Shown here: piece by piece, positions 1-64,000 of the stretch
How the letters are laid out: each line of letters starts with the position of its first letter
Numbering within the stretch: position 1 is the first letter of the stretch
Sequence record: NZ_CP041325.1
DNA: 64,000 bases
Direction: 5' to 3' (one strand)
Source: a plasmid
Made by a program: the position numbers and the translations under genes
Notes under the pieces: model-generated
The model's database searches: none
Told to the model about the DNA's origin: nothing
The model's input: the letters and a program-made list of their open reading frames with translations, nothing else

Positions 1-56
1 ATGAGCAGCGATATCCTCCTCGAACCGGTCAATAATCCCTTTGATGATCTCCATGG

Positions 57-871
57 TCATTTCACCGTTGCGACCGTGATCTTGGTCCCTGTCGAGGTGA
101 AGATAATGTTGCCCTTCTGGTCGGTTCGATAGACAGCCGCCTTGTACGGCTTGTAGCGGTTGAGTACTTCCGCGGTCGGATGACCATAAGCATTCTTGCC
201 GACACTGATGACGGCGTACTTCGGCTTCACCGCTTTCAGGAAATCCGCGTTGGAGGACGTCTTCGCCCCGTGGTGTCCGACTTTGATGACGTCCGCGAGG
301 AGCGTCTGTTTTGCTTTGACCATGTCTGCTTCAGACGCCTTCTCCGCATCACCCGTGAACAGGAATTTGTTCTTGTTGTACGTCACATGCAGCACCGCGC
401 TCCAGTTATTGAGATCGGTCTTGCCATAGTCGCGCGTCGGTCCGACGAATTTCGCCATCACGGTTTTCAATGGTAGCTTGACGCCGACCTTCGCGGTCTT
501 GATCGTCAGCTTCTCGGCCTTCACAGCTTTCAAAAGTTCGCATAGGCATCCGTCGTGTGCGCCACTTTCGGGGCGTAGACCGATTCCACCTTGTACGCTT
601 TCAGCACTTCATCCAGGCCGCCAAGGTGGTCGGCATCCGGATGTGTGGCAATCATGATCTCGATGTCGTCCACTTTCTGTTTCTTAAGGTAGGCGATGAC
701 CTCGTCGCCCTGTCCCTGGCGTCCGCCGTCGATCAGGACGTCTTCACCGCCCGGCATCTTGATGTAAGTTGCGTCGCCTTGGCCGACGTTGATGAAATGC
801 ACCTTCATCGTCGGTGTGGCAGCGGAGGTGGACGGTACGGACACGAGCCCGGCCAATAGGAACATGGACAT
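57..871 (-). CDS. secreted MBL-fold metallo-hydrolase (lactamase_B/ComEC-like domain), split by one frameshift near 530
   Basis: ORFs 530..871 and 57..533 are contiguous. N-term signal peptide, motifs HPDADHLGG and VGHHGAKTSS typical of MBL fold. Confidence 0.6.
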
Positions 872-1045
872 GAGGGTGCTTAGGGTCTTCTTCAGTGGGA
901 TCTCCTTCTTTCCTGTAAGTTATTTACATTCATCATAAGCGATGGTCTCCGAGACGGCAATCTATTTTTCCTCTTTTCAGGATTGTTCGTGGGCCTTTGG
1001 TGGTATAGAATTAGAACAAGTGTTCTTTTCGGAAGGGTGAAGGAT

Positions 1046-2297
1046 ATGGAGAGCCGGGAAGGGGGACGCACGATTGCTTGCCTCGACATGCGCAGTTTTA
1101 TGCGAGTTGTGCGGCGGTCGAGGCCGGGATGGATCCGCTGGAAGCGTATATCGCCGTCGTCGGCAACCAGGAGCGCAAGGGCAGCGTTGTGCTTGCGGCC
1201 TCCCGCGGATGAAGCAGGAGTTCGGGGTCCGTACCGGCACCCGGCTGTTTGAAATCCCGGGCGACCCGCGGATCCGGCTCGCCTCGAGCCGAAGATGGGC
1301 TTCTTCCTGAAGGTGTCGATGGCCATCACGGACCTATTGGCGGAGTTTGTGCCGAAGGACTGCATCCACGTCTACAGCGTCGACGAGAGCTTCATCGACT
1401 TCACCCGTGTGGAGGCTTCTGGGGCGGGGCAGAGGCGCTCATTCGCCACATCCAGGACGCGCTTGTCCGCCAATTCGGGCTGCCGTCTGCGGTCGGGGTG
1501 GGGCCGAACATGCTGCTGGCGAAGCTCGCACTCGACCTAGAGGCGAAGAAGAGCGGCTATGCCGAGTGGACGTATACCGACGTGCCGAAGAAGCTGTGGC
1601 CGGTCGCGCCCTTGAGCAAGATGTGGGGCATCGGGTCCCGCACTGAACAGACCTTGAATGGCATGGGCATCTTCTCGGTCGGCGACTTAGCCTGCACGGA
1701 TGTCGCAAAATTGGAAGGTCGCTTCGGCATCATGGGACACCAGCTCTATCAACATGCCAATGGCATCGACCTGTCGGAGCTCGGCGCGCCGCTCATCGAA
1801 GGGCAGGTCAGCTACGGCAAGGGCAGATCCTCTACCGGGACTATACCGAAGTGGAAGACATCCTGACGATCATCCTGGAGATGTGCGAGGACGTCGCGAT
1901 GCGCGCGCGGCAGGCCGGACGGGCGGGGCGCACGGTCCAGCTGGGGGTCGGCTACAGCAAGACAGCGTTCGGCGGCGGCTTCTCCCGCTCGCGTTCAATC
2001 GAGGAGGCGACGAACGAGACGCTGGCGCTCTACCGGGTCTGCCAGGAACTGTTCCGGGAACATTACCTCGGCAAACCGGTCCGCCAGATTTCGCTGTCCC
2101 TCAGCAACCTGGAGGAAGAGTCATCGATGCAGCTGAGCCTGTTCGAGGCCCAGAAATGGGAGAACCGCAAGCTCGGGGCGGCGATGGACCAGATCCGGAA
2201 CCGGTACGGCTATTCGGCGATCTACCGGGCGGTGTCCGGGACCGAAGCTGGAACGGCCATTGCCCGGACACGCTTGATTGGCGGGCATCAGAAATAA
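1046..2297 (+). pseudogene. Y-family DNA polymerase (DinB/Pol IV, UvrX/YqjW-like), at least 5 frameshifts
   Basis: Fragments IACLDMRSF..., MKQEFGVRTGTRLFEIPGDPRI, MAITDLLAEFVPKDCIHVYSVDESFIDFT, GVGPNMLLAKLALDLEAKK, GIGSRTEQTLNGMGIFSVGDL. These are spread over three frames. RBS before ATG 1046. Confidence 0.7.
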
Positions 2298-2591
2298 GAA
2301 ACTTGTTCTAAGAGAATTAAAAGAAGACGTTATACATATTCTTTATTAGGAATTATTGAGCGTTAATTCTAGAAGGTGCAATAATGCTTCAATATGGATA
2401 TAAAAGACGGACGGAATAGTTAGAGCAAATGACAAAGTTTTCTATACAGAAGAGAATTTTTCGTGTTCAAACGTGACGTTTTAGTAGCTTAAACATGTAA
2501 TATACCTATCAAAAACACAAAAACGGCTCATTGTAAACTTTCTTTCTTTTCATTACGATAATGTTAGTTACAACAAAAAGGAGAGATTGGG

Positions 2592-2873
2592 ATGGATTAC
2601 GAATTGGAATTACCGGAAGAGTTTGAAGGAATGGAATTGCTGCAGACGTTAATCAGTCCAGCAAAGTCAGATACGGGAATTATGATTCTTGGTGAGAATT
2701 ATGCGGAGGGAGTTGAACGGCCGACTGTGCGGATTTACCTAATCAGTATCGGAAAAGATGAATGGAATATCGAAGGAGAACTTCAGGCGTTTACATTTCC
2801 AAGTTTCGGCAGCGCGAAGCGGTTTGTCGAGGATTTGCCAAGTATGTCGGCCATCGATTTGTTGTGCTTATGA
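2592..2873 (+). CDS. hypothetical acidic protein (93 aa)
   Basis: Intact ORF, RBS AAAGGAGAG 6 nt upstream. No recognisable domain. Confidence 0.4.
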   Translation: MDYELELPEEFEGMELLQTLISPAKSDTGIMILGENYAEGVERPTVRIYLISIGKDEWNIEGELQAFTFPSFGSAKRFVEDLPSMSAIDLLCL

Positions 2874-3049
2874 ACGGGCATCAAGCTACCCATCCTAGTA
2901 AACAGATTATGCAATGAAATGATATATAATGGTGCTCTTTCGACGATATTCTTATGTCTCCGTAAGAGATTACCTTCTGAAGGTTCTGAAGGTAATGATA
3001 AACTGAAATACCGCACCTGCAAGGTAACAAGGCAAAGAATTCCCGGCTA

Positions 3050-3402
3050 TTTGTGGTCCAAGCTGCTCGAAGTCCGGGAAAAGCAGGCCATCCATCGGCT
3101 CTTGAAAAGGATGCCCACTTACAAGAACTTCAATTGTTCATCAGCGAGTTCTAGCAGCTCATGCGACTACAGCGAGAATGCCTGCATTGAATACGAAGAA
3201 AAAGCGGAATCAAGGAACTGAAGCAATTTGGACGCTACTTGCAATCAGATTGGCAAGCTGTTGAAAAATTCCCTGATTCATCGCTGGAGCAATGGTTTGG
3301 TAGAAGGTCATGTAAATCGCATTAAAGTGATCAAATGGTAAAGGTATGGCCGGGCTAACTTTAATCTGCTTCGCCTTAAAATTTTATACCGTTCCAATTA
3401 AT
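3050..3402 (+). mobile_element. ISL3-family transposase C-terminal remnant (frameshifted, truncated)
   Basis: Reading frames give ...WSNGLVEGHVNRIKVIK... and the terminal ...GRANFNLLRLKILYRSN*, the characteristic ISL3 transposase C-terminus. No intact N-terminal part. Sits exactly at the GC drop. Confidence 0.6.
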
Positions 3403-3812
3403 ACTTTCCTAAAAACAAGCTAACCATTCACCAGCTGCCGACAATCATCTTCACCAAATTGCGGAAGAACCAATAATAAACCGGTGTTAACAAATATTAT
3501 TTTCAATTTTAAAAATAAGTTTAATACATCGAGTGCTATATATTTTAGGAACCTAAACAACCGTGTTTAAGTTCCTTTTTGCTGTTATTTAGCATTTGGT
3601 TATAGAAATTAGAAATAATAATTACCTTCTTTGATCTATCGAATGGTGCAAATTCACTTTAAATAATTTTCTTAATTTTTTCTCAAAACCTCAAAAATAA
3701 ATCTCTTTTCGATGTGAATACTTGTATAATTTAGGTAATAATAAATATTTTAAAGACTCATAAATTAGATGAATTAATTTAATTAAAATACTATTAAATA
3801 TATAGGGGTTAA

Positions 3813-5410
3813 TGATGGAGAGCATAAGAATAAGAAATTTAAGAAGTTTAAAAGACACAGGGAGGTTGAACTCAAACCGTTAACTTTATTAGTGGGGAAA
3901 AATAGCTCAGGAAAAGCACCTTTTAAGAACCTTCCCATTATTCAAGCAAACTATAGAAACTAAAACTAATGAACCGATTCTTTGGTATAGCAGTAGATAC
4001 GTTGATTTTGGAAGTTTTCATGAAAGTCTTAATAAGATAACAGCTAAAGAAGAGGAGGAAAAGAAAAATATTAGTTTTGATTTCAAATTTAGTATCCCAA
4101 GTTCAGTTGTACAAATGGGAACTGTTGATATATTAAGCTACTATTCTTTAAGACCAAGTAGAATGAGTAGAATTTATAATTATAATTACAGCAATAGTAA
4201 CCGTAAAACACCATTTAAAATAAGCATTGAAACGAATCAAAAGTCATTATCTAAATTTACTATTTCTATAGAAGATCATTTACTTGAAATGACTTTAAAA
4301 GAAGATGAAAAATTTAGTCAAGTAGGACTTAAAATAAACGGAGTACCTATTTCAGAAACTTCTAGTTTAGTAGCTCGATACGCTAAAGATTACTCGCAGT
4401 TATTACCTTTAATCTTTAGTGACAAAAGTAATTCTTCTGAAAATAATTATTTTAGAGATGAGTTATTTAAAATTTTTCAAAGCTTGGCTTATACTTCTAC
4501 GAGAAGAAATACGATTTCAGAGTTTATTGAGGACATAAAGTTTGGTGATAAATCTGAAATTATTAATAATAAAAAGTCAAGATACTACAGCTAATGTTCT
4601 ATTAGAAAATTTAAAAGCATTAGAGTCCGACAATGAGGTAATGCAACAAATTATAATAAATTACATAGGTATGAATATAAATCCTATAATAACAATGTGT
4701 AATAATTATATAGAACAGTATTTCTCTTCAATTAATTACATCGCTCCTATTAGAGCGAGTGCCGAAAGGTATTACAGAATTCAAGGTCTTTCTGTAGATG
4801 ATATCGATCCACAGGGCGAGAATATACCAATGATTTTCAATAATATGAGTGATATTGAAAAGAAAATTATAACCATTGGTTATTTGGTAATTTTGACTTC
4901 AAATATCAGCAAGCCCTACGGAAGGACATTCATCAATAAGAATAAAATATAGTAATGGAGAAGAGGTTAACTTAGCAGATACAGGCTTCGGGTATTCTCA
5001 GATTCTCCCAATTACTTTAGTTCTATGGCAGACTTCAAAACAAGAACGAAAAGACATATTTGCATATAGTGGATTATATAAAGCTGATTACAATTTTTTA
5101 ATTTAGTGATTGAGCAGCCTGAACTACATTTGCATCCAGCTATTCAGGCTAAATTAATCGATGCATTTATAAAGATAATTATGCTATGTAAAGAAAAGAG
5201 TATTGATATTAAAATTATTATCGAAACACATAGTGAAACAATGATTAATAGAATTGGATATATAATAGCAAAAATATAGAGGAATTTACCGAGGATTTAG
5301 TTAAGGTAATTATTTTTGAAAATGATGAGGTCTTTGATACTAAATTAAATGTAAGTACATATTCGGAAAACGGGTATCTAAAAAATGGCCTTTAGGTTTT
5401 TGAGCCGGAG
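3813..5410 (+). pseudogene. ABC-type AAA ATPase (AAA_15/AAA_21 + DUF3696), PARIS AriA-like, many frameshifts
   Basis: N-term IRIRNLRSLKDTG...LTLLVGKNSSGKS (Walker A). Then GFGYSQILPITLVLWQ, EQPELHLHPAIQAKLIDAF, IIIETHSETMINRIG. C-terminal NWPLGF matches DUF3696. At least 6 frame changes. Confidence 0.6.
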
Positions 5411-5415
5411 AATTT

Positions 5416-6420
5416 AATGTTATTAAAGATTGATAGTTCATTAGTTGATTATTTAAAAGATAATTCCTCAAAGCCCAATTTAATAAATAACGAAGTTCAG
5501 GCTTTAAATAATCTCTCTATAGCACACAGGGACAAAAACATATTTTATTTGGATCTTTAGATGTAGTAGAATTTTTAAAAGATTTTAAACCCTTAGATGA
5601 TACTGCGCTAGGAATTTTAGCAATTTATTTAAAAGTTTACTTTCATGGGAATATATGAAGAAATGTTTGATAATCAAATATTAATTAAAAGTAGAGAACA
5701 TAAGTTTTTAAAGAAGTTTGTTAAAGAGAAAGTAATTTGAAATTCCTATAACTGATTTTTAGATATAGAGAGTATTAGTAGAACTGCACTAATTGGAGAA
5801 GACAGTACTGACTGTGAATTTTATGAAGGATTAGCAAAACAGTATATTACAGAAAATTATGGGATTTCTGCTATTAATTTAAACTTTCACCATGTGAATG
5901 GAGGGGAGTAAATACTTGGAAATCCTTGCGTTATTACAGTGAAAATAAAAAATCTCACTTACTATAACTGATAGTGATAAGCGCTACCCAACTGGTAACG
6001 TAGGAGAGACTTTAAGAAAATTGAGGACTGAATATAATAAACATAAAAATAATACGATAACAGATTTAGTGGAGTTAAAAGTAAGAGAAAAAGAAAATTT
6101 AATTCCTCCTTCAGTTTATTTGTATTGCTGCAACAGTTCTGATAAAAGTAGATTGAAAACTTCATGTTATTAGAGGATTCTAATAAGCATTCCGAAAAAT
6201 TATTTTATTTAGATTATAAAGAAGGGTTAAACGTTAAGAGCTATAAACGAGATTCTCAATTGCAAGGATATATAGAAGAAATGGTGAAAGATTTTCCGCA
6301 CTTAGCCACTTGTAGTTTGGAAGATATAGATTCCTTATCTGACGATTATCGTATTATTGAAGGTATAAGTATGAATGTTTCAGATTATTTTAGTGTAGGA
6401 GTTTTTACGAAGGTTTAGAA
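5416..6420 (+). pseudogene. candidate DUF4435/TOPRIM-like partner (AriB-like), multiple frameshifts
   Basis: Starts 6 nt after the ATPase. Fragment ALIGEDSTDCEFYEGLAKQYI resembles the OLD/DUF4435 TOPRIM glutamate motif. Downstream pieces carry acidic DxD-like segments. Assignment is tentative. Confidence 0.35.
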
Positions 6421-6441
6421 AAAGAATTAGAAGATAAATTA

Positions 6442-6660
6442 ATGATAGAAAAAATACCAGCAGAAGTTATAGATGATTTGCGTAATAGTATAGACAAAAA
6501 AATAAAATGTTTAGACATATGCCAGAAAGCTTTCAAGTTCATTTGGAGGAAATTTGCAAAAAGCTTATTGATTGGGGATGTGCTAATAGTTCTTTTATTG
6601 CGACCTAAATACTTTGAAAAGCATTTAAAAATATTTATGAAAGTATTACTTAAATTGTAA
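6442..6660 (+). CDS. hypothetical small protein (72 aa), possibly a 3' extension of the preceding frameshifted gene
   Basis: ORF only. Confidence 0.2.
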   Translation: MIEKIPAEVIDDLRNSIDKKIKCLDICQKAFKFIWRKFAKSLLIGDVLIVLLLRPKYFEKHLKIFMKVLLKL

Positions 6661-6896
6661 ATTGATTTGTCAAGTGTATAGTGATTACGTGAATTTTTTC
6701 ATAAAAGATGGTTTATAAGAGGCCGAAAAGAAGATTCCAATTTCTTCTCGGCTACTTCTAATTTAGTCTCAAAATTTATATCAAAAGCACTCTATTATAA
6801 TATTGCTTAAGAATGATCCAGCTAAGAAAAGGAAGGACATCGATTCTTATAACGAATCTAATACAGTATCTATATTTAAGTGTTTATACAATAAAG

Positions 6897-9800
6897 TTAT
6901 TTTTGCTTAGTCTCGGCTGCGTACTTACTCGAACGAACCCTGGAATCGCAAGCTCGTCCAACTTTATCGTAAAGTATGGTGTGAGTTACTTTATCTATGA
7001 TTTGCTGTGAAATTTCTCGATCGAAATCTGCTATCTCTGGTAATATAGCATTAATATTTGCTAAATCTATTTCTTCAAAGTTCGATATTGCTTCAGCAAT
7101 TATAGTTGATTTCTTGAGTAAAAATAATCTCAATGAATTGGGGTCTTCATTTATTAAGTGGAAAATAAGAATATGCAGAGCTTGCCATTCTAATCGATCT
7201 TTTGAGTAAGAATCTCTATGCATAGGAATATCAAAATCATTTTCTATATAATACTTAACTAGCGAAGGAGAAAAAGCGAACTGATAAAGGTTTATTTTCT
7301 CAAATTTCTCTTTATTACTGTAAAGAAAATTATCAATTATTCGAACGTGCTTTTATCAAGATACAAAAGAGGAACTCAAGTATTTCACTATGAAAGCTCG
7401 CCCAAACATTATGCTCATCAAATTTAGTTTTTATTCGGGTTAAATCTATAGCTTTAATAAGCTCAGAGTATTTACCTGAATCAAACTTTCTCAGAATCTT
7501 ATAGAAACTAGATAAGTTGTGCCAACTGCGAAAGGGAACTGTTACTAATTCTTCAGCCAATTGCTTGGGTTCAATAAAACTAATGATTTTTTCACCAATG
7601 ACTCTTTGATCTTTTTAATATAATCTCTTTTTTCGCTTAAAGAGTTGAATCCCATTACTATTGCTAAAAATTTGAAATCTAGCATATGCCAAGCGTTAAT
7701 TGAATGTTGTTTAAATGCATTGCGGAAATTGTCAGACATCACGTGAAATAATTTAATGCCATAAAGTCTGTCGTAGTTAAAAATGTTCCCAATGAAATCA
7801 ACTAAGTCTTCGAAATCTAACTGGTTATTTTCCAATAAAAGTAGTTCTGTTTCAATCTGGTTTTGTCTAAAAGCTTGAAAAATTCCTTTGCTCTTTCAAT
7901 TGATAAAAGAAGACCTAACCTAGAAATAAAATAACTCCAGTGATATAAATCTTCTTTCTTTAAATTAGAAAATCTATTAGCAATTTCAGTTATATTTAAG
8001 TTGTTACCAAAATCTTTTGCTTTAATTCTATCCGAATTATACATATCATTTATTATAGTGCCCAATGAATAAGCCGTTATACTATTTACATTTTCAATTT
8101 CTTTATGAATTGTTGAAGAAAAATGATATATATCAAAATACTCGGTTTTACTAAACTTTGTAAAAGTATTGGCGAAGTATAAAGCATGAGTAGTGAGAGT
8201 TTTTCTTCTGACGACAAGCTTTCTTCAATGATATGGTAAACTTCGTCTTTCGAAATAATATAAGGCATTCTAAAATGCAGTTCACTAGTGAAAATTGTAT
8301 TCATAAACCATACTTTTCCTAAAAGCGGATTATTTAGAGATATCATTTCATTGTGTACTATTTGCTCATATTTTTTCTATTTTCTGTGTCATTATCGAAT
8401 ATGAACTTCAATTGTCTTTTAGCTGCTTCATAGTGAATCATTCTAAGGAAGAAACCATCAATTAACCTTTTCTTTCGTAGTGCTTTTAAATTTTTATTTA
8501 GCCATTCTTCATCTTCAGAAAAGTATTCTTTTACGTTCTGTATTAACCAATTTTCATTTACTGTATTATCTTTGGTTATTATCTGTTTTAGAGCCAGTAA
8601 AAAATTAATCTTTGTGAGTTGTCTAGATCTTTTGATTTAAAGTAGTTATCTTTAGTAGTTTTCCACCCGCCTCTAATTACATAATTAAAGGTCCAAAGAT
8701 TGTCCTCTTTCGAGGCGGCATCTATTCTTTGATCGAACGATTCTTGCAGAAAGTAATTTCCTAAGTCTCCATCTATTTTTGAAATAATATGTGAAACTGT
8801 TTTTCATTTTTCTGTAAAATTCACTAATGCAAGCGATATTCTCATTATTAGAAATTGAAACTGTAGCGGAATCAACTTCTATATCTTCAGTAACTGTCAA
8901 AATGATCTTTTGATAATTACTGCTTTTTCTTGTAAGATTTGCAAAATCGAACTGGGTAGAATATGTCCATCATCAATGATATATATTGCTTTAGGATTGC
9001 TGGGTAAAGAAAAATTATCGATATCTGTAAAATCATTGGTTTTGAAACGTAAAACTTCATATCCATGTTTTAAAAATGAAAAGCGATTTGGTAACAAGAA
9101 ATGGATTTACCAGATCCGGTTTTCCTTGAAGAATAACAAAGTTATTCAACTCTAAAACTTTAATAGCTTTTGAACTTGGGGCATTTCGGGACAAACGCTC
9201 ACGTCTTGAGGGGTAAGTTTGTACCCTAAAACGGCTCTTCCAATACTATCATTTTGATTTTTAAAATTTAAGTACTCCCATTTATTATAATTATTCTCGT
9301 CTATCAAATTTTCAACTAATTCCTCAAAAATTCCGACGCCGATAAATTAATCACTCTTTCATCAGTTGAAAATGGGGAAACTCTATAGACTTTCCATTTA
9401 TCTTCTAAAGGCGAAATCAATTCTTCTACAATTTTGCATCGCTTTCTGAATAGCCAACGATAACTAGAGTTCTAGGTCTTTCCATTGCTAGTAGATTAAT
9501 ATGTTTTGTTCTTCGTCACTTATATTTCCTGGAGAGTTTGGAAGTACCCACTCAGAATTTAAATTTAAGACATCTCCGTGTGGTTTGATCAAATTTATTT
9601 TACTGTCGTTTATTCGGGTACCATATAATTCAGACCATGACATTTCTAATAAGCTATCCCAATTAAAAGAGACAATTAGCTCAAAAAATTTTCATGAACT
9701 AATTTAGCTATATTATTATGTATACGAGGGGCAACGGTTATTTTACTGTTAACCTTGCTAAACTTGCTTTTAAATAAACTTACCGCATCTTCATTCTGTT

Positions 9801-10042
9801 CAATATATGAAAACGCCCTTTGATTTTACAAAATCTTCTCCTATTCTACTCTTTGTACTTCCAATGCCTTTAAACTTCTGATCGATACTAGGAAAAGAAC
9901 TTACTACCTCCCAAACAATAGGAGCAAGCTGGTTACCTAGTGGCATTCCAGGTTCAAAGGAAACTCCCGCCCCAATAACTACGACAGCATTATTAACTCT
10001 TATTTCATTAATTATTGAGGTTAAATTATTAACAGACTTCAT
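6897..10042 (-). pseudogene. large SIR2-domain protein fused to putative P-loop NTPase / helical C-terminal region (~1050 aa), at least 8 frameshifts
   Basis: N-term VVVIGAGVSFEPGMPLGNQL. Then FNWDSLLE and KPHGDV, the SIR2_2/DUF4917 motifs. Shortly after comes SRKTGSGKS (Walker A-like) and ~45 aa later AIYIIDDGH (Walker B-like). Long alpha-helical C-terminal segments follow on the same strand, in consecutive frames. Confidence 0.55.
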
Positions 10043-10190
10043 CTCACTTGCTCCTTTTTAGTGATACTTTAATTATTCCATATAGGGAAAAATAATAAAA
10101 ACGTTATAAATTAAACTGTTTTATAGGAGTTTCTTCTATTATAAAGGAGTTGCTGTCTCTGCTTCGATTTCTCTCACTAATTTATAAAAA

Positions 10191-10753
10191 CTAGTTTTTA
10201 ACTCCAGTTTCTTGCATGGCTTCAACTGCTGTTAATTCTCCAGATTTCCATTTTCTATAAACCTCTTTAAATTCTTCTGAAACAAGAACAGGAGTCCTGC
10301 CAAACTGAATGCCGTTTTTCAACGCTAAGTCGATTCCTTCGCGTTGCCGTTTTCGTATGCGTTCCCGTTCTTCTTCTGCCATCCAGGAAAGAATCTGCAA
10401 AACCAAATCTGCAATGAATGTTCCCATACTATCTTTATACTGCGTCGTATCGAGTAACGGCATATCCAGCACCACGATATCCGCTTCGATTTTTTCGTCA
10501 GGTCATTCCATTCCTGGAGGATCTCTTCTTTGTTCCGGCCAAACCGATCCAGCGAGTGGATATATAAAATGTCGCCTTTCCGGATAATCCGTTTGAGCAG
10601 CTGATAGTTCGCTCGCTCGAAATTCTTACCACTTTGCTTGTCCAAATAAATATCCCGTTCAGTGATGCCCATTTTTCTCATTGCTTCCAATTGACGGCCT
10701 TCGTTTTGATCTTTGCTGCTGACACGTATGTAGCCAAATTTGCGATGTTCCAT
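10191..10753 (-). CDS. serine recombinase (Tn3-family resolvase/invertase), one frameshift in T6 run near 10495
   Basis: MEHRKFGYIRVSSKDQNEGRQLEAM...DRFGRN. C-terminal HTH ...ELTAVEAMQETGVKN. Confidence 0.8.
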
Positions 10754-10796
10754 AATTCACCTCGAAAACGATTGTTTCCTCTCATTATACCTGAAA

Positions 10797-10919
10797 AGCG
10801 TTCGTAAAAGTGTCTTAATTTCGCGAACGTTCGTAAAGTCATTTGACACGTTTACGAACGCTGTTTTAGCCGTTTAGCCCTTTTCAAAGCGTTCGTAAAA
10901 GTGTACTTTTACGAACGCT
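10797..10919. promoter_or_regulatory. res site: three subsites of the CGTTCGTAAA family including perfect palindrome CGTTCGTAAAAGT-GT-ACTTTTACGAACG
   Basis: Directly upstream of the resolvase gene. Repeated half-sites at 10797, 10826, 10850 and 10888-10919. Confidence 0.7.
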
Positions 10920-10935
10920 TTAAAAGTATAGTGGC

Positions 10936-11124
10936 ATGTATAAAAAGGGAATAAAGGAGAATTCGGCGAATTACCTGTTTAAGGAAATAAACCAATTGTT
11001 AAAGAAGACAACTAGGGGCGAGGGAGTGATTCGTTTTATTCGATATGAAGAGGATCAAATGTATTTAGAATTCACAGAAATAGAACCGGCTGTAAGTTTA
11101 ACGGAATTTGTAAAATATCTATAA
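10936..11124 (+). CDS. hypothetical small protein (62 aa)
   Basis: ORF only. Confidence 0.25.
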   Translation: MYKKGIKENSANYLFKEINQLLKKTTRGEGVIRFIRYEEDQMYLEFTEIEPAVSLTEFVKYL

Positions 11125-11261
11125 GATGAAGAAATCACAAGACGAAAGGATGCCTTGGCGATGGCTTTCAAAAGCAAAAACAGAAAGAAATCCAGGCAGT
11201 CTTCCGAACTTTGCTCGCCTGAAATCATGAATTGAAAAATTTGCCGAAAGGATGTGATGAT

Positions 11262-11653
11262 ATGACGATTAACGTATTTATCAGCTATGACTACACCAGC
11301 GATAAAGAGTATGCATCCTTATTAAAAGCTTGGGCTGAAAACGATGCCGAACATTTTAAGAACATTAATTTTATTGATGGTTCTAGCGATTTTCAAGAGA
11401 ATCTACTAAAGTGAACGCCTTCAAAAATTCAATTTCAAGAAGAATGAATGCGTGTGATAAAATACTTGTTTTAGTTGGAAAAGAAACCTACAAAAGTGAT
11501 TGGTGTAAATGGGAGATCAAGAAAGCTGAAGAACTTGAGCTTGATTTTGCAGCAGTTAACATTGAACATGCAAATGCATCTCCCATCAGCTTGTACGGAA
11601 AAGGAGTAAAAGGGCGAGAAGTTTTACTGAAGCAGCCATTGAAAGCGTCTTAA
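11262..11653 (+). CDS. TIR-like DUF1863 protein (Thoeris ThsB-like), one frameshift at ~11412
   Basis: MTINVFISYDYTSDKEY... and ...CDKILVLVGKETYKSDWCKWEIKKAEEL. The SxWvxWEI motif is typical of DUF1863. RBS GAAAGGA. Confidence 0.6.
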
Positions 11654-11823
11654 CGTAAGATCAAATCAACATGTGGATGTTTATAAGCTTTTACCTTTTC
11701 GAGGGTTTAACTTAAGCTAGGCAGTTTCTTTTGTAGTTAGAATTTTAATAGGTTTACATATCTTCACTTATAGGAAGCAGCAACCTAAATTAATCTTCAA
11801 TTGGCGTTGCTACAGTTACATGT

Positions 11824-11860
11824 AAAACAGACAGCCGACTTGCTCAGGCTGTCTGTTTTA
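11824..11860. terminator. bidirectional rho-independent terminator
   Basis: AAAACAGACAGCC-loop-GGCTGTCTGTTTTA. Confidence 0.6.
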
Positions 11861-12143
11861 ACTCTAGAGATAGACTTTGTGGCTCAGTTTTAATGATTAC
11901 TGGACAAACTGCTTACCGATTCGCACCTATAATAATGAAGTGTATTGAAAATAATAGTTAATTATTTAAAAATTTAATTATTTAATAGAAAAAGTTTTAT
12001 TTCTTGCTATACTAAAAGCTAAAAGAAGAGATACATGGGGCAGAGAAACGGGGAGTGAGAATGCTTTTGAAATCAAAACACTTTAAAGAAATTATTAATC
12101 TACAAGTATTTTTAATACATCCTTTTCAAGGGAGTGAAGAAGT

Positions 12144-12281
12144 ATGGAGAACTTTTTAATTCTATTTTCTCCTTACCTCATTGGCTTAGCGCTATGCTTA
12201 GGAATCAGCTCGCTTATCGCAAGTATTTTAGAAAATAAGAAAAACACTAATTCAAGTAGAAAGAGGATATCATTATAAACT
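12144..12281 (+). CDS. small membrane peptide (45 aa)
   Basis: Strong RBS AAGGGAGTG. Hydrophobic core LILFSPYLIGLALCLGISSLIASIL. Confidence 0.3.
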
Positions 12282-12392
12282 ACCTCTTTGATAAGAAGAA
12301 CCGCGGAGAGAACGGGCAAACAATCATTAACGGAAATATTGGTTGAGTTGTATATTTGTTTGTCCGACTATCGCCTTGTGCTTTTGATCCGT

Positions 12393-12798
12393 TTATTTAC
12401 TCACTAACTCTTCAATGTATTCATAAGCAATTGCTTCATCTTCTGACTTGTAGAAAAACCCCTTGTACGTCATTGTATCCCTTGAATTGATGGTGAGGTC
12501 CTGGATTACTTCGCCTTTCTCGTCGAAAAAGACGGCGCGATAACTAAATGCGATATCCCCGATTGAGGGTGCCCTTTTGAAAAATGGTTTTGTTCAGATT
12601 GCTGACCAGATGATTAATCTCGCTTTCTTCGGTAATCTCCAGTAATTTTATTGAGTTCTCATCTGAAACAGCTATTTTGGAAACCTTTGCTGGCTCGATG
12701 CTTACAACTTTATGAGGGGCATAGGACCACGCAAAAGCCAACAGCAATAAGAATGGAACCGCTAGTACAACCCATTTGATCCACTTTCTTTTATTCAT
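12393..12798 (-). CDS. hypothetical membrane-anchored protein, one frameshift
   Basis: RBS AAGGAGG. N-term TM MNKRKWIKWVVLAVPFLLLLAFAW. Confidence 0.4.
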
Positions 12799-12928
12799 AA
12801 GAAAACCTCCTTGACGGATAGAGAGCGCTATAAATGTCAGCTGCCGCTTCTTAATCACTTCCTAGCATTCGAATGGAAAGTAAGGAAAAAGTAAACATTG
12901 CCGGTTGTTCAAAGGAATCGTGCAGAAT

Positions 12929-13490
12929 TCAGCAGCTAGCTTCATATAGGTCCGTTTCGGGTTTGGGGCAATAGGTTGCTTCGCTGGGCGGAAGATTTAA
13001 AGCAGTGGTGAAACGCTGGATCGGTCCAGGCCAATCAGTTTTCCAGATTTCCGAGTAGTGGTGGTTCGTATACGCAGCGATGACGTTTCGCCAAAATTTC
13101 TGTGCAGGAAGATTGGTTTCCAACTCCGCCACTTCCCATGTTCCAGGATAGAGATCAAACAAATACCAGGCAGCCTGTTTGCCGATGCCTTCCTTCCGGT
13201 ATTTTCTCAGGATGAAAAATTCGCAGATTTTGTAATAGGAGGAGGTCTGGAGCTCCGCCGAAGTGATTTCTCGTACCAAGGCGAATCCTGCCAGTTTTCC
13301 GTCCACTTTGATCAGAAATGGGAAGTGGCCAGAAACGCCAGTAATAGTCCAGATACTTGTATCCATATGAGCCTTCTTAGTTTACATCTTCCGATTCGAA
13401 TTCAGTGAACTCGTACTGGTACAACTCCAGCAAGTTGCGCAAAACATTCCGTTGTTCGATCGTTGGCTGCAAGATTTCTAGTTTCATCAT
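12929..13490 (-). CDS. GNAT family N-acetyltransferase, two frameshifts
   Basis: Acetyl-CoA motif FFILRKYRKEGIGKQAA. N-term MMKLEILQPTIEQRN... lies in a shifted frame. Confidence 0.6.
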
Positions 13491-13872
13491 ACGTCCTCCG
13501 TTCTAGTTATATACTCTTTTTCTTTTTACTACTGGTAGACTCGTTTGCCATTCCGGTTCTCAAAGAAAAATAGATACTTTTTCTAGAAAACCTTCCCCGA
13601 TGTTCGTTCAGTGAATGAAGTACGGCCAGCGGTAACGCCGGCAAAATCGCTCCTGTATGCGAATTTTATTGTTCTCTTTATTAAAGAAAGTTCAAGCTGG
13701 TCAGACCCAAAGAGATTCCAGTGCTTAAATATATCCCCACTATAAAGAAAGAAAGTGAAATCCAGATGAAAAAAACAAGAAAAAGGGGAAGAAATGCTTT
13801 ATTTTCTTCCCTTTTCTTATTTTACTAGTATCCCTGCTATTTTAACTAAGAAATGCCGAAAAAGTGATCCAC

Positions 13873-14420
13873 TCAAGGCTTAAAAGCTCTGTATGCCCTC
13901 AATGTTCCGACAATCGTCGAAAACTGCCTTGTCTCTTCAATGGCCACAAAACCGGTTTCCTTAAGCAAATCCGGGATGATGCCTTGAACATGCGGTGAAG
14001 TGGTTTCAAATCCGTCCATGAATTGGACAGGGAGAAAGGCCACGCGCATCAGCGCGTTTTGTGGCTTCTCGAAATCCAGGACATGGAATTGGCCGCCCGT
14101 TTTAAGGACCCGGCAAACTTCTTTAAACGTTTCCAGCTTCTTCTCCACAGTCAGATGATGGATGAACAGACTGGTGAAGACATGATGAAACCGGTTACTA
14201 GAAAAGGGAGCTGTTCCGAAAAGCCTTCCACAAAGTGGATCGATTCAGCACGGTTTTCTTTCATCTTCTTTTCGCAATAGCCAGGATTTCGGGATCGGCA
14301 TCGAGTCCCATTACATGCACGCCGGAGTGGGATTGCTGAAGCAAAAGGGCGAGCGTTCCAGTACCACACGCCAAGTCCATTGTCAGCTCGCCCGGTTGAA
14401 GGGCCGCCTGGTTGACCAGA
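13873..14420 (-). CDS. class I SAM-dependent methyltransferase, two frameshifts
   Basis: DLACGTGTLALLL motif I. ...LKTGGQFHVLDFE post-II. Confidence 0.6.
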
Positions 14421-14542
14421 TGTATTTTCATCTTTTTTCTTGCATGCCCCGTTCGATTAGCGGGTCATAAAACGAGTCAGCCAACGGTACTTGAGTGCCG
14501 GTATATAAGCTCTTTTCGGAGTTTCCTTCATAAAATCGTCTC

Positions 14543-15250
14543 CTATCGTAGACTGCCCTGGTCAGTAACTTCCACGATGAACGGAAAGGCGAGGACGCCT
14601 GTATCAGCGAAGTGGAACTCCGCCCATAATTTGTAAAATCCTGCAGACGGAAATCGGACTTGAAATATGGGATGGTCTTTGGATGATGGATGCACATGGA
14701 TAAATCGCTTTCCTTGCTCGTCCAGCACAACAACATGCCCCAACGCTCCCAAATACAGCAGAGGGATTCTCCGTTCAAATCAAAGACAGCGTAGCCGGTT
14801 CGCCGGCCGTCAATTTCGGATGCTGAAAAGTAACGGTTTTTCCTTGAATTTCTTTGGTCGGACGGTCACTTTTCACAAGCTTGCTGAAATCGTTAGCGAT
14901 GCTTTCGGTTTCTTCTCCGACCATTAGCAACACTGGCTCAATGACATAAATTCCTTTGATTGGGCTGATGTCTGCAAAGAGGAAATATCGGCCAGAGGGG
15001 AGGTTTACTTTCACTTCAAAATCTCCTGAAATTGTTTCTATCGGATGAACGTGTAAAAGGTCTCTAAGTCGGCACTGACGATTATCAAATGTAGACTCTT
15101 TTCATGATCCTTTAACAGCTCAACCGTCATGTCTTTCGCGTCGCGGACTTGAATCAGTATCCGGTCGGAGCGATAGACGGCATTCACATAGACGCTAGGT
15201 AGCTTGTAATTCATTTTATGATGCGAATGGTGTTCATGCTTCAAATGAAA
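14543..15250 (-). CDS. His-rich putative metal-binding protein (YtkA-like), frameshifted
   Basis: N-term KHEHHSHHK. Three consecutive ORF pieces on the same strand. Confidence 0.3.
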
Positions 15251-15269
15251 CGCCTCCTCTTTTAGGTGA

Positions 15270-16718
15270 GTCTATTCGGATTCAATTACAAATTCAATTG
15301 TCTCCCGGTCGGAAATCGTCGGAAGTTGATAGGATTGCTGGTAGTTTTCATGGCCTTTGCCGGTGATTACAACCCAATCGCCCGTCTTGCTTTCGTTGAT
15401 TGCTTTTGAATGGCGACTGTCCGATCCGGAATTATGCTTCCCTTTTCATTACCGTAAGTCTCATTTAGTCGTTTTAAGTCGTCCACCATCTCGATTTGCG
15501 ACACCGTGTTCAGGTCATCCAATGTCAAAATGTACCGGTCACTCCATTCTGCGCTTATCGACAGCATGGCGCTTCGCTTGCTAGGGTCCCGGTCCCCACG
15601 AAAGCCAAAACATGGATAATCCGTTTGGCGCCCTGTAATTTTACGGTTTCCAAGCAGTAAGAAACGGCATCCGGTGTATGGGCATAGTCCACCACGACGG
15701 TTGAGCCATTGGTTAGTTTGGAAACTTCAAAACGTCCTTCGACCCCTTGAAATGTGGAACGGAATCCAAAAGCTTTTCTTTGGGAATCCCCAGAAGCCGT
15801 GAAGTTCCATACGCCATCAAGGTGTTGTACATATTGTGCATGCCGTTCATCGCTGAGTCCATTTGGTACGTTTCGTTCCTTTCCTCCACCAGCATCGTGG
15901 AGGTCGTTGGGGTAAAGTAGACAACGCGCAGATCGCAGTCAGAGGACCTGCCAATCGCATACACCGATTTCCCTTCCCTTTGCAGGGTTTCCGTAAGCTT
16001 TCGCCCCACACATTATCCGCATTCACCACAGCGGTTCCGTTCGCTTTCAACTGATGGAACATCAAAAGCTTCGTCTGGAAGTACTCCGCCATGGAGCCGT
16101 GGTAATCCAGGTGCTCCGGATGAAGATTGGTAAACAAGCTGTAATCAAATGTAATACCTGCCAAACGGTGTTGGGCCAATCCGTGAGAAGAGACCTCCAT
16201 GATGATGACCTCATCGCGGCTGAGGGATAATAGCTTGTGCAAAGCCAGCGAACTGGGCGTGGTGTTGGCGCTTTTCGTCTTCTGACCATTGATCACATTT
16301 TGATGGTCCCGATGACAGCACAAGTCATCCCGTTGTTTTCTAGAAAATGCTGCAGCATGTAACTTGTGGTCGTTTTCCCATTGGTTCCTGTTATGCCAAT
16401 CATTACTTTCTCTTTGGACGGATGCCCATAGAAATTCCTCGCCATTATGCCAAGGGCTTTGCGGCTATTCTCCACTTGAAGATAAGGGATGGATAGGCCG
16501 GTGATTTCCTGTTCTCCCACGACCACTAAAGTGCCTTTTTCAATTGCTTGTTCAATATACTGATGGCCATCACTTTTAAAGCCTGCAATGGCGACAAAGA
16601 CGAATCCTGCCTCGACATCTCTGGAATTATCGGCAATGCCTTGGATATCTAACTCTAACGTGCGGGAATTCAACCGATTAATCAAATCAATTTCCTGCAA
16701 AAGTTGCCTTATTTTCAT
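15270..16718 (-). pseudogene. murE: UDP-N-acetylmuramoyl-tripeptide ligase MurE paralog, ~5 frameshifts
   Basis: DSRDVEAGFVFVAIAGFKSDGHQYIEQAIEKG, GITGTNGKTTTSYML, FTNLHPEHLDYHGSMAEYF. C-term ...GKGHENYQ. Confidence 0.7.
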
Positions 16719-16895
16719 TGATTGGGTAACCTCTCTCAAACAATTTAAATTCGATTTATTCTATAAGATGGATGTTGAGAAAGTGTGCAGAATTCAAACC
16801 AAGCACTCTCATAAGAAAACTTAATTTTCTTGTAACACAAATGAAGTCTATCGTTTTCTAGAGGGAACAGTAGCACGGTTTGTTCATTCCAATAA

Positions 16896-16927
16896 AACCC
16901 GAAATCTTATTGACAAGATTTCGGGTT
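16896..16927. terminator. strong hairpin (13-bp stem) downstream of the DUF305 gene
   Basis: AACCCGAAATCTT-attgac-AAGATTTCGGGTT. Confidence 0.5.
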
Positions 16928-16984
16928 ATACCGTTACTATTGGGGACATTTTGGTCTTCCTCTTCCATGTTGATTTTTAAAAAA

Positions 16985-17420
16985 TTATTCCTCGTTCTCC
17001 AGCTCTTCAATCAAACTTTTCATTTTCGCAATTTCTTCGCGCTGCGTCTTGATGATTGTATCAGCCAGCTCTCTTGCTCGTGGGTCTGAAATGTTGGCTC
17101 GTTCACTTGTCAGGATGGCGATGGAATGATGAGGGATCATTGCTTTCATCCATCCGGTATCCTCTATTAATATTTGGCTGCGGACGAGCCAAAGTGAAAG
17201 CGCAAATACTACCGCACTGCCAGCTAAAATCAACGAATTCACTTTTTATTCTTGTACATTGGCCACATGAATAACAGCATGACAATGGCCATGACAGAGC
17301 CCATAATCAGCGCCATATAGATTCTTGTTTCACTGAGTGTAATATGTTCGAATTGAAAACGTTTAAGAACATCAACCAATACATCAAAAGGTCGAAGTGA
17401 CAATCATGATTCCAAACTTA
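16985..17420 (-). CDS. DUF305 family protein, frameshifted
   Basis: MIPHHSIAI motif. N-terminal TM. Confidence 0.5.
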
Positions 17421-17722
17421 ACGTAACTGTTCATAAAATCCTCTCCTTATAGTAAAAGATTGATTTTACAAGAATGCCTGAACGGGATCGATGCCTTTCT
17501 TATCTGTTTACCATTTAAATTCCCATATAAACTCCATAGAAAATGCATAATTTACTGTAGAAGAAAGAATTACAACGAATTTTATCGTCACTCCATGCAA
17601 TTTTCGTCTGAAATATAAAGAAGCCGGCCAATCACCCTCAGATTAGCCGGCATCCTGCATATTTTCTGGTTTTGCATGATCGTCAGCACTTGGGAATCGG
17701 AGAAGCTACAGCTTAAGCTGGG

Positions 17723-18310
17723 TTATTTGGCTGATAATTCAGCTTCAGTTACCCATTTATGATTGGTGACCGGTTCGCCGCCAGTCGTCGGCGTGAAATC
17801 AACCATGTAGACAGTTGTTTCCTCGGCAGTATCAATCGTAGCTGTGGCACCGTCCATTCCTTCCATGTGATCGGCAGCGATTGTTGCTTCATCACCTGGT
17901 TTCAACGGTTGGTCTCCTGGATTTTCAAGTTCTTCGTGGATGACCCATTTGTGGTTTTCCACCGGTTCGCCGCCATTGGTCGGAGTGTAAGTGACGGCAT
18001 AAACAGTCGTATCGTAAGCTCCAACAATCGTAGCTTCCGCGCCTTTCATCCCTTCCATATGATCCGTTTCAATGATGGCTTGGCTTCCTACCTCATAGGT
18101 TGGACTTTCCGCTTCCTGTAAATCTGCTGGTACTTCTCCTGAACCGGAATGGTCCATATTCATATGCCCCGAATCCTCGCTCATGTTTTCTTCGGTTGCA
18201 TTATTCATATCCATTGATTCTTCACTCGTCTCGCTATCTGTATTGCAGGCGCTTAACGTGACGGCGACTACAAGTGACAGTATCCCCATCATCCATTTGT
18301 TTTTCGGCAT
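17723..18310 (-). CDS. DUF1541 (YdhK-like) lipoprotein with two repeats
   Basis: Lipobox LSAC. Duplicated DHMEGMxGAxATI...TVYxVxxTPTxGGEPVxNHKWV. Confidence 0.7.
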   Translation of the reverse strand: MPKNKWMMGILSLVVAVTLSACNTDSETSEESMDMNNATEENMSEDSGHMNMDHSGSGEVPADLQEAESPTYEVGSQAIIETDHMEGMKGAEATIVGAYDTTVYAVTYTPTNGGEPVENHKWVIHEELENPGDQPLKPGDEATIAADHMEGMDGATATIDTAEETTVYMVDFTPTTGGEPVTNHKWVTEAELSAK

Positions 18311-18550
18311 TGCGATCTCCTTCTTTCTACATTTGTCTTTAGATACTTTACCCCTTAACTTTGCATATTGTGTGCAGGAACCATGACATTTTCTTGTGCA
18401 AATGGTCTGGGCAGTGGATTATGGCAAGTTCGTGAACCACTAAGGGAAGTTCTCTATTCTATAGAAGAAACTGCACAAAAATCGAAACTTATTTAGTAAA
18501 CTGGTGGAGAAGAACATTTTCTAGAAAGAAAGAGCTGGAGGAATAGAGAA

Positions 18551-19440
18551 ATGAAGATGAAAAGAAAAGCGATCGGTGCACTGTTGGCGGTAATTATGTT
18601 GGCCGGCTGCAGCGGAGAGGATACGGGCTCTTTTGAGGCCCCGTACGATGGAGAAATGAATCATGTCCATGGAATGGGCTATGCGGGAAATGACAAAGGC
18701 TTGTATTTTGCGTCACACATTGGATTGAAAATCTACCGGGACGGTGAGTGGTTCGAAACAACGGATAATTTCCATGATTACATGGGGTTCAATGCGACAG
18801 ATGACGGTTTTATTACGTCTGGCCACCCGAGCGCAGATTCTGAGTTACCCAATCCGCTTGGAATTCAGCGCAGTGTGGACGGTGGAGAAACCCTTGAAGA
18901 AATTGCGTTCCAGGGAGACGGATTTTCATGCCATGGCTGTCGGTTACAATAGCCATGACCTCTTTTTGATTAATCCGGCTCCCAATTCCTTGCTGGAAGC
19001 AGGCGTTTATAGAAGCACGAAAAAGGGAGTCGTGGCAACCTGTAAAAGCTGAAGGACTGGAAGGCGAAGTGACAGGACTGGCTCTTCACCCGACAGATTC
19101 AGCTTTGTGGCGGCGGCTACTTCGACAGGCATTTATTTCTCGGAAGATGCAGGAGAATCGTTCCAAGCCCTTACGGCTGAAGGAGAAAGAGGGACCGCGG
19201 TGCATTTCACCGAGCAAGGGCTGTACTTCGGGAGCTTCGGGACAGCGGCGGCTTTGATGCAGTATACTGGTGAAAATGAGGCGTTGAAAAGACTGAACAT
19301 ACCGGCTCTTCCGGAAGACGGCATCGCTTTTATCGCCGTAAATCCGGCGAATGACCAGGAACTGGCTTTTACACGCTGCGGGCGATGCCTACTTCTCTGA
19401 AGACGGTACCCAAAGTTGAAACCGCTGCTGCAAAACAGCA
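18551..19440 (+). CDS. lipoprotein with Ycf48/BNR-like repeats (F510_1955-like), about 3 frameshifts
   Basis: Lipobox LAGCSG. Repeated GxYFxS/GLYF segments. Confidence 0.4.
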
Positions 19441-19555
19441 AAACCCAATAAAATACGTAAACTGGAAAGGGAAATATGTGAATTGAAACTAATGACTCAC
19501 AGGAAGGGACAGCATGCCCCTGAACCTGATGCGTTGAGGCTGGAAGAGGGTTGCC

Positions 19556-20922
19556 ATGTTCAATAAACTTGCTTTGAAAATCGGATTGCTGTTTTTTTGT
19601 CTTTATCATCCTCATCGAGTCGGTGTTGTTTTTGATCTTGTATGTCAACTACGTAGAGGAACGGGTGGAAGAAGTCATGTCCAATCTATTGGCCCGGGGA
19701 ACACGCACAGCGAAGTGCTGGAAGACAGCTTTGAATCCAGCACGTTGAACCATGTAGCCATGATGGAATTGGCTTCCGATTTCATTGTCATCATCACGGA
19801 TGCGGAAGGGAATGAGCTGACCCATTCCGATACGATTGAACCCGAAATGAGGGATGTGCTGCAGCACACTGATTTTGGCCAAGTTCCGCAAAAAGGAGAA
19901 ATCGTGGAGGATCGGTGGGATGAAAAACGGTTTATTGCGACCGACAGTCCCATTACGGTAGCAGGTGAACACCGAGGGCATGTATTTATGTTTGCTGAAA
20001 CCAACCACATCAAAGGGATAGTCGAACACCTTCGGAATCAATTTTTGTTCGTTGGATTGATTGCGTTCGGCCTTACCATTGCTGCAATTTTTATCTTGTC
20101 GCGCTTGATCACGCTTCCACTGATCCGGATGAAAGAAGCCACAGAGCAATTGAGCGAAGGCAATAATGAAGTCAGCCTTCATCTCGACCGGAATGACGAA
20201 CTGGGGAGCTGGCGAACGCCATTAACACCTTATCGACGGATCTGAATCGCTTAAAGCAGGCACGGAACGAATTCCTGGCCAGCATTTCGCATGAATTGCG
20301 AACGCCACTGACCTACATCAAGGGCTACGCTGACATAGCCGGACGTCCGGATACGTCTGATGATGAACGGCGGGAGTACATTGATATCATCCGGGAGGAA
20401 ACGACCCATTTGACGGAATTGATTCGGCAATTATTCGAATTAGCCCAGCTTGATCACAACCAGTTTTCCATCCGGAAAGAGCAGGTTTCAATCAATCGGC
20501 TGTTTCGTTCGGTTGCCGGTTTGGTCCGTCCCGCGTTCGATGAGAAACACATTTTCTTGGTCGTCCAGTGTCCTCCGGATATGACGGCATTCATCGATCC
20601 GAACGCTTTCAGCAGGTGCTGTTGAATGTACTCGACAATGCCCGGAAATACTCGCCGGAAGGGACGGTGGTGACGCTTCTCGCTGTGCAAGAGGAGGATA
20701 CGGTAGTGATTAGTGTCAGCGATGAAGGGAAGGCATTCCAGAAGCTGATCTTCCCTTTGTCTTTGACCGGCTGTACCGCGTCGACAAATCTCGGTCTCGG
20801 CAGCACGGCGGCAGCGGTCTCGGTCTTGCCATCGCCAAAGAAATCGTTGAGTCGCACAGCGGCCAAATTTCGATTCAAAGTAAACAAAGCAAAGGGACGA
20901 CGGTCCGTATTGAATTGACAAG
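19556..20922 (+). pseudogene. sensor histidine kinase (HAMP + HisKA + HATPase), about 4 frameshifts
   Basis: ELRTPLTYIKGYADI (H-box), LLNVLDNARKYSPEG (N-box), GGSGLGLAIAKEIVESH (G2) in shifted frames. Confidence 0.7.
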
Positions 20923-20931
20923 GGGATTCGT

Positions 20932-21600
20932 TTGCAGAAAGTGCTGTTGGTGGACGATGAAAAACGGATGCTGGATTTGGTGGCATTGTATTTAAAGCCC
21001 CACCACTATCTTTGTACAAAAGCGCTGGGACCTTTTGAAGCTTTACGCTATTTGGACAAAGAAACCTATGACTTGATACTCCTCGATGTCATGATGCCAG
21101 AAATGGACGGCTGGGAGCTATGCCGGGAAATCCGGAAAGTCTCGGATGTGCCGATCATTATGCTGACGGCTCGTGAGCAACAGGAGGACATTATTAAGGG
21201 GCTGAAACTGGGGGCGGATGATTACGTCACGAAGCCGTTCAATGAAGGGGAACTGCTGGCTCGGATGGAAGCGCTGCTGCGCAGAAGAGCGCCTAAAAAG
21301 CATTGAAGTAAAGGGCCTCTTCTGGGATGAAGACCGGTTCGAACTCAGCTATCAAAACCAATCCATCAAGCTGACACCGAAAGAGTTCCTGATGCTGGGG
21401 CAGCTGTTGAAAAATCCGGACAAAGTGTTCAGCAGGGACCAGCTGATCCAATTGGTTTGGGGATTCGATTCGGAAACGGAAGGACGGACCATCGATTCGC
21501 ACGTACGGAATGTTCGGGAAAAGATTCGGCAGGTCGGATTCCCCATCGATGACCATTTCCTGACTGTTTGGGGATTGGCTACAAATGGGTGAATGAGACA
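20932..21600 (+). CDS. OmpR-family response regulator, two frameshifts
   Basis: [12 protein letters not shown]...[14 protein letters not shown]. wHTH ...[13 protein letters not shown]. Confidence 0.75.
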
Positions 21601-21663
21601 GAATAACGCTCAAAGAAAGAACTCCCCACCGGAAATACATTTTCCGGCGGGGAGTTCATGTAA

Positions 21664-22009
21664 TTAGGCGATGTTCCGGCAAGCTTCTGCGCATCTGTGG
21701 CAAGCTTCCGCACAGCGTTTACAGTGTTCATGCATGTCTGCATGTTTGTCGCATTCATTGCCGCATGCTTCACAGATTTTCGCGCAAACAGCTGCCAGTT
21801 CAGCTACAAACGGCGAATTGCGGGTGATTGCGTGTTCCAAAATGCGCATATGTCTGCGCACTCCCGGTCGAGTCGGATGCAGTCAGCCAGCATTTTACGT
21901 TATCTTCCTGCAGGCAAGCGTCAAAACAGTGATTGCATTCCGCTGCGCAATCGTGCAAAGCCTGAATCAATTCCTGATGCTGTTCATGTGCCATGTGTAA
22001 AACCTCCAT
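21664..22009 (-). CDS. DUF326 (YhjQ family) Cys-rich four-helix-bundle copper-binding protein, frameshifted
   Basis: Repeated CxxxC motifs (CAAECNHCFDAC, CAKICEACGNECDKH, CKRCAEACHRCAEAC). Confidence 0.6.
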
Positions 22010-22213
22010 TTTAGTTTTGTCTCTTGTCTACTTCTTCCCTTTGGACTCGCCACTAAACGGAATTTCTTAAACTCCATAGAAACTGCACAATTTGATGCGT
22101 TTCCTCTATGAAACTGAATTTTCTCCATAATTTCTCGATAGTTTCTTTCTATAATCAACAGAAGAAGATTGGATTTTTCGAAACCGAAAAATTGATGGAA
22201 GAGGTGAACCGCA

Positions 22214-24303
22214 ATGGCGAAACAGGAAGAGCATCATCATCATGAACCGGCACATTCCAAGGACTACCCAAATCCTTCGGACAGGAAGCTTCAAGATGAA
22301 TCCACCATCCAGCCGAAACAGACACATCCGAAACATGGGAGCCACGGGCACCAGGGGCATTCCGGACATGGCGATATGGTGGCGGATTTCAAAAACGGTT
22401 CTTTATTTCTTTGATACTCACCATCCCGATTTTAGCGTTATCGCCAATGATTCAGCACTTTATGGGCGTTAATTGGCGTTTCAACAACGATCTTTATATC
22501 TTATTCGCATTATCCTCCATCGTCTTTTTCTACGGAGGCTGGCCATTCTTAACCGGCGGAATCCAGGAACTCAAAGAGAAGAATCCGGGCATGATGACCT
22601 TGATTGCGTTGGCCATCACCATCGCTTATGGATACAGCACCGTAGTGGTCTTCGGATGGGACGGCAACCAGCTGTTCTGGGAGCTGGCGACGCTGGTGGT
22701 CATTATGCTGCTCGGGCACTGGGTTGAGATGCGTTCCATAATGGGGGGCCTCCAATGCGTTGGAACAGTTGGTGAAGCTGATGCCGAGCGAAGCGCACAA
22801 GCTCGATGAACACAATCAGGTTCAAGACATCCCGTTAGCTGATATCCAAAACAATGATCGGGTGCTGGTCAAGCCGGGCGAGAAGATCCCAGTGGATGGG
22901 TTGATATTGGAAGGCAAATCGACAATCGACGAATCGATGCTGACTGGGGAATCGGTTCCGATTGATAAAGGAACAGGGGACAGTGTCATTGGTGGTTCGG
23001 TAAACAAGGAAGGCTCGCTCATCATCCAAGTGGAAAAAAACGGGGGAGGCTTCCTATCTATCGCAAGTCATCAAGATGGTCAAGGAAGCACAGGAATCCA
23101 AATCCCGGACACAGGATCTGACAAACCGGGCAGCCAAATGGCTCTTTTATTTGGCGCTGGCAGTAGGGTTTATCACCCTATTCGCGTGGCTGGCGTTCGG
23201 TTATGCGTTTGATGTCGCGATTGAACGCATGGTGACGGTAATGGTCATCGCATGTCCGCATGCGTTGGGCTTGGCGGCACCGCTGGTCGTAACGGTCTCC
23301 ACATCCATCTCCGCCAAGCAAGGGCTCTTGATCCGGAATCGCGCCGACTTCGAAGGGGCCCGAAACTTGGATGCCGTGGTGTTTGATAAAACCGGGACAC
23401 TGACGCTAGGGAAGTTCGGTGTCACAGATGTTGTGCCGATCGAGAATTATACCGATGAAGGAGTGCTGCAACTGGCTGCGGCCATCGAACAGAATTCCGA
23501 GCATCCGATCGCCGCCGGTATCGTAAATTCGACCAAAGAAAAGGGCTAACCATCGGAAAAGTAAGCGATTTTGAATCGATACCCGGTAAAGGGATTCAAG
23601 GAAATGTGAATGGCCAGAAAGTGAATGTGGTCAGCCCAGGCTATATGGACAGTCATGAACTTCGCTACAATCAGGAACGATTTGAACAGTTATCCGAAGA
23701 AGGGAAAACAGTCGTCTTTGTACTGGCGGAAGATCAACTAGCTGGAATGATTGCCTTGGCGGATATTGTCCGCGATAGCGCCAAGGAAGCTGTTGCTGCC
23801 TTGAAGGCGAAAGGCATCCATTCAATCATGCTGACGGGCGACAACCGGAAAGTGGCCAATTGGGTAGCGAAACAAGTGGCCATCGATGAAGTCTATGCGG
23901 AAGTACTGCCGAACGAGAAAGCCCATCAAATTCAGCAAGTCAAAGATAGCGGGCGCAGAGTGGCAATGACGGGAGACGGCGTGAACGATGCGCCGGCACT
24001 GGCGACAGCTGACCTCGGGATTGCCATCGGCGCAGGGACGGATGTCGCGATGGAGACAGCCGATGTGGTCCTTGTCCGAAGCGATCCGAACGATGTGGTG
24101 TCGCTGATCGACTTGTCGAAAAAGACGTACCGGAAACTGGTGCAAAATCTATGGTGGGCGACCGGCTATAATATTTTGCGATTCCACTCGCTGCCGGCGT
24201 CTTGGCTCCTTGGGGCATCGTGATCAGTCCGGCAATCGGCGCGGTCTTCATGAGTCTCAGCACCGTCATTGTTGCCATCAATGCCAAATTATTAAAAGCA
24301 TAG
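22214..24303 (+). pseudogene. copB: P1B-3-type (CopB-like) copper P-type ATPase with His-rich N-terminus, at least 5 frameshifts
   Basis: N-term EEHHHHEPAHS...HGSHGHQGHSGHG. TGESVP, CPH motif (IACPHALGLA), [23 protein letters not shown]. Confidence 0.75.
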
Positions 24304-24374
24304 AAGGAAGGATTTCTAAAAAGTGAGCTGCATAGATAAGGCACCCAGAGTCTTTTCAACTGGAGGAGAGGGAA

Positions 24375-24707
24375 ATGAAGATTCAAATCATTTGTGAAGC
24401 GTGTAAGGTAATTGACGAATTAACTCCATCTAAGAGAAACGGCGAAGTCGGCATCCACTCAGTCGAAAAGAATTTTCGGATAGGTGTGAGCTGGAAGAAC
24501 GAGGTCATCGAGAATTTTCAGGAAGAATTTATTAACGAATTGGGCAAAGCGACAAGCAATAAAGAACGAAGAGAACTCCTGGAGGACCAGATTACTGAAA
24601 ATGCGTTTTCAGAAACCATTGATTTTGAATTGAGCTTCACCTGCAAAGGCTGCGGAAATCGGATTACCTTGAATGACTTTCATTTGATTGACCTGATTGG
24701 ATTCTAG
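24375..24707 (+). CDS. hypothetical zinc-ribbon protein (110 aa)
   Basis: CEAC...CKGC pairs. Good RBS. Intact. Confidence 0.4.
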   Translation: MKIQIICEACKVIDELTPSKRNGEVGIHSVEKNFRIGVSWKNEVIENFQEEFINELGKATSNKERRELLEDQITENAFSETIDFELSFTCKGCGNRITLNDFHLIDLIGF

Positions 24708-24871
24708 GGGAAAAGCCGTTCTAAAGATCCTTTTACCAGTTAAAGTGTTAAGGAAAAGGAGACGCAGCCGATATAAAGAAAGATAAAACGAAAATGCTCA
24801 AACGAAAATAACGGGAATGCCCATTGCCCGTAAGGTGTGAAAGAGGCGTGTTGAGAAAAGGAAGGTCCTTC

Positions 24872-25920
24872 ATGGTTTTGGATAACAAAAGAAAAGAACA
24901 AATCAAGAAGAAAGGAGAAGGCGTGGTCAATCGAATCTGACTCTTGTGCTTCTGCTGTTTTGCTGGTTCTATGCCTCGTGCTCGGCTATTACTTTATAAA
25001 GAATGAAAATCAGAAACAAAATAGGGTGGATGTGGCATCTTCTATTGAAACAGACAAGGAGAATGTTTACTTTGAACTTTTGGAATCATCAAATGAAACC
25101 GCTGATGGACAGGCCGGTGAAGCAGCCAATTCGGAAAGACCTATAGGTCCGCGATTCAGAGATGAATTCCAGCCCACTATGGAAAGCCTGTTCCAGGATA
25201 GAGAACTGATTAGAGCAAACATTGAAAGATATTTTATAGACAGAAGACACCCAAAAGAAATAGATCCGATGCATACAACCGATGGAAAAGATGTACTGTA
25301 CATTTATCACTCCCATAGCCGAGAAGCGTTCTTGACGTATTTAAAAACACTGAAAAGCCGGAAGAAGCCTATCACGCGACAGCAAACGTCACGTTGATCG
25401 GAAAGATGCTGGGAGAAGCGATGGAACGTCGTGGAATCGGGACGCAAGTAGACGCTTCAGACATTGGAGAAGAACTCGATGCCAGAGGATTGACTTATGG
25501 CAGTTCTTATCCGGTATCACGGGAACACGTCCAGGCTGCCCAAAAGAAAACCGCAATCTGGAAGTTTTCTTGGATATCCACCGGGATTCTTTGCGAAAAG
25601 ATTCCACAACAACAGAAATTAAAGGAAATGCGTTTGCGCAATTGCTGTTTGTCGTTGGAACAGGCCACGCAGAGTTTGAAAAGAACCTGTCGTTCACAGC
25701 CGGTTTACATCAAAAGATCGAAGAGAGATACCCCGGCCTGTCCAAAGGAATATTGGAAAAAGACAGCAGCCAAGGAAACGGGGTTTATAATCAAGACCTT
25801 GCGCCTCAATCGGTGATTATTGAAGTTGGTGGAGTGGACAATACGGCGGAAGAAATCAGCCGGACCATTGAAGCGTTTGCCGAAGTACTTAGTGATTATT
25901 ATTGGCACGGTGAAAGATAA
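24872..25920 (+). CDS. spoIIP: stage II sporulation protein P (SpoIIP) homolog, about 3 frameshifts
   Basis: VLYIYHSHSREAF, NVTLIGKMLGEAMERRGIGTQVD, DIHRDS, AQLLFVVGT, NGVYNQDL, IEVGGVDNT. Confidence 0.7.
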
Positions 25921-26040
25921 ATCGGATTTTTCAGTTTCTGTATTACAATGCTTTCGGAAAGAAAGGACTGGAGATTGAGCTTTTACTCTTCCTTTTGTAT
26001 GTGTTGAGATTGCCAATAATGTTGACACAGCTACAATTAA

Positions 26041-26078
26041 AACAGGCAGCCCGATTTATTCTGGCTGCCTGTTTACGC
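26041..26078. terminator. bidirectional terminator
   Basis: AACAGGCAGCC-loop-GGCTGCCTGTT. Confidence 0.6.
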
Positions 26079-26516
26079 TCTTTCAAAATCATCATTCAAT
26101 TGATTGGCAGCAGACACAACTGCTAATTTTTGACGGCTACATAAAAACAATTTCAGAGCCGCCCAGCTTATCAACAGAAAGCCACTTGATAGCGCTGTGA
26201 CATATCCTATAAACAGTTTGCTTTCTTTATTTTGCAACTGTTTATACTCCTTATAAGTGATTTCTCCTGCAGCATAACGTAAACCAATCTCATTTGGTTC
26301 TATTCCGAAGCGCGCGCCTTCTTTATCTTCTAAAATGACGCGGCTAACTAAGGGGACGTCTTTTCCGTTCGCAAGGTCTTCTAAAGCCCCATTCTTAAAT
26401 TCCGTGCTTTTTCCGTTAATGAAATCAAGCCTGATTGGTTTGTAGATAGAATTCTTTCTGATTTTTTCGCTCATAATATATGCCTGACGTTCAATTTCAT
26501 TATGGGAAATGCACAT
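26073..26516 (-). CDS. hypothetical membrane protein with SHOCT-like motif
   Basis: AAGEITYKEYKQL. C-terminal TM. Confidence 0.35.
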   Translation of the reverse strand: MCISHNEIERQAYIMSEKIRKNSIYKPIRLDFINGKSTEFKNGALEDLANGKDVPLVSRVILEDKEGARFGIEPNEIGLRYAAGEITYKEYKQLQNKESKLFIGYVTALSSGFLLISWAALKLFLCSRQKLAVVSAANQLNDDFERA

Positions 26517-27015
26517 ACTTCCACCTCCTGCTTTGTATATTCCAGTGAAAGGCCCTCTGGCTTTAAAACTTGATTTAAAATTCTTTAATTACCTCATTAT
26601 CTATGCTTGAAGTGGAATTTTTCCATCTCGCGAAGTCTAGTCAGAGGCAAGGTCTATAATTACTTTAGTTTTACCACGTTTCCTATTGCTTATCAATTTA
26701 AGTTGTTTAATGGAAGTATATACTCATTATGTGATGGAATAGAGGGATTCCGACAGATGCTAAATTAGTTTACATATCATGAGTTTTATCGGAAGTTGCA
26801 TAAATAGAAAAGGAGAGAAGAGGCCAAACAAAGCACATCTTGTCTCCTTTTCCATTTGATATAGTGTACTTTTACAAACGGTTTCTTCACCTTAGAAATA
26901 TTTGAAAAATTTTTATAGAACTTTCAATTTAAAGGTGCTTTCAAACTTTAATATTTATTTTACGAAAACAAAAGTACTTCCAACTATATGGAAGTCCTTC
27001 GGATGTTACAAATGA

Positions 27016-27213
27016 CTAATTAAGCTTCAAGATATCCTCAATTAAAAATTTAAATTTTGAAAAAGTGAAACTGTTAGAATTAGTGTAAGCAATGTACCTG
27101 CGGAAGTTAAAGTAATTAATTTTTGTTGCTCTGAGTTTTTCAGGTTTTGAAAACTCTTGTATTGCTACGAACCATATAACAATAGATATTAAGGCAATAA
27201 TTCCAATACTCAT
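27016..27213 (-). CDS. small hydrophobic peptide (type I toxin/holin-like candidate)
   Basis: Strong RBS AAAGGAGAG. N-term TM MSIGIIALISIVIWFVAI then charged tail. Confidence 0.3.
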   Translation of the reverse strand: MSIGIIALISIVIWFVAIQEFSKPEKLRATKINYFNFRRYIAYTNSNSFTFSKFKFLIEDILKLN

Positions 27214-27536
27214 ATCAAACTCTCCTTTCTTATATTAATTTGAATAAGAGATGTTACTATTTAAGAAATTAGATAACTTGATTGTATCATATAGTTCCTT
27301 ATTTGGCAGAGAATTCCTTATTACTATAAGTTCGTTTATAGTAACTTGATTATTTTATTAAAAGAAAAGATAGTTTTAGTACGTTGATAGATTTCAAGTT
27401 TTTGTTTACATATGAAGGCTTATCGGAAGTCATAAATAAAGAAAAGGGAGATGCTGGCTGAACTGAACCCCAAATGGTAAACACTTAAAAAGTGACCCCA
27501 TTTGGGTTCGGTTCAATACCTAAGCCGCTCCCCATT

Positions 27537-28649
27537 TTATTCTTTTCTTTTATTGCTGGAATCCATTCTCTTTAAAACGGAACGCTGCTCTTCCTGGCTA
27601 ACGTTCATGTACAGTGAGGTGGTTTCGATACTATTATGGCCGAGCTGATCACGTAAAGCGGGAAGGGAGCCGCCTTCGTCCAGAAAGCCTTTCGAAAAGG
27701 AATGGCGAAGTTTGTGAGGGCTAAGACGTTTGCCGTCCATAAATGCTTCCGAATACTTCTTCACAAGCTTTTCGATGCTCTCAACCGTAATCGGATTGGC
27801 TTTTCCACGGTATTTCGTCAAAAGACAAACTGATTCTTTTATCAGGCTTATAGAGCCAGTCCCGCTCTTCTAAATACTCTTTTAAGTCCTGCATAGCCGT
27901 TTCAGTCACGCTTATGGTATCAAGCTGGTTGCCTTTGCGGAGGGCGGTAATGTCACCATGGACCGTATCAATATCCGCCAACAACAGTCCTGCCACTTCA
28001 TTAACCCGGGCGCCAGAACCCTGTAAAAGCGAAATGATGGCAATGTCGCGCAACCGATTATGCTCGAAACGTGCTGCTGCACGAGATTCAAGAGTATTCA
28101 CGTAATCGCGTTTTACAAAGTTAAGAAAATCAGTCATTTGCTTGCCGCTGTACATGCTGGCACTGATCCGTTTGGAGCGGAAGGCCGTTGATTCCTGCTT
28201 TTTCGGTGTTTTGATTTTAGCCATTACGTTCCGATAAAAATAACACTCGCCATCATCACTTTCGCTTTCCTGCGTCAAGTAATTAAAAGCGACTTCAACG
28301 ATTGAATGAAGCGGTTTGTGCTATCTGCCGATCGCTTAACAAAGACGCCTTCATTTTTCTCGATTTTCTCTTCCATCAGCATTTCAATGAACAACTCAAT
28401 GTCTTTCTTCTGAAGCTTCTCCAGGACGGTGTAAGGCACGTCTTTGGTCGTTTCTGCAGTTGCTAATCCTTCTTGCCGCAGCCAGTCGAAGAAGCGCTTG
28501 TAATCATGCAGGTAACCGCTCAAAGTAAGGGAAGAGTAGGATGCCCGCTTTTTAGAACGGATGTATTCCACAACATAAAAGGGCATATCTTGAATAGCTT
28601 GCTCGATGTGCTGTTCGGCTAAAATGGTTTTTCGCGTTGGTGCAGGCAT
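27537..28649 (-). CDS. tyrosine site-specific recombinase/integrase, two frameshifts
   Basis: C-term HKLRHSF...LGHNSIETTSLYMNV (R-H-R-Y motifs). Confidence 0.75.
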
Positions 28650-28688
28650 AAAATTCTCCTTACATGTTTAAAGATACTAGAAAAGGAA

Positions 28689-28955
28689 TTATAGCTGGTC
28701 AACTAAATCGTTGATCGCTTCTTTGGCTAACTTCATTGCCGTTACATTGCTTCTAATTTCGGGATGGGAGTACTCTTGGTAGACCTTAACTTCATGGGCG
28801 TAATTAACGGCTCTTAATGTGATCAAGGTAGTCAAGTCTGAAAAATCAACATCGTCGTTCCAGCCTTGAACTTCAGTTTCAACAAACTCGAATCCATCTT
28901 CAGTAACTCCGAAACCATATGAATCGTCTAACTCGATAAATTTCCATTCTTTCAT
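28689..28955 (-). CDS. hypothetical acidic protein (88 aa)
   Basis: Intact ORF. Confidence 0.3.
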   Translation of the reverse strand: MKEWKFIELDDSYGFGVTEDGFEFVETEVQGWNDDVDFSDLTTLITLRAVNYAHEVKVYQEYSHPEIRSNVTAMKLAKEAINDLVDQL

Positions 28956-29045
28956 TTGAAATTCCTACTTTCTTGGTTTAATGGTCAAAGTTGATCAAAT
29001 TTTACGCTAAATATAATTTTAGCGAAAACTTATGTGGCATACTTT

Positions 29046-29775
29046 TTACTCATCTTGGTACATAAATACGGTAACACCTACACTAAACAAGGAAGTACTT
29101 GTAATTAGAACTTCGTAAGTATGGCCGCTATATTTATAGACGTTTTTATCGCCCACTTTTAAACCACTAAAGGTTTCTTCAACTTCATTATTTGCGCTAA
29201 CAGTCATATCGATAAGGTAAGAATCAGTGTCATTATTTATATTGACGATTGATACATTCAAATCATTAAAGAATACGGCCGAGTCCTGTTTATCAATGGT
29301 TGTTTCAGCAGGTTCTGAAACAAGTTTAATTTCCCCAGAGGAATGCTTGTTTTGTAAAACAGAAAGAGAGTCGAAACTTTTTGGAGTTCCTCTAATTTTC
29401 CTTGTGTTTCTTCAAGTTCTTCTTTTAAATCTTTGTTCTGATCATCAGATTCTATTCGAAGATTTTTCTCGTAGTCTTTCTGATTCTCTAACCTTTTAAT
29501 GATTGCTGGCTGCTGTTGCTCCGTTTTCTCTACTCCGTAGTTTACTCCAATTTCAAATACAGCATAAATAGCTGCTACAGCGGCAAACGTTGCTAAGATT
29601 ACTTTACCTATATATTTAAAGGTTGGGGGTATATTAGCTAGTATTTCTTTTTAGCATCACTTTTCTCAGGGGCGGTACTTTTGTTTTTCTCGTAGGCATT
29701 GCTGTTACGTTGCGTAGCTTTCCTGTGGAAGTCTTTCTCTTCCAAATATTATTTTTCTCTTCATTTTTACTCATT
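29046..29775 (-). CDS. hypothetical membrane-anchored coiled-coil protein, frameshifted
   Basis: N-terminal TM. Coiled-coil EELEETQGKLEELQK. Confidence 0.3.
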
Positions 29776-29950
29776 CCACTACCTCACCACTTCAAATGTT
29801 TTAGCCCACTTCTGGATATTCAATAATTTTACCATATCTGGTTATGCTAATTTTTTCTCAAGTTTTTACTTTTAACAAAGAATAAGTTTTACCAGGAACA
29901 TTGTGATGATTTTGTCACCCATCGAAGTGCTCATAATCAAACTCCCTCAT

Positions 29951-30468
29951 TTAAGTAGATTCTTGATATTCTCGGCTGCTCCACTTTCCGCAATTCATCA
30001 TTCCTAGAAATATGAATGGGATTTGCTTTTGTGTAACTATGCCATACACTTCCAAACTAATGGATTCCAACTGTGAAAAGTCCAGGGAAGAATCGGCACT
30101 AAACTGATTCAGTCTGGTCATATAATCTTGTATCGACAAATCAAACCAATACGTTGACCCTTTTTCAGTGAATCTATTACCTCGAAGGGTGACTTGAATA
30201 CTTCGATCAATCTTTCTAAAGATAATTGTATCATGTTTAAATTTGGGAGCGGCAAGCAGTTCATAATTTTTTCTTCCTACATACCTTTAACGATAAAAGA
30301 GGGGAGACAGTGTTTTTGTGTAACTGCCTCACATGTACCTGAAAATAAATGCTCTGCAAGAGCAGCAGCTTGTGACAGGGTTTCACTTGTTAGATGGCGG
30401 TAGTAAACACGTGCTGGATCACTAGAGTATAGTCCTTCATTAGTTTGTTCAGTATTGTTCATTTTCAC
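29951..30468 (-). CDS. hypothetical protein, one frameshift
   Basis: Two adjacent ORFs in consecutive frames. Confidence 0.25.
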
Positions 30469-31821
30469 ACGATATGCTCTCCCGATAAAACTCCTTTCAA
30501 CTGTAGTGGTAGCAAGGAAGTGTAATCTGAGCTGAATTAAAAGGGCTTTCCAATCGAAAGAAAGCCCATTAGATATTATTTTAAGTCTGCTTTTTCATCT
30601 TTCAGGTGTACGCTGAATTGTTCTTCAGATAGGCTTAGCATTAGATTTGTACTAACAACAAATAGTTTTGCTTTTCCACGAGAAATCTTGCCGATTACGA
30701 CCGATTGGATGCCTAATTTAGTTCTGACGTATCCGCAATTTCCTTCAACCATCAATTTTCTTGCTTTGCAGACTCTGAACGCTTATTTCGGGCCTCTTCA
30801 AATGTGGCAGTCGATTTTTTAAAGAAGCTCCGCGGTGCTTGAACCATTTTTCCATTTTGATACATAACATTAATGGTTTTTTATTAATTTTGGGTTACAA
30901 TACCGAGCAAATTCTCTTGGTTTTCAACAACTTGACCTGTCTGAACTGTCTTGAAAGTTAAAGATTCTGCAGGCGAACAGCTGTAAGTTTGAAGATTCGG
31001 CAGTCCACCAGTCTGCAAAAGCTTTCTTGGCATTCTTTAATAATTCCGCATCGGTAGCACCTGAAACTTGGAAAGATACTGAAGCAAGGTTAAGCGTTAC
31101 AGTTTGAAGCGTTTTTTCTTTTGTCATTTGAAATTCCCTATCTATGTTAGTTTATTTTAAACTAAATTAGAATTTAGCGTAAAGTTAAAATTCAAGCTGG
31201 AACTATGAATTCTCCTCTCTCCCTCATTCTCAAATAGCTTTTGTATTTATTCGTTAAATAGGTATTTTGCGAACAAATAAAAGTTCAGATAGAAAGATAA
31301 CCGATATACATAGTTATCTTCCCTTCCGCTACACTTTCCAACTTTCCGATAAGCCCTTAGCATGTTTATCTGTTGTGGCTGCCCCCATGGCGATTCCTGA
31401 ATTTTATCTTTTCAGTAGACAGCTACATTCTTCTAAAATTCACTTAGAATCTGCGTTGCCCAGTAATAGAACCAGCCCAATCCTGCAGACACAATTCCAA
31501 TCCGCACCATGAAAAAAGGCATTCTCATAACCTTTAGCATTCCGCCTACCAGCAAAGGAAGCAATAGACAATCTGCCGCCAATATCCCCATAAACAACGC
31601 CATTCGGTCAATGACACTCGTATCTACTTGAGAAAAATCTATTTGCATCTTTTTTCATGCCTCCCGCTTATTTCTAACGGTAGGCGCATTCCATTTGTTT
31701 AGCTATCTTTGTGTTGAGATTACGGTGTTTTGTAGCGTTTTGGTAAGGATGAATGAATATTTTTAAGCCTTGCAAAAACTATTCGGTCTATAGTTCAAGA
31801 GAGCTTCGACTCTCTTTTTTC

Positions 31822-32130
31822 TTAATGAACGATATGCGTGCTGCCGTCTTCCATAATTTGAATCGGCTGATAACTATTCATGAATTCCATTCCTACATAG
31901 CCATTAGTATTTAAATCCGATGCCCCTTTTATATAGGCCTCTTCATCTGTAATTAACCGATAGAAGAAGCAAATCCCATCTCCGATCTCTGAAGACTCTT
32001 CAAAGACGAATTTCTCTCCATACTTCTCTTCAAAATAATCTCTCGCTTCTTCATGGCTTTTGAATATTGGCAATTCGGCTTCTTCCTGTCTATTAATCCC
32101 CTGCATTTTCATCATTTTTTCACCCCTCAA
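31822..32130 (-). CDS. hypothetical protein (102 aa)
   Basis: Intact ORF. Confidence 0.3.
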   Translation of the reverse strand: MRGEKMMKMQGINRQEEAELPIFKSHEEARDYFEEKYGEKFVFEESSEIGDGICFFYRLITDEEAYIKGASDLNTNGYVGMEFMNSYQPIQIMEDGSTHIVH

Positions 32131-32481
32131 AATTTGAGTTTATTTTATAAATTGATTCGAAGATACGGCCACTTCATTGAGCAGTTTTCCTGTTCTACTA
32201 CTATTTTATCTCAATTGTTAAATCAAATCACTCTCAGATTGTAAGTGTGCAATTTTTCGCACTTACGAAAGAGGATACCGATTAACGCAGGTCTTCTCTC
32301 TTTTGAATTCAACCAACTTCTGAGAAGCCTCATCTGTAAACTTAAAAAATAATTTAAATTTCAAAAAATCAGATATTTTAATTGCATTTCTCATAAATTC
32401 GTCATATAGTTTCACAAAGGAAACATTCTATCTTAAAGGAAACTTGTTGAGGGTCTTCCAGACTGAAAAGGAGGAATGTAT

Positions 32482-33765
32482 CATGTTAGAGGTGAAAGCC
32501 AAACCGGTGGAGTCCGAGTACAAATCGTTCGAGGAAATCACCGCTTACCGGAGGCAGCATCACAAAGTACTGGTTTTTCTTGGACCTGCTTTCATTGCCG
32601 GCGTCGCTTACATCGATCCGGGGAATTTTGCCACGAACATCACGGCGGGTTCGAAATACGGCTATCTCTTGCTGTGGGTCGTACTGGTATCCAATTTAAT
32701 GGCCATTCTTATTCAATCTTTATCAGCTAAACTAGGCATTGCTACCGGATTGAATCTTCCGGAAGTGTCGCGGGAAAATCTGCCCAAACCGGTATCTTTC
32801 GGTCTATGGATTCAAGGCGAACTGGTCGTCATGGCAACTGATCTGGCCGAATTTATCGGAGCGGCTTTGGGGTTATATCTCTTGTTTGGCATTCCGTTGT
32901 TTCCAGCAGCATTGATCGCTGCTGTCGGTTCTTTGCCATTCTGGAGTTGCAGCGAAGAGGGGTGCGCCAGCTGGAAGCCGGGATTGCGGGAATGGTACTG
33001 ATTGTGGTCCTCGCTTTTGGGCTGCAGATGGTTTTTGCGCAGCCGGAACCGTCTTCGATTTTCAAGGGGCTGTTCACACCTCAATTCCAAGGCGTGGATA
33101 GTGTCATGTTGGCCGCCGGTATCCTCGGGGCCACTGTTATGCCGCATGCTATCTACCTGCATTCCGCTCTAACGCAAAAACGCGTCATCGGGAAAACGGA
33201 AATCGAACGGAAACAGATTTTCCGCTATGAATTTTTTGATGTGTTGATTGCCATGATCATTGCAGGCGCAGTAAACGCCAGTATGCTGATTGTTGCGGCT
33301 TCCCTTTTCTTCGGCAATGGCCTGCTCGTTGAAGACTTGGATGTAGCTTTCACTCAATTTGGCGAGATCATCGGCCCGTTTTCCGCCATCTTGTTTGGGG
33401 TTGCCTTGCTGGCGTCCGGATTGGCGAGTTCTTCCGTTGGGACAAAAACCGGCGACATCATCATGCAGGGGTATATCAAACGCCGAATCCCGCTTTATGT
33501 GAGAAGAGCCATTACGATGATTCCGCCGCTGGCCATTATCGCGTTGGGCGTCAATCCGACAGCTGCGCTGGTGTTAAGCCAAGTCATCCTGTCTTTCGGC
33601 ATCCCGTTCGCCTTGGTTCCCCTGATCATTTTCACCAGTAACCGAAAAATCATGGGTAGCTTGGTGAACCATTGGCTAACAAAGTTCCTTGCTTGGGCCA
33701 TTGCCTCAGTCATCATTGTCTTGAATCTGTTCCTGCTGTACCAAACGCTCCAGGTGCTATTTTAA
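32482..33765 (+). CDS. mntH: NRAMP-family divalent metal (Mn2+/Fe2+) transporter MntH, one frameshift ~32940
   Basis: GPAFIAGVAYIDPGNFATNI (DPGN motif), MPHAIYLHS. RBS AAAGGAGG. Confidence 0.8.
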
Positions 33766-34283
33766 GAAGAACTTCCGTTACTAGAAGCAAAAGAGTAATC
33801 CTTTGTCATCCTTTGTATGGGGAAGGAATTTTCATCAATATGCCATAAAGATGAATTGATTTTAAACAAACCTGTACTACAGTTAAACTTGGGTATGTCC
33901 TGTATCAGTTTGCAAAGCTTTTGCTGGTATCTCTTCTGATGCAGTTGCCTTGATGAATGTTTCAATAGTTCATCATGAAAAGAGGAGGTAACAACATGAC
34001 GGGGAAAGAAAAAACGACCAAAAGGATTGGTCTTCTACTATTGGGTTTCTCTTTTATAGCGGAGCCCTACTCATTTGGTCCATATACGATTTCATAGCAG
34101 CGGATCAGATTGGCTGGCAAATGCCCATTCTCTTTATTGGATTGGCACTTTTTCTCTGGTTGAAGGTATACAAGCATCAAAAGAGCGTGAAGGCGTCTCT
34201 GGCAGCCAGACATTAAAGAATATGGATTCAATAAAAAGCGCTTCACACTCGAAAATGTGAAGCGCTTTTGCATATTCTTATGA

Positions 34284-34820
34284 TTAAATAGGTTTGATCT
34301 GTTCCATGTAGCTTTGGATGTCTTCTTCCGACATTTCCCCGGTGATGATCTTTTCGATGTTGCCTTCTGCATTCACCAGAAGTGTCGTCGGCAGCGGGAT
34401 GATGTTATAAGCTTCCATGACACTCTTGTTCTTATCAATGACAATCGGGAACGTCAAATCACGCTGTTCGGCATATTGCTTCACTTCAAAATCCGATTGC
34501 GCGATGTTGACGGCCAAAATCTGGACCCCCTGGTCCTTGTAGACCTGGTACTGCCTTTCCATCAGCGGAAATTCCTTTTCGCACGGTTTGCACCACGTTC
34601 CCCAGAAATTGACGAATACCCCCTGCCCTTTATAGTCAGACAGCTGATGCTCTTCCCCGTTCAAATCCGTCAACTTAAAATCCGGTGCCGGATCTCCCAC
34701 CTGGAGCACTTCCCGGTTCTCTTTGGTGGCATTGTTGTAGAGTGTAAACCCGATTGCCCCGGCGAGAACCAGCAAGATGGCGGTTCTCATGAAAAAGCGG
34801 TTCTTCTTCTTTGTCGCCAA
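34284..34820 (-). CDS. TlpA/ResA-like membrane-anchored thiol-disulfide oxidoreductase
   Basis: WGTWCKPCEKEFP active site. N-terminal TM. Confidence 0.8.
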   Translation of the reverse strand: MATKKKNRFFMRTAILLVLAGAIGFTLYNNATKENREVLQVGDPAPDFKLTDLNGEEHQLSDYKGQGVFVNFWGTWCKPCEKEFPLMERQYQVYKDQGVQILAVNIAQSDFEVKQYAEQRDLTFPIVIDKNKSVMEAYNIIPLPTTLLVNAEGNIEKIITGEMSEEDIQSYMEQIKPI

Positions 34821-34862
34821 GCCACATTCCTCCCTTTCTTTTCATCTATTCCCTCTGTACGG

Positions 34863-35573
34863 TCAGAATCCTGTGAATCCGCCCGTGAACTGCGACAGGT
34901 ATGCGATGACATTCGTCATCATATCAAAATACAGCATGACGCCCATGAGGACCATCAAGCCCCCGCCAATCGACATGAACTGGGCACTCCGTTTTTTTCA
35001 GGAAGGTCATCTTCTCGATGAAGAACGACATCAAGAGGAACGGAATCGCAAAGCCCAAAACATAAAACAGCATATACAAGAGCCCTCGGCTCGGATCGGC
35101 GATGCCCATCGCCATGACCGCAGCGAGGATAGGGCCGGTGCACGGCGTCCATCCGGCGGCGAAACCCAGTCCGATTACCACGGAGCCCGTATAGCCCGAA
35201 GGCCGCTTCTGAAAATGGACTTTCTTATCCGAAAGCAGGAAATCGAATTTCAGGACGCCGGTCAGCACCAAGCCGAAAAACACCATCAAGATGGCGCCCA
35301 GCTGGCGCAGCAGGTCGGCGTTCTCAAAAAAGAAAAGCACCGATAAACGAAGTTGATAAGCCAAGCGCCAGAAAAATGATGGAAAATCCGAATAAAAACA
35401 GCACGGTATGAATCAGCGCACTCTTTTTTCATCGCGCCTTTCCCCGTTTTCAGCTCATTGACCGAGACACCTGTGATGTAGGACAAAAAAGCCGGATACA
35501 GTGGAAGCGCGCAAGGCGACAGGAACGATAACAGCCCGGCGCCGAACGCCAGCACTAAACTTACTTCTGCCAT
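34863..35573 (-). CDS. ccdA: CcdA/DsbD-family thiol-disulfide transporter, frameshifted
   Basis: [18 protein letters not shown] and ...[10 protein letters not shown]. Confidence 0.7.
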
Positions 35574-35636
35574 AGAAAGAACTCCTTTTGAATGACGCTC
35601 ATTTATTTACGTCATCCTATTGTAGAATACGGTATA

Positions 35637-36077
35637 TTAATTGTTTTTTTTCTTCACAATCAACAGCACCATCGCAATCGTAATCATCAGAAAAGCAATG
35701 AGCGCAAGGAACGGAATGGTGATGAACCCCAGCCAGTTGATGTACTCCGCGCTGCAGGGAACCCCACTCACACAGGGACGGATGCCGCCGAATCCTGGAA
35801 TTTTCTGTTCCATGTAGTGCATGGCCGAGATGCTGCCGCCGATAAGGGTCAACGGCAGGACGTAACGGGCAATCTTCCAATCGTTCTGGAATGTTGCGAT
35901 CCCTAAAATCACTACGAGGGGATACATGAAGATTCGTTGGAACCAGCACAGGTCACATGGAATGAAGCCTTTGATTTCACTGAAGTACAGGCTGCCGAGC
36001 GTTGCCAATAATGAAACGAACCAGGCTCCATAAAGCCAAAAACCACTCTTGTCAGATTGCTTGTGGGTCTCTTCCAT
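35637..36077 (-). CDS. bdbC: BdbC/DsbB-family disulfide bond formation protein
   Basis: IPCDLCWFQR. Four TM helices. Confidence 0.75.
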   Translation of the reverse strand: MEETHKQSDKSGFWLYGAWFVSLLATLGSLYFSEIKGFIPCDLCWFQRIFMYPLVVILGIATFQNDWKIARYVLPLTLIGGSISAMHYMEQKIPGFGGIRPCVSGVPCSAEYINWLGFITIPFLALIAFLMITIAMVLLIVKKKNN

Positions 36078-36760
36078 CAGTTTGCCTCCGCTAATGCTTC
36101 ATCGATGAGCGCTTTGATGGCGTCGTAATCAAACGGATCTTCCAGAGTCTGGCCATTGACGACGATTGTTGGCGTCATCGACACGTCGTGCTCCTCTACC
36201 AACGCCTTGTCCGCTTCCACTTTATCCATCGTCTCTTGCTTTTCCATGTCCGCTTTCAGCTTTTCTGGATCAATGGCTGGGAATTGAGAAGCCACTTCCA
36301 AGGTTTTTTCCGGCGTCAGCCAAGCCCCATCGTGATTTTCAGTCGGCTGTTCCGCAAATAAGGCTTTGTGGAAATCCCAGTAGGATTCCGGGTTTTGTTC
36401 ATAGACCGCTTCGGCTGCCAATGAGCCCACAACCGATTCATTGCCGTGGAACAGGACATTGATATAGGCGAATTTCACATCGCCCGTGTCGACATAGTCT
36501 GCCACCAGCTGCGGGTACACCATTTCTCCCCACGCTTTACAAGAAGGGCACTTGAAGTCCCCGAATTCCACGATTGTGACTGGTGCATCGCTTTCGCCAA
36601 GCGTCGGTTGGCCCGTGATGTCCACTTTTGCGGTTTCCACGGACGAGGCACTTTGCTGGTTCGTCAAGACCACGATGGCTGCGAGAACCGCGACTGCTGC
36701 CAATGTCAGGATTACCGCTAGCTTCATCCCCGATTGTTTCTTCTTATTTTTCTGATTCAT
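36077..36760 (-). CDS. bdbD: BdbD/DsbA-like thiol-disulfide oxidoreductase
   Basis: FGDFKCPSCKAWGE active site. Signal/anchor. Confidence 0.75.
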   Translation of the reverse strand: MNQKNKKKQSGMKLAVILTLAAVAVLAAIVVLTNQQSASSVETAKVDITGQPTLGESDAPVTIVEFGDFKCPSCKAWGEMVYPQLVADYVDTGDVKFAYINVLFHGNESVVGSLAAEAVYEQNPESYWDFHKALFAEQPTENHDGAWLTPEKTLEVASQFPAIDPEKLKADMEKQETMDKVEADKALVEEHDVSMTPTIVVNGQTLEDPFDYDAIKALIDEALAEAN

Positions 36761-36791
36761 AAAATCCCTCTTTTCTATGGTGATCTATTGA

Positions 36792-37883
36792 TTAAATGCT
36801 TGTCATCAATCCCAAGTACATCGCTAAGACACAACATAAACTCATGACTAGCGAAACGCGTGCCGGCATCTTTTGCTTGAAGCAATACACAACCAGGAAG
36901 CCGAACACGGCTGCCACGAGTAAAAATAACATACTTAACAGATTAAACCCGAACTGCAAGGTCATGGCCGAATCGATACTTCCGGAATAGAAATAATCGA
37001 AGATTTTCGAGGGGCCACTGCTCCGTAAATAGGTCTCAATGGAATGGGGCGGCTCCTGCTGCCCCAAAACCCCCGTCGCAATGAAAATCAGCAGCAAGAT
37101 AACACTTTCCGCCTTTGCCCAAGGCAGCGGGTTGATGTTGCTGCCGCGCTGCAGTTTCCGTCGGATCCAAACCCCGTTGATGAGAGCAAAGAGCAGAACC
37201 GGCAGAACCATTAAATGCTTCAGCAACAACGCTTGCCCATAAGGCATCATCCACGTTTCCTGATATTCCGTCAGTTCGACGGCCAGGGTCATGATGAAGA
37301 GGCCGGAAACGATCACCACCGCCAAACAGCTCAGGGCTACTGGCGTGTACCACTTCAAGAAGGGCAGCCAGTTCTGCTGGGACGTGGAAAACCAGCTGAC
37401 GACCAGCAACAGGCCGACCCAGACCGTGACAGCCGCAAAATGAAGGGTATGGAAAACCAGCCCGCTCCAATCGGTCAGAGAAGCGGAATGGCTCGCCCAG
37501 CCTAAGGCGACCAGCAGAACTGCCGTGAATGCCAGAGCTGCCGCAATGAAGGCCTTTCGCTCCAATACAGGAATTACAGAAACAAATAGATAGAAAAAGA
37601 GCGATACGATAATGGTCAATGTCCAGGCTTTCCCTACTGCAAATTCTCCGATCACGTTCCGAATCGTCAGCAGCAACCCAATGTCTTCATATAAAAACAG
37701 GATCACGCGAACTACGGGTGCAGCAGACAACAGGACGATCCCCAGAATCGACACCTGCAGCACCCGTTTGGATAGCTTCAGCGGCGGCTTCAGATGAGGC
37801 GGAACCAAATGGATGAGCAACGTTCCGATTAGTAGTGAAAAACAAAGATAAAGCAACGCTTCCGTTACGTATACCGCAATCAT
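36792..37883 (-). CDS. copD: CopD-family copper resistance membrane protein
   Basis: Polytopic, 363 aa. CopD-like His-containing helices. Confidence 0.65.
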   Translation of the reverse strand: MIAVYVTEALLYLCFSLLIGTLLIHLVPPHLKPPLKLSKRVLQVSILGIVLLSAAPVVRVILFLYEDIGLLLTIRNVIGEFAVGKAWTLTIIVSLFFYLFVSVIPVLERKAFIAAALAFTAVLLVALGWASHSASLTDWSGLVFHTLHFAAVTVWVGLLLVVSWFSTSQQNWLPFLKWYTPVALSCLAVVIVSGLFIMTLAVELTEYQETWMMPYGQALLLKHLMVLPVLLFALINGVWIRRKLQRGSNINPLPWAKAESVILLLIFIATGVLGQQEPPHSIETYLRSSGPSKIFDYFYSGSIDSAMTLQFGFNLLSMLFLLVAAVFGFLVVYCFKQKMPARVSLVMSLCCVLAMYLGLMTSI

Positions 37884-38414
37884 CTAGTTCGCCCTTCTCT
37901 TCGCCGTCCAGATTAAAGTACCGGCCGCCACCACGATTAGTGCCATGAGTACCAGCACTAAGGTGTATGAGGATCCCGCTTCTTCTTCTGGTTCTGCCTG
38001 CACTTCCTGCACTGTCTGTGTCGGCTCTTCTGTCACTTTTGGAACATCCGGCACTGCTGTTTCCGCTCCCGTTTTTAAAGTGAACGCATAGGCGCCTTCA
38101 ATGGGATGGCCATCTGCCCCGATAATATTCCAGTTGACTGTGTATTCTCCATCTGCCATTGCAGCCCCGAGCGTCCCAACCATTGTGTCGTTCTCGACTG
38201 AGACTCCGAGTGGAATTTCCACTCCCTCAGCATCTTTTACGGTGAAGGAGCTGGCTTTCTCTAACTCGGTATTGAATGCCAGCACCATTTCCTGCAGCTC
38301 TTCGGTCACAACCTCCCCTTCAGCGGGTGTGCTGCTTTCGAGTCCAGTATGAGCAAAAGCGCTTGGTCCAGACAGAAAGAAGACCAATAACGTCAATGCG
38401 ATAATCTTTTTCAT
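37884..38414 (-). CDS. copC: CopC-domain copper-binding protein with C-terminal TM anchor
   Basis: Signal peptide, mature N-terminal HTGLESSTPAEG (CopC H-x-x-x start). Confidence 0.7.
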   Translation of the reverse strand: MKKIIALTLLVFFLSGPSAFAHTGLESSTPAEGEVVTEELQEMVLAFNTELEKASSFTVKDAEGVEIPLGVSVENDTMVGTLGAAMADGEYTVNWNIIGADGHPIEGAYAFTLKTGAETAVPDVPKVTEEPTQTVQEVQAEPEEEAGSSYTLVLVLMALIVVAAGTLIWTAKRRAN

Positions 38415-38650
38415 GATTTTGCCTCCTTATGCTTAGAAGAAAAGATGTACTATTTAAGTTCGAAGGAGCCTTTCGGTTGTTCACTCCCTGTTCATTCTAA
38501 CAAGCAAGCTCAAACATTAAAACAACCATTTGAATATATAATTGACAATTCAGCGAAAAATTTATACACTTACATTAATCAAACGTTCGTTTGAATGTTT
38601 AATTATCAGACGGCTAATAGATAGTGCTGGTATCCACAAAGGAGTTGGTG

Positions 38651-39268
38651 ATGCTGATAGCCACGATTTTCACAGCGGTTGTCGCTTATGTTGCGACAAG
38701 CATTGATTACGTCATTATTTTGCTGATCCTTTTTTCGCAGACGTTGAAAAAAGGCCAATTAAGATCCATTGTCATTGGACAATATTTAGGAACTACCATC
38801 TTAGTGGGCGTCAGTCTGTTGGCTGCCTACGGCCTGACACTTGTCCCTCCTCATTGGGTCGGCTTGCTGGGCCTCATTCCCATCTACCTGGGCATCCGGG
38901 TCTGGAAACGAGAAGAAGAAGAGGAAGACGAAGAGAATCTTTTGTCCCGCTTGTCTTCAGGAAAGCCGAACCGTTTGTTTATCACCGTGACAGTCATTAC
39001 CTTGGCAGCTGGCGGCGATAACATCGGCGTGTACATACCGTATTTCTCAACCCTGAATCCAAGTGAGACCGTCGTGATGCTGGTCGTCTTCACCATTTTG
39101 GTCGCTGTCTTGTGTTACCTCAGTTACCGTTTGGCATCCATTAAAACAATCTCGGAAACGATCGAGAAATGGGAGCATTGGATTGTCCCCATTGTCTTTA
39201 TTGGACTCGGCATCTTGATTATGATGGAGAACGGAACCTTCCGTTTCCTTTGGGAATTGGTGAGTTAA
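38651..39268 (+). CDS. cadD: CadD-family cadmium resistance transporter
   Basis: RBS AAAGGAG. CadD-like membrane protein with acidic loop. Confidence 0.7.
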   Translation: MLIATIFTAVVAYVATSIDYVIILLILFSQTLKKGQLRSIVIGQYLGTTILVGVSLLAAYGLTLVPPHWVGLLGLIPIYLGIRVWKREEEEEDEENLLSRLSSGKPNRLFITVTVITLAAGGDNIGVYIPYFSTLNPSETVVMLVVFTILVAVLCYLSYRLASIKTISETIEKWEHWIVPIVFIGLGILIMMENGTFRFLWELVS

Positions 39269-39344
39269 GGTAATTTCCAAAGCTTTGAATGACTAGAGGA
39301 AAGTGAACTGCTGGAAGAACGAAACGAAAAAGGAGTGAAAGAAA

Positions 39345-39710
39345 TTGGCAAAAGATATTTGTGATGTGGTCTGTATAGATGAAGAAAAGGTGGAACGAGT
39401 CCAGCAACAATTGGCGGAACAGAATCCATTGGAAGTGGCGAAAATCTTCAAGGCGTTGTCGGATGATACGCGTATCAAGATTGCCTATGCCTTATCGCTG
39501 GAAGACAAACTTTGTGTGTGCGACGTGGCGAATATCATCGGCTCTTCCACCGCAACCGCCTCCTACCACCTGCGCTTGTTGAAGAATATGGGACTCGCGA
39601 AATACCGCAAGGAAGGCAAATTGGTCTACTACTCGCTGGATGACGCACATGTAAAGCACTTGGTGCAAGTGGCCTTCCTTCAACAGAAAGAGGGTGTCAC
39701 GGTTGGTTGA
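39345..39710 (+). CDS. cadC: CadC, ArsR/SmtB-family Cd/Pb/Zn-responsive repressor
   Basis: N-terminal [34 protein letters not shown]. Confidence 0.85.
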
Positions 39711-42143
39711 AAAAACAAAGGAAACCGAAGACAAAACCGTTTACCGGGTTGAAGGCTTCTCGTGTGCGAACTGCGCGGGGAAATTCGAAAAGAACGTCAA
39801 GCAGATTCCTGGAGTCCAGGATGCGAAAGTGAACTTCGGAGCTTCCAAAATTGCGGTTTACGGCGCAGCGACGGTCGAGGAATTGGAAAAAGCCGGTGCC
39901 TTTGAGAACTTGAAAGTGGCACCGGAAAAACCGAAACGCCAACCGGTTCCCGAAATGAAGGTGGCAGTCGAAGACAAAAGTGTTTACCGGGTCGAGGGCT
40001 TTTCGTGCGCGAACTGCGCCGGGAAATTCGAGAAGAATGTGAAGCAGATTCCGGGCGTCCAGGATGCCAAAGTGAATTTCGGTGCATCTAAAATTTCTGT
40101 TTACGGAGCAGCGACCATCGATGAACTGGAGAAAGCCGGTGCCTTTGAAAACCTGAAGGTGGCGCCTGAAATCACCGGACGTCCAGCTATCCCGAATACC
40201 GGAACCGAAAAAGCGCCAGAACGAACAGAGAAGAAAGTGCCGTTCTACCAAAAGCATAGTGTCCTGCTCTACTCCGCCCTGCTGATCGTCTTCGGGTACG
40301 TTTCCCAATCGGTGAACGGAGAAGAAAACTTACTGACGTCCCTCCTGTTTGTGGCAGCCATTGCCATTGGCGGGTACTCGCTCTTCAAGGTCGGGTTGCA
40401 GAACTTGGTACGTCTGGATTTCGACATGAAGACCCTCATGACCGTCGCGGTCATCGGGGCAGCCTTTATCGGCGAATGGGCGGAAGCGTCCATCGTGGTC
40501 ATCCTCTTTGCGATCAGTGAAGCACTGGAACGCTATTCGATGGACCGGGCCCGGCAATCCATCCGTTCGTTGATGGACATTGCGCCGAAAGAGGCACTGG
40601 TCCGGCGGAATGGCCAGGAACTTCTAATCTCGGTGGACGACATTGTGGTGGGCGACACCATGATTGTCAGACCCGGCCAGAAGATTGCAATGGATGGCAC
40701 GGTGACTAACGGCTATTCGGCGGTCAATCAGGCAGCAATTACCGGTGAATCCGTGCCGGTTGCCAAGACCGTGAACGATGACGTCTTCGCCGGCACGCTG
40801 AACGAAGAAGGCTTGCTGGAAGTCCAAATCACCAAACTGGTCGAAGACACGACCATCGCAAAAATCATTCATCTGGTCGAGGGAAGCGCAGGGCGAACGC
40901 GCCCCATCACAGGCATTTGTCGACAAGTTCGCGAAATACTACACACCGATCATCATGGCAGTAGCTGCACTCGTGGCCATTGTTCCGCCTCTTCTGTTTG
41001 ATGCCAGCTGGGAAACCTGGGTTTATCAAGGATTAGCTGTTTTAGTGGTAGGTTGTCCGTGTGCGTTGGTTATTTCGACACCGATTTCAATCGTATCGGC
41101 CATCGGGAACGCAGCGAAAAAAGGCGTGCTAATCAAAGGCGGCGTCTACTTGGAGGAAATGGGTGCACTGAAGGCCATCGCGTTTGATAAGACCGGTACC
41201 CTGACTAAAGGAGTTCCGGTTGTAACGGATTTTGAAGTTATAAACAAACAAATAAACGAAAAAGAGCTGCTTTCCATCGTGACAGCGCTGGAGTACCGCT
41301 CGCAGCATCCCCTTGCCTCCGCCATCATGAAAAAAAGCGGACGAGGAAAATATCCCTTATACCTCTGTCTTAGTCGAAGAGTTCTCTTCCATCACCGGCA
41401 AAGGAATTAAAGGAACTGTCGAAGGAATTACGTACTACATCGGCAGCCCGACCCTCTTTACCGAGTTGGGCGCCGCAAGTACGGATAAGAACTTGGAACA
41501 AAATGTCACAGCTCTTCAAAATCAGGGCAAGACGGCCATGATCATCGGAACGGAACAAAACATCCTGGCGGTCATCGCCGTGGCCGATGAAGTCCGGGAC
41601 TCCAGCAAGGAAGTCATCCAGAAGCTGCACGACATGGGCATCAAGAAGACGATCATGCTGACGGGCGACAACAAAGCGACCGGTCAGGCCATCGGCCGAA
41701 AGGTCGGTGTCACGGAAATCCAGGCCGAGCTGATGCCGGAAGACAAATTGAATGTCATCAAACGCTTACGGGCCGAGTACGGCAAGGTGGCGATGATTGG
41801 AGACGGCGTGAACGACGCGCCGGCACTCGCCGCTTCTACCGTCGGGATTGCCATGGGCGGTGCTGGAACCGATACGGCTTTGGAAACGGCAGATGTCGCT
41901 TTGATGGGCGACGATTTGAGCAAGCTGCCATTCACGGTGAAACTCAGCCGGAAATCCCTGAATATCATCAAAGCGAACATTACGTTCGCCATCGGCATCA
42001 AAGTGATTGCGCTGCTGTTGGTCATTCCGGGCTGGCTGACCCTGTGGATCGCCATCATGTCGGATATGGGTGCTACTCTCCTGGTCGCCCTCAACAGTTT
42101 ACGGCTGATGCGCGTAAAGAATAAAGAAACAGCGTGCACCTGA
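39694..42143 (+). CDS. cadA: cadmium/zinc P1B-type ATPase CadA with two tandem N-terminal HMA domains, two frameshifts (~40900, ~41390)
   Basis: 2x [21 protein letters not shown] ([12 protein letters not shown]), [17 protein letters not shown]. Confidence 0.85.
39731..40210 (+). repeat. two ~240-bp tandem direct repeats (~85% identical) encoding duplicated HMA domains of cadA
   Basis: [41 protein letters not shown][A/S]VYGAAT[V/I][E/D][16 protein letters not shown] occurs twice. Confidence 0.8.
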
Positions 42144-42165
42144 AAAGATGCACGCTGTTTTTGCA
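42126..42165. terminator. rho-independent terminator after cadA
   Basis: AACAGCGTGCA-loop-TGCACGCTGTTTTTG. Confidence 0.7.
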
Positions 42166-42171
42166 TTTCTA

Positions 42172-43588
42172 TTAGAAGAAATTCATCGGGTTTACGGCGT
42201 TTGAACGAGCTCCGTTCCACGAGCCGATGTGTACTTCAAAGTGAAGGTGAGGCCCGGTCGAACGGCCTGTACTGCCGACCAGTCCAACCGTTTGACCTTG
42301 TGAAATTGCTTGGCCAGCTGAGACTTTAATGGCACTCATATGAGCGTAAACTGTCGCATAGGATTGACCATTGATGGAATGCGTCAAGATGACGACATTT
42401 CCGTAGCCGCCCATTGCTCCTGCATAAGAAACATAACCAGAGGCTGCTGCAGAAATTGGCGTGCCGGTTACATTGGCAATATCTTGGCCAAGATGCGATT
42501 CTGCCCCTGCTCCAATATCACGTCCACCAAATCCAGATGAATAACGACCAGATACGGGACGGATAAACATCGCGTTTGATGAAGGCGCCGCTACAGCTTC
42601 TTTCGGAGCACTTACAGCTGCACGTTCAACTTTTGGCGTGCTCACAGATTCTGCCTTAGCAGAAGAAGCCTTGGCACTTCTGGCAGCTTCCGCTTCACGG
42701 GCTGCTTGAGCGCGCGCTTCTTCTCTTGCTGCTGCTTCTGCCCGCGCTTCTGCGGCAGCTTTCTCAGCGGCTAGTTTCCGTTGACGTTCTTCTTCCGCTT
42801 TTCTCGCAATTTCAGCCAAGCGGGCCTGTTCGTTGGCGATTTGTTGCTCCAAATCCGCACTAATTTCGATGACTTCGTTGCGTTGATTTTCCAAGCTGCC
42901 TTTTTCTGCCGCTAAGCGTTGCTGTTCCGCTTCCAGATTCTGAACCAATCCAGCCTGTTCTTTCTTCTGACCATCTAAGGAAGCTTTTAACCCGACAAGT
43001 TCCGAACGACGTGATTCCTGTTCGGCCAGTTTGGTTTCCACTTGCGCTTTTTGCTCGGCCAATAATTCTTTGTCGGCCGCCTGGTCGCGCATGATTTCCC
43101 GGTCTGCTTCAATCAATGTATTGACAGCCGAGAACCGGTCAATGAAATCGATAAAGCTATTGGCTCCAAGCAAGACGTCAACGTAATCCACGGAACCGCC
43201 ACTTAACTGAATGGCACGCGCACGTTCTTCCAAGAGATCTTCACGTTCGGCAATTTTTCGTTCCAGTTCTTCAATCGATTTTTCTCAATTCATCGATTTC
43301 GACTTTTGTCTGATCGATTTGAGCTTGAACATTGTTGATTTTGGCTTGGGTATCATTGATTTGGGTATTCAGATCCGCTATTTTCGCCGCCAGCTGTTCC
43401 AGCTTGGAAGCGTTTTGATTGATCTGCCCAGCTTTTTCATTGATGCCGGAATTCAATTCACTTTGCTGCTGTTGTGCTTCTTGCTGTTTTTGTTCCAATT
43501 CGCTTAATTTATCCGCATTCGCTGTTGGCACTAAAATTGACAAGGCCAAGACAGTGGATAAACCGGTTACCATCCATTTCGAAATCAA
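42172..43588 (-). CDS. secreted M23-family peptidoglycan metalloendopeptidase with long N-terminal coiled coil and Ala/Glu/Arg-rich linker, one frameshift ~43250
   Basis: Signal peptide. C-terminal HLHFEVHIG and GxxGxTG M23 motifs. Confidence 0.75.
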
Positions 43589-43953
43589 GTACTTGTTCCC
43601 CTTCCAGAATCTTTCTACTGTTTTGCTATGTATTAGTTGGATTAAGCTCCAAGTCGATTGCTCGGTGAAGCTAAAAATTTGTCTAGGTTATGTGATTCTA
43701 CATTTTGTCGAATTATGTTTCCTTAAAAAATCCGACTTGCTTAGTATACCAGCTAAACATTTAGTTCCTGTTACATTTATATTTCATTTTATTCTAGCAA
43801 CGAAATATTTGTGTTTTAATTTTACAATTCCGATTGCTCTACTAATACGCTTTTTATTAAGGTTACCTACTTAATTTCTTTTACCCAGAAGATGACTGGA
43901 AGGAAAAATAAGGAGCATGCAGAAATTAAAAACTGACAGGGGGGCAGAGTGTA

Positions 43954-44577
43954 TTGAATAACTACTGGAATAAAATCATTTATAAATTATGGTCCCCGGT
44001 CTACGATATATTCTTCAACGCGGGGCCCTTTCTGGCTGCACGGAAAAACGTGTTCCATGGAATAACCATCAATCATCAACAACAAGTTTTGGTGGTCGGT
44101 GTCGGAACGGGAGCTGATTTAGAACTGTTGGATCTGGATGGAATGGAGATTACCGCCATAGACTACTCGGAAGATATGCTCAATCAAGCCCGAAAGAAGT
44201 TTAAAGACTCCTCCATTCAATTCATAGAAATGGATGCCCAACAAATGACATTCGCTGACAACCAATTTGATGTGGTCATCGGAAGTTTGATTCTTTCCGT
44301 GGTTCCCCATGCAGAAGATTGTTTTAAGGAAATGGAAAGAGTGTTGAAGCCTGGTGGAGAAATACTGCTCTTTGATAAGTTCCTTCCTAGAGAAAAAAAG
44401 CTCTCACTTCCTAAAAAAATGATTCGACCCGCCATTAAATTATTAGGAACCGATATTGGCTTAGACTTTGATAGATTGGTCGAAAATAATAATGGAACCT
44501 TACTTGTTAAAGAAGATGTCCCGGTCCTGTTCAATGGAATGTATAGAAAGATTGTTCTCAGCAAACAACGTATTTAA
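43954..44577 (+). CDS. class I SAM-dependent methyltransferase
   Basis: VLVVGVGTGADLELL (motif I), LKPGGEILLFD. Confidence 0.65.
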   Translation: MNNYWNKIIYKLWSPVYDIFFNAGPFLAARKNVFHGITINHQQQVLVVGVGTGADLELLDLDGMEITAIDYSEDMLNQARKKFKDSSIQFIEMDAQQMTFADNQFDVVIGSLILSVVPHAEDCFKEMERVLKPGGEILLFDKFLPREKKLSLPKKMIRPAIKLLGTDIGLDFDRLVENNNGTLLVKEDVPVLFNGMYRKIVLSKQRI

Positions 44578-44782
44578 GGGGTTCATAAAAATATACTTAC
44601 CTATATTATATGGAAGGTATTTAATCTATCTTGATAAGGACGGACTATCAACCGTGTTAAGTTAGAATTTATACAGGACTTAGCTTGACATTCCTTCACA
44701 TTCTTCCTTATAATCAATATATGAACATATGCTCATATATTGATATTTGTTTTATCCATTCTATTGGAGGTGTCTACCAACA

Positions 44783-45116
44783 TGACGCAGGAGTTTGAAA
44801 AAGAAGTAGGTTATATGGAAAACGAACATCCGTTGGATGAAGAAACCCTTTTGTCGTCTCTCAAACATTCAAGGCATTGAGCGATCCGACCCGTATCCGT
44901 ATCTTGAATTTGCTTTGTTCCGCGGAACACTCGGTGAACGAATTGGCTGAACGATTGGATTTGGGCCAGTCTACCGTGTCGCACCAATTGCGTTTTTTGA
45001 AGCAGTTGCGACTGGTGAAATACAGAAGAGCTGGGACCACTTTATACTATTCAAAAGACGACGACCACATCATGAACCTGTTGAAACAAGCCATTGAGCA
45101 CGCTGCGCATCATTGA
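44783..45116 (+). CDS. czrA: ArsR/SmtB-family metalloregulator (CzrA-like), one frameshift ~44870
   Basis: [14 protein letters not shown]...[11 protein letters not shown]-terminal HxxxH. Confidence 0.7.
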
Positions 45117-45190
45117 GAACAAAATTGGAAAATGTCTAAAAGCATGAATGGCTTTATAAGGAAGAATAATTTTGAAAGGAGGAGTTGAAA

Positions 45191-46153
45191 TGGCACATGA
45201 TCACAATCATGACCACACGCACGGAGCAAACAAAAAGGTGCTGTTCATTTCTTTTTTAATCATTACAAGTTACATGATTATCGAGGCCATCGGAGGTTTT
45301 TCTCACCAATAGTTTGGCGCTTTTAGCGGATGCCGGCCATATGCTGAGCGATTCCATTTCACTGGCGATTGCCCTCATTGCCTTCAAACTGGCTGAAAAA
45401 GTGGCGAACTACAGCAAAACCTATGGCTACAAACGGTTTGAAATTATCGCCGCGGTCATCAACGGTGCCACATTGATTGGCGTGGCCCTTTATATCTTTT
45501 ATGAAGCCATTGACCGGTTTGCTAACCCACCAGAAGTAGCAACGACCGGCATGCTCATTATCAGCGTCTTTGGATTACTGGTTAACATCCTGGTCGCTTG
45601 GATTATGATGCGCGGTGGAGATACAGAAGATAACTTGAATATGCGTGGAGCGTATTTGCATGTACTGAGTGACATGCTGGGATCAATCGGCGCCATTGCG
45701 GCCGCCTTGCTCATCATGTTTTTTGGCTGGGGATGGGCGGATCCCGCAGCAAGTGTAATCGTGGCAGTCCTCGTCCTACGAAGCGGGTACTATGTAACGA
45801 AGGCTTCTCTTCATGTGCTAATGGAGGGAACGCCTCAAAACATTGATGTAGAGGACGTCCTACAGACCATTAAAAAGACAGAGGGAATCCAAGGTGTTCA
45901 CGATTTGCACATTTGGTCGATCACCAGTGGACTCAATGCCTTGTCGTGCCATGCGGTTGTAAATGATCAGCTCACCATCGCTGAGAGTGAAAGTATGCTG
46001 CACCGGATTGAACACGATTTGACGCATAAAGGAATTACGCATGTCACAATCCAGCTGGAAACCAGTGCCCATGAACATGATGAGTCCATTCTTTGTACGG
46101 CAAAAATGAACCTTCACACGATCATCACCATTAGGATGAACAGTTGTAGTTAA
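45191..46153 (+). CDS. czcD: cation diffusion facilitator CzcD (Zn/Cd/Co efflux), one frameshift ~45300
   Basis: N-term HDHNHDHTHG. LADAGHMLSD, HVLSDMLGS. Confidence 0.8.
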
Positions 46154-46283
46154 ATCTTTATAGTTTTGTGATGCAAGAAATTCATTTTTTCGTTTGGTAA
46201 GTAATTTAATATATTTCATAGTTGATTGTCTGTTACTTTTCTTTTGAAAGTTAGACTTCAATAAAAATTAAAATGTGAAAAAA

Positions 46284-46318
46284 AGAGAAGAAGGTCAACC
46301 GGCCTCTTCTCTTTCTTA
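46284..46318. terminator. terminator after czcD
   Basis: GAGAAGAAGG-loop-CCTCTTCTC + T-rich. Confidence 0.5.
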
Positions 46319-46394
46319 AATCTATTGTCTCTTTTCAGCTACCGTTGTTAAAAAGGGTATATTCTGGAGCGGCAGTCAAAAAACAGGCTTTCCT

Positions 46395-46688
46395 TTAATT
46401 TTTCCATAATCCAATCATGCCTCTTCGGCGATAAATCACCTTTTCACGTTCGAGAACCTCGAGTATTTTAACAAGCATATAAGAAGGAATACTTAAATCA
46501 AAAGCTATCTCTTTGACTGTCTTAACCAAAACTCCATCTGCCGTAGAATTCTTCAGGAAGTATTTCGTAAATCTCTCCCCATTTTTGATGATTTCCTTGC
46601 TTTCTTCAGCCAAACAATTCCGTGCCTCCTCTACCATTCTTGGCTCTATAGACAACTTCGTGTGCTCGTATCGATATTTCGAAAACAT
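46395..46688 (-). CDS. hypothetical putative wHTH DNA-binding protein (97 aa)
   Basis: Intact ORF. C-terminal helix-turn-helix-like segment. Confidence 0.25.
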   Translation of the reverse strand: MFSKYRYEHTKLSIEPRMVEEARNCLAEESKEIIKNGERFTKYFLKNSTADGVLVKTVKEIAFDLSIPSYMLVKILEVLEREKVIYRRRGMIGLWKN

Positions 46689-47322
46689 TTAGAAACCTCC
46701 TCTCCTCCTTGAATCGCACAAATCATCAAAAGGTAAAATTTTTAAGGAGCTTGGCTTAGTTCCAGAAGGATAATTTTCTTATGTAAGATAACAGACCGAC
46801 TATTTTAAGCTTTAATTCAGCAACTTGAGCACAAGCATAGGTATAAAAGGTTTTCTATGATTATCTAGTTAATATTCTATCGGTTGAACGTTTTGAAAAT
46901 CTATCTTCTCTAAATTATACAATGAGTATTTAGTTGAGAGTATAGTAATTAAAGTGTTCGTAGAATCACGCTGACGTAAAAAAACTTCACGAGAAGCTCT
47001 TTTTCTGCCAATATTCTGATGGTACGTAAACGTACTTTTAGAGAAAACATAGAAAAAGCGCCTAAAATGAATTCTCTTAGGCGCTTCTTCTATAAATGAA
47101 TTTTTATCTTTCCTCACTCGAAGACTGCACGGCCAACTGAAAATTTTCGTAGCTCTCCGGTCCAAACTTTTCCGGATCCCCCCTGGAAAAAGGTTGCCAG
47201 CATGAAATCCCGTGCGCAATCGACGTCACATTCCTGTGAGTTCATAACAAGGGATAAATAAGAACGGAAATAGTCGGGCTGCAAACACCCTCCGTGATTT
47301 ATGGTCATCTTTCACCGCTCCT

Positions 47323-48682
47323 TTAGCAGCAGCCTGAACTACCAGCTGCAACCGGTTGTGTGCCGTTCGGTGAAAGGTTGACGCTGCAGACACCGGTTTC
47401 CGGCAGATCCAATTCCACGTTCTGGGCGGCCTCGAAATCTCCCGTGAGGTACGCCACGACGGAACGGACCTGTTCATATCCGGTGGCCATCAGGAACGTT
47501 GGCGCCCGGCCGTAGCTCTTCATGCCGACGATGTAGAAATTCTTTTCGGGCTGCCGCAGTTCCCGTTCGCCGTGCGGGCGGACTGTGCCGCAGCTGTGAA
47601 GGTTCGGGTCAATCAGCGGCGCCAGTGCATCCACACTTTCGGTGGCCGGATCGATGCTGAGGCGCACTTCGCGCAGGAATGAAAAGTCCGGTTGACTGCC
47701 AGTATTGACGATCACTTCATCGAATCCCTCAATCGAATGGTTCGCTTCCTTCCATTCCCCTTCCAGCGTCAACGTTTCCCCGTTTCGGTTCACGTCATAA
47801 ATCCGATAAGGTGTGTACACGTCCACTTGGCCTGAATCCACCAGCTGATGAATCCGGGAACCCAGTTCGCCCCGTGCTTGAAGCGCATCGTTCGCTTCTC
47901 CGCCATAAGCGTCTTCCACGTTGTTCTTGCGCAGAATCCACGTGATTTTCGAATCGGGCAGTTCGGCCAGTTCCAGGATGGTATTGATGGCGGAATGGCC
48001 GCCGCCTACCACCGCAATCTGCTTTCCGGTGAACCGTTCACGATCCTTTCCTTGAACATCCGGGATGCCGTAATAGATGTGCTGACTCAGCTTCTCTTCG
48101 TTTTTTCGTCGTTATGCCGCCGGCACTCAACGAGTTCGGCTGTCCCCAAGTTCCCGTAGCGTCGATGATGGCTTTCGCTTCGATGCGCTGGGTCGTTTCT
48201 CCGTTTTCTTCTAGATAAAGGACAAACGGCAGATTTCCCCGGCCAGCGGTCTTCATTTTGTCTTGGCCTTTTCGGCTGATGCCCAGTACCCGGGTATGGA
48301 GCTGGATAAAGGGCTGAATGGCTGGCAGCTCTGCCAGTTTCATCAAATACTGGTCGACCAACTCCTTGCCTGTCGGCAGCTCTTCGTCCGAAGGCGCTTC
48401 CCACCCCGATTGTTCCAACAATTCCCGGGCGACTTTGTCGATGTTGTACTGCCAAGGGGAAAACAGGCGAACGTGTCCCCACTGCGATACGTGATGGCCG
48501 ATGGAGGTCCCTGCTTCGAGCACCCGGAACTTCTCTCCGGCTTTCGCCAGATGCGCGGCCGTGGCCAATCCAACCGGACCGGCCCCAATGATGACAATCG
48601 GCAACGCATTCGTTTCTTTTTTCGGTAAGTCAAACTGGATGGGAAATGCCTTCGGTGAACAACAAGCTGCTTGCGTGTTCAT
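47323..48682 (-). CDS. FAD/NAD(P)-binding oxidoreductase (flavin monooxygenase/disulfide reductase-like), about 2 frameshifts
   Basis: IVIIGAGPVGLATA (GxGxxG). Second Rossmann IAVVGGGHSAIN. C-terminal CC. Confidence 0.6.
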
Positions 48683-48746
48683 ATAACTTCCTCCTTTGGT
48701 CGTTCTATAATAAAACTTGATTTTTGCAAGTATTAATTCCGTTCAT

Positions 48747-49194
48747 TTAAAACATGGGCTTGCAACAGACCGTTGACTTGGCCATGGCTTGGTTCAGCAA
48801 CTGCATCGATTGCAAGACAATTTCGCGTTCGAATTCATTCAAGTGCGAGAAAATCTCGTCCAGATGCGTCTCGATGCCTTCTTGGATCACCGTGGCCGCG
48901 AATTTCCCTTCGGTTGTCAGTTGCAGGACATAGATGCGTTTATCGAGCTTCCGACGGTGACTTCGTCACCAGGTTCATTTTAATAAGCGTCTGGATCTGG
49001 CGGCTGAACGTGGACAAATCGGTTGCCAGGGCGTCTGCTACTTCCTGCATCGAAGGCGTTTGCCGTTTGTCGATTTCGTACAGTATGTGGCTTTGCACCA
49101 AGCTGATTTCCATGTCTCCGACCATGCAGCAGTTCTTATTCAACAATCCGAACCGCTTAACCATGCTTTGAAACAATTCTCGTTTGTTTTCCAT
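48747..49194 (-). CDS. MarR-family transcriptional regulator, one frameshift ~48945
   Basis: ...TPSMQEVADALATDLSTFSRQIQTL... wHTH. Confidence 0.65.
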
Positions 49195-49223
49195 GTTCAA
49201 CACCTCATCCATAGCATACAAAT

Positions 49224-49246
49224 AATACTTGCATTTTGCAAGTATT
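49224..49246. promoter_or_regulatory. perfect 10-3-10 palindrome AATACTTGCA-TTT-TGCAAGTATT (putative MarR operator)
   Basis: Lies between divergent marR and GNAT genes. An imperfect second copy is at 48714-48738. Confidence 0.55.
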
Positions 49247-49293
49247 TTCTCTATCCTTTTAAATACAACAAGGAAATTGAGAGGAGTTGGACT

Positions 49294-49794
49294 ATGCACC
49301 GCATCATCCGAACATTCGAAACAGCGGATTGGCCAGCCGTGAAACGGATTTACGAAGCCGGACTGGCCACCGGTTTGGCTTCGTTTGAAACTGAAGCACC
49401 TTCTTATGAAAAGTGGGCCGACCAAACCGATTCAGCGTGTCGTTTGGTACTGGAAGAAGGGCAACAAATCATTGGCTGGTGTAAAGTGTCGGCTGTTTCA
49501 AGCCGCCAAGTATACAAAGGGGTCGGAGAAGTCAGTGTCTACGTTGATCCGGCCCACAAAGGCAAAGGAATCGGAATGGCCTTATTGCAGGCATTAATCT
49601 GCGCTTCCGAAGCACAAGGCTTTTGGACATTACAAGCCAGCATCTTTCCAGAGAATCACGCCAGCTTGCAGCTCCATCTGAAGAACGGTTTTCGGAAGTC
49701 GGCCGCCGGGAACGCATCGGCCAACGCGCTGGCGTATGGCGAGACACGATTCTCCTGGAAAGAAGAAGCCAAGTGAATGGATGGGCATAAAAAA
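49294..49794 (+). CDS. GNAT acetyltransferase (phosphinothricin/YwnH-like), one frameshift ~49703
   Basis: VYVDPAHKGKGIGMALLQALI motif A. Confidence 0.65.
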
Positions 49795-49820
49795 AAGAGC
49801 TCACCCATGAGCTCTTTTTC
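49788..49820. terminator. bidirectional terminator
   Basis: AAAAAAAGAGCTCA-ccc-ATGAGCTCTTTTT. Confidence 0.65.
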
Positions 49821-49822
49821 AT

Positions 49823-50101
49823 CTAGCACCCGGTTGGTGCGCCAATCATGACCAGACCGGCTTGTTCTCCCTGTTCCTCGAAATCCAAGGTCAGGTTGTC
49901 TGCGATTTCTTTTGCTTCCGGGGCAACCGCCATCCGGATGCCGTTAACGTCCAGTACATCGTCTTTCGCTTCCGGCGCATCCAGCGACATGCCGATCTGC
50001 GGTCCACAGCAGCCAGCGACGGCGTGAATCCGCAGCCCTTCCGCTTTTTGCTCGTCCAGGATGGACTGGATGTATTGTTTGGCTTCATTGGTGATCATCA
50101 T
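49823..50101 (-). CDS. HesB/IscA-like family protein (ars-associated)
   Basis: GLRIHAVAGCCGPQIGMSLD and C-terminal ...GC, the IscA-like cysteine pattern. Confidence 0.5.
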   Translation of the reverse strand: MMITNEAKQYIQSILDEQKAEGLRIHAVAGCCGPQIGMSLDAPEAKDDVLDVNGIRMAVAPEAKEIADNLTLDFEEQGEQAGLVMIGAPTGC

Positions 50102-50150
50102 GGGTAAAATCTCTCCTTTTGGGTTTACGTTTTATTTATTCTAGCACTCT

Positions 50151-50579
50151 TCAGGCATCGGGGAAAATCCGCTGAAGGGACTCTTTCAACGCCGGTTTCA
50201 CGTTGATTTTCTGGCGGGCGGACGTGGCCTGGGCTTCCGCTTCTGCGATGCTGTCCGCCTTACCAAGGGATAACAGTGTGCCGATGGCCACCGTGCCGGT
50301 GCGATTGCTGCCGCCTGCGCAGTGGAAATAGATTTTTTTGCCGTCGTTGTAGGCGTCGACTACTTGATCGATCGCTTTCTTGACCGATTCATCCTGCTGG
50401 TCGTTGGAATCGTCCACAATGGGGCTGTGGACCCGGAGGTATTCGTACTCGCCTTCGGTCACTTCTGCACGCAAATCTACCACTAGGTCAATCTGTTCCG
50501 TGTCGACTGCGTCTTTGGCATCCGCTGCGCCGCCAATAAAAATGCGGTCCTTGACCAATTCCTGATAATTTTTGCTCAT
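50151..50579 (-). CDS. dual-specificity/Cdc25-like protein tyrosine phosphatase family protein (HCX5R)
   Basis: HCAGGSNRTG active site. Confidence 0.65.
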   Translation of the reverse strand: MSKNYQELVKDRIFIGGAADAKDAVDTEQIDLVVDLRAEVTEGEYEYLRVHSPIVDDSNDQQDESVKKAIDQVVDAYNDGKKIYFHCAGGSNRTGTVAIGTLLSLGKADSIAEAEAQATSARQKINVKPALKESLQRIFPDA

Positions 50580-50645
50580 GGTGTTTCCGCCTTCCGTGTT
50601 TTTGTCCTGTCATTTTGAAAATGAGGATTTCTTTGCCGGTCACCC

Positions 50646-52419
50646 TTACAAGATAAATTCTTTCAATTGGGTATAGCCGATTTTTTCCTCCTGCAACCAA
50701 GGGATTACGGCGCACTTGGCAGCCAGCTCTTCGTTCACTTTCGTGATCCATTTCTTCTCGGAACTCGCCCGGCCGCGCAAAACCGGGTCCGTCGTTTCCG
50801 TGGCGTACAAGCTTTGGTTGATGACCCACCATTTCGGCGCAATCTGCGCGCGCTTCAAGTCCTCTTGCAGCCGTGCCGCTTCGAGTACAGGCGTTGCTTC
50901 TGCCAGCGTCACGATGACCACACCGGTTTTCTTGTGGATTGCGCAAACGCGGCAACAGCTTCTTCACGTTCTCCGGCACGTCCCCGGTCGAACGGCTCAT
51001 TTCCTTGTGATACGCTTCCGTCGAATCCAACAGCAACAGTGTATGGCCGGTCGGGGCCGTATCGATGACGACAATTTCGTTCTCCGATTTCTCCACCACC
51101 GCCGCAAACGCTTGGAACAAGGCGATTTCTTCTGTACACGGCGATTCCAGGTCTTCCTGCAGGTAGGCCAACTCTTCGTCGCTCAGGCCGTTCCCGGCAT
51201 TCGCAAGAACCGTCTGTTTGTAGCGTTCGACTTCAATTTGGGGATTGATGCTGCTGATGGACAGATTATCTCGTGTTTCGCTGCCTGCAAAGGTATAGGC
51301 CAGATGGGCCGCCAGATCGGTGGTGGTCAAATGGACGCGATGCCCTTTTTCAGACAAGCCCACCGCAATGGCTGATGCAATCGACGTTTTGCCGCCGCCG
51401 CCTTTGCCCATCGTGAAGATGACCCGGGTATTTTTTTCCGAGAAATCTTCAATCACTTGGTTCAAGCCCGGAAGGGCCAGCGCTTCTTCGGTTGTGTCTT
51501 CCACTTCGAATGTCGTCATGGCATACGAGCTGAACAGGTGACGCAAGTTCTCCACGCCCGTCAGGGAATACGAAACGAACGGCAGCGCATACGTCATGAC
51601 CTGTTTCAAGGCTTCCGGTGTTTCCTGCAACGCTTGTCGCTGGCGGCTGTAGAACGCGGTCGAAACCGCATCTTCCGGCTGATGTGTCTGCAAGAGACCA
51701 TTCACGATCAGCAATTGGTTCCGAATGCCGATTTCCTTCAGTTCGCCTGATGCCCGGTCAGCTTCCAACAACGATGAATTGTCGGAACGCGCAATCAATA
51801 ACAACGTCGTCTTTTCCCGGTCGGAAAGCGAAGCGACCGCTTTGGCGTACATCTCTTTCTTGCCTTCCAATCCCGCCAGTGGCCCCAAACACGAAGCGCC
51901 ATGCGTACTTTCCTCCAGGAAGCCACTCCAAGCCGTCGGCAACTGCAACAGCCGTAACGTATGACCGGTCGGTGCCGTATCGAACAGGACATGATCAAAC
52001 TGGTCCAAGATGGTTTCATCCGCCAACAGATGCGAGAATTCGTCAAAGGCGGCGATTTCTACCGTACAGGCACCGGACAATTGCTCTTCCATGGTCGCGA
52101 GTACTGCATCCGGCAACTTGCCACGGTACGGGCCAACCACGTTTTCCTTGTAAGCGCGCGCTGATTCTTCCGGATCGATGTTGCACGCAGAGAGATTCGG
52201 AACACCCGGAATCGCCATCGGCTCATTCGTCAGGGCCACTTCCAGCACGTCCTGCAGATTGGAAGCCGGGTCGGTGCTGACCAGCAGCACACTTTTCCCT
52301 TGATCAGCCAAAGCGACCGCCGTGGCACAAGCCGTCGAGGTCTTGCCAACCCCGCCTTTTCCGGTGAAAAACAGGAACGGCGTCAGTGGCATGTTTTTTG
52401 GATTGAATAGCGAATACAT
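50646..52419 (-). CDS. arsA: arsenite-stimulated ATPase ArsA (two halves), one frameshift ~50925
   Basis: FFTGKGGVGKTS and FTMGKGGGGKTS P-loops. DTAPTGHTLRLL x2. RBS AAAGGAG. Confidence 0.85.
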
Positions 52420-52432
52420 AGAATGTGCTCCT

Positions 52433-52792
52433 TTACTTGCCAAAATTGACGGACACGCGTACCCGTGGCTTTTCCTGCAAGTCAGCTGGCGTGGTGTCGA
52501 ACCACTCCGCCAACTCTTCGTTGGTTGGATATGCCGCCACTTTTACGATTTCCCCATCGACCAGGACCACCGGAAGGGCTTCCGGTCCTTTTTCTACCAA
52601 TACTTGGTTGACGATTTCATTTTCAACAAAGGCACCGGGGTCACTCGTCAGGTTATAACGCGCAATCGTGAAGCCTTTCTTTTCAAGGGAATAGACTGCT
52701 GACGCGATTCTGGTTAAGTCCGGGTCTACCACGGGACCGCAGACACCGGTGGAACAGCACATCGCCGGATCGTAAATTTCGACTTTTTTCAT
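52433..52792 (-). CDS. arsD: arsenic metallochaperone/repressor ArsD
   Basis: IYDPAMCCSTGVCG. Confidence 0.8.
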   Translation of the reverse strand: MKKVEIYDPAMCCSTGVCGPVVDPDLTRIASAVYSLEKKGFTIARYNLTSDPGAFVENEIVNQVLVEKGPEALPVVLVDGEIVKVAAYPTNEELAEWFDTTPADLQEKPRVRVSVNFGK

Positions 52793-52877
52793 GATGGTTT
52801 CTCCTCCATTACGAGATTAGAATAGACGCATGTAGCACTGAGAAAGAAAGCCGTGATACCCGATCACGGCTCTTTGA

Positions 52878-53297
52878 TTACTTGCCTGTTTCTGCGAATT
52901 CTCGGATACGGGCACCGATTTCATCACGGACGTTCTGGAAGACCGCCCATTTCTCCTCATCGGTTCCTTCCGCTTTCGCCGGATCTACAAATCCCCACTG
53001 ATCGCGCTTCACGTGAGGCGGCGTCATCGGGCATTTGTCCGCGGCATCGCCACATAATGTCACGACAAAGTCTGCATTGTTCAGAATGTCCAGGTCAATA
53101 ATGTCTGAAGTCTGATTCGAAATGTCGATATCCACTTCGTTCATCGCTTTTACCGCATTCGGGTTCAGCCCGTGTGCTTCGATGCCAGCGCTCAATACCT
53201 GCCACTCGTCTCCAAGGATTTCTTTCCCCCACCCTTCCGCCATTTGGCTGCGGCATGAGTTTCCTGTGCAGAGGAAATACAATGTTTTTTTCGTCAT
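52878..53297 (-). CDS. arsC: thioredoxin-coupled arsenate reductase ArsC (LMW-PTP family)
   Basis: [14 protein letters not shown]. Confidence 0.85.
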
Positions 53298-53330
53298 AAT
53301 GATAAACTCCTTTTGGATAAATAGATTTTT

Positions 53331-54629
53331 TTAGAGAATCAATAACCACAAATACAATCCGATGAGGGTTGCGAGAAGCGTCGGAATCGTCAAGATGATG
53401 CCGACCTTGAAATACGTTCCCCATGAGATTTTCACCCCTTTTAAGGATAGGACGTGCAGCCACAATAGCGTAGCGAGCGACCCGATTGGGGTGATTTTCG
53501 GACCCAAATCCGATCCGATGATGTTCGCATAAATGAGTGCTTCCCGGATGGTTCCGGTTGTCTGCGTCTCAGATATAGCGAGCGCATTGATCATCACCGT
53601 CGGCATGTTGTTCATCACCGACGACAGGATAGCCGCAATGAAGCCCATCGAAATCGTGGCGACAAACAAGCCTTGCTCCGCCGCCACCTGAATGACATCT
53701 GCCAACACGCCAGTCAAGCCGACATTCCGCAGTCCGTAGACCACGACGTACATGCCGAGTGAGAAGAAGACGATGTTCCACGGCGCGCCGCGTAAAATGA
53801 TGCGCGTCCGGACCGCTGGGCTTTTTTGTGCCATCAATAAAAAGAAGATGGCAATGATGCCGGCCACGATGGAGACTGGGACCCCCAAAAAGTCACTGGA
53901 GAAATACCCGATCAGCAACGCCGCCAAGACAAACCACGACAGGCGGAACATCTTGTGGTCCTTGATGGCGTCGTTCGGCTTTTTCAAATTCGCCACTTCG
54001 TAGTTTTTTTGGAATGTCTTTCCGGAAAAACAAATACAGCACCAAAATACTGGCCACTAACGCAAACAGGTTCGGGACAATCATCCGGGAGGCGTATTCC
54101 GCAAACCCGATGCCGAAAAAAGTCGGCCGAGACGATGTTCACTAAGTTACTGACAACTAACGGCAACGAGGTCGTATCCGCAATAAACCCGCTGGCCATG
54201 ATGAACGGAAAAATCATCTTTTCCGAGAAATTCAAATTCCGGACCATCGCCAAGACGATTGGCGTCAAAATTAAGGCTGCCCCATCGTTCGCAAACAACG
54301 CCGCCACAAAGGCACCGAGTATGCTGACAAAGACAAACATGCGCAAGCCGTTCCCTTTGGCGATTCGCGCCATGTGAAGCGCTGCCCATTCGAAGAAGCC
54401 GATTTCGTCCAAAAATCAATGAAATGATGATGATGGCGATAAAGGCCAGTGTGGCATTCCACACAATTCCAAATACATCTGCTACATCTTGAAAATCAAC
54501 GACTCCAACCAACAAAGCAAGTACTGCCCCGCCAATAGCCGACCAGCCAATCGATAGATTGCGTGGCTGCCAGATGACGAGTACCAGGGTGAGGAGGAAG
54601 ATGACCGATGCTAAAATTCCTTGTACCAT
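53331..54629 (-). CDS. arsB: arsenite efflux pump ArsB (ArsB/NhaD family), about 2-3 frameshifts
   Basis: [22 protein letters not shown]..., [28 protein letters not shown]. Confidence 0.8.
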
Positions 54630-54642
54630 TTAGTTCCCTCCA

Positions 54643-55005
54643 TTATTCACAACTGATTCGCAGTCCTTGTTTCTCCAATTCCTTCATTCGCTCATCCTGA
54701 CTCGGAATAACCTCCAGAATATGCAAGACCATGTCGTACAGTTCGCTGTTTTTGTTCAATGAATAGAAAATCCATTGGCCTTTCCGGTTTTCTTTCACCA
54801 ATCCGACATCGCGGAGTTTCCGCAAATGCTGGCTGATGGCTGACTGGCTGATGTTGAAGATGGCCACAAATTCGCAGACGCAGCACTCGTTCTTCTCCAA
54901 GAGCTTCATCATCGCAAGCCGCGTCTTGTCTCCAAGTAATTTAAGGACAATACTGGCTTTCTCGATTTCAATTTCCTTCGCTTTCACTTCCATCTGTTTT
55001 TTCAC
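54643..55005 (-). CDS. arsR: ArsR arsenic-responsive repressor
   Basis: ECCVCEFVAIFNISQSAISQHLRKL. Confidence 0.85.
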   Translation of the reverse strand: MKKQMEVKAKEIEIEKASIVLKLLGDKTRLAMMKLLEKNECCVCEFVAIFNISQSAISQHLRKLRDVGLVKENRKGQWIFYSLNKNSELYDMVLHILEVIPSQDERMKELEKQGLRISCE

Positions 55006-55160
55006 CTCATTCTACGGGTTGTATCGTTTTTCGATTAAGTAGGATTTCTTTCGTTACCTGTTTGTAATCCAATAACAGCATATCAGCATATACTTATATG
55101 TTCAAGTCTCTATTTGTAATTGTGTTTCATCCTTTCACTGACAATATGATTACGGGAATA

Positions 55161-55200
55161 AAAAAAGAAAGACGGAGGATTAAGCAGCCGTCTTTCTTTT
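55161..55200. terminator. terminator between the ACR3/BASS-like gene and arsR
   Basis: AAAGAAAGACGG-loop-CCGTCTTTCTTTTTG. Confidence 0.65.
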
Positions 55201-55213
55201 TGTATATTTACTA

Positions 55214-56164
55214 TTAAGCTGTTTTTCTTTTAAGGAGCAATAGTTGAGATGCGATGGCCAATATAGGCAATTCAATCAGCGGGCCAATGACCAAGGCTAA
55301 CGCAATCAACGGCTGATCCGGAAAAGCGATGACCGCAATGGCCAACGAAACGGGCGAATTGCGGGCGATAATCGTCAGGCTTAAGCTCACCGTATCTTCA
55401 TAGGAAAATTTCAGCGCTTTTCCCACCGATTGCGCCCCGATAAAGTTGATGCCAAAGAACAGCAAAACCGGCAGCAGCAAGATGGAAATGACTTCAAGGT
55501 TGTCGAGCAGGTACTTCCCTTGCGAAGCAAACATCGCCAGGATCGCCAGGGACAAAAAGAAAATCTGTGCCGTAGCGAAAAAAGGCACGAGTTTCTCATT
55601 CAAGAAGGCCCCCCTCTTCCGCAAGGCATAGCGCGTCACATGCGCCAGGGTGAATGGAATGACCAGCACCAGGACAATGCTTTCACCGATGGTCGCCAAC
55701 GGGATCGGTTCAATTGTGCCGGCGAAAATGAATAGGTAGACCGGCAGCAGCACGACCTGCAGAATCAAATTAATCGGCAAAACGGACGTGGACAAGGGGA
55801 CATTCCCTTTGGCAATGGACGTGAACATCAAGTACCAGTCGGTACAAGGCGTCACCATCAGCATGATAAACCCAATCCACAAGGCTGGATGGTCCGCAAG
55901 GAAAACTGCCCCCAGTCCCCATGCCACCAAAGGCGTCCAGACAAAATTGATAAGGATGCTGGCATTCAAGAACTTGCGATTTTTAAAAGCATTTTTCAAG
56001 TGCTGCAAGGGAATGTTGAGAAAGAGTCCATAGAGCATCAGCAACAAAAATGGCACGATGAAAGATCCAGCGTGTTGTTCAAAAAAGGGGATTTGACCGA
56101 ATAAAAGACCAATCCCCACTGCGGTTAAAATAATGACGGTTTGAAATTTCTCGAATGTGTTCAT
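55214..56164 (-). CDS. ACR3/BASS-family membrane transporter (arsenic-resistance-protein-like)
   Basis: 316 aa, ~10 TM. NFVWTPLVAWGL resembles the ACR3/BASS core. Confidence 0.45.
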   Translation of the reverse strand: MNTFEKFQTVIILTAVGIGLLFGQIPFFEQHAGSFIVPFLLLMLYGLFLNIPLQHLKNAFKNRKFLNASILINFVWTPLVAWGLGAVFLADHPALWIGFIMLMVTPCTDWYLMFTSIAKGNVPLSTSVLPINLILQVVLLPVYLFIFAGTIEPIPLATIGESIVLVLVIPFTLAHVTRYALRKRGAFLNEKLVPFFATAQIFFLSLAILAMFASQGKYLLDNLEVISILLLPVLLFFGINFIGAQSVGKALKFSYEDTVSLSLTIIARNSPVSLAIAVIAFPDQPLIALALVIGPLIELPILAIASQLLLLKRKTA

Positions 56165-56603
56165 GATGACACTCCTTGTATAATAGAGAGAAAGTGCGCG
56201 CGACCGACTCTTCTCTATTAGGATAACGGAAGTGGCATTCGATTACTTTGTTAATCTTGACTTTGAATCCGAACGGAGGAAAAAATCTTAAAAAGCCATC
56301 AGTGGGAAGCAATTTCCAGCCATGACCATAGCTATCACGGGGAATTCTGTTACGCCCTCTCCACTACCAAAATATACTCTGGCCTTCTAGCCCTTCCCTT
56401 ACCCACAACTCCCAAAATGTAGAAGATTTTTTCCAGGGGAGAAGAGACCGCTGGTTTCCGTTAAGCAAATTGGCCACCAGCACAAGTGCTTCATCGAAGC
56501 GATCGGTGTCAGTGGAATTCCGTCAGTTGCGGCTGCGTCACCTGCCGCAAAAACAAACGGATTATGTGGAGTTTTGGTAAATCTCCAATGAATCTCTCCC
56601 TTT

Positions 56604-58244
56604 TTAACCGGCGCAGCAAGACAGTTGGGAAACATCCTTGTCGAACGTTAGCGCAGCCAGTTTCATCCCTTCCGCCATGGTCAGATACGGCGCGAGGGTT
56701 TCGTTAAGGTTTTCAATCGTCAATCCGAACTTCACAGCAAGTGTTACCGCATAGATAACATCCCCAGCATTTTCCGCTACGATATGCCCGCCCAGCAGCT
56801 GGCGTGTTTTTGCGTCCGCCACCAGTTTGAATACCCCAGTCGTTTCCCGGTTCACTTGCGCTCGCGGAACAGCCTCCAATGGCAGGACGGAAGTAATGAC
56901 GTCATAGCCGTTTTCTTTCGCCTGTTGCTCCGACAAACCAACCGTGGCAACCGCCGGTGCTGTAAACGTTACGCCCGGCACGACGGCTAAATCCAGTTTT
57001 TCACTCCGTCCACCGACCGCATTTCCTGCTGCCACTCGCCCTTGATAAGCCGCCACATAAACAAACTGGGGACCGAGCGTCACATCGCCCGCTGCATAGA
57101 TCCGTTCATTGGTGGTCTTGGCATAGTCATCAATCCGAATTTCCCCAAAGCGCCCTGTTTCAACACCCGCCGCCTGCAGATTCAAGCTTTCCGTATTGGG
57201 CTTTCGGCCAGCTGCAATCAGCAATTGATCGGATTCGATGATCCGCTTCTGGCCATCCACCTCGACATAAACTTTTTTCACCTCTCCGACCTGTTCAATC
57301 CGCTCATAAGAGGCACCGGTCACTAACCGAATGCCTTGCTCGGTCAACGCTTTCGTGAGGGCTTCCGAGATTTCCGGATCATATTCCTTAAACAAACGCG
57401 AACTTCTTTGCATCAGCGTGACTTCGGATCCGAGGTGGTGAAATAGCTGACCCAATTCCACACCAGTATAGCCGGAACCGATGACCGTCAAGCGTTTCGG
57501 CACTTTCTTTAGCTCCAATAAAGCTGTGCTGGTCAAGTAATCCACTTCTTCCAGTCCGGAAATGACTGGCACAGCAGGAGCCGCCCCCGTTGCAATCAGA
57601 AATCGTTTGGCAGATAGCTTCATGCCATCCACTTCAATGGTATGTTCATCTATAAACCTGGCTTCCCCTTTGATCAACTCAAAACCGTAGTCATCAATCA
57701 AATCGACATATTTCTTGTTCCGGAGATCCGTCACCAATTCCTCTTTCTGTTTGACCAGCTGAGCCAAATCCACTTCATCCGCAGAGGTGTGCAGTCCGAT
57801 AAACGGGTTATTCCTGGCCAAGTGATTGATTTCTCCCGCCCGCAACAAGGTTTTGGAAGGAACACAGCCAATGTTCACACAGGTACCGCCTACCGTTCCC
57901 CGTTCAATCATCGCCACTTTTGCCCCATGTTTCACAGCTTCGATGGCGGAAGAAAAGGCAGCTCCCCCCGAACCGATGATGATGTAGTCATACTCACCTT
58001 CTTCATCCGGGTGGGGTGCTTCTGGGGTTTGGACTTCTTCCGCTTCCCCCGGCTGATACTTGGCTTCAGCAATTGCTTTTTTTGCCGTTTCAACTGCCAT
58101 GTCTTCCGGCAGTGCAAACACGGCTTTTCCTTTTAGGAAGTCCGCTTGAATCTCTTTTGCGCCAATTCCGTCGAGCGCGACTGCAATGTGTTCTTCGCAT
58201 CCTGCGCAAGTCATCCCTTGAACATCTATTCGATAATTTTTCAT
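56604..58244 (-). CDS. merA: mercuric reductase MerA with N-terminal HMA domain
   Basis: [23 protein letters not shown] redox disulfide. C-terminal CC. Confidence 0.9.
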
Positions 58245-58247
58245 GTT

Positions 58248-58649
58248 CTACTCCTCCTCCATCAATACATCAATTATCGGGCATTCATGCAGTTCTTTTT
58301 CATTTGGACACCGGTCTTTCAACTCGCTCAGCATCCGTTCCGCACGCTTTAGATCCTCAATCTGCTTTCGGACTTCCACTTCTTTTTTGGAAACAAAATC
58401 GAACATATCTTCACAGCGTACATCGTCTTTGTCGACCACCCCTAACAACTTGTAAATCTCATTTAACGAAAATCCCAGTTCCTGCAGTCGCCGGATAAAT
58501 CCTACTCGTTTGACCGTTTCCTCTGAATAAATCCGATACCCCGAATTATTCCGGATCGGTTCTTGTAATAGCTCTTTTCGTTCATAGTATCGAATGGTTT
58601 CCTTATTCACTTCACATAGGGTTGCAAGTTCACTGATTCGATAGCTCAA
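58248..58649 (-). CDS. merR: MerR mercury-responsive regulator
   Basis: N-terminal HTH ISELATLCEVNKETIRYYE. Cys at C, ...C, and HECP. Confidence 0.85.
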   Translation of the reverse strand: MSYRISELATLCEVNKETIRYYERKELLQEPIRNNSGYRIYSEETVKRVGFIRRLQELGFSLNEIYKLLGVVDKDDVRCEDMFDFVSKKEVEVRKQIEDLKRAERMLSELKDRCPNEKELHECPIIDVLMEEE

Positions 58650-58667
58650 TTTTCTTCACCTCTGAAA

Positions 58668-58699
58668 AGTATAAACCATGTACTTAGGTACATGGTCAA
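58668..58699 (-). promoter_or_regulatory. mer promoter/operator: -35 TTGACC, perfect dyad ACCATGTAC-TTAG-GTACATGGT inside a ~20-bp spacer, -10 TATACT
   Basis: Classic MerR-type long-spacer promoter immediately upstream of merR. Confidence 0.7.
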
Positions 58700-58783
58700 A
58701 CATCTACACTTCAATACTTTCTTTCTATATATAAAATTTCAAGTTACTAAAACTAGATTTAAAATAGTCGTTTATTAAAATAA

Positions 58784-58813
58784 AGCGTTCGTAAAAGTAC
58801 ACTTTTACGAACG
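58784..58813. promoter_or_regulatory. res-like palindrome CGTTCGTAAAAGT-AC-ACTTTTACGAACG (inverted copy of the res core at 10888-10919)
   Basis: Arms identical to the resolvase-adjacent site. Central dinucleotide AC vs GT. Confidence 0.6.
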
Positions 58814-59119
58814 AAAAAAAGTAACGGCGCTACTATCTCTTTAATTTACTGAAGAAAATCTATTGGTTGAAATTAAAAGACTCTCCACTTTGGGGAGAGT
58901 CTTTGAAATTTCACTTTGCTTTGAGAACTTTATCAATTTCTTGTTCCAATATTTCTAGTTCCTTTACTCTTTCGTTTAACTGCTTCTCAAACTGAATCCC
59001 TACATACATCTTTTTCTTCATCTTTTTTGAGGTGATTGATTTTTTCTTGAATGGTTTTCACGATACTCATAGCAGATAGCTCCTTTTTATTTATTTTTGG
59101 AACTAGATGAAAACTACGT

Positions 59120-59485
59120 TTAATTACCCCAAAAGCGAAGTTTCATTGTCTGCAATACAGCATTGTTGGTTTCATCACCATAACTGAAATCCAAGCTAAC
59201 CTCATTGCCGCTAAACAAACTGAGTCCGACTTCTACTAGTTTTCGGGTAGATCCGGTCAATCCTTCATGTGTGGGGATCAGCTTTTCTTTGTTCTCGCTG
59301 TAGTCCGTCAATAAAGCCAATGGACCTCCTCCCGAATGAATCTCCGCTTTATCTATCAATCTATAGATATCTGGAATACTGGCAATATAAAGGTTCGCCC
59401 GGTATTGAGGGTCCGTCCCCTTTCTTTCGAAAAAGGTGACAAGACTGGAGAAATTGGCTTCGTGTTCATCGTCCATGAAATACAT
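59120..59485 (-). CDS. hypothetical protein (121 aa)
   Basis: Intact ORF. Confidence 0.3.
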   Translation of the reverse strand: MYFMDDEHEANFSSLVTFFERKGTDPQYRANLYIASIPDIYRLIDKAEIHSGGGPLALLTDYSENKEKLIPTHEGLTGSTRKLVEVGLSLFSGNEVSLDFSYGDETNNAVLQTMKLRFWGN

Positions 59486-59831
59486 ATAATTTCCTTTCTG
59501 TATTCAAGGTCACGCAAGTAGCATAGAGAAAAGGGTTTTGTCTTCCAGTAGGTATTCTGGAGGCAAACAAATTTGAATGCGAGCGGGAAACCAGGGGGTT
59601 CCCACTCACTTATTCAAATCCTTCTTTTTGACAGTCTGCTAGCAAGATTCATCACCTAAAACACTCTGCATTATAATCTTTATTATATAGTAAGATGACC
59701 TCCTGTTGACTCTAATAAATTGAGTTAGCTGTTGCTAAAGTTTACGGCTCTTTTTTTATAAAAGTGGCGGGCCTTTTTGTTTTTTTTCATAAAGAGCCGG
59801 TTTTTCGATACGGTATATCCAATTCTGTTTT

Positions 59832-60131
59832 TTACTGATGTAGCTCCTTTTTCCAGTTTTCGAGTTTTAACAAGACCTTCTCCAAATAGGCACAATTGTA
59901 ACGTTGTTGATTTAGCTCTTGAAGAGTCCTGATTTGTATTTTAGTATCTCTTGGGGAATGGGATTTACTTAGTGATTTTTCACATTCTAAGGATTCGATT
60001 TTCAACTTCGTTTCTCGAATGTTCTTCTGTAAAGTTTCTTTTGCTAATAAAAGAATCGTCTTTCTCAATTCATTAGGTGTTTCAAATGTATTTCCCACCA
60101 TAAAACCTCCTGTTTTTGAGTAATCAAGCAA
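59832..60131 (-). CDS. hypothetical coiled-coil protein
   Basis: Intact ORF. Confidence 0.25.
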   Translation of the reverse strand: MLDYSKTGGFMVGNTFETPNELRKTILLLAKETLQKNIRETKLKIESLECEKSLSKSHSPRDTKIQIRTLQELNQQRYNCAYLEKVLLKLENWKKELHQ

Positions 60132-60175
60132 GGGGCACGCCCCTTGCTTGATTCAGTTTTAGAAATAGCCTTTTT

Positions 60176-60611
60176 CCTTCAAGGAAATACCCTTTTCATT
60201 TCCCACAATGACGTGGTCGAGCAAATCAATCCCGAGTATCTTTCCGCATTCATCAAGGCGTTTGAAACTTCGATATCCTCCATACTCGGCGCAGGGTCAA
60301 ATGAAGGATGGTTATGAGCTACAATAATGCTTTTTCCGTTATTCAAAATGGCACTTTTGAAGACTTCTCGCGGTGCTACAATGGAAGCGTTAATGGCGCC
60401 GATATGGCATCGATGGACAGCTACCACTTTATTCTTGGTATTCAAGACGAGTACGAGAAACACTTCTCTATCTTCATCACCTATCAACTGGCGTACAGCT
60501 TCCATCACTTTTTTCGGACTGCTGCACGTGACCTCTTTCATGAATTCGTACTTTTCCTCAACCTCTAATACCTCTTGTTTAATTCTGATGACCTCGATTA
60601 ATTTTTCCATT
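60176..60611 (-). CDS. radC: RadC-like JAB-domain protein, one frameshift ~60222
   Basis: [19 protein letters not shown] (JAMM motif). Confidence 0.7.
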
Positions 60612-61362
60612 TGCCATTTCTCCTTTGAACTTGATTTTTGTTTTTGGTTTCCGAAGCAATTCTCTTCCCAAAGGGGGAAGATTTTTCCCTTTTGGTAAGG
60701 AGAACGGAAGACTCGCATAAAAAAGCCGTCAGTAGAACGTGAAATATCGGAACGCAGTGAGAATATGTCGCGAAAGTCTATTGACGGCTTTTTAAGGCAC
60801 TTCGGCCAAAAACAGTTTGGTGCAGGTTTCCGGACTGTTTATGGCTTAGTGCCTTTGCGGTGTCTTATAGTTCGGATGCCAAAAGGAAAAATCGTATTTC
60901 AAAGGCAAAGCTTGCTTTGCATTCCGTTCGGATCTGATTCTTTTGCTTTTTTCTTTCCCATTGTCGTGGGACCGTGAAGAACGCGACAGGAACCTAGAAG
61001 CTGTTGTCCGTTTGCTGCTTACATATTTTTGTAAGGAGCGAAGGGGTTACAGCTTCTGGTTATCGGCGGGTTTAGGTCACAGCGAGATGCACGAAATTGT
61101 TAGTCAGCGTTTTGGGCTGACTTACAAATTCGTAGCAGACCTTTAGGCAATCCCAGTACGTATTTTGCTTGTGTCATTGACTCACTCTATTTTTGCCTTC
61201 CTGGCTTGCTTGCAAAGCTAGCATAAGAAATTAGGCGAACCTTTCAAGATAAGAAGTAAATGCTCAGCGTACGTAGAAAAAGAAAAAAAGACAACCGATT
61301 CGGCTGCCTTTTTTCTTTCATTTATTATGGGAATTATATCTCTGCGATTGAAGAATCAAAGT

Positions 61363-61701
61363 TTAACGATACAGCTCCACTTTTGCTGGTTTTCTCCGAG
61401 TATGTTTCGTCTTGTTCATATAATTGGTCCGCAGCAGTCGGTGAAGGGGATCTTGTGGTCGGCTTTGGATGGTGTGGGAGACAAAGGCAGTATCAATAGG
61501 AAGTAGTTTCTCGGCTGCCCTTTCTTCATTTATTTGATCCGTCACTTTTTGAATACTGCCGGTATAGGCATATGCTTTAATGATTTGTTGGTGCAGAGTG
61601 GTCGTTTCGTAGGTTTCAGCAAGGTGAACATACTTCTGGAGAAAATCAATCTCTTCTTTTGCACGGCTGATGGTCGGTAAATGTTTCATCACAATCTCCA
61701 A
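61363..61701 (-). CDS. hypothetical protein (112 aa)
   Basis: ORF only. Confidence 0.25.
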   Translation of the reverse strand: MEIVMKHLPTISRAKEEIDFLQKYVHLAETYETTTLHQQIIKAYAYTGSIQKVTDQINEERAAEKLLPIDTAFVSHTIQSRPQDPLHRLLRTNYMNKTKHTRRKPAKVELYR

Positions 61702-61833
61702 TTCTTAAATAAGTTTTCTTTAGTATAGCTGATTCCCATTAAAAGGAATATAAGTGTTTGGAATTTTTCTTTCTTTTAAGAATGGAAAAACAAGAAGTGA
61801 AATGGCCGAAGCCGTCACTCCTTGTTTTTTAGG

Positions 61834-63463
61834 TTATCGTTCCAGTTCTTGTTCTTTATCCTTCGTCTTTTCAGCAACATTCAATTGCTTGAAAGCAGCC
61901 TTCACTTCTTTCGTTTGGGAATGGTCAGGATTCAATCGGTCGATGTGCTGCTGCAGTTCGCCTTTTGTCTGGATCCGTGGATTTTTCACCAATTGCCAGC
62001 CGATGGTGATGCTGTGCTTGTAATCCGCTTTCATGTTCTTTTCCTTCAGAATATGGCCAATGCGTGCGTTCAAATGCTTTGCATTGAGCTGCTGCAGGTG
62101 CTGCGTTTCTTTAACGGCGGTCTTGCTTAGGAAGCGGTCGGTGTTCAATGACTGGGCCAATGCCACTTTCATGATGAATTGCTGGCCTTCCGCTTTCTTA
62201 TGGAAGGTCCGCTGCGTACTCTCCCCGCCTTCAGACGTCACTGCATAAGTTCCATTTTCCAATTTCGTCACCTTCAAGAAATCTTCCGCCTTCTTGTATT
62301 CCTGCACCAGCTGTCCTTTATTCTCCAGAATGTTTAATACCGCATATCGTTCCTGCAGGTCGCTTAAAGGCAAAAATCCGATTAGTATTGGTGCGGAGGA
62401 AGAATTGACTGTCGCGTTCGTTTTGCTCAACTTTGGCAAAGACGACAAGGCCATTTTTAGCATCCAACAGCTGCAGGGTCGGCTGATCAGCTAGGGGAAT
62501 CTGCAATTTCGCCTCCACTTCTTCTTTGATCCGTTCCGGATTGATGGATTGATAAAATTCGTTGATTTTCTCGCTTTGAAGCGAATTAAAGTGCTCAATA
62601 GTCGATTGTGAGATGTCTTGCACTTCTTTGATGGCCTGCTTGGCGAGATTCAGGTCTTGAGCCCACGTGGCGATATAGCCGGTAGAAGAAAGATCCGTAT
62701 CAAAACCGTAATACTGGGAAACGATATAAGCGGCACACTCTGCCTGAGCTTCTTTATGGCCTCTCGGCAAGTCTTTCATATCGTTTTCCTTATGATGCAG
62801 CTGGCTGTGTGCGTACTCATGGATAAGTACCCGGAATTTCTGTTCAGCCGTCTTTGATACGGCGGTATTGATGACGATTTTCTCATCGTTCCGGTTGTAG
62901 TAGCCCCCGTACGACTCGCTTTGGTGCGCTTCTTCCCGGATGACCAAAGAATTGGAAGGATGAGCATTGGTCTGTTCAATAAAGCGGTTGTACAGCTCGG
63001 TCAAGGATTCCGGTGATTTCAACTCTTCTTGAATGAAATCTCTAACATTCGGAATGTCTTTGCCTTCGGTCTGGGAAACATCGAATACTTTCCCCATGAC
63101 AAAACCGCTGATGCTCTGGCGAATCTCCGATTGCGGATCGCCGTTTTCGTCTTTCAGTATTTCACCGGTCTGTTCATTGATTTTCTGAACTTCGACTTTC
63201 TTGAACGATGGAACCAGGATGTCGATGCCCTTCTCCCCTTTATTGACTTGTCTCCCCAGTGCTTGCCACTGTTTGAATCCGCGGACCATGGTCGCTTCAG
63301 GTCGTTGCATGGCAATCAAGAGAGCATTATTGAAGGAATATTGATGGCCGCTTGCCATCACATTCAGCATGTCCTGGAACCGGTTGTTTCGGAACAGCTC
63401 CTCCAGATTCTTCTCCAGTCGGGCATTGATTTCTGTCAGATCCAGCTTAGTCGACATAGTCAA
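61834..63463 (-). CDS. ardC: ArdC-like antirestriction protein (N-terminal DUF1738 ssDNA-binding + HExxH metalloprotease), one frameshift ~62400
   Basis: N-terminal ...FQDMLNVMASGHQYSFNNALLIAMQRPEATMVRGFKQWQALGRQV. VLIHEYAHSQLHH zincin motif. Confidence 0.65.
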
Positions 63464-63671
63464 TCACATCCTTTCTGATGTACCAGGCCTCATAAAGGGG
63501 TTCAGGTTGCCCGTTGATTCGGACCGGTGTGTAACAGGTGATGGTGTAGTCCCGGATATCTTCTTCCAGGTCCAGGATTCCTTCGTATGTAAGTGCCTCA
63601 AACGGCACCGGATCATAAAAACTCAAGATCCGTTTATCACTTGCGATGATGTCGCTGATGGTCACAAGCAT
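63447..63671 (-). CDS. hypothetical small protein (conjugative-element context)
   Basis: Intact ORF overlapping the ardC start. Confidence 0.3.
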   Translation of the reverse strand: MLVTISDIIASDKRILSFYDPVPFEALTYEGILDLEEDIRDYTITCYTPVRINGQPEPLYEAWYIRKDVIDYVD

Positions 63672-63692
63672 CCGTGCTTCTCCCCTTTCTGC

Positions 63693-64000
63693 TTATAGAA
63701 GCGTCCGTAAGTCTTCTGCTTCTTTTTCTTTCAGTCGGTCTTCAATGGTTGGTTCCGGCGTTTCCTCTTCTACGGGCCATTCTTCTTCAAATTCATCAAA
63801 TCCCAAATCAAAGAGCTCCGACTGATCAATCTCCTCTTCGATGATTCGGGTACCGCCGGAAGCTGCGGGTGGCGTTAAATCTGGCAATTCTTCCGGCTCC
63901 TCTGCAAACTGCACAGCTCCCAAGCTCTTGGGTTCTGGAGAAGGTGCCGGCTGCTTTCCTTGGAACTGTTCCACGTAATTTCCGAAAACTTCTGATTGCC
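63693..64000 (-). CDS. acidic hypothetical protein, 5' end beyond window
   Basis: Open frame runs off the window edge. Very acidic (E/D/P-rich). Confidence 0.3.
   Translation of the reverse strand, partial: QSEVFGNYVEQFQGKQPAPSPEPKSLGAVQFAEEPEELPDLTPPAASGGTRIIEEEIDQSELFDLGFDEFEEEWPVEEETPEPTIEDRLKEKEAEDLRTLL

Follow-up and report, generated by a model that had tools for sequence, protein, structure and literature searches.

Low-GC tract of a Planococcus glaciei plasmid: a probable patchwork of separately mobile, immune-type modules

The low-GC tract near the left end of the window (the whole stretch of 64,000 nucleotides analyzed, from plasmid record NZ_CP041325.1) is probably, at roughly 80%, a patchwork of immune-type modules, intact and separately mobile, carried by a Planococcus glaciei plasmid that was sequenced with error-prone reads; this figure is a joint one, covering the patchwork, the readings of both modules, and the interpretation of the indels as sequencing errors. 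By analogy with characterized systems, an ABC-ATPase/Toprim gene pair and a SIR2-STAND NTPase gene are regarded as two candidate anti-phage modules, independent of each other and intact (Table 1).

Table 1. Features of the low-GC tract and its flanks (window coordinates; a dot denotes no strand)
Feature	Coordinates	Strand	Basis
C-terminal remnant of ISL3-family transposase gene, with element terminal sequence	2990..3472	+	Translation, Pfam
Homology block of two-gene ATPase and Toprim cassette, including upstream region	3698..6620	+	blastn
NsnB-type (OLD-ABC, AAA_15) ABC ATPase	3815..5417	+	Pfam, PADLOC, intact homologue P0347
Partner of ABC ATPase, candidate effector	5417..6608	+	Frame-corrected translation
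Resolvase and SIR2-STAND homology block	6704..10921	-	Comparison to L001
Imperfect GC-containing hairpin	6722..6752	.	Convergent intergenic region, read from sequence
SIR2-nSTAND3 NTPase	6847..10042	-	Intact P0351, Pfam nSTAND3, profile searches
Small serine recombinase (resolvase), about 205 aa	10139..10753	-	Pfam Resolvase, 4e-26
res-like array, four copies (half-sites) of AGCGTTCGTAAAAGTGT	10783..10933	.	Repeat search
ThsB-like TIR-domain protein, about 130 aa, one frameshift	11262..11653	+	Pfam ThsB_TIR

Composition and borders of the tract

The GC content is 29% at 3473–10193, versus 46% (sd 3.5) elsewhere in the window. The interval 3400–10050, at 29.5% versus 44.2% for the whole window, has the lowest value among all 6.65-kb segments, those past 12.4 kb having a mean of 46.2% (sd 3.5) and a minimum of 37.4%. 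The abrupt drop at about 3.4 kb in the original prediction is thus confirmed, and it starts right after the end of the ISL3 remnant. The predicted recovery at about 10.05 kb is accurate only in part: GC is back to 43% only inside the resolvase gene (10194–10753) and dips anew to 34.5% across 10926–12400, so that the low-GC tract reaches further right than was previously supposed. The ATPase, its partner, and the convergent SIR2-NTPase gene are all present as predicted, and so is the overall layout, a low-GC cluster of immune-type genes between relics of mobile elements (the ISL3 remnant on one side, the serine resolvase with its res-like array on the other).

On the left, the translation of the remnant includes ...WSNGLVEGHVNRIKVIK..YGRANFNLLRLKIL and matches Pfam DDE_Tnp_ISL3 at profile positions 180–240 of 240, with an E-value of 4.7e-4 and a score of 20.5 bits that lies below the 23-bit cut-off; the terminal 20-mer at 3452–3471, which occurs once in the window, is where we infer the ISL3 element to end. 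On the right, the resolvase gene lies upstream of the STAND gene in the same orientation, and its nucleotide sequence is 83–88% identical to recombinase genes of Planococcus and Sporosarcina plasmids. The copies of the res-like repeat form one inverted pair 30 nt apart and one 2 nt apart. The ThsB-like gene, situated beyond the coordinates originally given, in the continuing low-GC tract, matches ThsB_TIR in its frame-joined translation with 5.5e-19 and 68.9 bits (cut-off, 21.2).

Two modules with independent distributions

The cassette block, with a GC content of 28.3%, shows 76–79% identity by blastn, with exactly the borders listed in Table 1, to L002 (Planococcus sp. 4-30) and to the metagenomic loci L003 and L004. 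Over a length of 4.2 kb, the second block is 90.5% identical at the nucleotide level to L001 (Planococcus sp. S3-L1), the two resolvases sharing 187 of 202 residues, and homology to L001 and L002 ends at 10921, within the res-like array. L001 carries the STAND gene with the resolvase but lacks the ATPase pair; conversely, L002–L006 carry the pair but lack the STAND gene. The notion of a single island is therefore abandoned in favor of two separately mobile modules, lying 84 bp apart. The intergenic hairpin, which falls within the resolvase/STAND homology block, may be a bidirectional terminator, although a pattern scan for terminators did not flag it.

The window and 14 other non-redundant loci all have the ATPase gene directly upstream of the partner gene, co-oriented and often overlapping; represented among them are Planococcus, B. 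cereus prophages, Fictibacillus, Streptococcus mitis (where the pair sits between purK and purB), Clostridia, and others. Homologues of the SIR2-STAND gene stand alone in varied, mobile-looking contexts.

Such contexts could also suit a function other than phage defense, namely plasmid or prophage maintenance (addiction of the toxin–antitoxin type) or the exclusion of competing elements. Both modules reside on plasmids or other mobile elements, neighboring a resolvase and a prophage integrase, and a nuclease restrained by an ATPase would act like a toxin–antitoxin pair. We nevertheless consider this alternative unlikely, since the pair also occurs in the chromosomal housekeeping context of the S. 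mitis pur operon, and the nearest characterized relatives (NsnB, OLD/Gabija, Avs5, and ThsB) are all anti-phage (PMC12065111, PMC11897194); moreover, roles in maintenance and defense are not mutually exclusive.

The ABC ATPase and its Toprim partner

After frame correction, the ATPase consists of 538 aa with a Walker A motif (GKNSSGKST), a signature of the GxG type (DTGFGYSQ), a variant Walker B (VIEQPELHLHP), an H-loop (ETHSE), and the C-terminal tail WPLGFF; the ORF at 4115–4594 is QDY46925.1. The NsnB-type motif variants are conserved in 120 aligned sequences (P0347 and 119 homologues). Because Walker B has E-Q in place of D-E, the protein may hydrolyze ATP slowly or not at all. The protein matches AAA_15 (3.6e-27) and AAA_21 (2.2e-16) of Pfam and, among the PADLOC models, NsnB over its full length (1.2e-45), PDC-M55A (1.1e-36), and HEC-03B (1.1e-27). 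It is thus an ABC ATPase as predicted, but the assignment to DUF3696 (PF12476) does not hold, there being no match on the window ATPase at E ≤ 10 and one only in a homologue 38% identical to it. Upstream of the gene, an extended −10-like motif, TGTATAAT, can be discerned near 3733–3740 and may serve as a promoter element.

The start codon of the partner gene overlaps the ATPase stop codon (TAATG). Its product, 400 aa once frame corrected, comprises an N-terminal α/β domain (about residues 1–115), an OLD-like Toprim domain (about 120–300) with E130, D134, GGG164–166, D188-S-D190, and E227-K-E229-N230, and a helical C-terminal part whose last residues are WGC. The best structural matches of the catalytic domain are OLD nucleases including Gabija GajA (6p74, 6nk8, 8x5i), which rank above AriB, and a relative is annotated as an OLD-family nuclease in one phage record. 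The pair resembles OLD/GajA in the E/DxD/acidic-pair layout of the Toprim active site and in the OLD-ABC (AAA_15) type of the ATPase, but ATPase and Toprim are there fused in one polypeptide whereas here they are encoded by two genes, and the partner carries additional N- and C-terminal domains. Of the earlier description "DUF4435/TOPRIM-like", the Toprim part is retained; DUF4435 has no match at E ≤ 10 in the reconstructed window partner and five homologues.

The original prediction had called the pair PARIS-like. In a PARIS system, an anti-restriction protein of the phage would be detected by AriA, which would free the DUF4435 Toprim nuclease AriB to cleave host tRNA. The pair does share with PARIS the split of ABC ATPase and Toprim nuclease in a two-gene operon, the location on mobile elements, and probably the logic of an ATPase assembly restraining a nuclease. 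Membership in PARIS is nonetheless quite improbable. In length and in match coordinates, the PADLOC "AriA" models coincide with Pfam AAA_15 and AAA_21 and therefore appear generic, and they are outscored by far by NsnB and PDC-M55A; the DUF4435/AriB HMMs find no match among the window partner, five close homologues, and 84 family members; and the partner, at its full length with an extra N-terminal domain, has a fold nearer that of OLD nucleases than that of AriB.

The Menshen system, NsnA-NsnB-NsnC, was reportedly described by Millman et al. in 2022. The likeness to it lies in the NsnB match, in the GxG signature, variant Walker B, and short C-terminal tail (WPxGFF, the DUF3696 of the 38%-identical homologue) of the ATPase, corresponding to NsnB motif variants in a domain analysis of Menshen, and in a downstream gene that joins an N-terminal domain to a nuclease; in NsnC effectors, an adaptor domain at the N-terminus is joined to nucleases of various kinds, the Toprim fold being one class (PMC12065111). 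Since NsnB is the best specific match and the IS remnant is only 340 bp upstream of the ATPase gene, the pair might be a truncated Menshen that lost its sensor NsnA through the ISL3 insertion and is consequently non-functional. This is very improbable: no NsnA (ParB-DUF262) gene was found beside the pair, DUF262 being neither called nor found across the 15 non-redundant loci, window included (by Pfam neighbor annotation in L002–L006 and by scanning ten neighboring ORFs in the later loci), flanks are unrelated (e.g., purK/purB), and the homology block starts at 3698 with its upstream region included. The PADLOC models of NsnA and NsnC, too, have no match; the N-terminal domain of the partner is not shown to be PIN-like; and its Toprim domain, which no Pfam family matches, is for this reason neither DUF4276 nor RloB, the Toprim-fold families of NsnC in PMC12065111.

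There is also a similarity to a two-gene candidate. PDC-M55, with genes A and B, is a phage-defense candidate of PADLOC, on which we found no paper in the literature. Its B model matches 46 of 84 partner-family members (best E, 1.4e-10) and, weakly and only in the Toprim core, the closest intact relatives of the partner (E 2e-3 to 4e-9); coverage is partial, however (A positions 175–399 of 421, B 155–260 of 315), and the N-terminal halves are unlike.

We describe the first module as a free-standing two-gene operon of an NsnB-type ATPase and a putative OLD-like Toprim nuclease. An ATPase oligomer would keep the nuclease inactive, possibly via the WPxGFF tail and the N-terminal α/β domain of the partner; a phage-derived cue would shift the nucleotide state of the ATPase; and the nuclease, freed or activated, would cut nucleic acid and thereby abort infection. 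This mechanism is modeled on PARIS, Septu, Gabija, and the NsnB-NsnC complex predicted for Menshen. The analysis itself establishes the gene models, the folds and motifs of the domains, the separate distribution of the modules, the identical intact copies, and the error pattern, whereas the ATPase–partner complex, the substrates and triggers, and an anti-phage function are what we infer.

The SIR2-nSTAND3 gene

The opposite-strand SIR2 fusion, predicted at about 1050 aa, has 1071 aa after frame correction. Its SIR2-like domain (residues 1 to about 285; G24-A-G-x-S28, N128-W-D130, K154-P-H156-G-D) is followed by a P-loop NTPase (about 290–480; Walker A G312-S-G-K-S316, Walker B D360-D361) and a C-terminal region of about 600 aa, the motif residues being taken from invariant columns. 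The N-terminal profile matches SIR2 structures only (8in8, 1.1e-5; KomC, 4.8e-5; Sir2Af2, 6.8e-4; ThsA, 6.3e-3), homologue P0001 matches Pfam nSTAND3 (2.7e-13), and the best PDB match of the full-length family profile is EfAvs5 (9jap, 1.4e-7).

The gene resembles Avs5 (AVAST type 5, SIR2-STAND) in that one gene encodes an N-terminal SIR2-like domain, in which N, D, and H are conserved, then a STAND P-loop NTPase in the center, and finally a C-terminal region. However, the EfAvs5 match spans only about 110 NTPase residues, the NTPase is that of Pfam nSTAND3, and no PADLOC AVAST model matches the protein; furthermore, the long C-terminal region differs from the "unusual short" sensor of Avs5, and the hosts here are Gram-positive, whereas Avs5 is placed mainly in Gram-negative phyla (PMC11897194). 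In the second module, composed of the serine resolvase with its res-like site and then this gene, the C-terminal region may, by analogy with Avs5, sense a phage protein, the NTPase domain would drive oligomerization, and the SIR2 domain would deplete NAD+.

Origin of the frame changes

The given sequence contains 38 frame changes (ATPase, 10; partner, 10; SIR2-NTPase gene, 18), all single-base indels and mostly deletions in A/T runs; compared with intact homologues, nearly all amount to the loss of one nucleotide from an A/T run of 4–7. There is a second P. glaciei plasmid record, whose intact products P0347 (QKX52785.1), P0350, and P0351 (QKX52890.1) have identical translations outside the 38 sites (523/526, 389/389, and 1051/1051 residues, respectively), and no in-frame stop is found outside the indel sites. 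Judging from these comparisons, the frame changes are not mutations but sequencing errors, namely indels in homopolymers, so that the locus is mostly ordinary; of the two possibilities raised originally, bad sequencing is upheld and decay is not. That the genes are truly decaying, with real plasmid mutations, can practically be dismissed despite so many frame changes within 6 kb of coding sequence and the truncated products (239, 335, and 159 aa) listed in the same GenBank record, because the lesions are almost all of one kind, neither substitutions nor nonsense codons separate the partner and SIR2-NTPase from the sister-record copies, unrelated flanking genes have a similar lesion rate, and the broken sites differ between the two copies in the same record (P0080, 534 aa, and the window copy). 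Among the flanking genes, a 62%-GC polymerase gene bears five such indels and the resolvase gene two. Runs of at least six A are rarer than in the homologous segment of L001.

Results

Between about 3.47 kb and 10.2 kb, the composition profile falls from 42-64% GC to 26-33%, and the interval 3400-10050, with 29.5% GC against 44.2% for the whole window, has the lowest GC among all 6.65-kb windows; those beyond 12.4 kb have a mean of 46.2% (sd 3.5) and a minimum of 37.4%. The AT-rich tract of the original prediction is therefore real, but its extent had been underestimated, because GC first returns to 43% in the interior of the resolvase gene and drops again, to 34.5%, over 10926-12400. The drop begins directly after an ISL3-type transposase remnant, whose translation includes ...WSNGLVEGHVNRIKVIK..YGRANFNLLRLKIL and which matches the last 60 profile positions of Pfam DDE_Tnp_ISL3 with an E value of 4.7e-4, under the curated cut-off. 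A small intact ORF lies between the polymerase gene and this remnant. Promoter and terminator scanning gave hits no more numerous than in shuffled sequence.

Coordinates of the features discussed (L012, L014, L005 and L006 denote loci in other genomes, with their own numbering)
Feature	Coordinates	Strand	Remarks
Metallo-beta-lactamase-fold gene	57-871	-	split in two
Y-family (IMS) DNA polymerase gene	1046-2294	+	62% GC; 5 single-base frameshifts
93-aa intact ORF	2592-2873	+	good ribosome-binding site; no Pfam match
ISL3 terminal sequence	3452-3471		
ATPase gene	3815-5417	+	10 single-base frame changes
Toprim partner gene	5417-6608	+	10 single-base frame changes
Gap between the two homology blocks	6620-6704		84 bp
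SIR2-nSTAND3 (STAND) gene	10042-6847	-	18 single-base frame changes
Array of four AGCGTTCGTAAAAGTGT half-sites	10783-10933		upstream of the recombinase gene
Unannotated ORF of about 98 aa	10936-11232		precedes the TIR gene
ThsB-like TIR gene, about 130 aa	11262-11653	+	one frameshift; Pfam ThsB_TIR 5.5e-19
35-nt palindrome	58779-58813		near-identical to the array; no resolvase gene beside it
Pair in S. mitis, L012	3392-6052		between purK and purB
Pair in S. mitis, L014	4131-6810		between purK and purB
Pair in two B. cereus genomes, L005/L006	6385-9221		between a prophage integrase gene and the arbitrium receptor gene aimR

The ORFs listed across the low-GC tract are fragments only, the longest of 159 aa; the three genes were rebuilt by hand from the six frames and then searched for homologues, and intact relatives exist for the ATPase, its partner and the STAND gene. 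One window ORF (4115-4594) equals QDY46925.1 (FK545_20130), from a 157,579-bp Planococcus glaciei plasmid record, exactly. All three proteins are intact, with 538, 400 and 1071 aa, in another P. glaciei plasmid record (157,805 bp, HF394 locus tags), and a frameshift-aware alignment of these to the window gave 523/526, 389/389 and 1051/1051 identical residues, respectively, the frame changes listed in the table and no in-frame stop in any of the three genes. The resolvase/STAND region is 90.5% identical in nucleotides over 4.2 kb to that of Planococcus sp. S3-L1 (L001), relative to which the coding indels are nearly all 1-nt deletions in A or T runs of 4-7 bases in the window, and A6-A7 runs are rarer in the window than in the homologous L001 segment. 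The resolvase gene carries two lesions of the same single-base kind, and those in the polymerase and metallo-beta-lactamase-fold genes show that indel errors extend across the whole window. These 38 indels without substitutions, window-wide and biased to homopolymer deletions, together with the intact identical copies, speak strongly against real pseudogenisation, a reading that is rejected; judged from the sequences compared, the frame changes are most probably homopolymer errors. Of the two explanations originally offered, decay or bad sequencing, only the latter holds, and intact homologues, whose absence had been named as counting against the original prediction, were found, so that its finding survives. 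Megablast of 3000-10500 against PLSDB recovered only the resolvase (83-88% identity), indicating that the P. glaciei plasmids are absent from that database, and exact look-ups of the proteins P0080, P0073 and P0061 for their encoding contigs gave no result.

The ATPase matches Pfam AAA_15 (3.6e-27) and AAA_21 (2.2e-16), and its best specific PADLOC matches are Menshen NsnB (1.2e-45, residues 1-534, full length), PDC-M55A (1.1e-36) and HEC-03B (1.1e-27). The PADLOC models named "AriA" appear to be generic, because their lengths and match coordinates coincide with those of AAA_15 and AAA_21. In an alignment of 120 sequences (the intact P. glaciei ATPase P0347 and 119 homologues), GKNSSGKST, a DtGFGySQ signature (GxG), vIEQPELHLHP, ETHSe and a C-terminal WPxGFF are conserved, motif variants corresponding to the peculiarities of NsnB described by Li et al., namely a variant Walker B, GxG for SGG and a DUF3696 tail (PMC12065111). 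Pfam DUF3696 was undetected in the window's ATPase at E<=10 and was found only in a 38%-identical homologue (P0162), at 24.0 bits against a cut-off of 22.

The partner, whose ATG overlaps the TAA of the ATPase gene, gave no match in Pfam and NCBIfam scans or in profile searches against PDB sequences, and its family of 1,835 clusters at 50% identity (E<=1e-3) corresponds to no Pfam family. Seven residues (E130, D134, G166, D188, D190, E229 and N230) are invariant in 84 diverse members. A first AF2 model from 10 sequences was poor (pLDDT 65), a Foldseek search with it being uninformative; the model from the 84-member alignment has a pLDDT of 96.8. The predicted secondary structure contains a beta-alpha x4 unit with E130 behind its first strand and D188-x-D190 behind its third, an arrangement that is the Toprim layout, and a Toprim catalytic domain with the conserved Glu and DxD motif of OLD-family nucleases is present. 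PDC-M55B matches 46/84 family members at E<=1e-3 (best 1.4e-10); its matches to close homologues of the partner are weak (2.4e-3 to 4.4e-3) and confined to the Toprim core, those to more distant ones reach 3.6e-9, and the reconstructed window partner is not matched at E<=0.01. The PADLOC models for AriB, NsnA and NsnC matched none of the close homologues or the 84 family members.

Scanning genome contigs with the 10-sequence alignment gave 10 loci, one (L007) repeating the contig of Planococcus sp. 4-30 (L002). At 15 non-redundant loci, the window's included, the ATPase gene lies directly upstream of the partner gene, co-oriented and often overlapping, and no DUF262/ParB gene stands beside the pair in Pfam neighbour tables or ORF maps, a search for DUF262 that also took in ten neighbouring ORFs scanned by Pfam. 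The flanks of the pair differ wholly between loci, some being plasmid backbones; in Fictibacillus it adjoins dynamin-like GTPases, relatives adjoin AAA ATPase genes on a B. thuringiensis megaplasmid and an Exiguobacterium plasmid, and a distant relative is labelled an OLD-family nuclease in one phage record. The pair (3698-6620) is a self-contained two-gene cassette. Its insertions in S. mitis and B. cereus are natural examples of the cassette moving as a two-gene unit. The window's polymerase gene shares 75% DNA identity with the polymerase gene upstream of a homologous pair in two metagenome loci (L003 and L004), a likeness that suggests a shared plasmid backbone.

The locus L001 contains the resolvase and STAND genes without the pair, L002-L006 and the loci found later contain the pair without the STAND gene, and in L002 different DNA separates the pair from a similar resolvase. 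In the window the two homology blocks adjoin each other, and from this distribution the pair and the resolvase/STAND block are independent modules accumulated side by side. A single joint system of the pair and the STAND gene is rejected, as each is found without the other in relatives, and the single island originally proposed separates along the same line.

The homologues of the STAND protein match Pfam nSTAND3 (2.7e-13), and 50 of them share an invariant Walker A (G312-x-G-K-S) and D360-D361 and, within the N-terminal 285 residues, G24-A-G-x-S28, N128-W-D130 and K154-P-H-G-D158. The top matches of the N-terminal profile (A4) are only SIR2-family structures (1.1e-5 to about 6e-3), with GAGxS, NxD and HG aligned: the Sir2 superfamily protein 8in8 (1.1e-5, about 200 residues with all three motifs), the KomC NADase (4.8e-5), Sir2Af2 (6.8e-4) and ThsA (6.3e-3). 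An N-terminal SIR2 domain with invariant N128, D130 and H156, as in Avs5, is thus present. The full-length profile has its best PDB match, through the NTPase over ~110 residues, in 9JAP (1.4e-7), the SIR2-STAND protein EfAvs5 (PMC11897194). The STAND protein drew few hits or none in scans with Pfam, NCBIfam and PADLOC, and no PADLOC AVAST model matched it at E<=10. Its homologues are solitary, in varied mobile-looking contexts.

About 100 bp upstream of the STAND gene lies a co-oriented small serine recombinase gene (Pfam Resolvase 4e-26), and homology with both L001 and L002 stops at 10921, inside the AGCGTTCGTAAAAGTGT array, which fits the joining of different DNA there by site-specific recombination. 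The ThsB-like TIR gene, just right of this res-like array in the second low-GC stretch, is by its sequence a probable third immune-type gene; it is preceded by a short unannotated ORF, and no ThsA partner for it is present. Thoeris consists of a ThsB TIR protein and ThsA, in which SIR2 or Macro is fused to SLOG. The sole SIR2 nearby is fused to a STAND NTPase, not to SLOG, is separated from the TIR gene by the resolvase and occurs without a TIR gene in L001, and Thoeris is therefore rejected.

Discussion

The results described above place the pair among the variants of the ABC-ATPase plus Toprim theme. Among catalogued systems, the PADLOC candidate PDC-M55, on which no paper was found, is at most its catalogue entry, the profile being only partially covered. 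The pair is not Menshen, and a truncated Menshen is rejected as well: the ATPase has the features of NsnB, an OLD-ABC ATPase with a DUF3696 tail, including the 1.2e-45 match and the conserved WPxGFF and GxG, but NsnA, the ParB-DUF262 sensor encoded upstream of the ATPase, was not found beside the pair in the 15 non-redundant loci. The Menshen effector NsnC consists of an N-terminal inactive-PIN domain and a C-terminal nuclease. In classical OLD nucleases ATPase and Toprim domains are fused in one polypeptide, whereas here they lie on separate overlapping genes in 15/15 non-redundant loci, and the pair is thus not of that class. The PARIS-like AriA/AriB identity originally suggested falls, since the DUF4435 (PF14491) Toprim nuclease that defines AriB was not found, NsnB and PDC-M55A outscore the AriA models, and the AAA_15/AAA_21-type ABC ATPase shared with PARIS is generic to many systems. 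PARIS is further characterised by an Ocr-type phage trigger that activates it and by the cleavage of tRNA.

We tentatively propose, with a probability of roughly 0.4, that an NsnB-type ATPase with a PIN-less Toprim partner forms a two-gene immune system that is widespread and sufficient on its own; it would be related to Menshen but lack a sensor, infection being detected by the ATPase or by the N- or C-terminal domains of the partner. The nuclease of PARIS and that of Septu are each held by an ABC ATPase assembly, which regulates them via ATP binding or hydrolysis, and in Gabija the ATPase domain of GajA probably regulates the Toprim nuclease domain fused to it. The predicted NsnB4-NsnC2 complex has the N-terminal domain of the effector clamped by the DUF3696 tails (PMC12065111). 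By analogy, an ATPase oligomer would most probably sequester the Toprim nuclease via the ATPase tail and the N-terminal domain of the partner; a phage cue would then alter the nucleotide state of the ATPase, and the nuclease would be freed or activated, sacrificing the infected cell, with DNA or tRNA as candidate substrates. If this proposal is correct, the pair merits its own name and mechanism rather than filing under PARIS, Menshen or OLD. It joins the transducer ATPase of Menshen to OLD-type nucleases without the sensor of Menshen, and defence against phage by the cassette, if demonstrated, would offer a clue to how this ATPase class, whose DUF3696 is mentioned in only four papers, senses infection. 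Common in Bacillota, the cassette enters plasmids, prophages and even a purine operon as one unit; this widespread cassette without Menshen's sensor is the most useful lead.

The SIR2-nSTAND3 protein belongs to a known kind, SIR2-STAND/Avs5, of which it is probably a divergent relative. By analogy with Avs5, it is likely that the C-terminal region recognises a phage protein, that the NTPase then drives oligomerisation and that SIR2 in turn hydrolyses NAD+. Avs5 combines a short C-terminal sensor with filament-dependent NADase activity and phage protection (PMC11897194), whereas the C-terminal region here, of about 600 aa, is far longer, and the gene would take Avs5-like NAD-depleting sensors to Gram-positive plasmids.

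The tract represents the usual clustering of defence genes on mobile DNA, not one system. The sequences had already been made public under the labels "hypothetical protein" or "AAA family ATPase", none of the findings overturns current ideas and their interest is modest, but the locus cleanly exemplifies a two-gene ABC-ATPase/Toprim cassette catalogued so far only as a candidate. The apparent decay that gave the locus its odd look is an artefact. The practical lesson is one of caution, in that a seemingly dying island resulted from errors at homopolymers when a plasmid was assembled from long reads; the fragmentary "hypothetical proteins" of the deposited record from the low-GC region are artefacts too.

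Two further observations concern the architecture of the plasmid. The distant palindrome resembling the res-like array might render the ~48 kb between them invertible or excisable. In both P. glaciei plasmid records each of the three proteins is listed twice, at a distance of about 103 accession numbers, and the copies differ in their break sites; this may reflect the assembly of a ~79-kb replicon into a head-to-tail dimer, or else a real large duplication in the plasmid.

What the first reader, a model, noticed from the sequence alone, without database searches (positions are those of the whole stretch)
10797..58813. Two copies of the same resolvase res core palindrome, in inverted orientation 48 kb apart, bracket the entire metal-resistance island
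CGTTCGTAAAAGT-GT-ACTTTTACGAACG lies at 10888-10919 next to the resolvase, and CGTTCGTAAAAGT-AC-ACTTTTACGAACG lies at 58784-58813 next to merR. The arms are identical and the central dinucleotide is reverse-complemented, i.e. the same site flipped. Serine recombinases cut at the central dinucleotide, so recombination between these sites would invert the ~48-kb cop/cad/czc/ars/mer segment rather than delete it. Alternatively they are relics of two Tn3-family (TnMERI1-like) transposons inserted in opposite orientations. One would have brought merR-merA, the other the defence island.
Basis: seen in the sequence. Interest (0 to 1): 0.6.

Follow-up and report, generated by a model that had tools for sequence, protein, structure and literature searches.

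The report
Resolvase crossover site and solitary copy
The two palindromes are real copies of the DNA-cutting site of a plasmid resolvase, one inside a complete resolution site and one standing alone beside the mercury genes, and comparison with about 70 related loci shows that such copies mark where gene modules have been swapped or inserted, not a proven 48-kb flip switch.

Summary
CGTTCGTAAAAGT-GT-ACTTTTACGAACG (10890-10917) and its exact reverse complement (58786-58813) are the only two full copies in the window. None is expected by chance.

Site A is crossover subsite I of a three-subsite res, 137 bp upstream of a Sin/gamma-delta-like small serine recombinase. That gene is broken in this assembly by two A-run frameshifts. 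Site B is a solitary subsite I with no accessory subsites, between merR-merA and a conjugative backbone (RadC/JAB, ArdC).

The palindrome occurs in 68 loci of Planococcaceae and Bacillaceae. The GT centre points the same way relative to the accessory sites in 49 of 50 sites that have them. About 14 copies are solitary.

The mer module is 99.97% identical to a metagenome contig where it follows a complete res, and identity stops at the site. Homology blocks end at these sites about 30 times more often than chance.

Many loci, and the window at 26853-26880, also carry hybrid sites (variant left arm, canonical right arm) behind a conserved motif and hairpin. This suggests arrays of modules integrated at subsite I.

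No Tn3 transposase or terminal repeats were found. Inversion is geometrically possible and has a staphylococcal precedent, but it could not be tested here.

The parts
10163..10753 (-). Small serine recombinase (resolvase) gene. It is read in three frames in this assembly because of a 1-nt and a 2-nt deletion at A-runs (near 10494 and 10198).
   Evidence: Pfam Resolvase hit on the N-terminal ORF. tblastn with the intact 205-aa homologue of L071 gives 99%/90%/83% identity in frames -1/-3/-1. Alignment with four intact homologues places both indels at A-runs. The closest solved structure is Sin/Bin3, 2r0q, E=3.5e-26; gamma-delta resolvase scores 7e-19.
10799..10829 (+). res accessory subsite III: inverted pair CGTTCGTAAAAGT ... 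TTTCGCGAACG, about 31 bp, nearest the resolvase start codon. A TATAAT hexamer lies on the gene strand at 10784-10789.
   Evidence: Read from the sequence. Half-site match at 10799-10811. These arms are conserved at 70-90% or more in the consensus of 53 res sites.
10830..10862 (+). res accessory subsite II: inverted pair CGTTCGTAAAGT ... GTTTACGAACG, 33 bp.
   Evidence: 10848-10860, 1 mismatch. This is the best-conserved block of the 53-sequence res consensus.
10890..10917 (+). Site A: res subsite I, the crossover site. It is a perfect 28-bp palindrome with a GT centre, extended to 36 bp by AAAG...CTTT.
   Evidence: Homology with more than 20 plasmids ends at 10917-10923.
10936..11850 (+). First cargo module after site A: a small ORF and a ThsB-type TIR gene (11232-11653, frameshifted), followed by the module-end motif at about 11753 and a hairpin.
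   Evidence: Pfam ThsB_TIR, E=4e-10. Motif match and the sequence downstream of it. The same flank follows a complete res in L013 and L036.
26766..26880 (+). Module-end unit: motif GTTTACATATCATGAGTTTTATCGGAAG, a hairpin with a T-run, then the hybrid site I* (CATTTGATATAGT-GT-ACTTTTACAAACG, 26853-26880). It has the same orientation as site A.
   Evidence: (D2, I2). The hairpin folds at -20.4 kcal/mol, z = -4.2.
56604..58649 (-). merR-merA cargo module, transcribed away from site B. The mer operator-like palindrome lies at 58674-58697.
   Evidence: NCBIfam MerR and MerA equivalogs. The module is 99.97% identical to L071 from 58813 down to 55833 and 92% identical to L001, L012 and L042. The palindrome at 58674-58697 is reported.
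58786..58813 (-). Site B: a solitary subsite I, and the exact reverse complement of site A. There are no accessory half-sites within 115 bp on either side. A T-run abuts the arm on the backbone side.
58814..63463 (-). Backbone flank of site B: a hairpin at about 58865-58905, small ORFs, a RadC/JAB gene (60179-60718) and an ArdC-like gene (62318-63463). This is the end of a conjugative-transfer region.
   Evidence: Pfam RadC and ArdcN hits. It is 70-74% identical to the ArdC-VirD4-MobQ regions of Planococcus and Listeria plasmids.

Best explanation
Site A is the crossover subsite (I) of a complete, three-subsite res site belonging to a Sin/gamma-delta-like small serine recombinase. Together they form the multimer-resolution module of a Planococcaceae conjugative plasmid or integrative element.

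Site B is a solitary copy of the same crossover subsite. It marks the res-proximal boundary of the merR-merA module. It is a junction made by resolvase-type strand exchange at the central GT: a module exchange or an integration at subsite I. Afterwards the mer module was no longer next to the accessory subsites that normally sit on that side.

This is one instance of a wider pattern. In these plasmids the cargo downstream of res is built from modules delimited by copies of subsite I, either canonical or hybrid (I*: variant left arm, canonical right arm). In the window, one array runs rightwards from site A (ThsB module, I* at 26853). The mer/ars genes run leftwards from site B. So the two sites head two converging cargo arrays and are not the ends of a single island.

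Shown: the identity of the sites, the res architecture, the conserved polarity, the breakpoints at the site, and one filled/empty pair of loci.

Inferred: that the resolvase made these junctions, and the order of events in the lineage of the window.
For: Site identity and architecture:
- A resolvase domain lies next to site A.
- Four further conserved half-sites form two inverted pairs between subsite I and the gene, in the window and in the consensus of 53 res sites.
- The palindrome occurs in 68 genome loci of Planococcus, Planomicrobium, Peribacillus, Bacillus, Domibacillus and others.
- The accessory sites lie on the same side of the GT centre in 49 of the 50 sites that have them. About 14 copies are solitary.

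Breakpoints at the site:
- Identity between the window and L071 is 99.97% on the mer side and stops at the first base of the palindrome. The res side of L071 is only 87% identical to site A's res.
- The same mer flank follows a complete res in L071, a res cut off after subsite II in L001, a solitary site in L012 and the window, and an I* in L042.
- L042 equals the L071 arrangement plus 1.54 kb inserted exactly between subsite I and mer. The insertion is flanked by I and I*.
- The same solitary-site left flank (PemK/MazF toxin genes plus a hairpin) is joined to different cargo flanks in CP101820, L025 and L027. Those cargo flanks follow complete res sites elsewhere.
- 53 of 231 unique internal homology-block ends lie within 25 bp of an I or I* centre, against 1.8 expected.
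- Contigs of Planococcus sp. CAU13 break at the palindrome, as expected for a repeat with different flanks.
Against: - No close relative of the window shows what lay next to site B or site A before the event. Exact-protein look-ups and one metagenome scan found nothing.
- Solitary sites could also arise by deletion of the accessory sites. Some solitary sites keep part of the I-II spacer (L032 and L037), and CP025124 keeps a res cut off after subsite II.
- Wild-type Tn3-type resolvases need complete res sites on both partners (PMC2602789, PMC9943657). Recombination at a bare subsite I is therefore not expected to be efficient.
- The loci were collected by exact match to the palindrome. This enriches for intact sites and for the conserved res module, and inflates the breakpoint statistic.
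- Simple integration gives direct repeats, so it does not explain how a site in inverted orientation arose.
Confidence: 0.65

Rival explanations
1. Active invertible segment. The resolvase recombines site A with site B and flips the 48-kb cargo region relative to the backbone, so the population holds both orientations.
For: The two sites are exact reverse complements with a non-palindromic centre, so only inversion is possible between them. The closest characterised relatives (Sin/Bin) do invert DNA between inversely oriented res sites in staphylococcal plasmids (PMC3276174). Both possible junctions, res|ThsB flank and res|mer, exist next to complete res sites in other genomes. Inverted I/I* pairs also occur in L038 and L051.
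Against: Site B has no accessory subsites, and wild-type resolvases normally need them on both partners (PMC2602789, PMC9943657). The resolvase frame is broken in this assembly. Inversion would change no gene content, and no promoter-gene relation that it would switch was seen. At 48 kb the segment is far larger than known programmed switches. No isomer was found in public data, and L071's res is a different allele, 87% identical.
Confidence: 0.12
2. Site B is the last remnant of a second complete res, with its own resolvase, that arrived with the mer/ars module in inverted orientation. Its accessory sites and gene were later lost by ordinary deletion or replacement that happened to end at the edge of subsite I, for example under selection to stabilise a fusion of two replicons.
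For: Relatives show stages of such decay. CP025124 keeps subsites I and II next to mer but no resolvase. L032 and L037 keep part of the spacer. L071 shows the intact state with the identical MerR protein.
Against: The breakpoint in the window lies exactly at the edge of the 28 bp, and the arm is perfect. The same is true of about 14 solitary sites with unrelated flanks, several of which share a left flank but differ in cargo. The hybrid I* sites have a conserved variant arm, not random sequence, which deletion does not explain.
Confidence: 0.18
3. Relics of two Tn3-family (TnMERI1-like) transposons inserted in opposite orientations.
For: Three-subsite res sites upstream of a resolvase gene are typical of Tn3-family elements. 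The resolvase also matches gamma-delta and Tn3 resolvases.
Against: The ORFs scanned with Pfam or NCBIfam (a subset of the window's ORFs) gave no Tn3-type transposase. The only two GGGG...TAAG candidates are no more than chance and are not placed as transposon ends. The mer region is merR-merA only. The annotated genes around the same res-resolvase module in the Planococcus plasmids inspected (pPS15-1, pKRIBB-KS-1-1, pKRIBB-KS-1-2) include no transposase. PLSDB gene tables are incomplete.
Confidence: 0.03
4. The palindromes are hairpins with another role, such as a transcription terminator or a regulator's operator, and are unrelated to recombination.
For: The consensus scan scores site B as terminator-like on the minus strand, a 12-bp stem with a T-rich tail.
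Against: The same 28 bp lies at a fixed distance and polarity from accessory half-sites and a resolvase gene in about 49 loci. Site A has no T-tail. Homology breakpoints fall at the site.
Confidence: 0.02

Closest known systems
Sin recombinase/res of staphylococcal plasmids and BinL/BinR of Tn552, including the Bin-invertible segment between resL and resR
   Same: This is the closest solved homologue (2r0q, E=3.5e-26). It is a plasmid-borne small serine recombinase whose res lies just upstream of its gene. The res palindromes are recombination and insertion hotspots, and DNA between inversely oriented res sites is inverted in vivo (PMC3276174).
   Different: Sin res has two subsites, with a direct-repeat site II and an HU/IHF-bound spacer (established knowledge; PMC2428073). 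Here there are three inverted-repeat subsites. In the staphylococcal case the invertible segments lie between resL and resR and arise from Tn552-type insertion (PMC3276174). Here site B is a bare subsite I, and no Tn552-like transposon was seen.
Tn3 / gamma-delta resolvase and its 114-bp res (subsites I, II, III)
   Same: It has the same three-dimer architecture, with the crossover subsite furthest from the resolvase gene, a 28-bp subsite I, and cleavage at a central dinucleotide (PMC2602789, PMC9943657). Sequence similarity to gamma-delta resolvase is E=7e-19. The variant arm TGTYTRTAAAAGT resembles gamma-delta half-sites (from memory, not tested).
   Different: No transposase or terminal repeats were found, so it does not look like part of a Tn3-family transposon. 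The centre is the non-palindromic GT, and subsite I is a perfect palindrome. Subsite spacings are 28/33/31 bp, with a 27-bp I-II spacer.
pdif (XerC/XerD) modules of Acinetobacter plasmids, and integron gene cassettes
   Same: Discrete cargo modules without their own recombinase are bounded by copies of a site-specific recombination site and are found in many contexts (PMC12907356 for dif modules). New units appear to enter next to the complete site, as at attI. Each module end carries a structured element.
   Different: Those systems use tyrosine recombinases. Here the sites are crossover subsites of a small serine resolvase. In 17 of 20 cases they point the same way as the neighbouring subsite I, and they are hybrid (variant left arm, canonical right arm). 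Mobility has not been shown experimentally.
Association of small serine recombinases with anti-phage defence genes (RADS; PMC13552941)
   Same: A ThsB-type TIR gene is the first gene after res in the window. ATPase, methylase, nuclease and NB-ARC genes flank the homologous recombinases in L071, CP101820 and CP101821.
   Different: That study reports the linkage and postulates mobilisation or inversion, but defines no recombination sites (the terms 'res site' and 'recombination site' do not occur). Whether its bait protein EF_B0058 belongs to this subfamily was not tested.

Membership tests
Small serine recombinase (resolvase) with res site | N-terminal catalytic domain of the resolvase/invertase family with the serine nucleophile | tested here: met
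   Pfam PF00239, E=4.8e-16, on 10325-10753. The motif GYIRVSSKDQ is present. The gene is 99% identical over residues 1-87 to the intact L071 protein.
Small serine recombinase (resolvase) with res site | Intact reading frame, about 185-205 aa with a C-terminal DNA-binding domain | tested here: inconclusive
   Two frameshifts at A-runs. All three segments are otherwise conserved. Other genes in the window, including the P-type ATPase, also carry homopolymer indels. The frameshifts may therefore be assembly errors or real.
Small serine recombinase (resolvase) with res site | Crossover site: two inverted 12-13-bp arms around a 2-bp centre | tested here: met
   13-2-13 structure at both sites. The polarity of the GT centre is conserved in 49 of the 50 sites with accessory half-sites.
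Small serine recombinase (resolvase) with res site | Accessory subsites next to the crossover site, between it and the gene | tested here: met
   Met for site A: subsites II and III at 10799-10862, conserved in the consensus of 53 res sites. NOT met for site B: no half-site within 115 bp on either side.
Small serine recombinase (resolvase) with res site | Binding and cleavage of the site by the recombinase | not testable with these tools
   Needs a gel shift and an in vitro or in vivo recombination assay.
Tn3-family transposon (TnMERI1 / Tn5084-like) | Tn3-type DDE transposase of about 1000 aa | tested here: not met
   None among the ORFs scanned with Pfam or NCBIfam, which are a subset of the window's ORFs. 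No run of ORF fragments of that size is visible.
Tn3-family transposon (TnMERI1 / Tn5084-like) | Terminal inverted repeats of about 38 bp (GGGG...TAAG) with 5-bp target duplications | tested here: not met
   Two pattern matches against 0.67 expected, and 17 of 100 shuffles reach 2. Both matches are on the same strand, inside the island, and do not form a pair. No long inverted repeats other than the site itself were found.
Tn3-family transposon (TnMERI1 / Tn5084-like) | Sequence similarity of res to TnMERI1/Tn5084 res | not tested
Programmed DNA inversion switch (Hin/Gin/Bin type) | Two crossover sites in inverted orientation | tested here: met
   33-nt perfect inverted repeat, with 47,858 nt between the arms.
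Programmed DNA inversion switch (Hin/Gin/Bin type) | Both orientations present in a population or among close relatives | not testable with these tools
   No reads are available. Look-ups for near-identical contigs at both junctions found nothing.
Programmed DNA inversion switch (Hin/Gin/Bin type) | Inversion changes expression, for example a promoter or alternative gene ends at the boundaries | tested here: not met
   Both boundaries are intergenic. On the two inner sides a ThsB module and merR face away from the sites. The consensus scan found no promoter at either site itself.
Site-bounded cargo modules (integron cassettes / pdif modules as models) | The same module occurs in different contexts, with its boundary at the recombination site | tested here: met
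   The mer module lies next to a res, a solitary site or an I*. The cargo of L022/L023 also occurs in L075. L042 and L071 form a filled/empty pair. Breakpoints are enriched at the sites: 53 of 231 against 1.8 expected.
Site-bounded cargo modules (integron cassettes / pdif modules as models) | Excision as circles and re-integration | not testable with these tools
   Needs outward-facing PCR or recombination assays.

The most novel reading that the evidence does not exclude
Planococcaceae and Bacillaceae plasmids may carry a resolvase-based module-capture system, in which the complete res acts as a docking site.

Mechanism proposed: circular modules carry a hybrid crossover site and integrate at subsite I. 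The hybrid site has a variant arm, TGTYTRTAAAAGT, preceded by a conserved motif (TTTACATATCAnnAnnTTATCGGAAG) and a hairpin. Integration regenerates a perfect subsite I next to the accessory sites and leaves a hybrid or solitary site at the far end. Arrays of defence, metal-resistance and antibiotic-resistance modules build up in this way.

Site B and the I* at 26853 in the window would be such far-end junctions.

If true, this would supply the missing mechanism for the reported linkage between small serine recombinases and defence genes. It would also be a serine-recombinase counterpart of integrons and pdif modules.
Probability: 0.3. Interest if true: 0.8.

Novelty: new variant of a known kind. 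Interest (0 to 1): 0.5.

Why it matters
The pair of sites is, by itself, an ordinary kind of thing: a plasmid resolution site plus a recombination scar. What the comparison adds is that the crossover subsite of this res family recurs as solitary and hybrid copies. Those copies sit exactly at the borders of cargo modules carrying mercury, arsenic, toxin-antitoxin, macrolide and defence genes, and cfr lies about 550 bp from subsite I in a staphylococcal plasmid. The pattern is seen across many Planococcaceae and Bacillaceae genomes.

If the resolvase really makes these junctions, it is a route of gene capture by a small serine recombinase that has not been described. A 2026 study (PMC13552941) found small serine recombinases next to anti-phage genes and left the reason open. 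This would make that question directly testable.

For annotation, these 28-bp sites are useful markers of module boundaries. They are also places where short-read assemblies break.

Tried and rejected
- Search for the inversion isomer or an 'empty' backbone. Exact-protein look-ups for the genes next to both sites (59120-59485, 61363-61701, 10936-11124, 12929-13366) found nothing. A metagenome scan with a 22-mer from the backbone flank found nothing. Only merR gave contigs.
- The PLSDB search in 'near' mode found no close relative of either junction. The 'distant' mode only identified the backbone type. Nucleotide synteny with pKRIBB-KS-1-2 is too weak to reconstruct the ancestral order.
- Tn3-family reading. 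The Pfam/NCBIfam scans, which covered a subset of the ORFs, gave no transposase, and the terminal-repeat pattern matches no more than chance. Rejected.
- An RNA-element reading of the module-end motif. No Rfam family reaches its gathering score anywhere in the window. The hairpin looks like an intrinsic terminator. The role of the 26-nt motif remains unknown. A resemblance of its reverse complement to the XerS dif site is from memory and untested.
- Promoter and terminator scans at both sites gave nothing beyond scoring the palindrome of site B as terminator-like.
- I considered treating the resolvase as a pseudogene. I did not commit to that, because the P-type ATPase also carries homopolymer indels relative to relatives and several other genes are split across frames. 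This points to assembly error.

Full report
OBSERVATION

The window holds CGTTCGTAAAAGT-GT-ACTTTTACGAACG at 10890-10917 and CGTTCGTAAAAGT-AC-ACTTTTACGAACG at 58786-58813. With up to three mismatches these are the only full copies. None of 100 dinucleotide-preserving shuffles gives a match. The two are perfect reverse complements over 33 nt, because 5 nt of flank (CTTTA) on one side is shared. The description is otherwise correct.

WHAT SITE A IS

- The gene that starts at 10753 on the minus strand is a small serine recombinase (Pfam Resolvase).
- An intact 205-aa homologue from contig L071 matches the Sin/Bin3 structure best (2r0q, E=3.5e-26), followed by gamma-delta and Tn3 resolvases.
- Between the palindrome and the gene lie four more half-sites of the same kind. 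They form two inverted pairs of about 33 bp (10830-10862) and 31 bp (10799-10829).
- These are the best-conserved positions in a consensus of 53 homologous regions.
- This is the architecture of a three-subsite res with the crossover subsite I furthest from the gene, as in Tn3 and gamma-delta (PMC2602789, PMC9943657).
- It is the only resolvase gene in the window, and in this assembly it is read in three frames. The two indels lie at A-runs.
- The P-type ATPase at 39694-42143 also carries single-base homopolymer indels relative to its relatives. ArsB, XerS and ThsB are likewise split into fragments. I therefore cannot tell a pseudogene from homopolymer assembly error, and I lean towards error.

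WHAT SITE B IS

- Its left flank is merR-merA.
- Its right flank carries a hairpin, small ORFs, a RadC/JAB gene and an ArdC-like gene. This is the end of a conjugative-transfer region, as found in Planococcus and Listeria plasmids.
- No accessory half-site lies within 115 bp on either side. It is a bare subsite I.

RELATIVES

An exact-pattern scan of one genome per species found the palindrome in 68 loci, mostly Planococcus and Planomicrobium, with some Peribacillus, Bacillus, Domibacillus and others.
- The centre is GT/AC in 62 of them. A few have GC, CT/AG or AT.
- When all GT-centred sites are oriented by the GT, accessory half-sites lie on the same side in 49 sites. They lie on the other side in one doubtful case (L039).
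- About 14 sites are solitary, as site B is.
- Several genomes hold many copies. Contigs of Planococcus sp. CAU13 begin or end at the palindrome.

BREAKPOINTS LIE AT THE SITE

- Homology of the window's res-resolvase with more than 20 plasmids ends at 10917-10923. These include the S. aureus cfr plasmid pSA8589, where cfr lies on the cargo side.
- The MerR protein of the window is encoded identically on metagenome contig L071. There a 205-aa resolvase and a complete res precede merR-merA.
- The window and L071 are 99.97% identical from 58813 down to 55833, and the identity stops at the first base of the palindrome. The res side of L071 is only 87% identical to site A's res. L071 is therefore not the inversion isomer of the window. 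It does show a recent exchange at the site.
- The same mer flank follows a res cut off after subsite II in CP025124, a solitary site with a different left flank in L012, and a hybrid site in L042.
- L042 equals the L071 arrangement plus 1.54 kb inserted exactly between subsite I and mer. The insertion is flanked by subsite I and a hybrid copy.
- The flank on the ThsB side of site A follows complete res sites in L013 and L036.
- One solitary-site left flank (PemK/MazF toxin genes plus a hairpin) is joined to different cargo in CP101820, L025 and L027. Each of those cargo flanks follows a complete res elsewhere.
- Over all loci, 53 of 231 unique internal ends of homology blocks lie within 25 bp of a site centre, against 1.8 expected. 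This figure is inflated by the way the loci were collected.

HYBRID SITES AND MODULE ENDS

The window holds a third copy at 26853-26880: CATTTGATATAGT-GT-ACTTTTACAAACG. Twenty such sites (I*) were found in the loci and the window.
- All have the GT centre and a near-perfect right arm (0-1 mismatch), but a left arm with 3-6 mismatches.
- That left arm is not random. At positions the search did not constrain, it has G at position 2 in 16 of 20, T at position 3 in 20 of 20, and T at position 5 in 16 of 20. The consensus is TGTYTRTAAAAGT.
- Fourteen of the 20 are directly preceded by a stable hairpin ending in a T-run.
- Ten carry the motif TTTACATATCAnnAnnTTATCGGAAG 54-84 nt upstream.
- Seventeen of the 20 point the same way as the neighbouring subsite I. 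The exceptions are two in L038 and one in L051.
- In CP025124 the mer genes form a complete unit: subsite I, merR, merA, motif, hairpin, and a more degenerate copy of the site.
- pKRIBB-KS-1-2 has res followed by two I* sites and a long run of small genes, nearly all in the same orientation.
- The window has the motif at about 11753, 26766 and 27404, all in the orientation of site A.

A perfect right arm with a diverged but conserved left arm is what integration of a circle carrying a variant site into subsite I would leave at the far junction. The alternatives are exchange between a res and solitary sites, or repeated deletion.

MECHANISM

The best-supported reading is as follows.
- Site A is a working-type res.
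- Site B is a junction produced by strand exchange at the GT centre of a res that once preceded the mer module.
- Genes run away from each site: the ThsB gene on the plus strand from site A, and merR, merA, Acr3 and arsRBCDA on the minus strand from site B.
- The 48 kb therefore looks like two converging cargo arrays with a third site inside, not one bracketed island.

How an inverted copy arose is not explained by simple integration, which gives direct repeats. Three same-replicon pairs of a res and a solitary site in other records are direct: P. salinarum 9.3 kb, CANLRI010000009 14.5 kb, and CP101820 4.3 kb.

INVERSION

In staphylococcal plasmids, DNA between inversely oriented res sites is flipped by Bin (PMC3276174). 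Three points count against an active switch here.
- Site B lacks accessory subsites, which wild-type resolvases require on both partners (PMC2602789, PMC9943657).
- The resolvase frame is uncertain.
- No expression change would follow from inversion.

I could not test for heterogeneity among reads.

TN3 ALTERNATIVE

The ORFs scanned, a subset of those in the window, gave no Tn3-type transposase. The terminal-repeat pattern matches no more often than chance. The mer region is merR-merA only. This reading is rejected.

COMPARISON WITH KNOWN SYSTEMS

The recombinase and res are members of the resolvase family. The protein is closest to Sin. The site layout is closest to Tn3 and gamma-delta.

Res sites as hotspots of recombination are well known. 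In three full-text searches of the held library I found no description of solitary and hybrid crossover subsites that delimit cargo modules downstream of a small serine resolvase. The nearest analogues use tyrosine recombinases: integron cassettes and Acinetobacter pdif modules (PMC12907356).

A 2026 study links small serine recombinases to defence genes and postulates mobilisation, without defining sites (PMC13552941). The sites described here offer a concrete, testable mechanism for that linkage.

VERDICT

- As a single locus this is ordinary.
- The comparative pattern it led to is a moderately novel variant of site-bounded module systems and needs experimental proof.

Noticed in passing
window 26766-26880 (also 11753-11850 and 27404-27530): A recurring module-end unit: the motif TTTACATATCAnnAnnTTATCGGAAG, then a purine-rich hairpin with a T-run, then (at 26853-26880) a hybrid copy of the crossover site. 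The same unit occurs in L002, L008, L019, L022, L024, L025, L038, L042, L045, L066, L077 and CP025124. The function of the 26-nt motif is unknown, and no Rfam family matches.
   Followed up: partly
window 10163-10753, 11232-11653, 27537-28649, 39694-42143, 53331-54629: Many genes are split by frameshifts: the resolvase, ThsB, XerS, a P-type ATPase and ArsB. For the resolvase and the ATPase, alignment with relatives places the indels at homopolymer runs. The assembly probably carries long-read homopolymer errors, so the apparent pseudogenes should not be trusted.
   Followed up: partly
window 2300-10000: This region has very low G+C (28-31%) and almost no ORF longer than 150 aa. The ORFs that were scanned gave no Pfam hits. 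In the related plasmid pKRIBB-KS-1-2 the region between the ComEC-like gene and the resolvase holds NB-ARC and SAP-domain genes. It may be a defence region shredded by homopolymer errors.
   Followed up: no
L074 = NC_021230.1 (S. aureus pSA8589) 1-2391; also Proteus, E. coli, Providencia and Pasteurella plasmids: An 88%-identical resolvase-res module lies next to the multiresistance gene cfr. cfr is on the cargo side, about 550 bp from the crossover site, and homology with the window stops at the outer edge of that site. This hints that cfr travelled as cargo of this res family from environmental Bacillales.
   Followed up: partly
L075/L076 = NZ_CP101820.1 83016 and 2452; L056/L025 (P. salinarum); L026/L054: Complete res and solitary crossover site pairs in direct orientation bracket 4.3, 9.3 and 14.5 kb. 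The 4.3-kb segment carries a macrolide 2'-phosphotransferase and a PemK/MazF toxin-antitoxin pair. These are candidate excisable segments.
   Followed up: partly
loci L006, L059 (centre GC); L044, L049, L062 (CT/AG); L058 (AT): The same 13-bp arms occur with different central dinucleotides in Bacillus, Shimazuella, Peribacillus and Chryseomicrobium. Different overlap dinucleotides would keep res subfamilies from recombining with each other.
   Followed up: no
window 27537-28649 (-): A XerS-like tyrosine recombinase (NCBIfam PRK05084, E=2e-44, on one fragment), split into three ORFs, lies about 650 bp from the hybrid site. Related Planococcus plasmids carry xerS in the transfer backbone. The reverse complement of the module-end motif (CTTCCGATAA...) vaguely recalls the XerS dif site (from memory).
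   Followed up: no
window 58674-58697: The perfect palindrome GACCATGTACCTAAGTACATGGTT lies between site B and merR. It looks like the MerR operator of the merR-merA promoter.
   Followed up: no
window 56165-56603: Downstream of merA, on the mer strand, the sequence seems to encode a fragment of a second pyridine-nucleotide-disulfide oxidoreductase, judged by eye from a ...FVFAAGDAA... reading. In CP025124 the mer unit instead ends there with the motif-hairpin-site unit. The window's mer module has therefore lost or replaced its far end.
   Followed up: no
window 1-2300: G+C is 53-58%, against 28-50% elsewhere. This stretch holds a metallo-beta-lactamase-fold (ComEC/Rec2-like) gene split in two (57-871). 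It is 74% identical to pKRIBB-KS-1-2.
   Followed up: no
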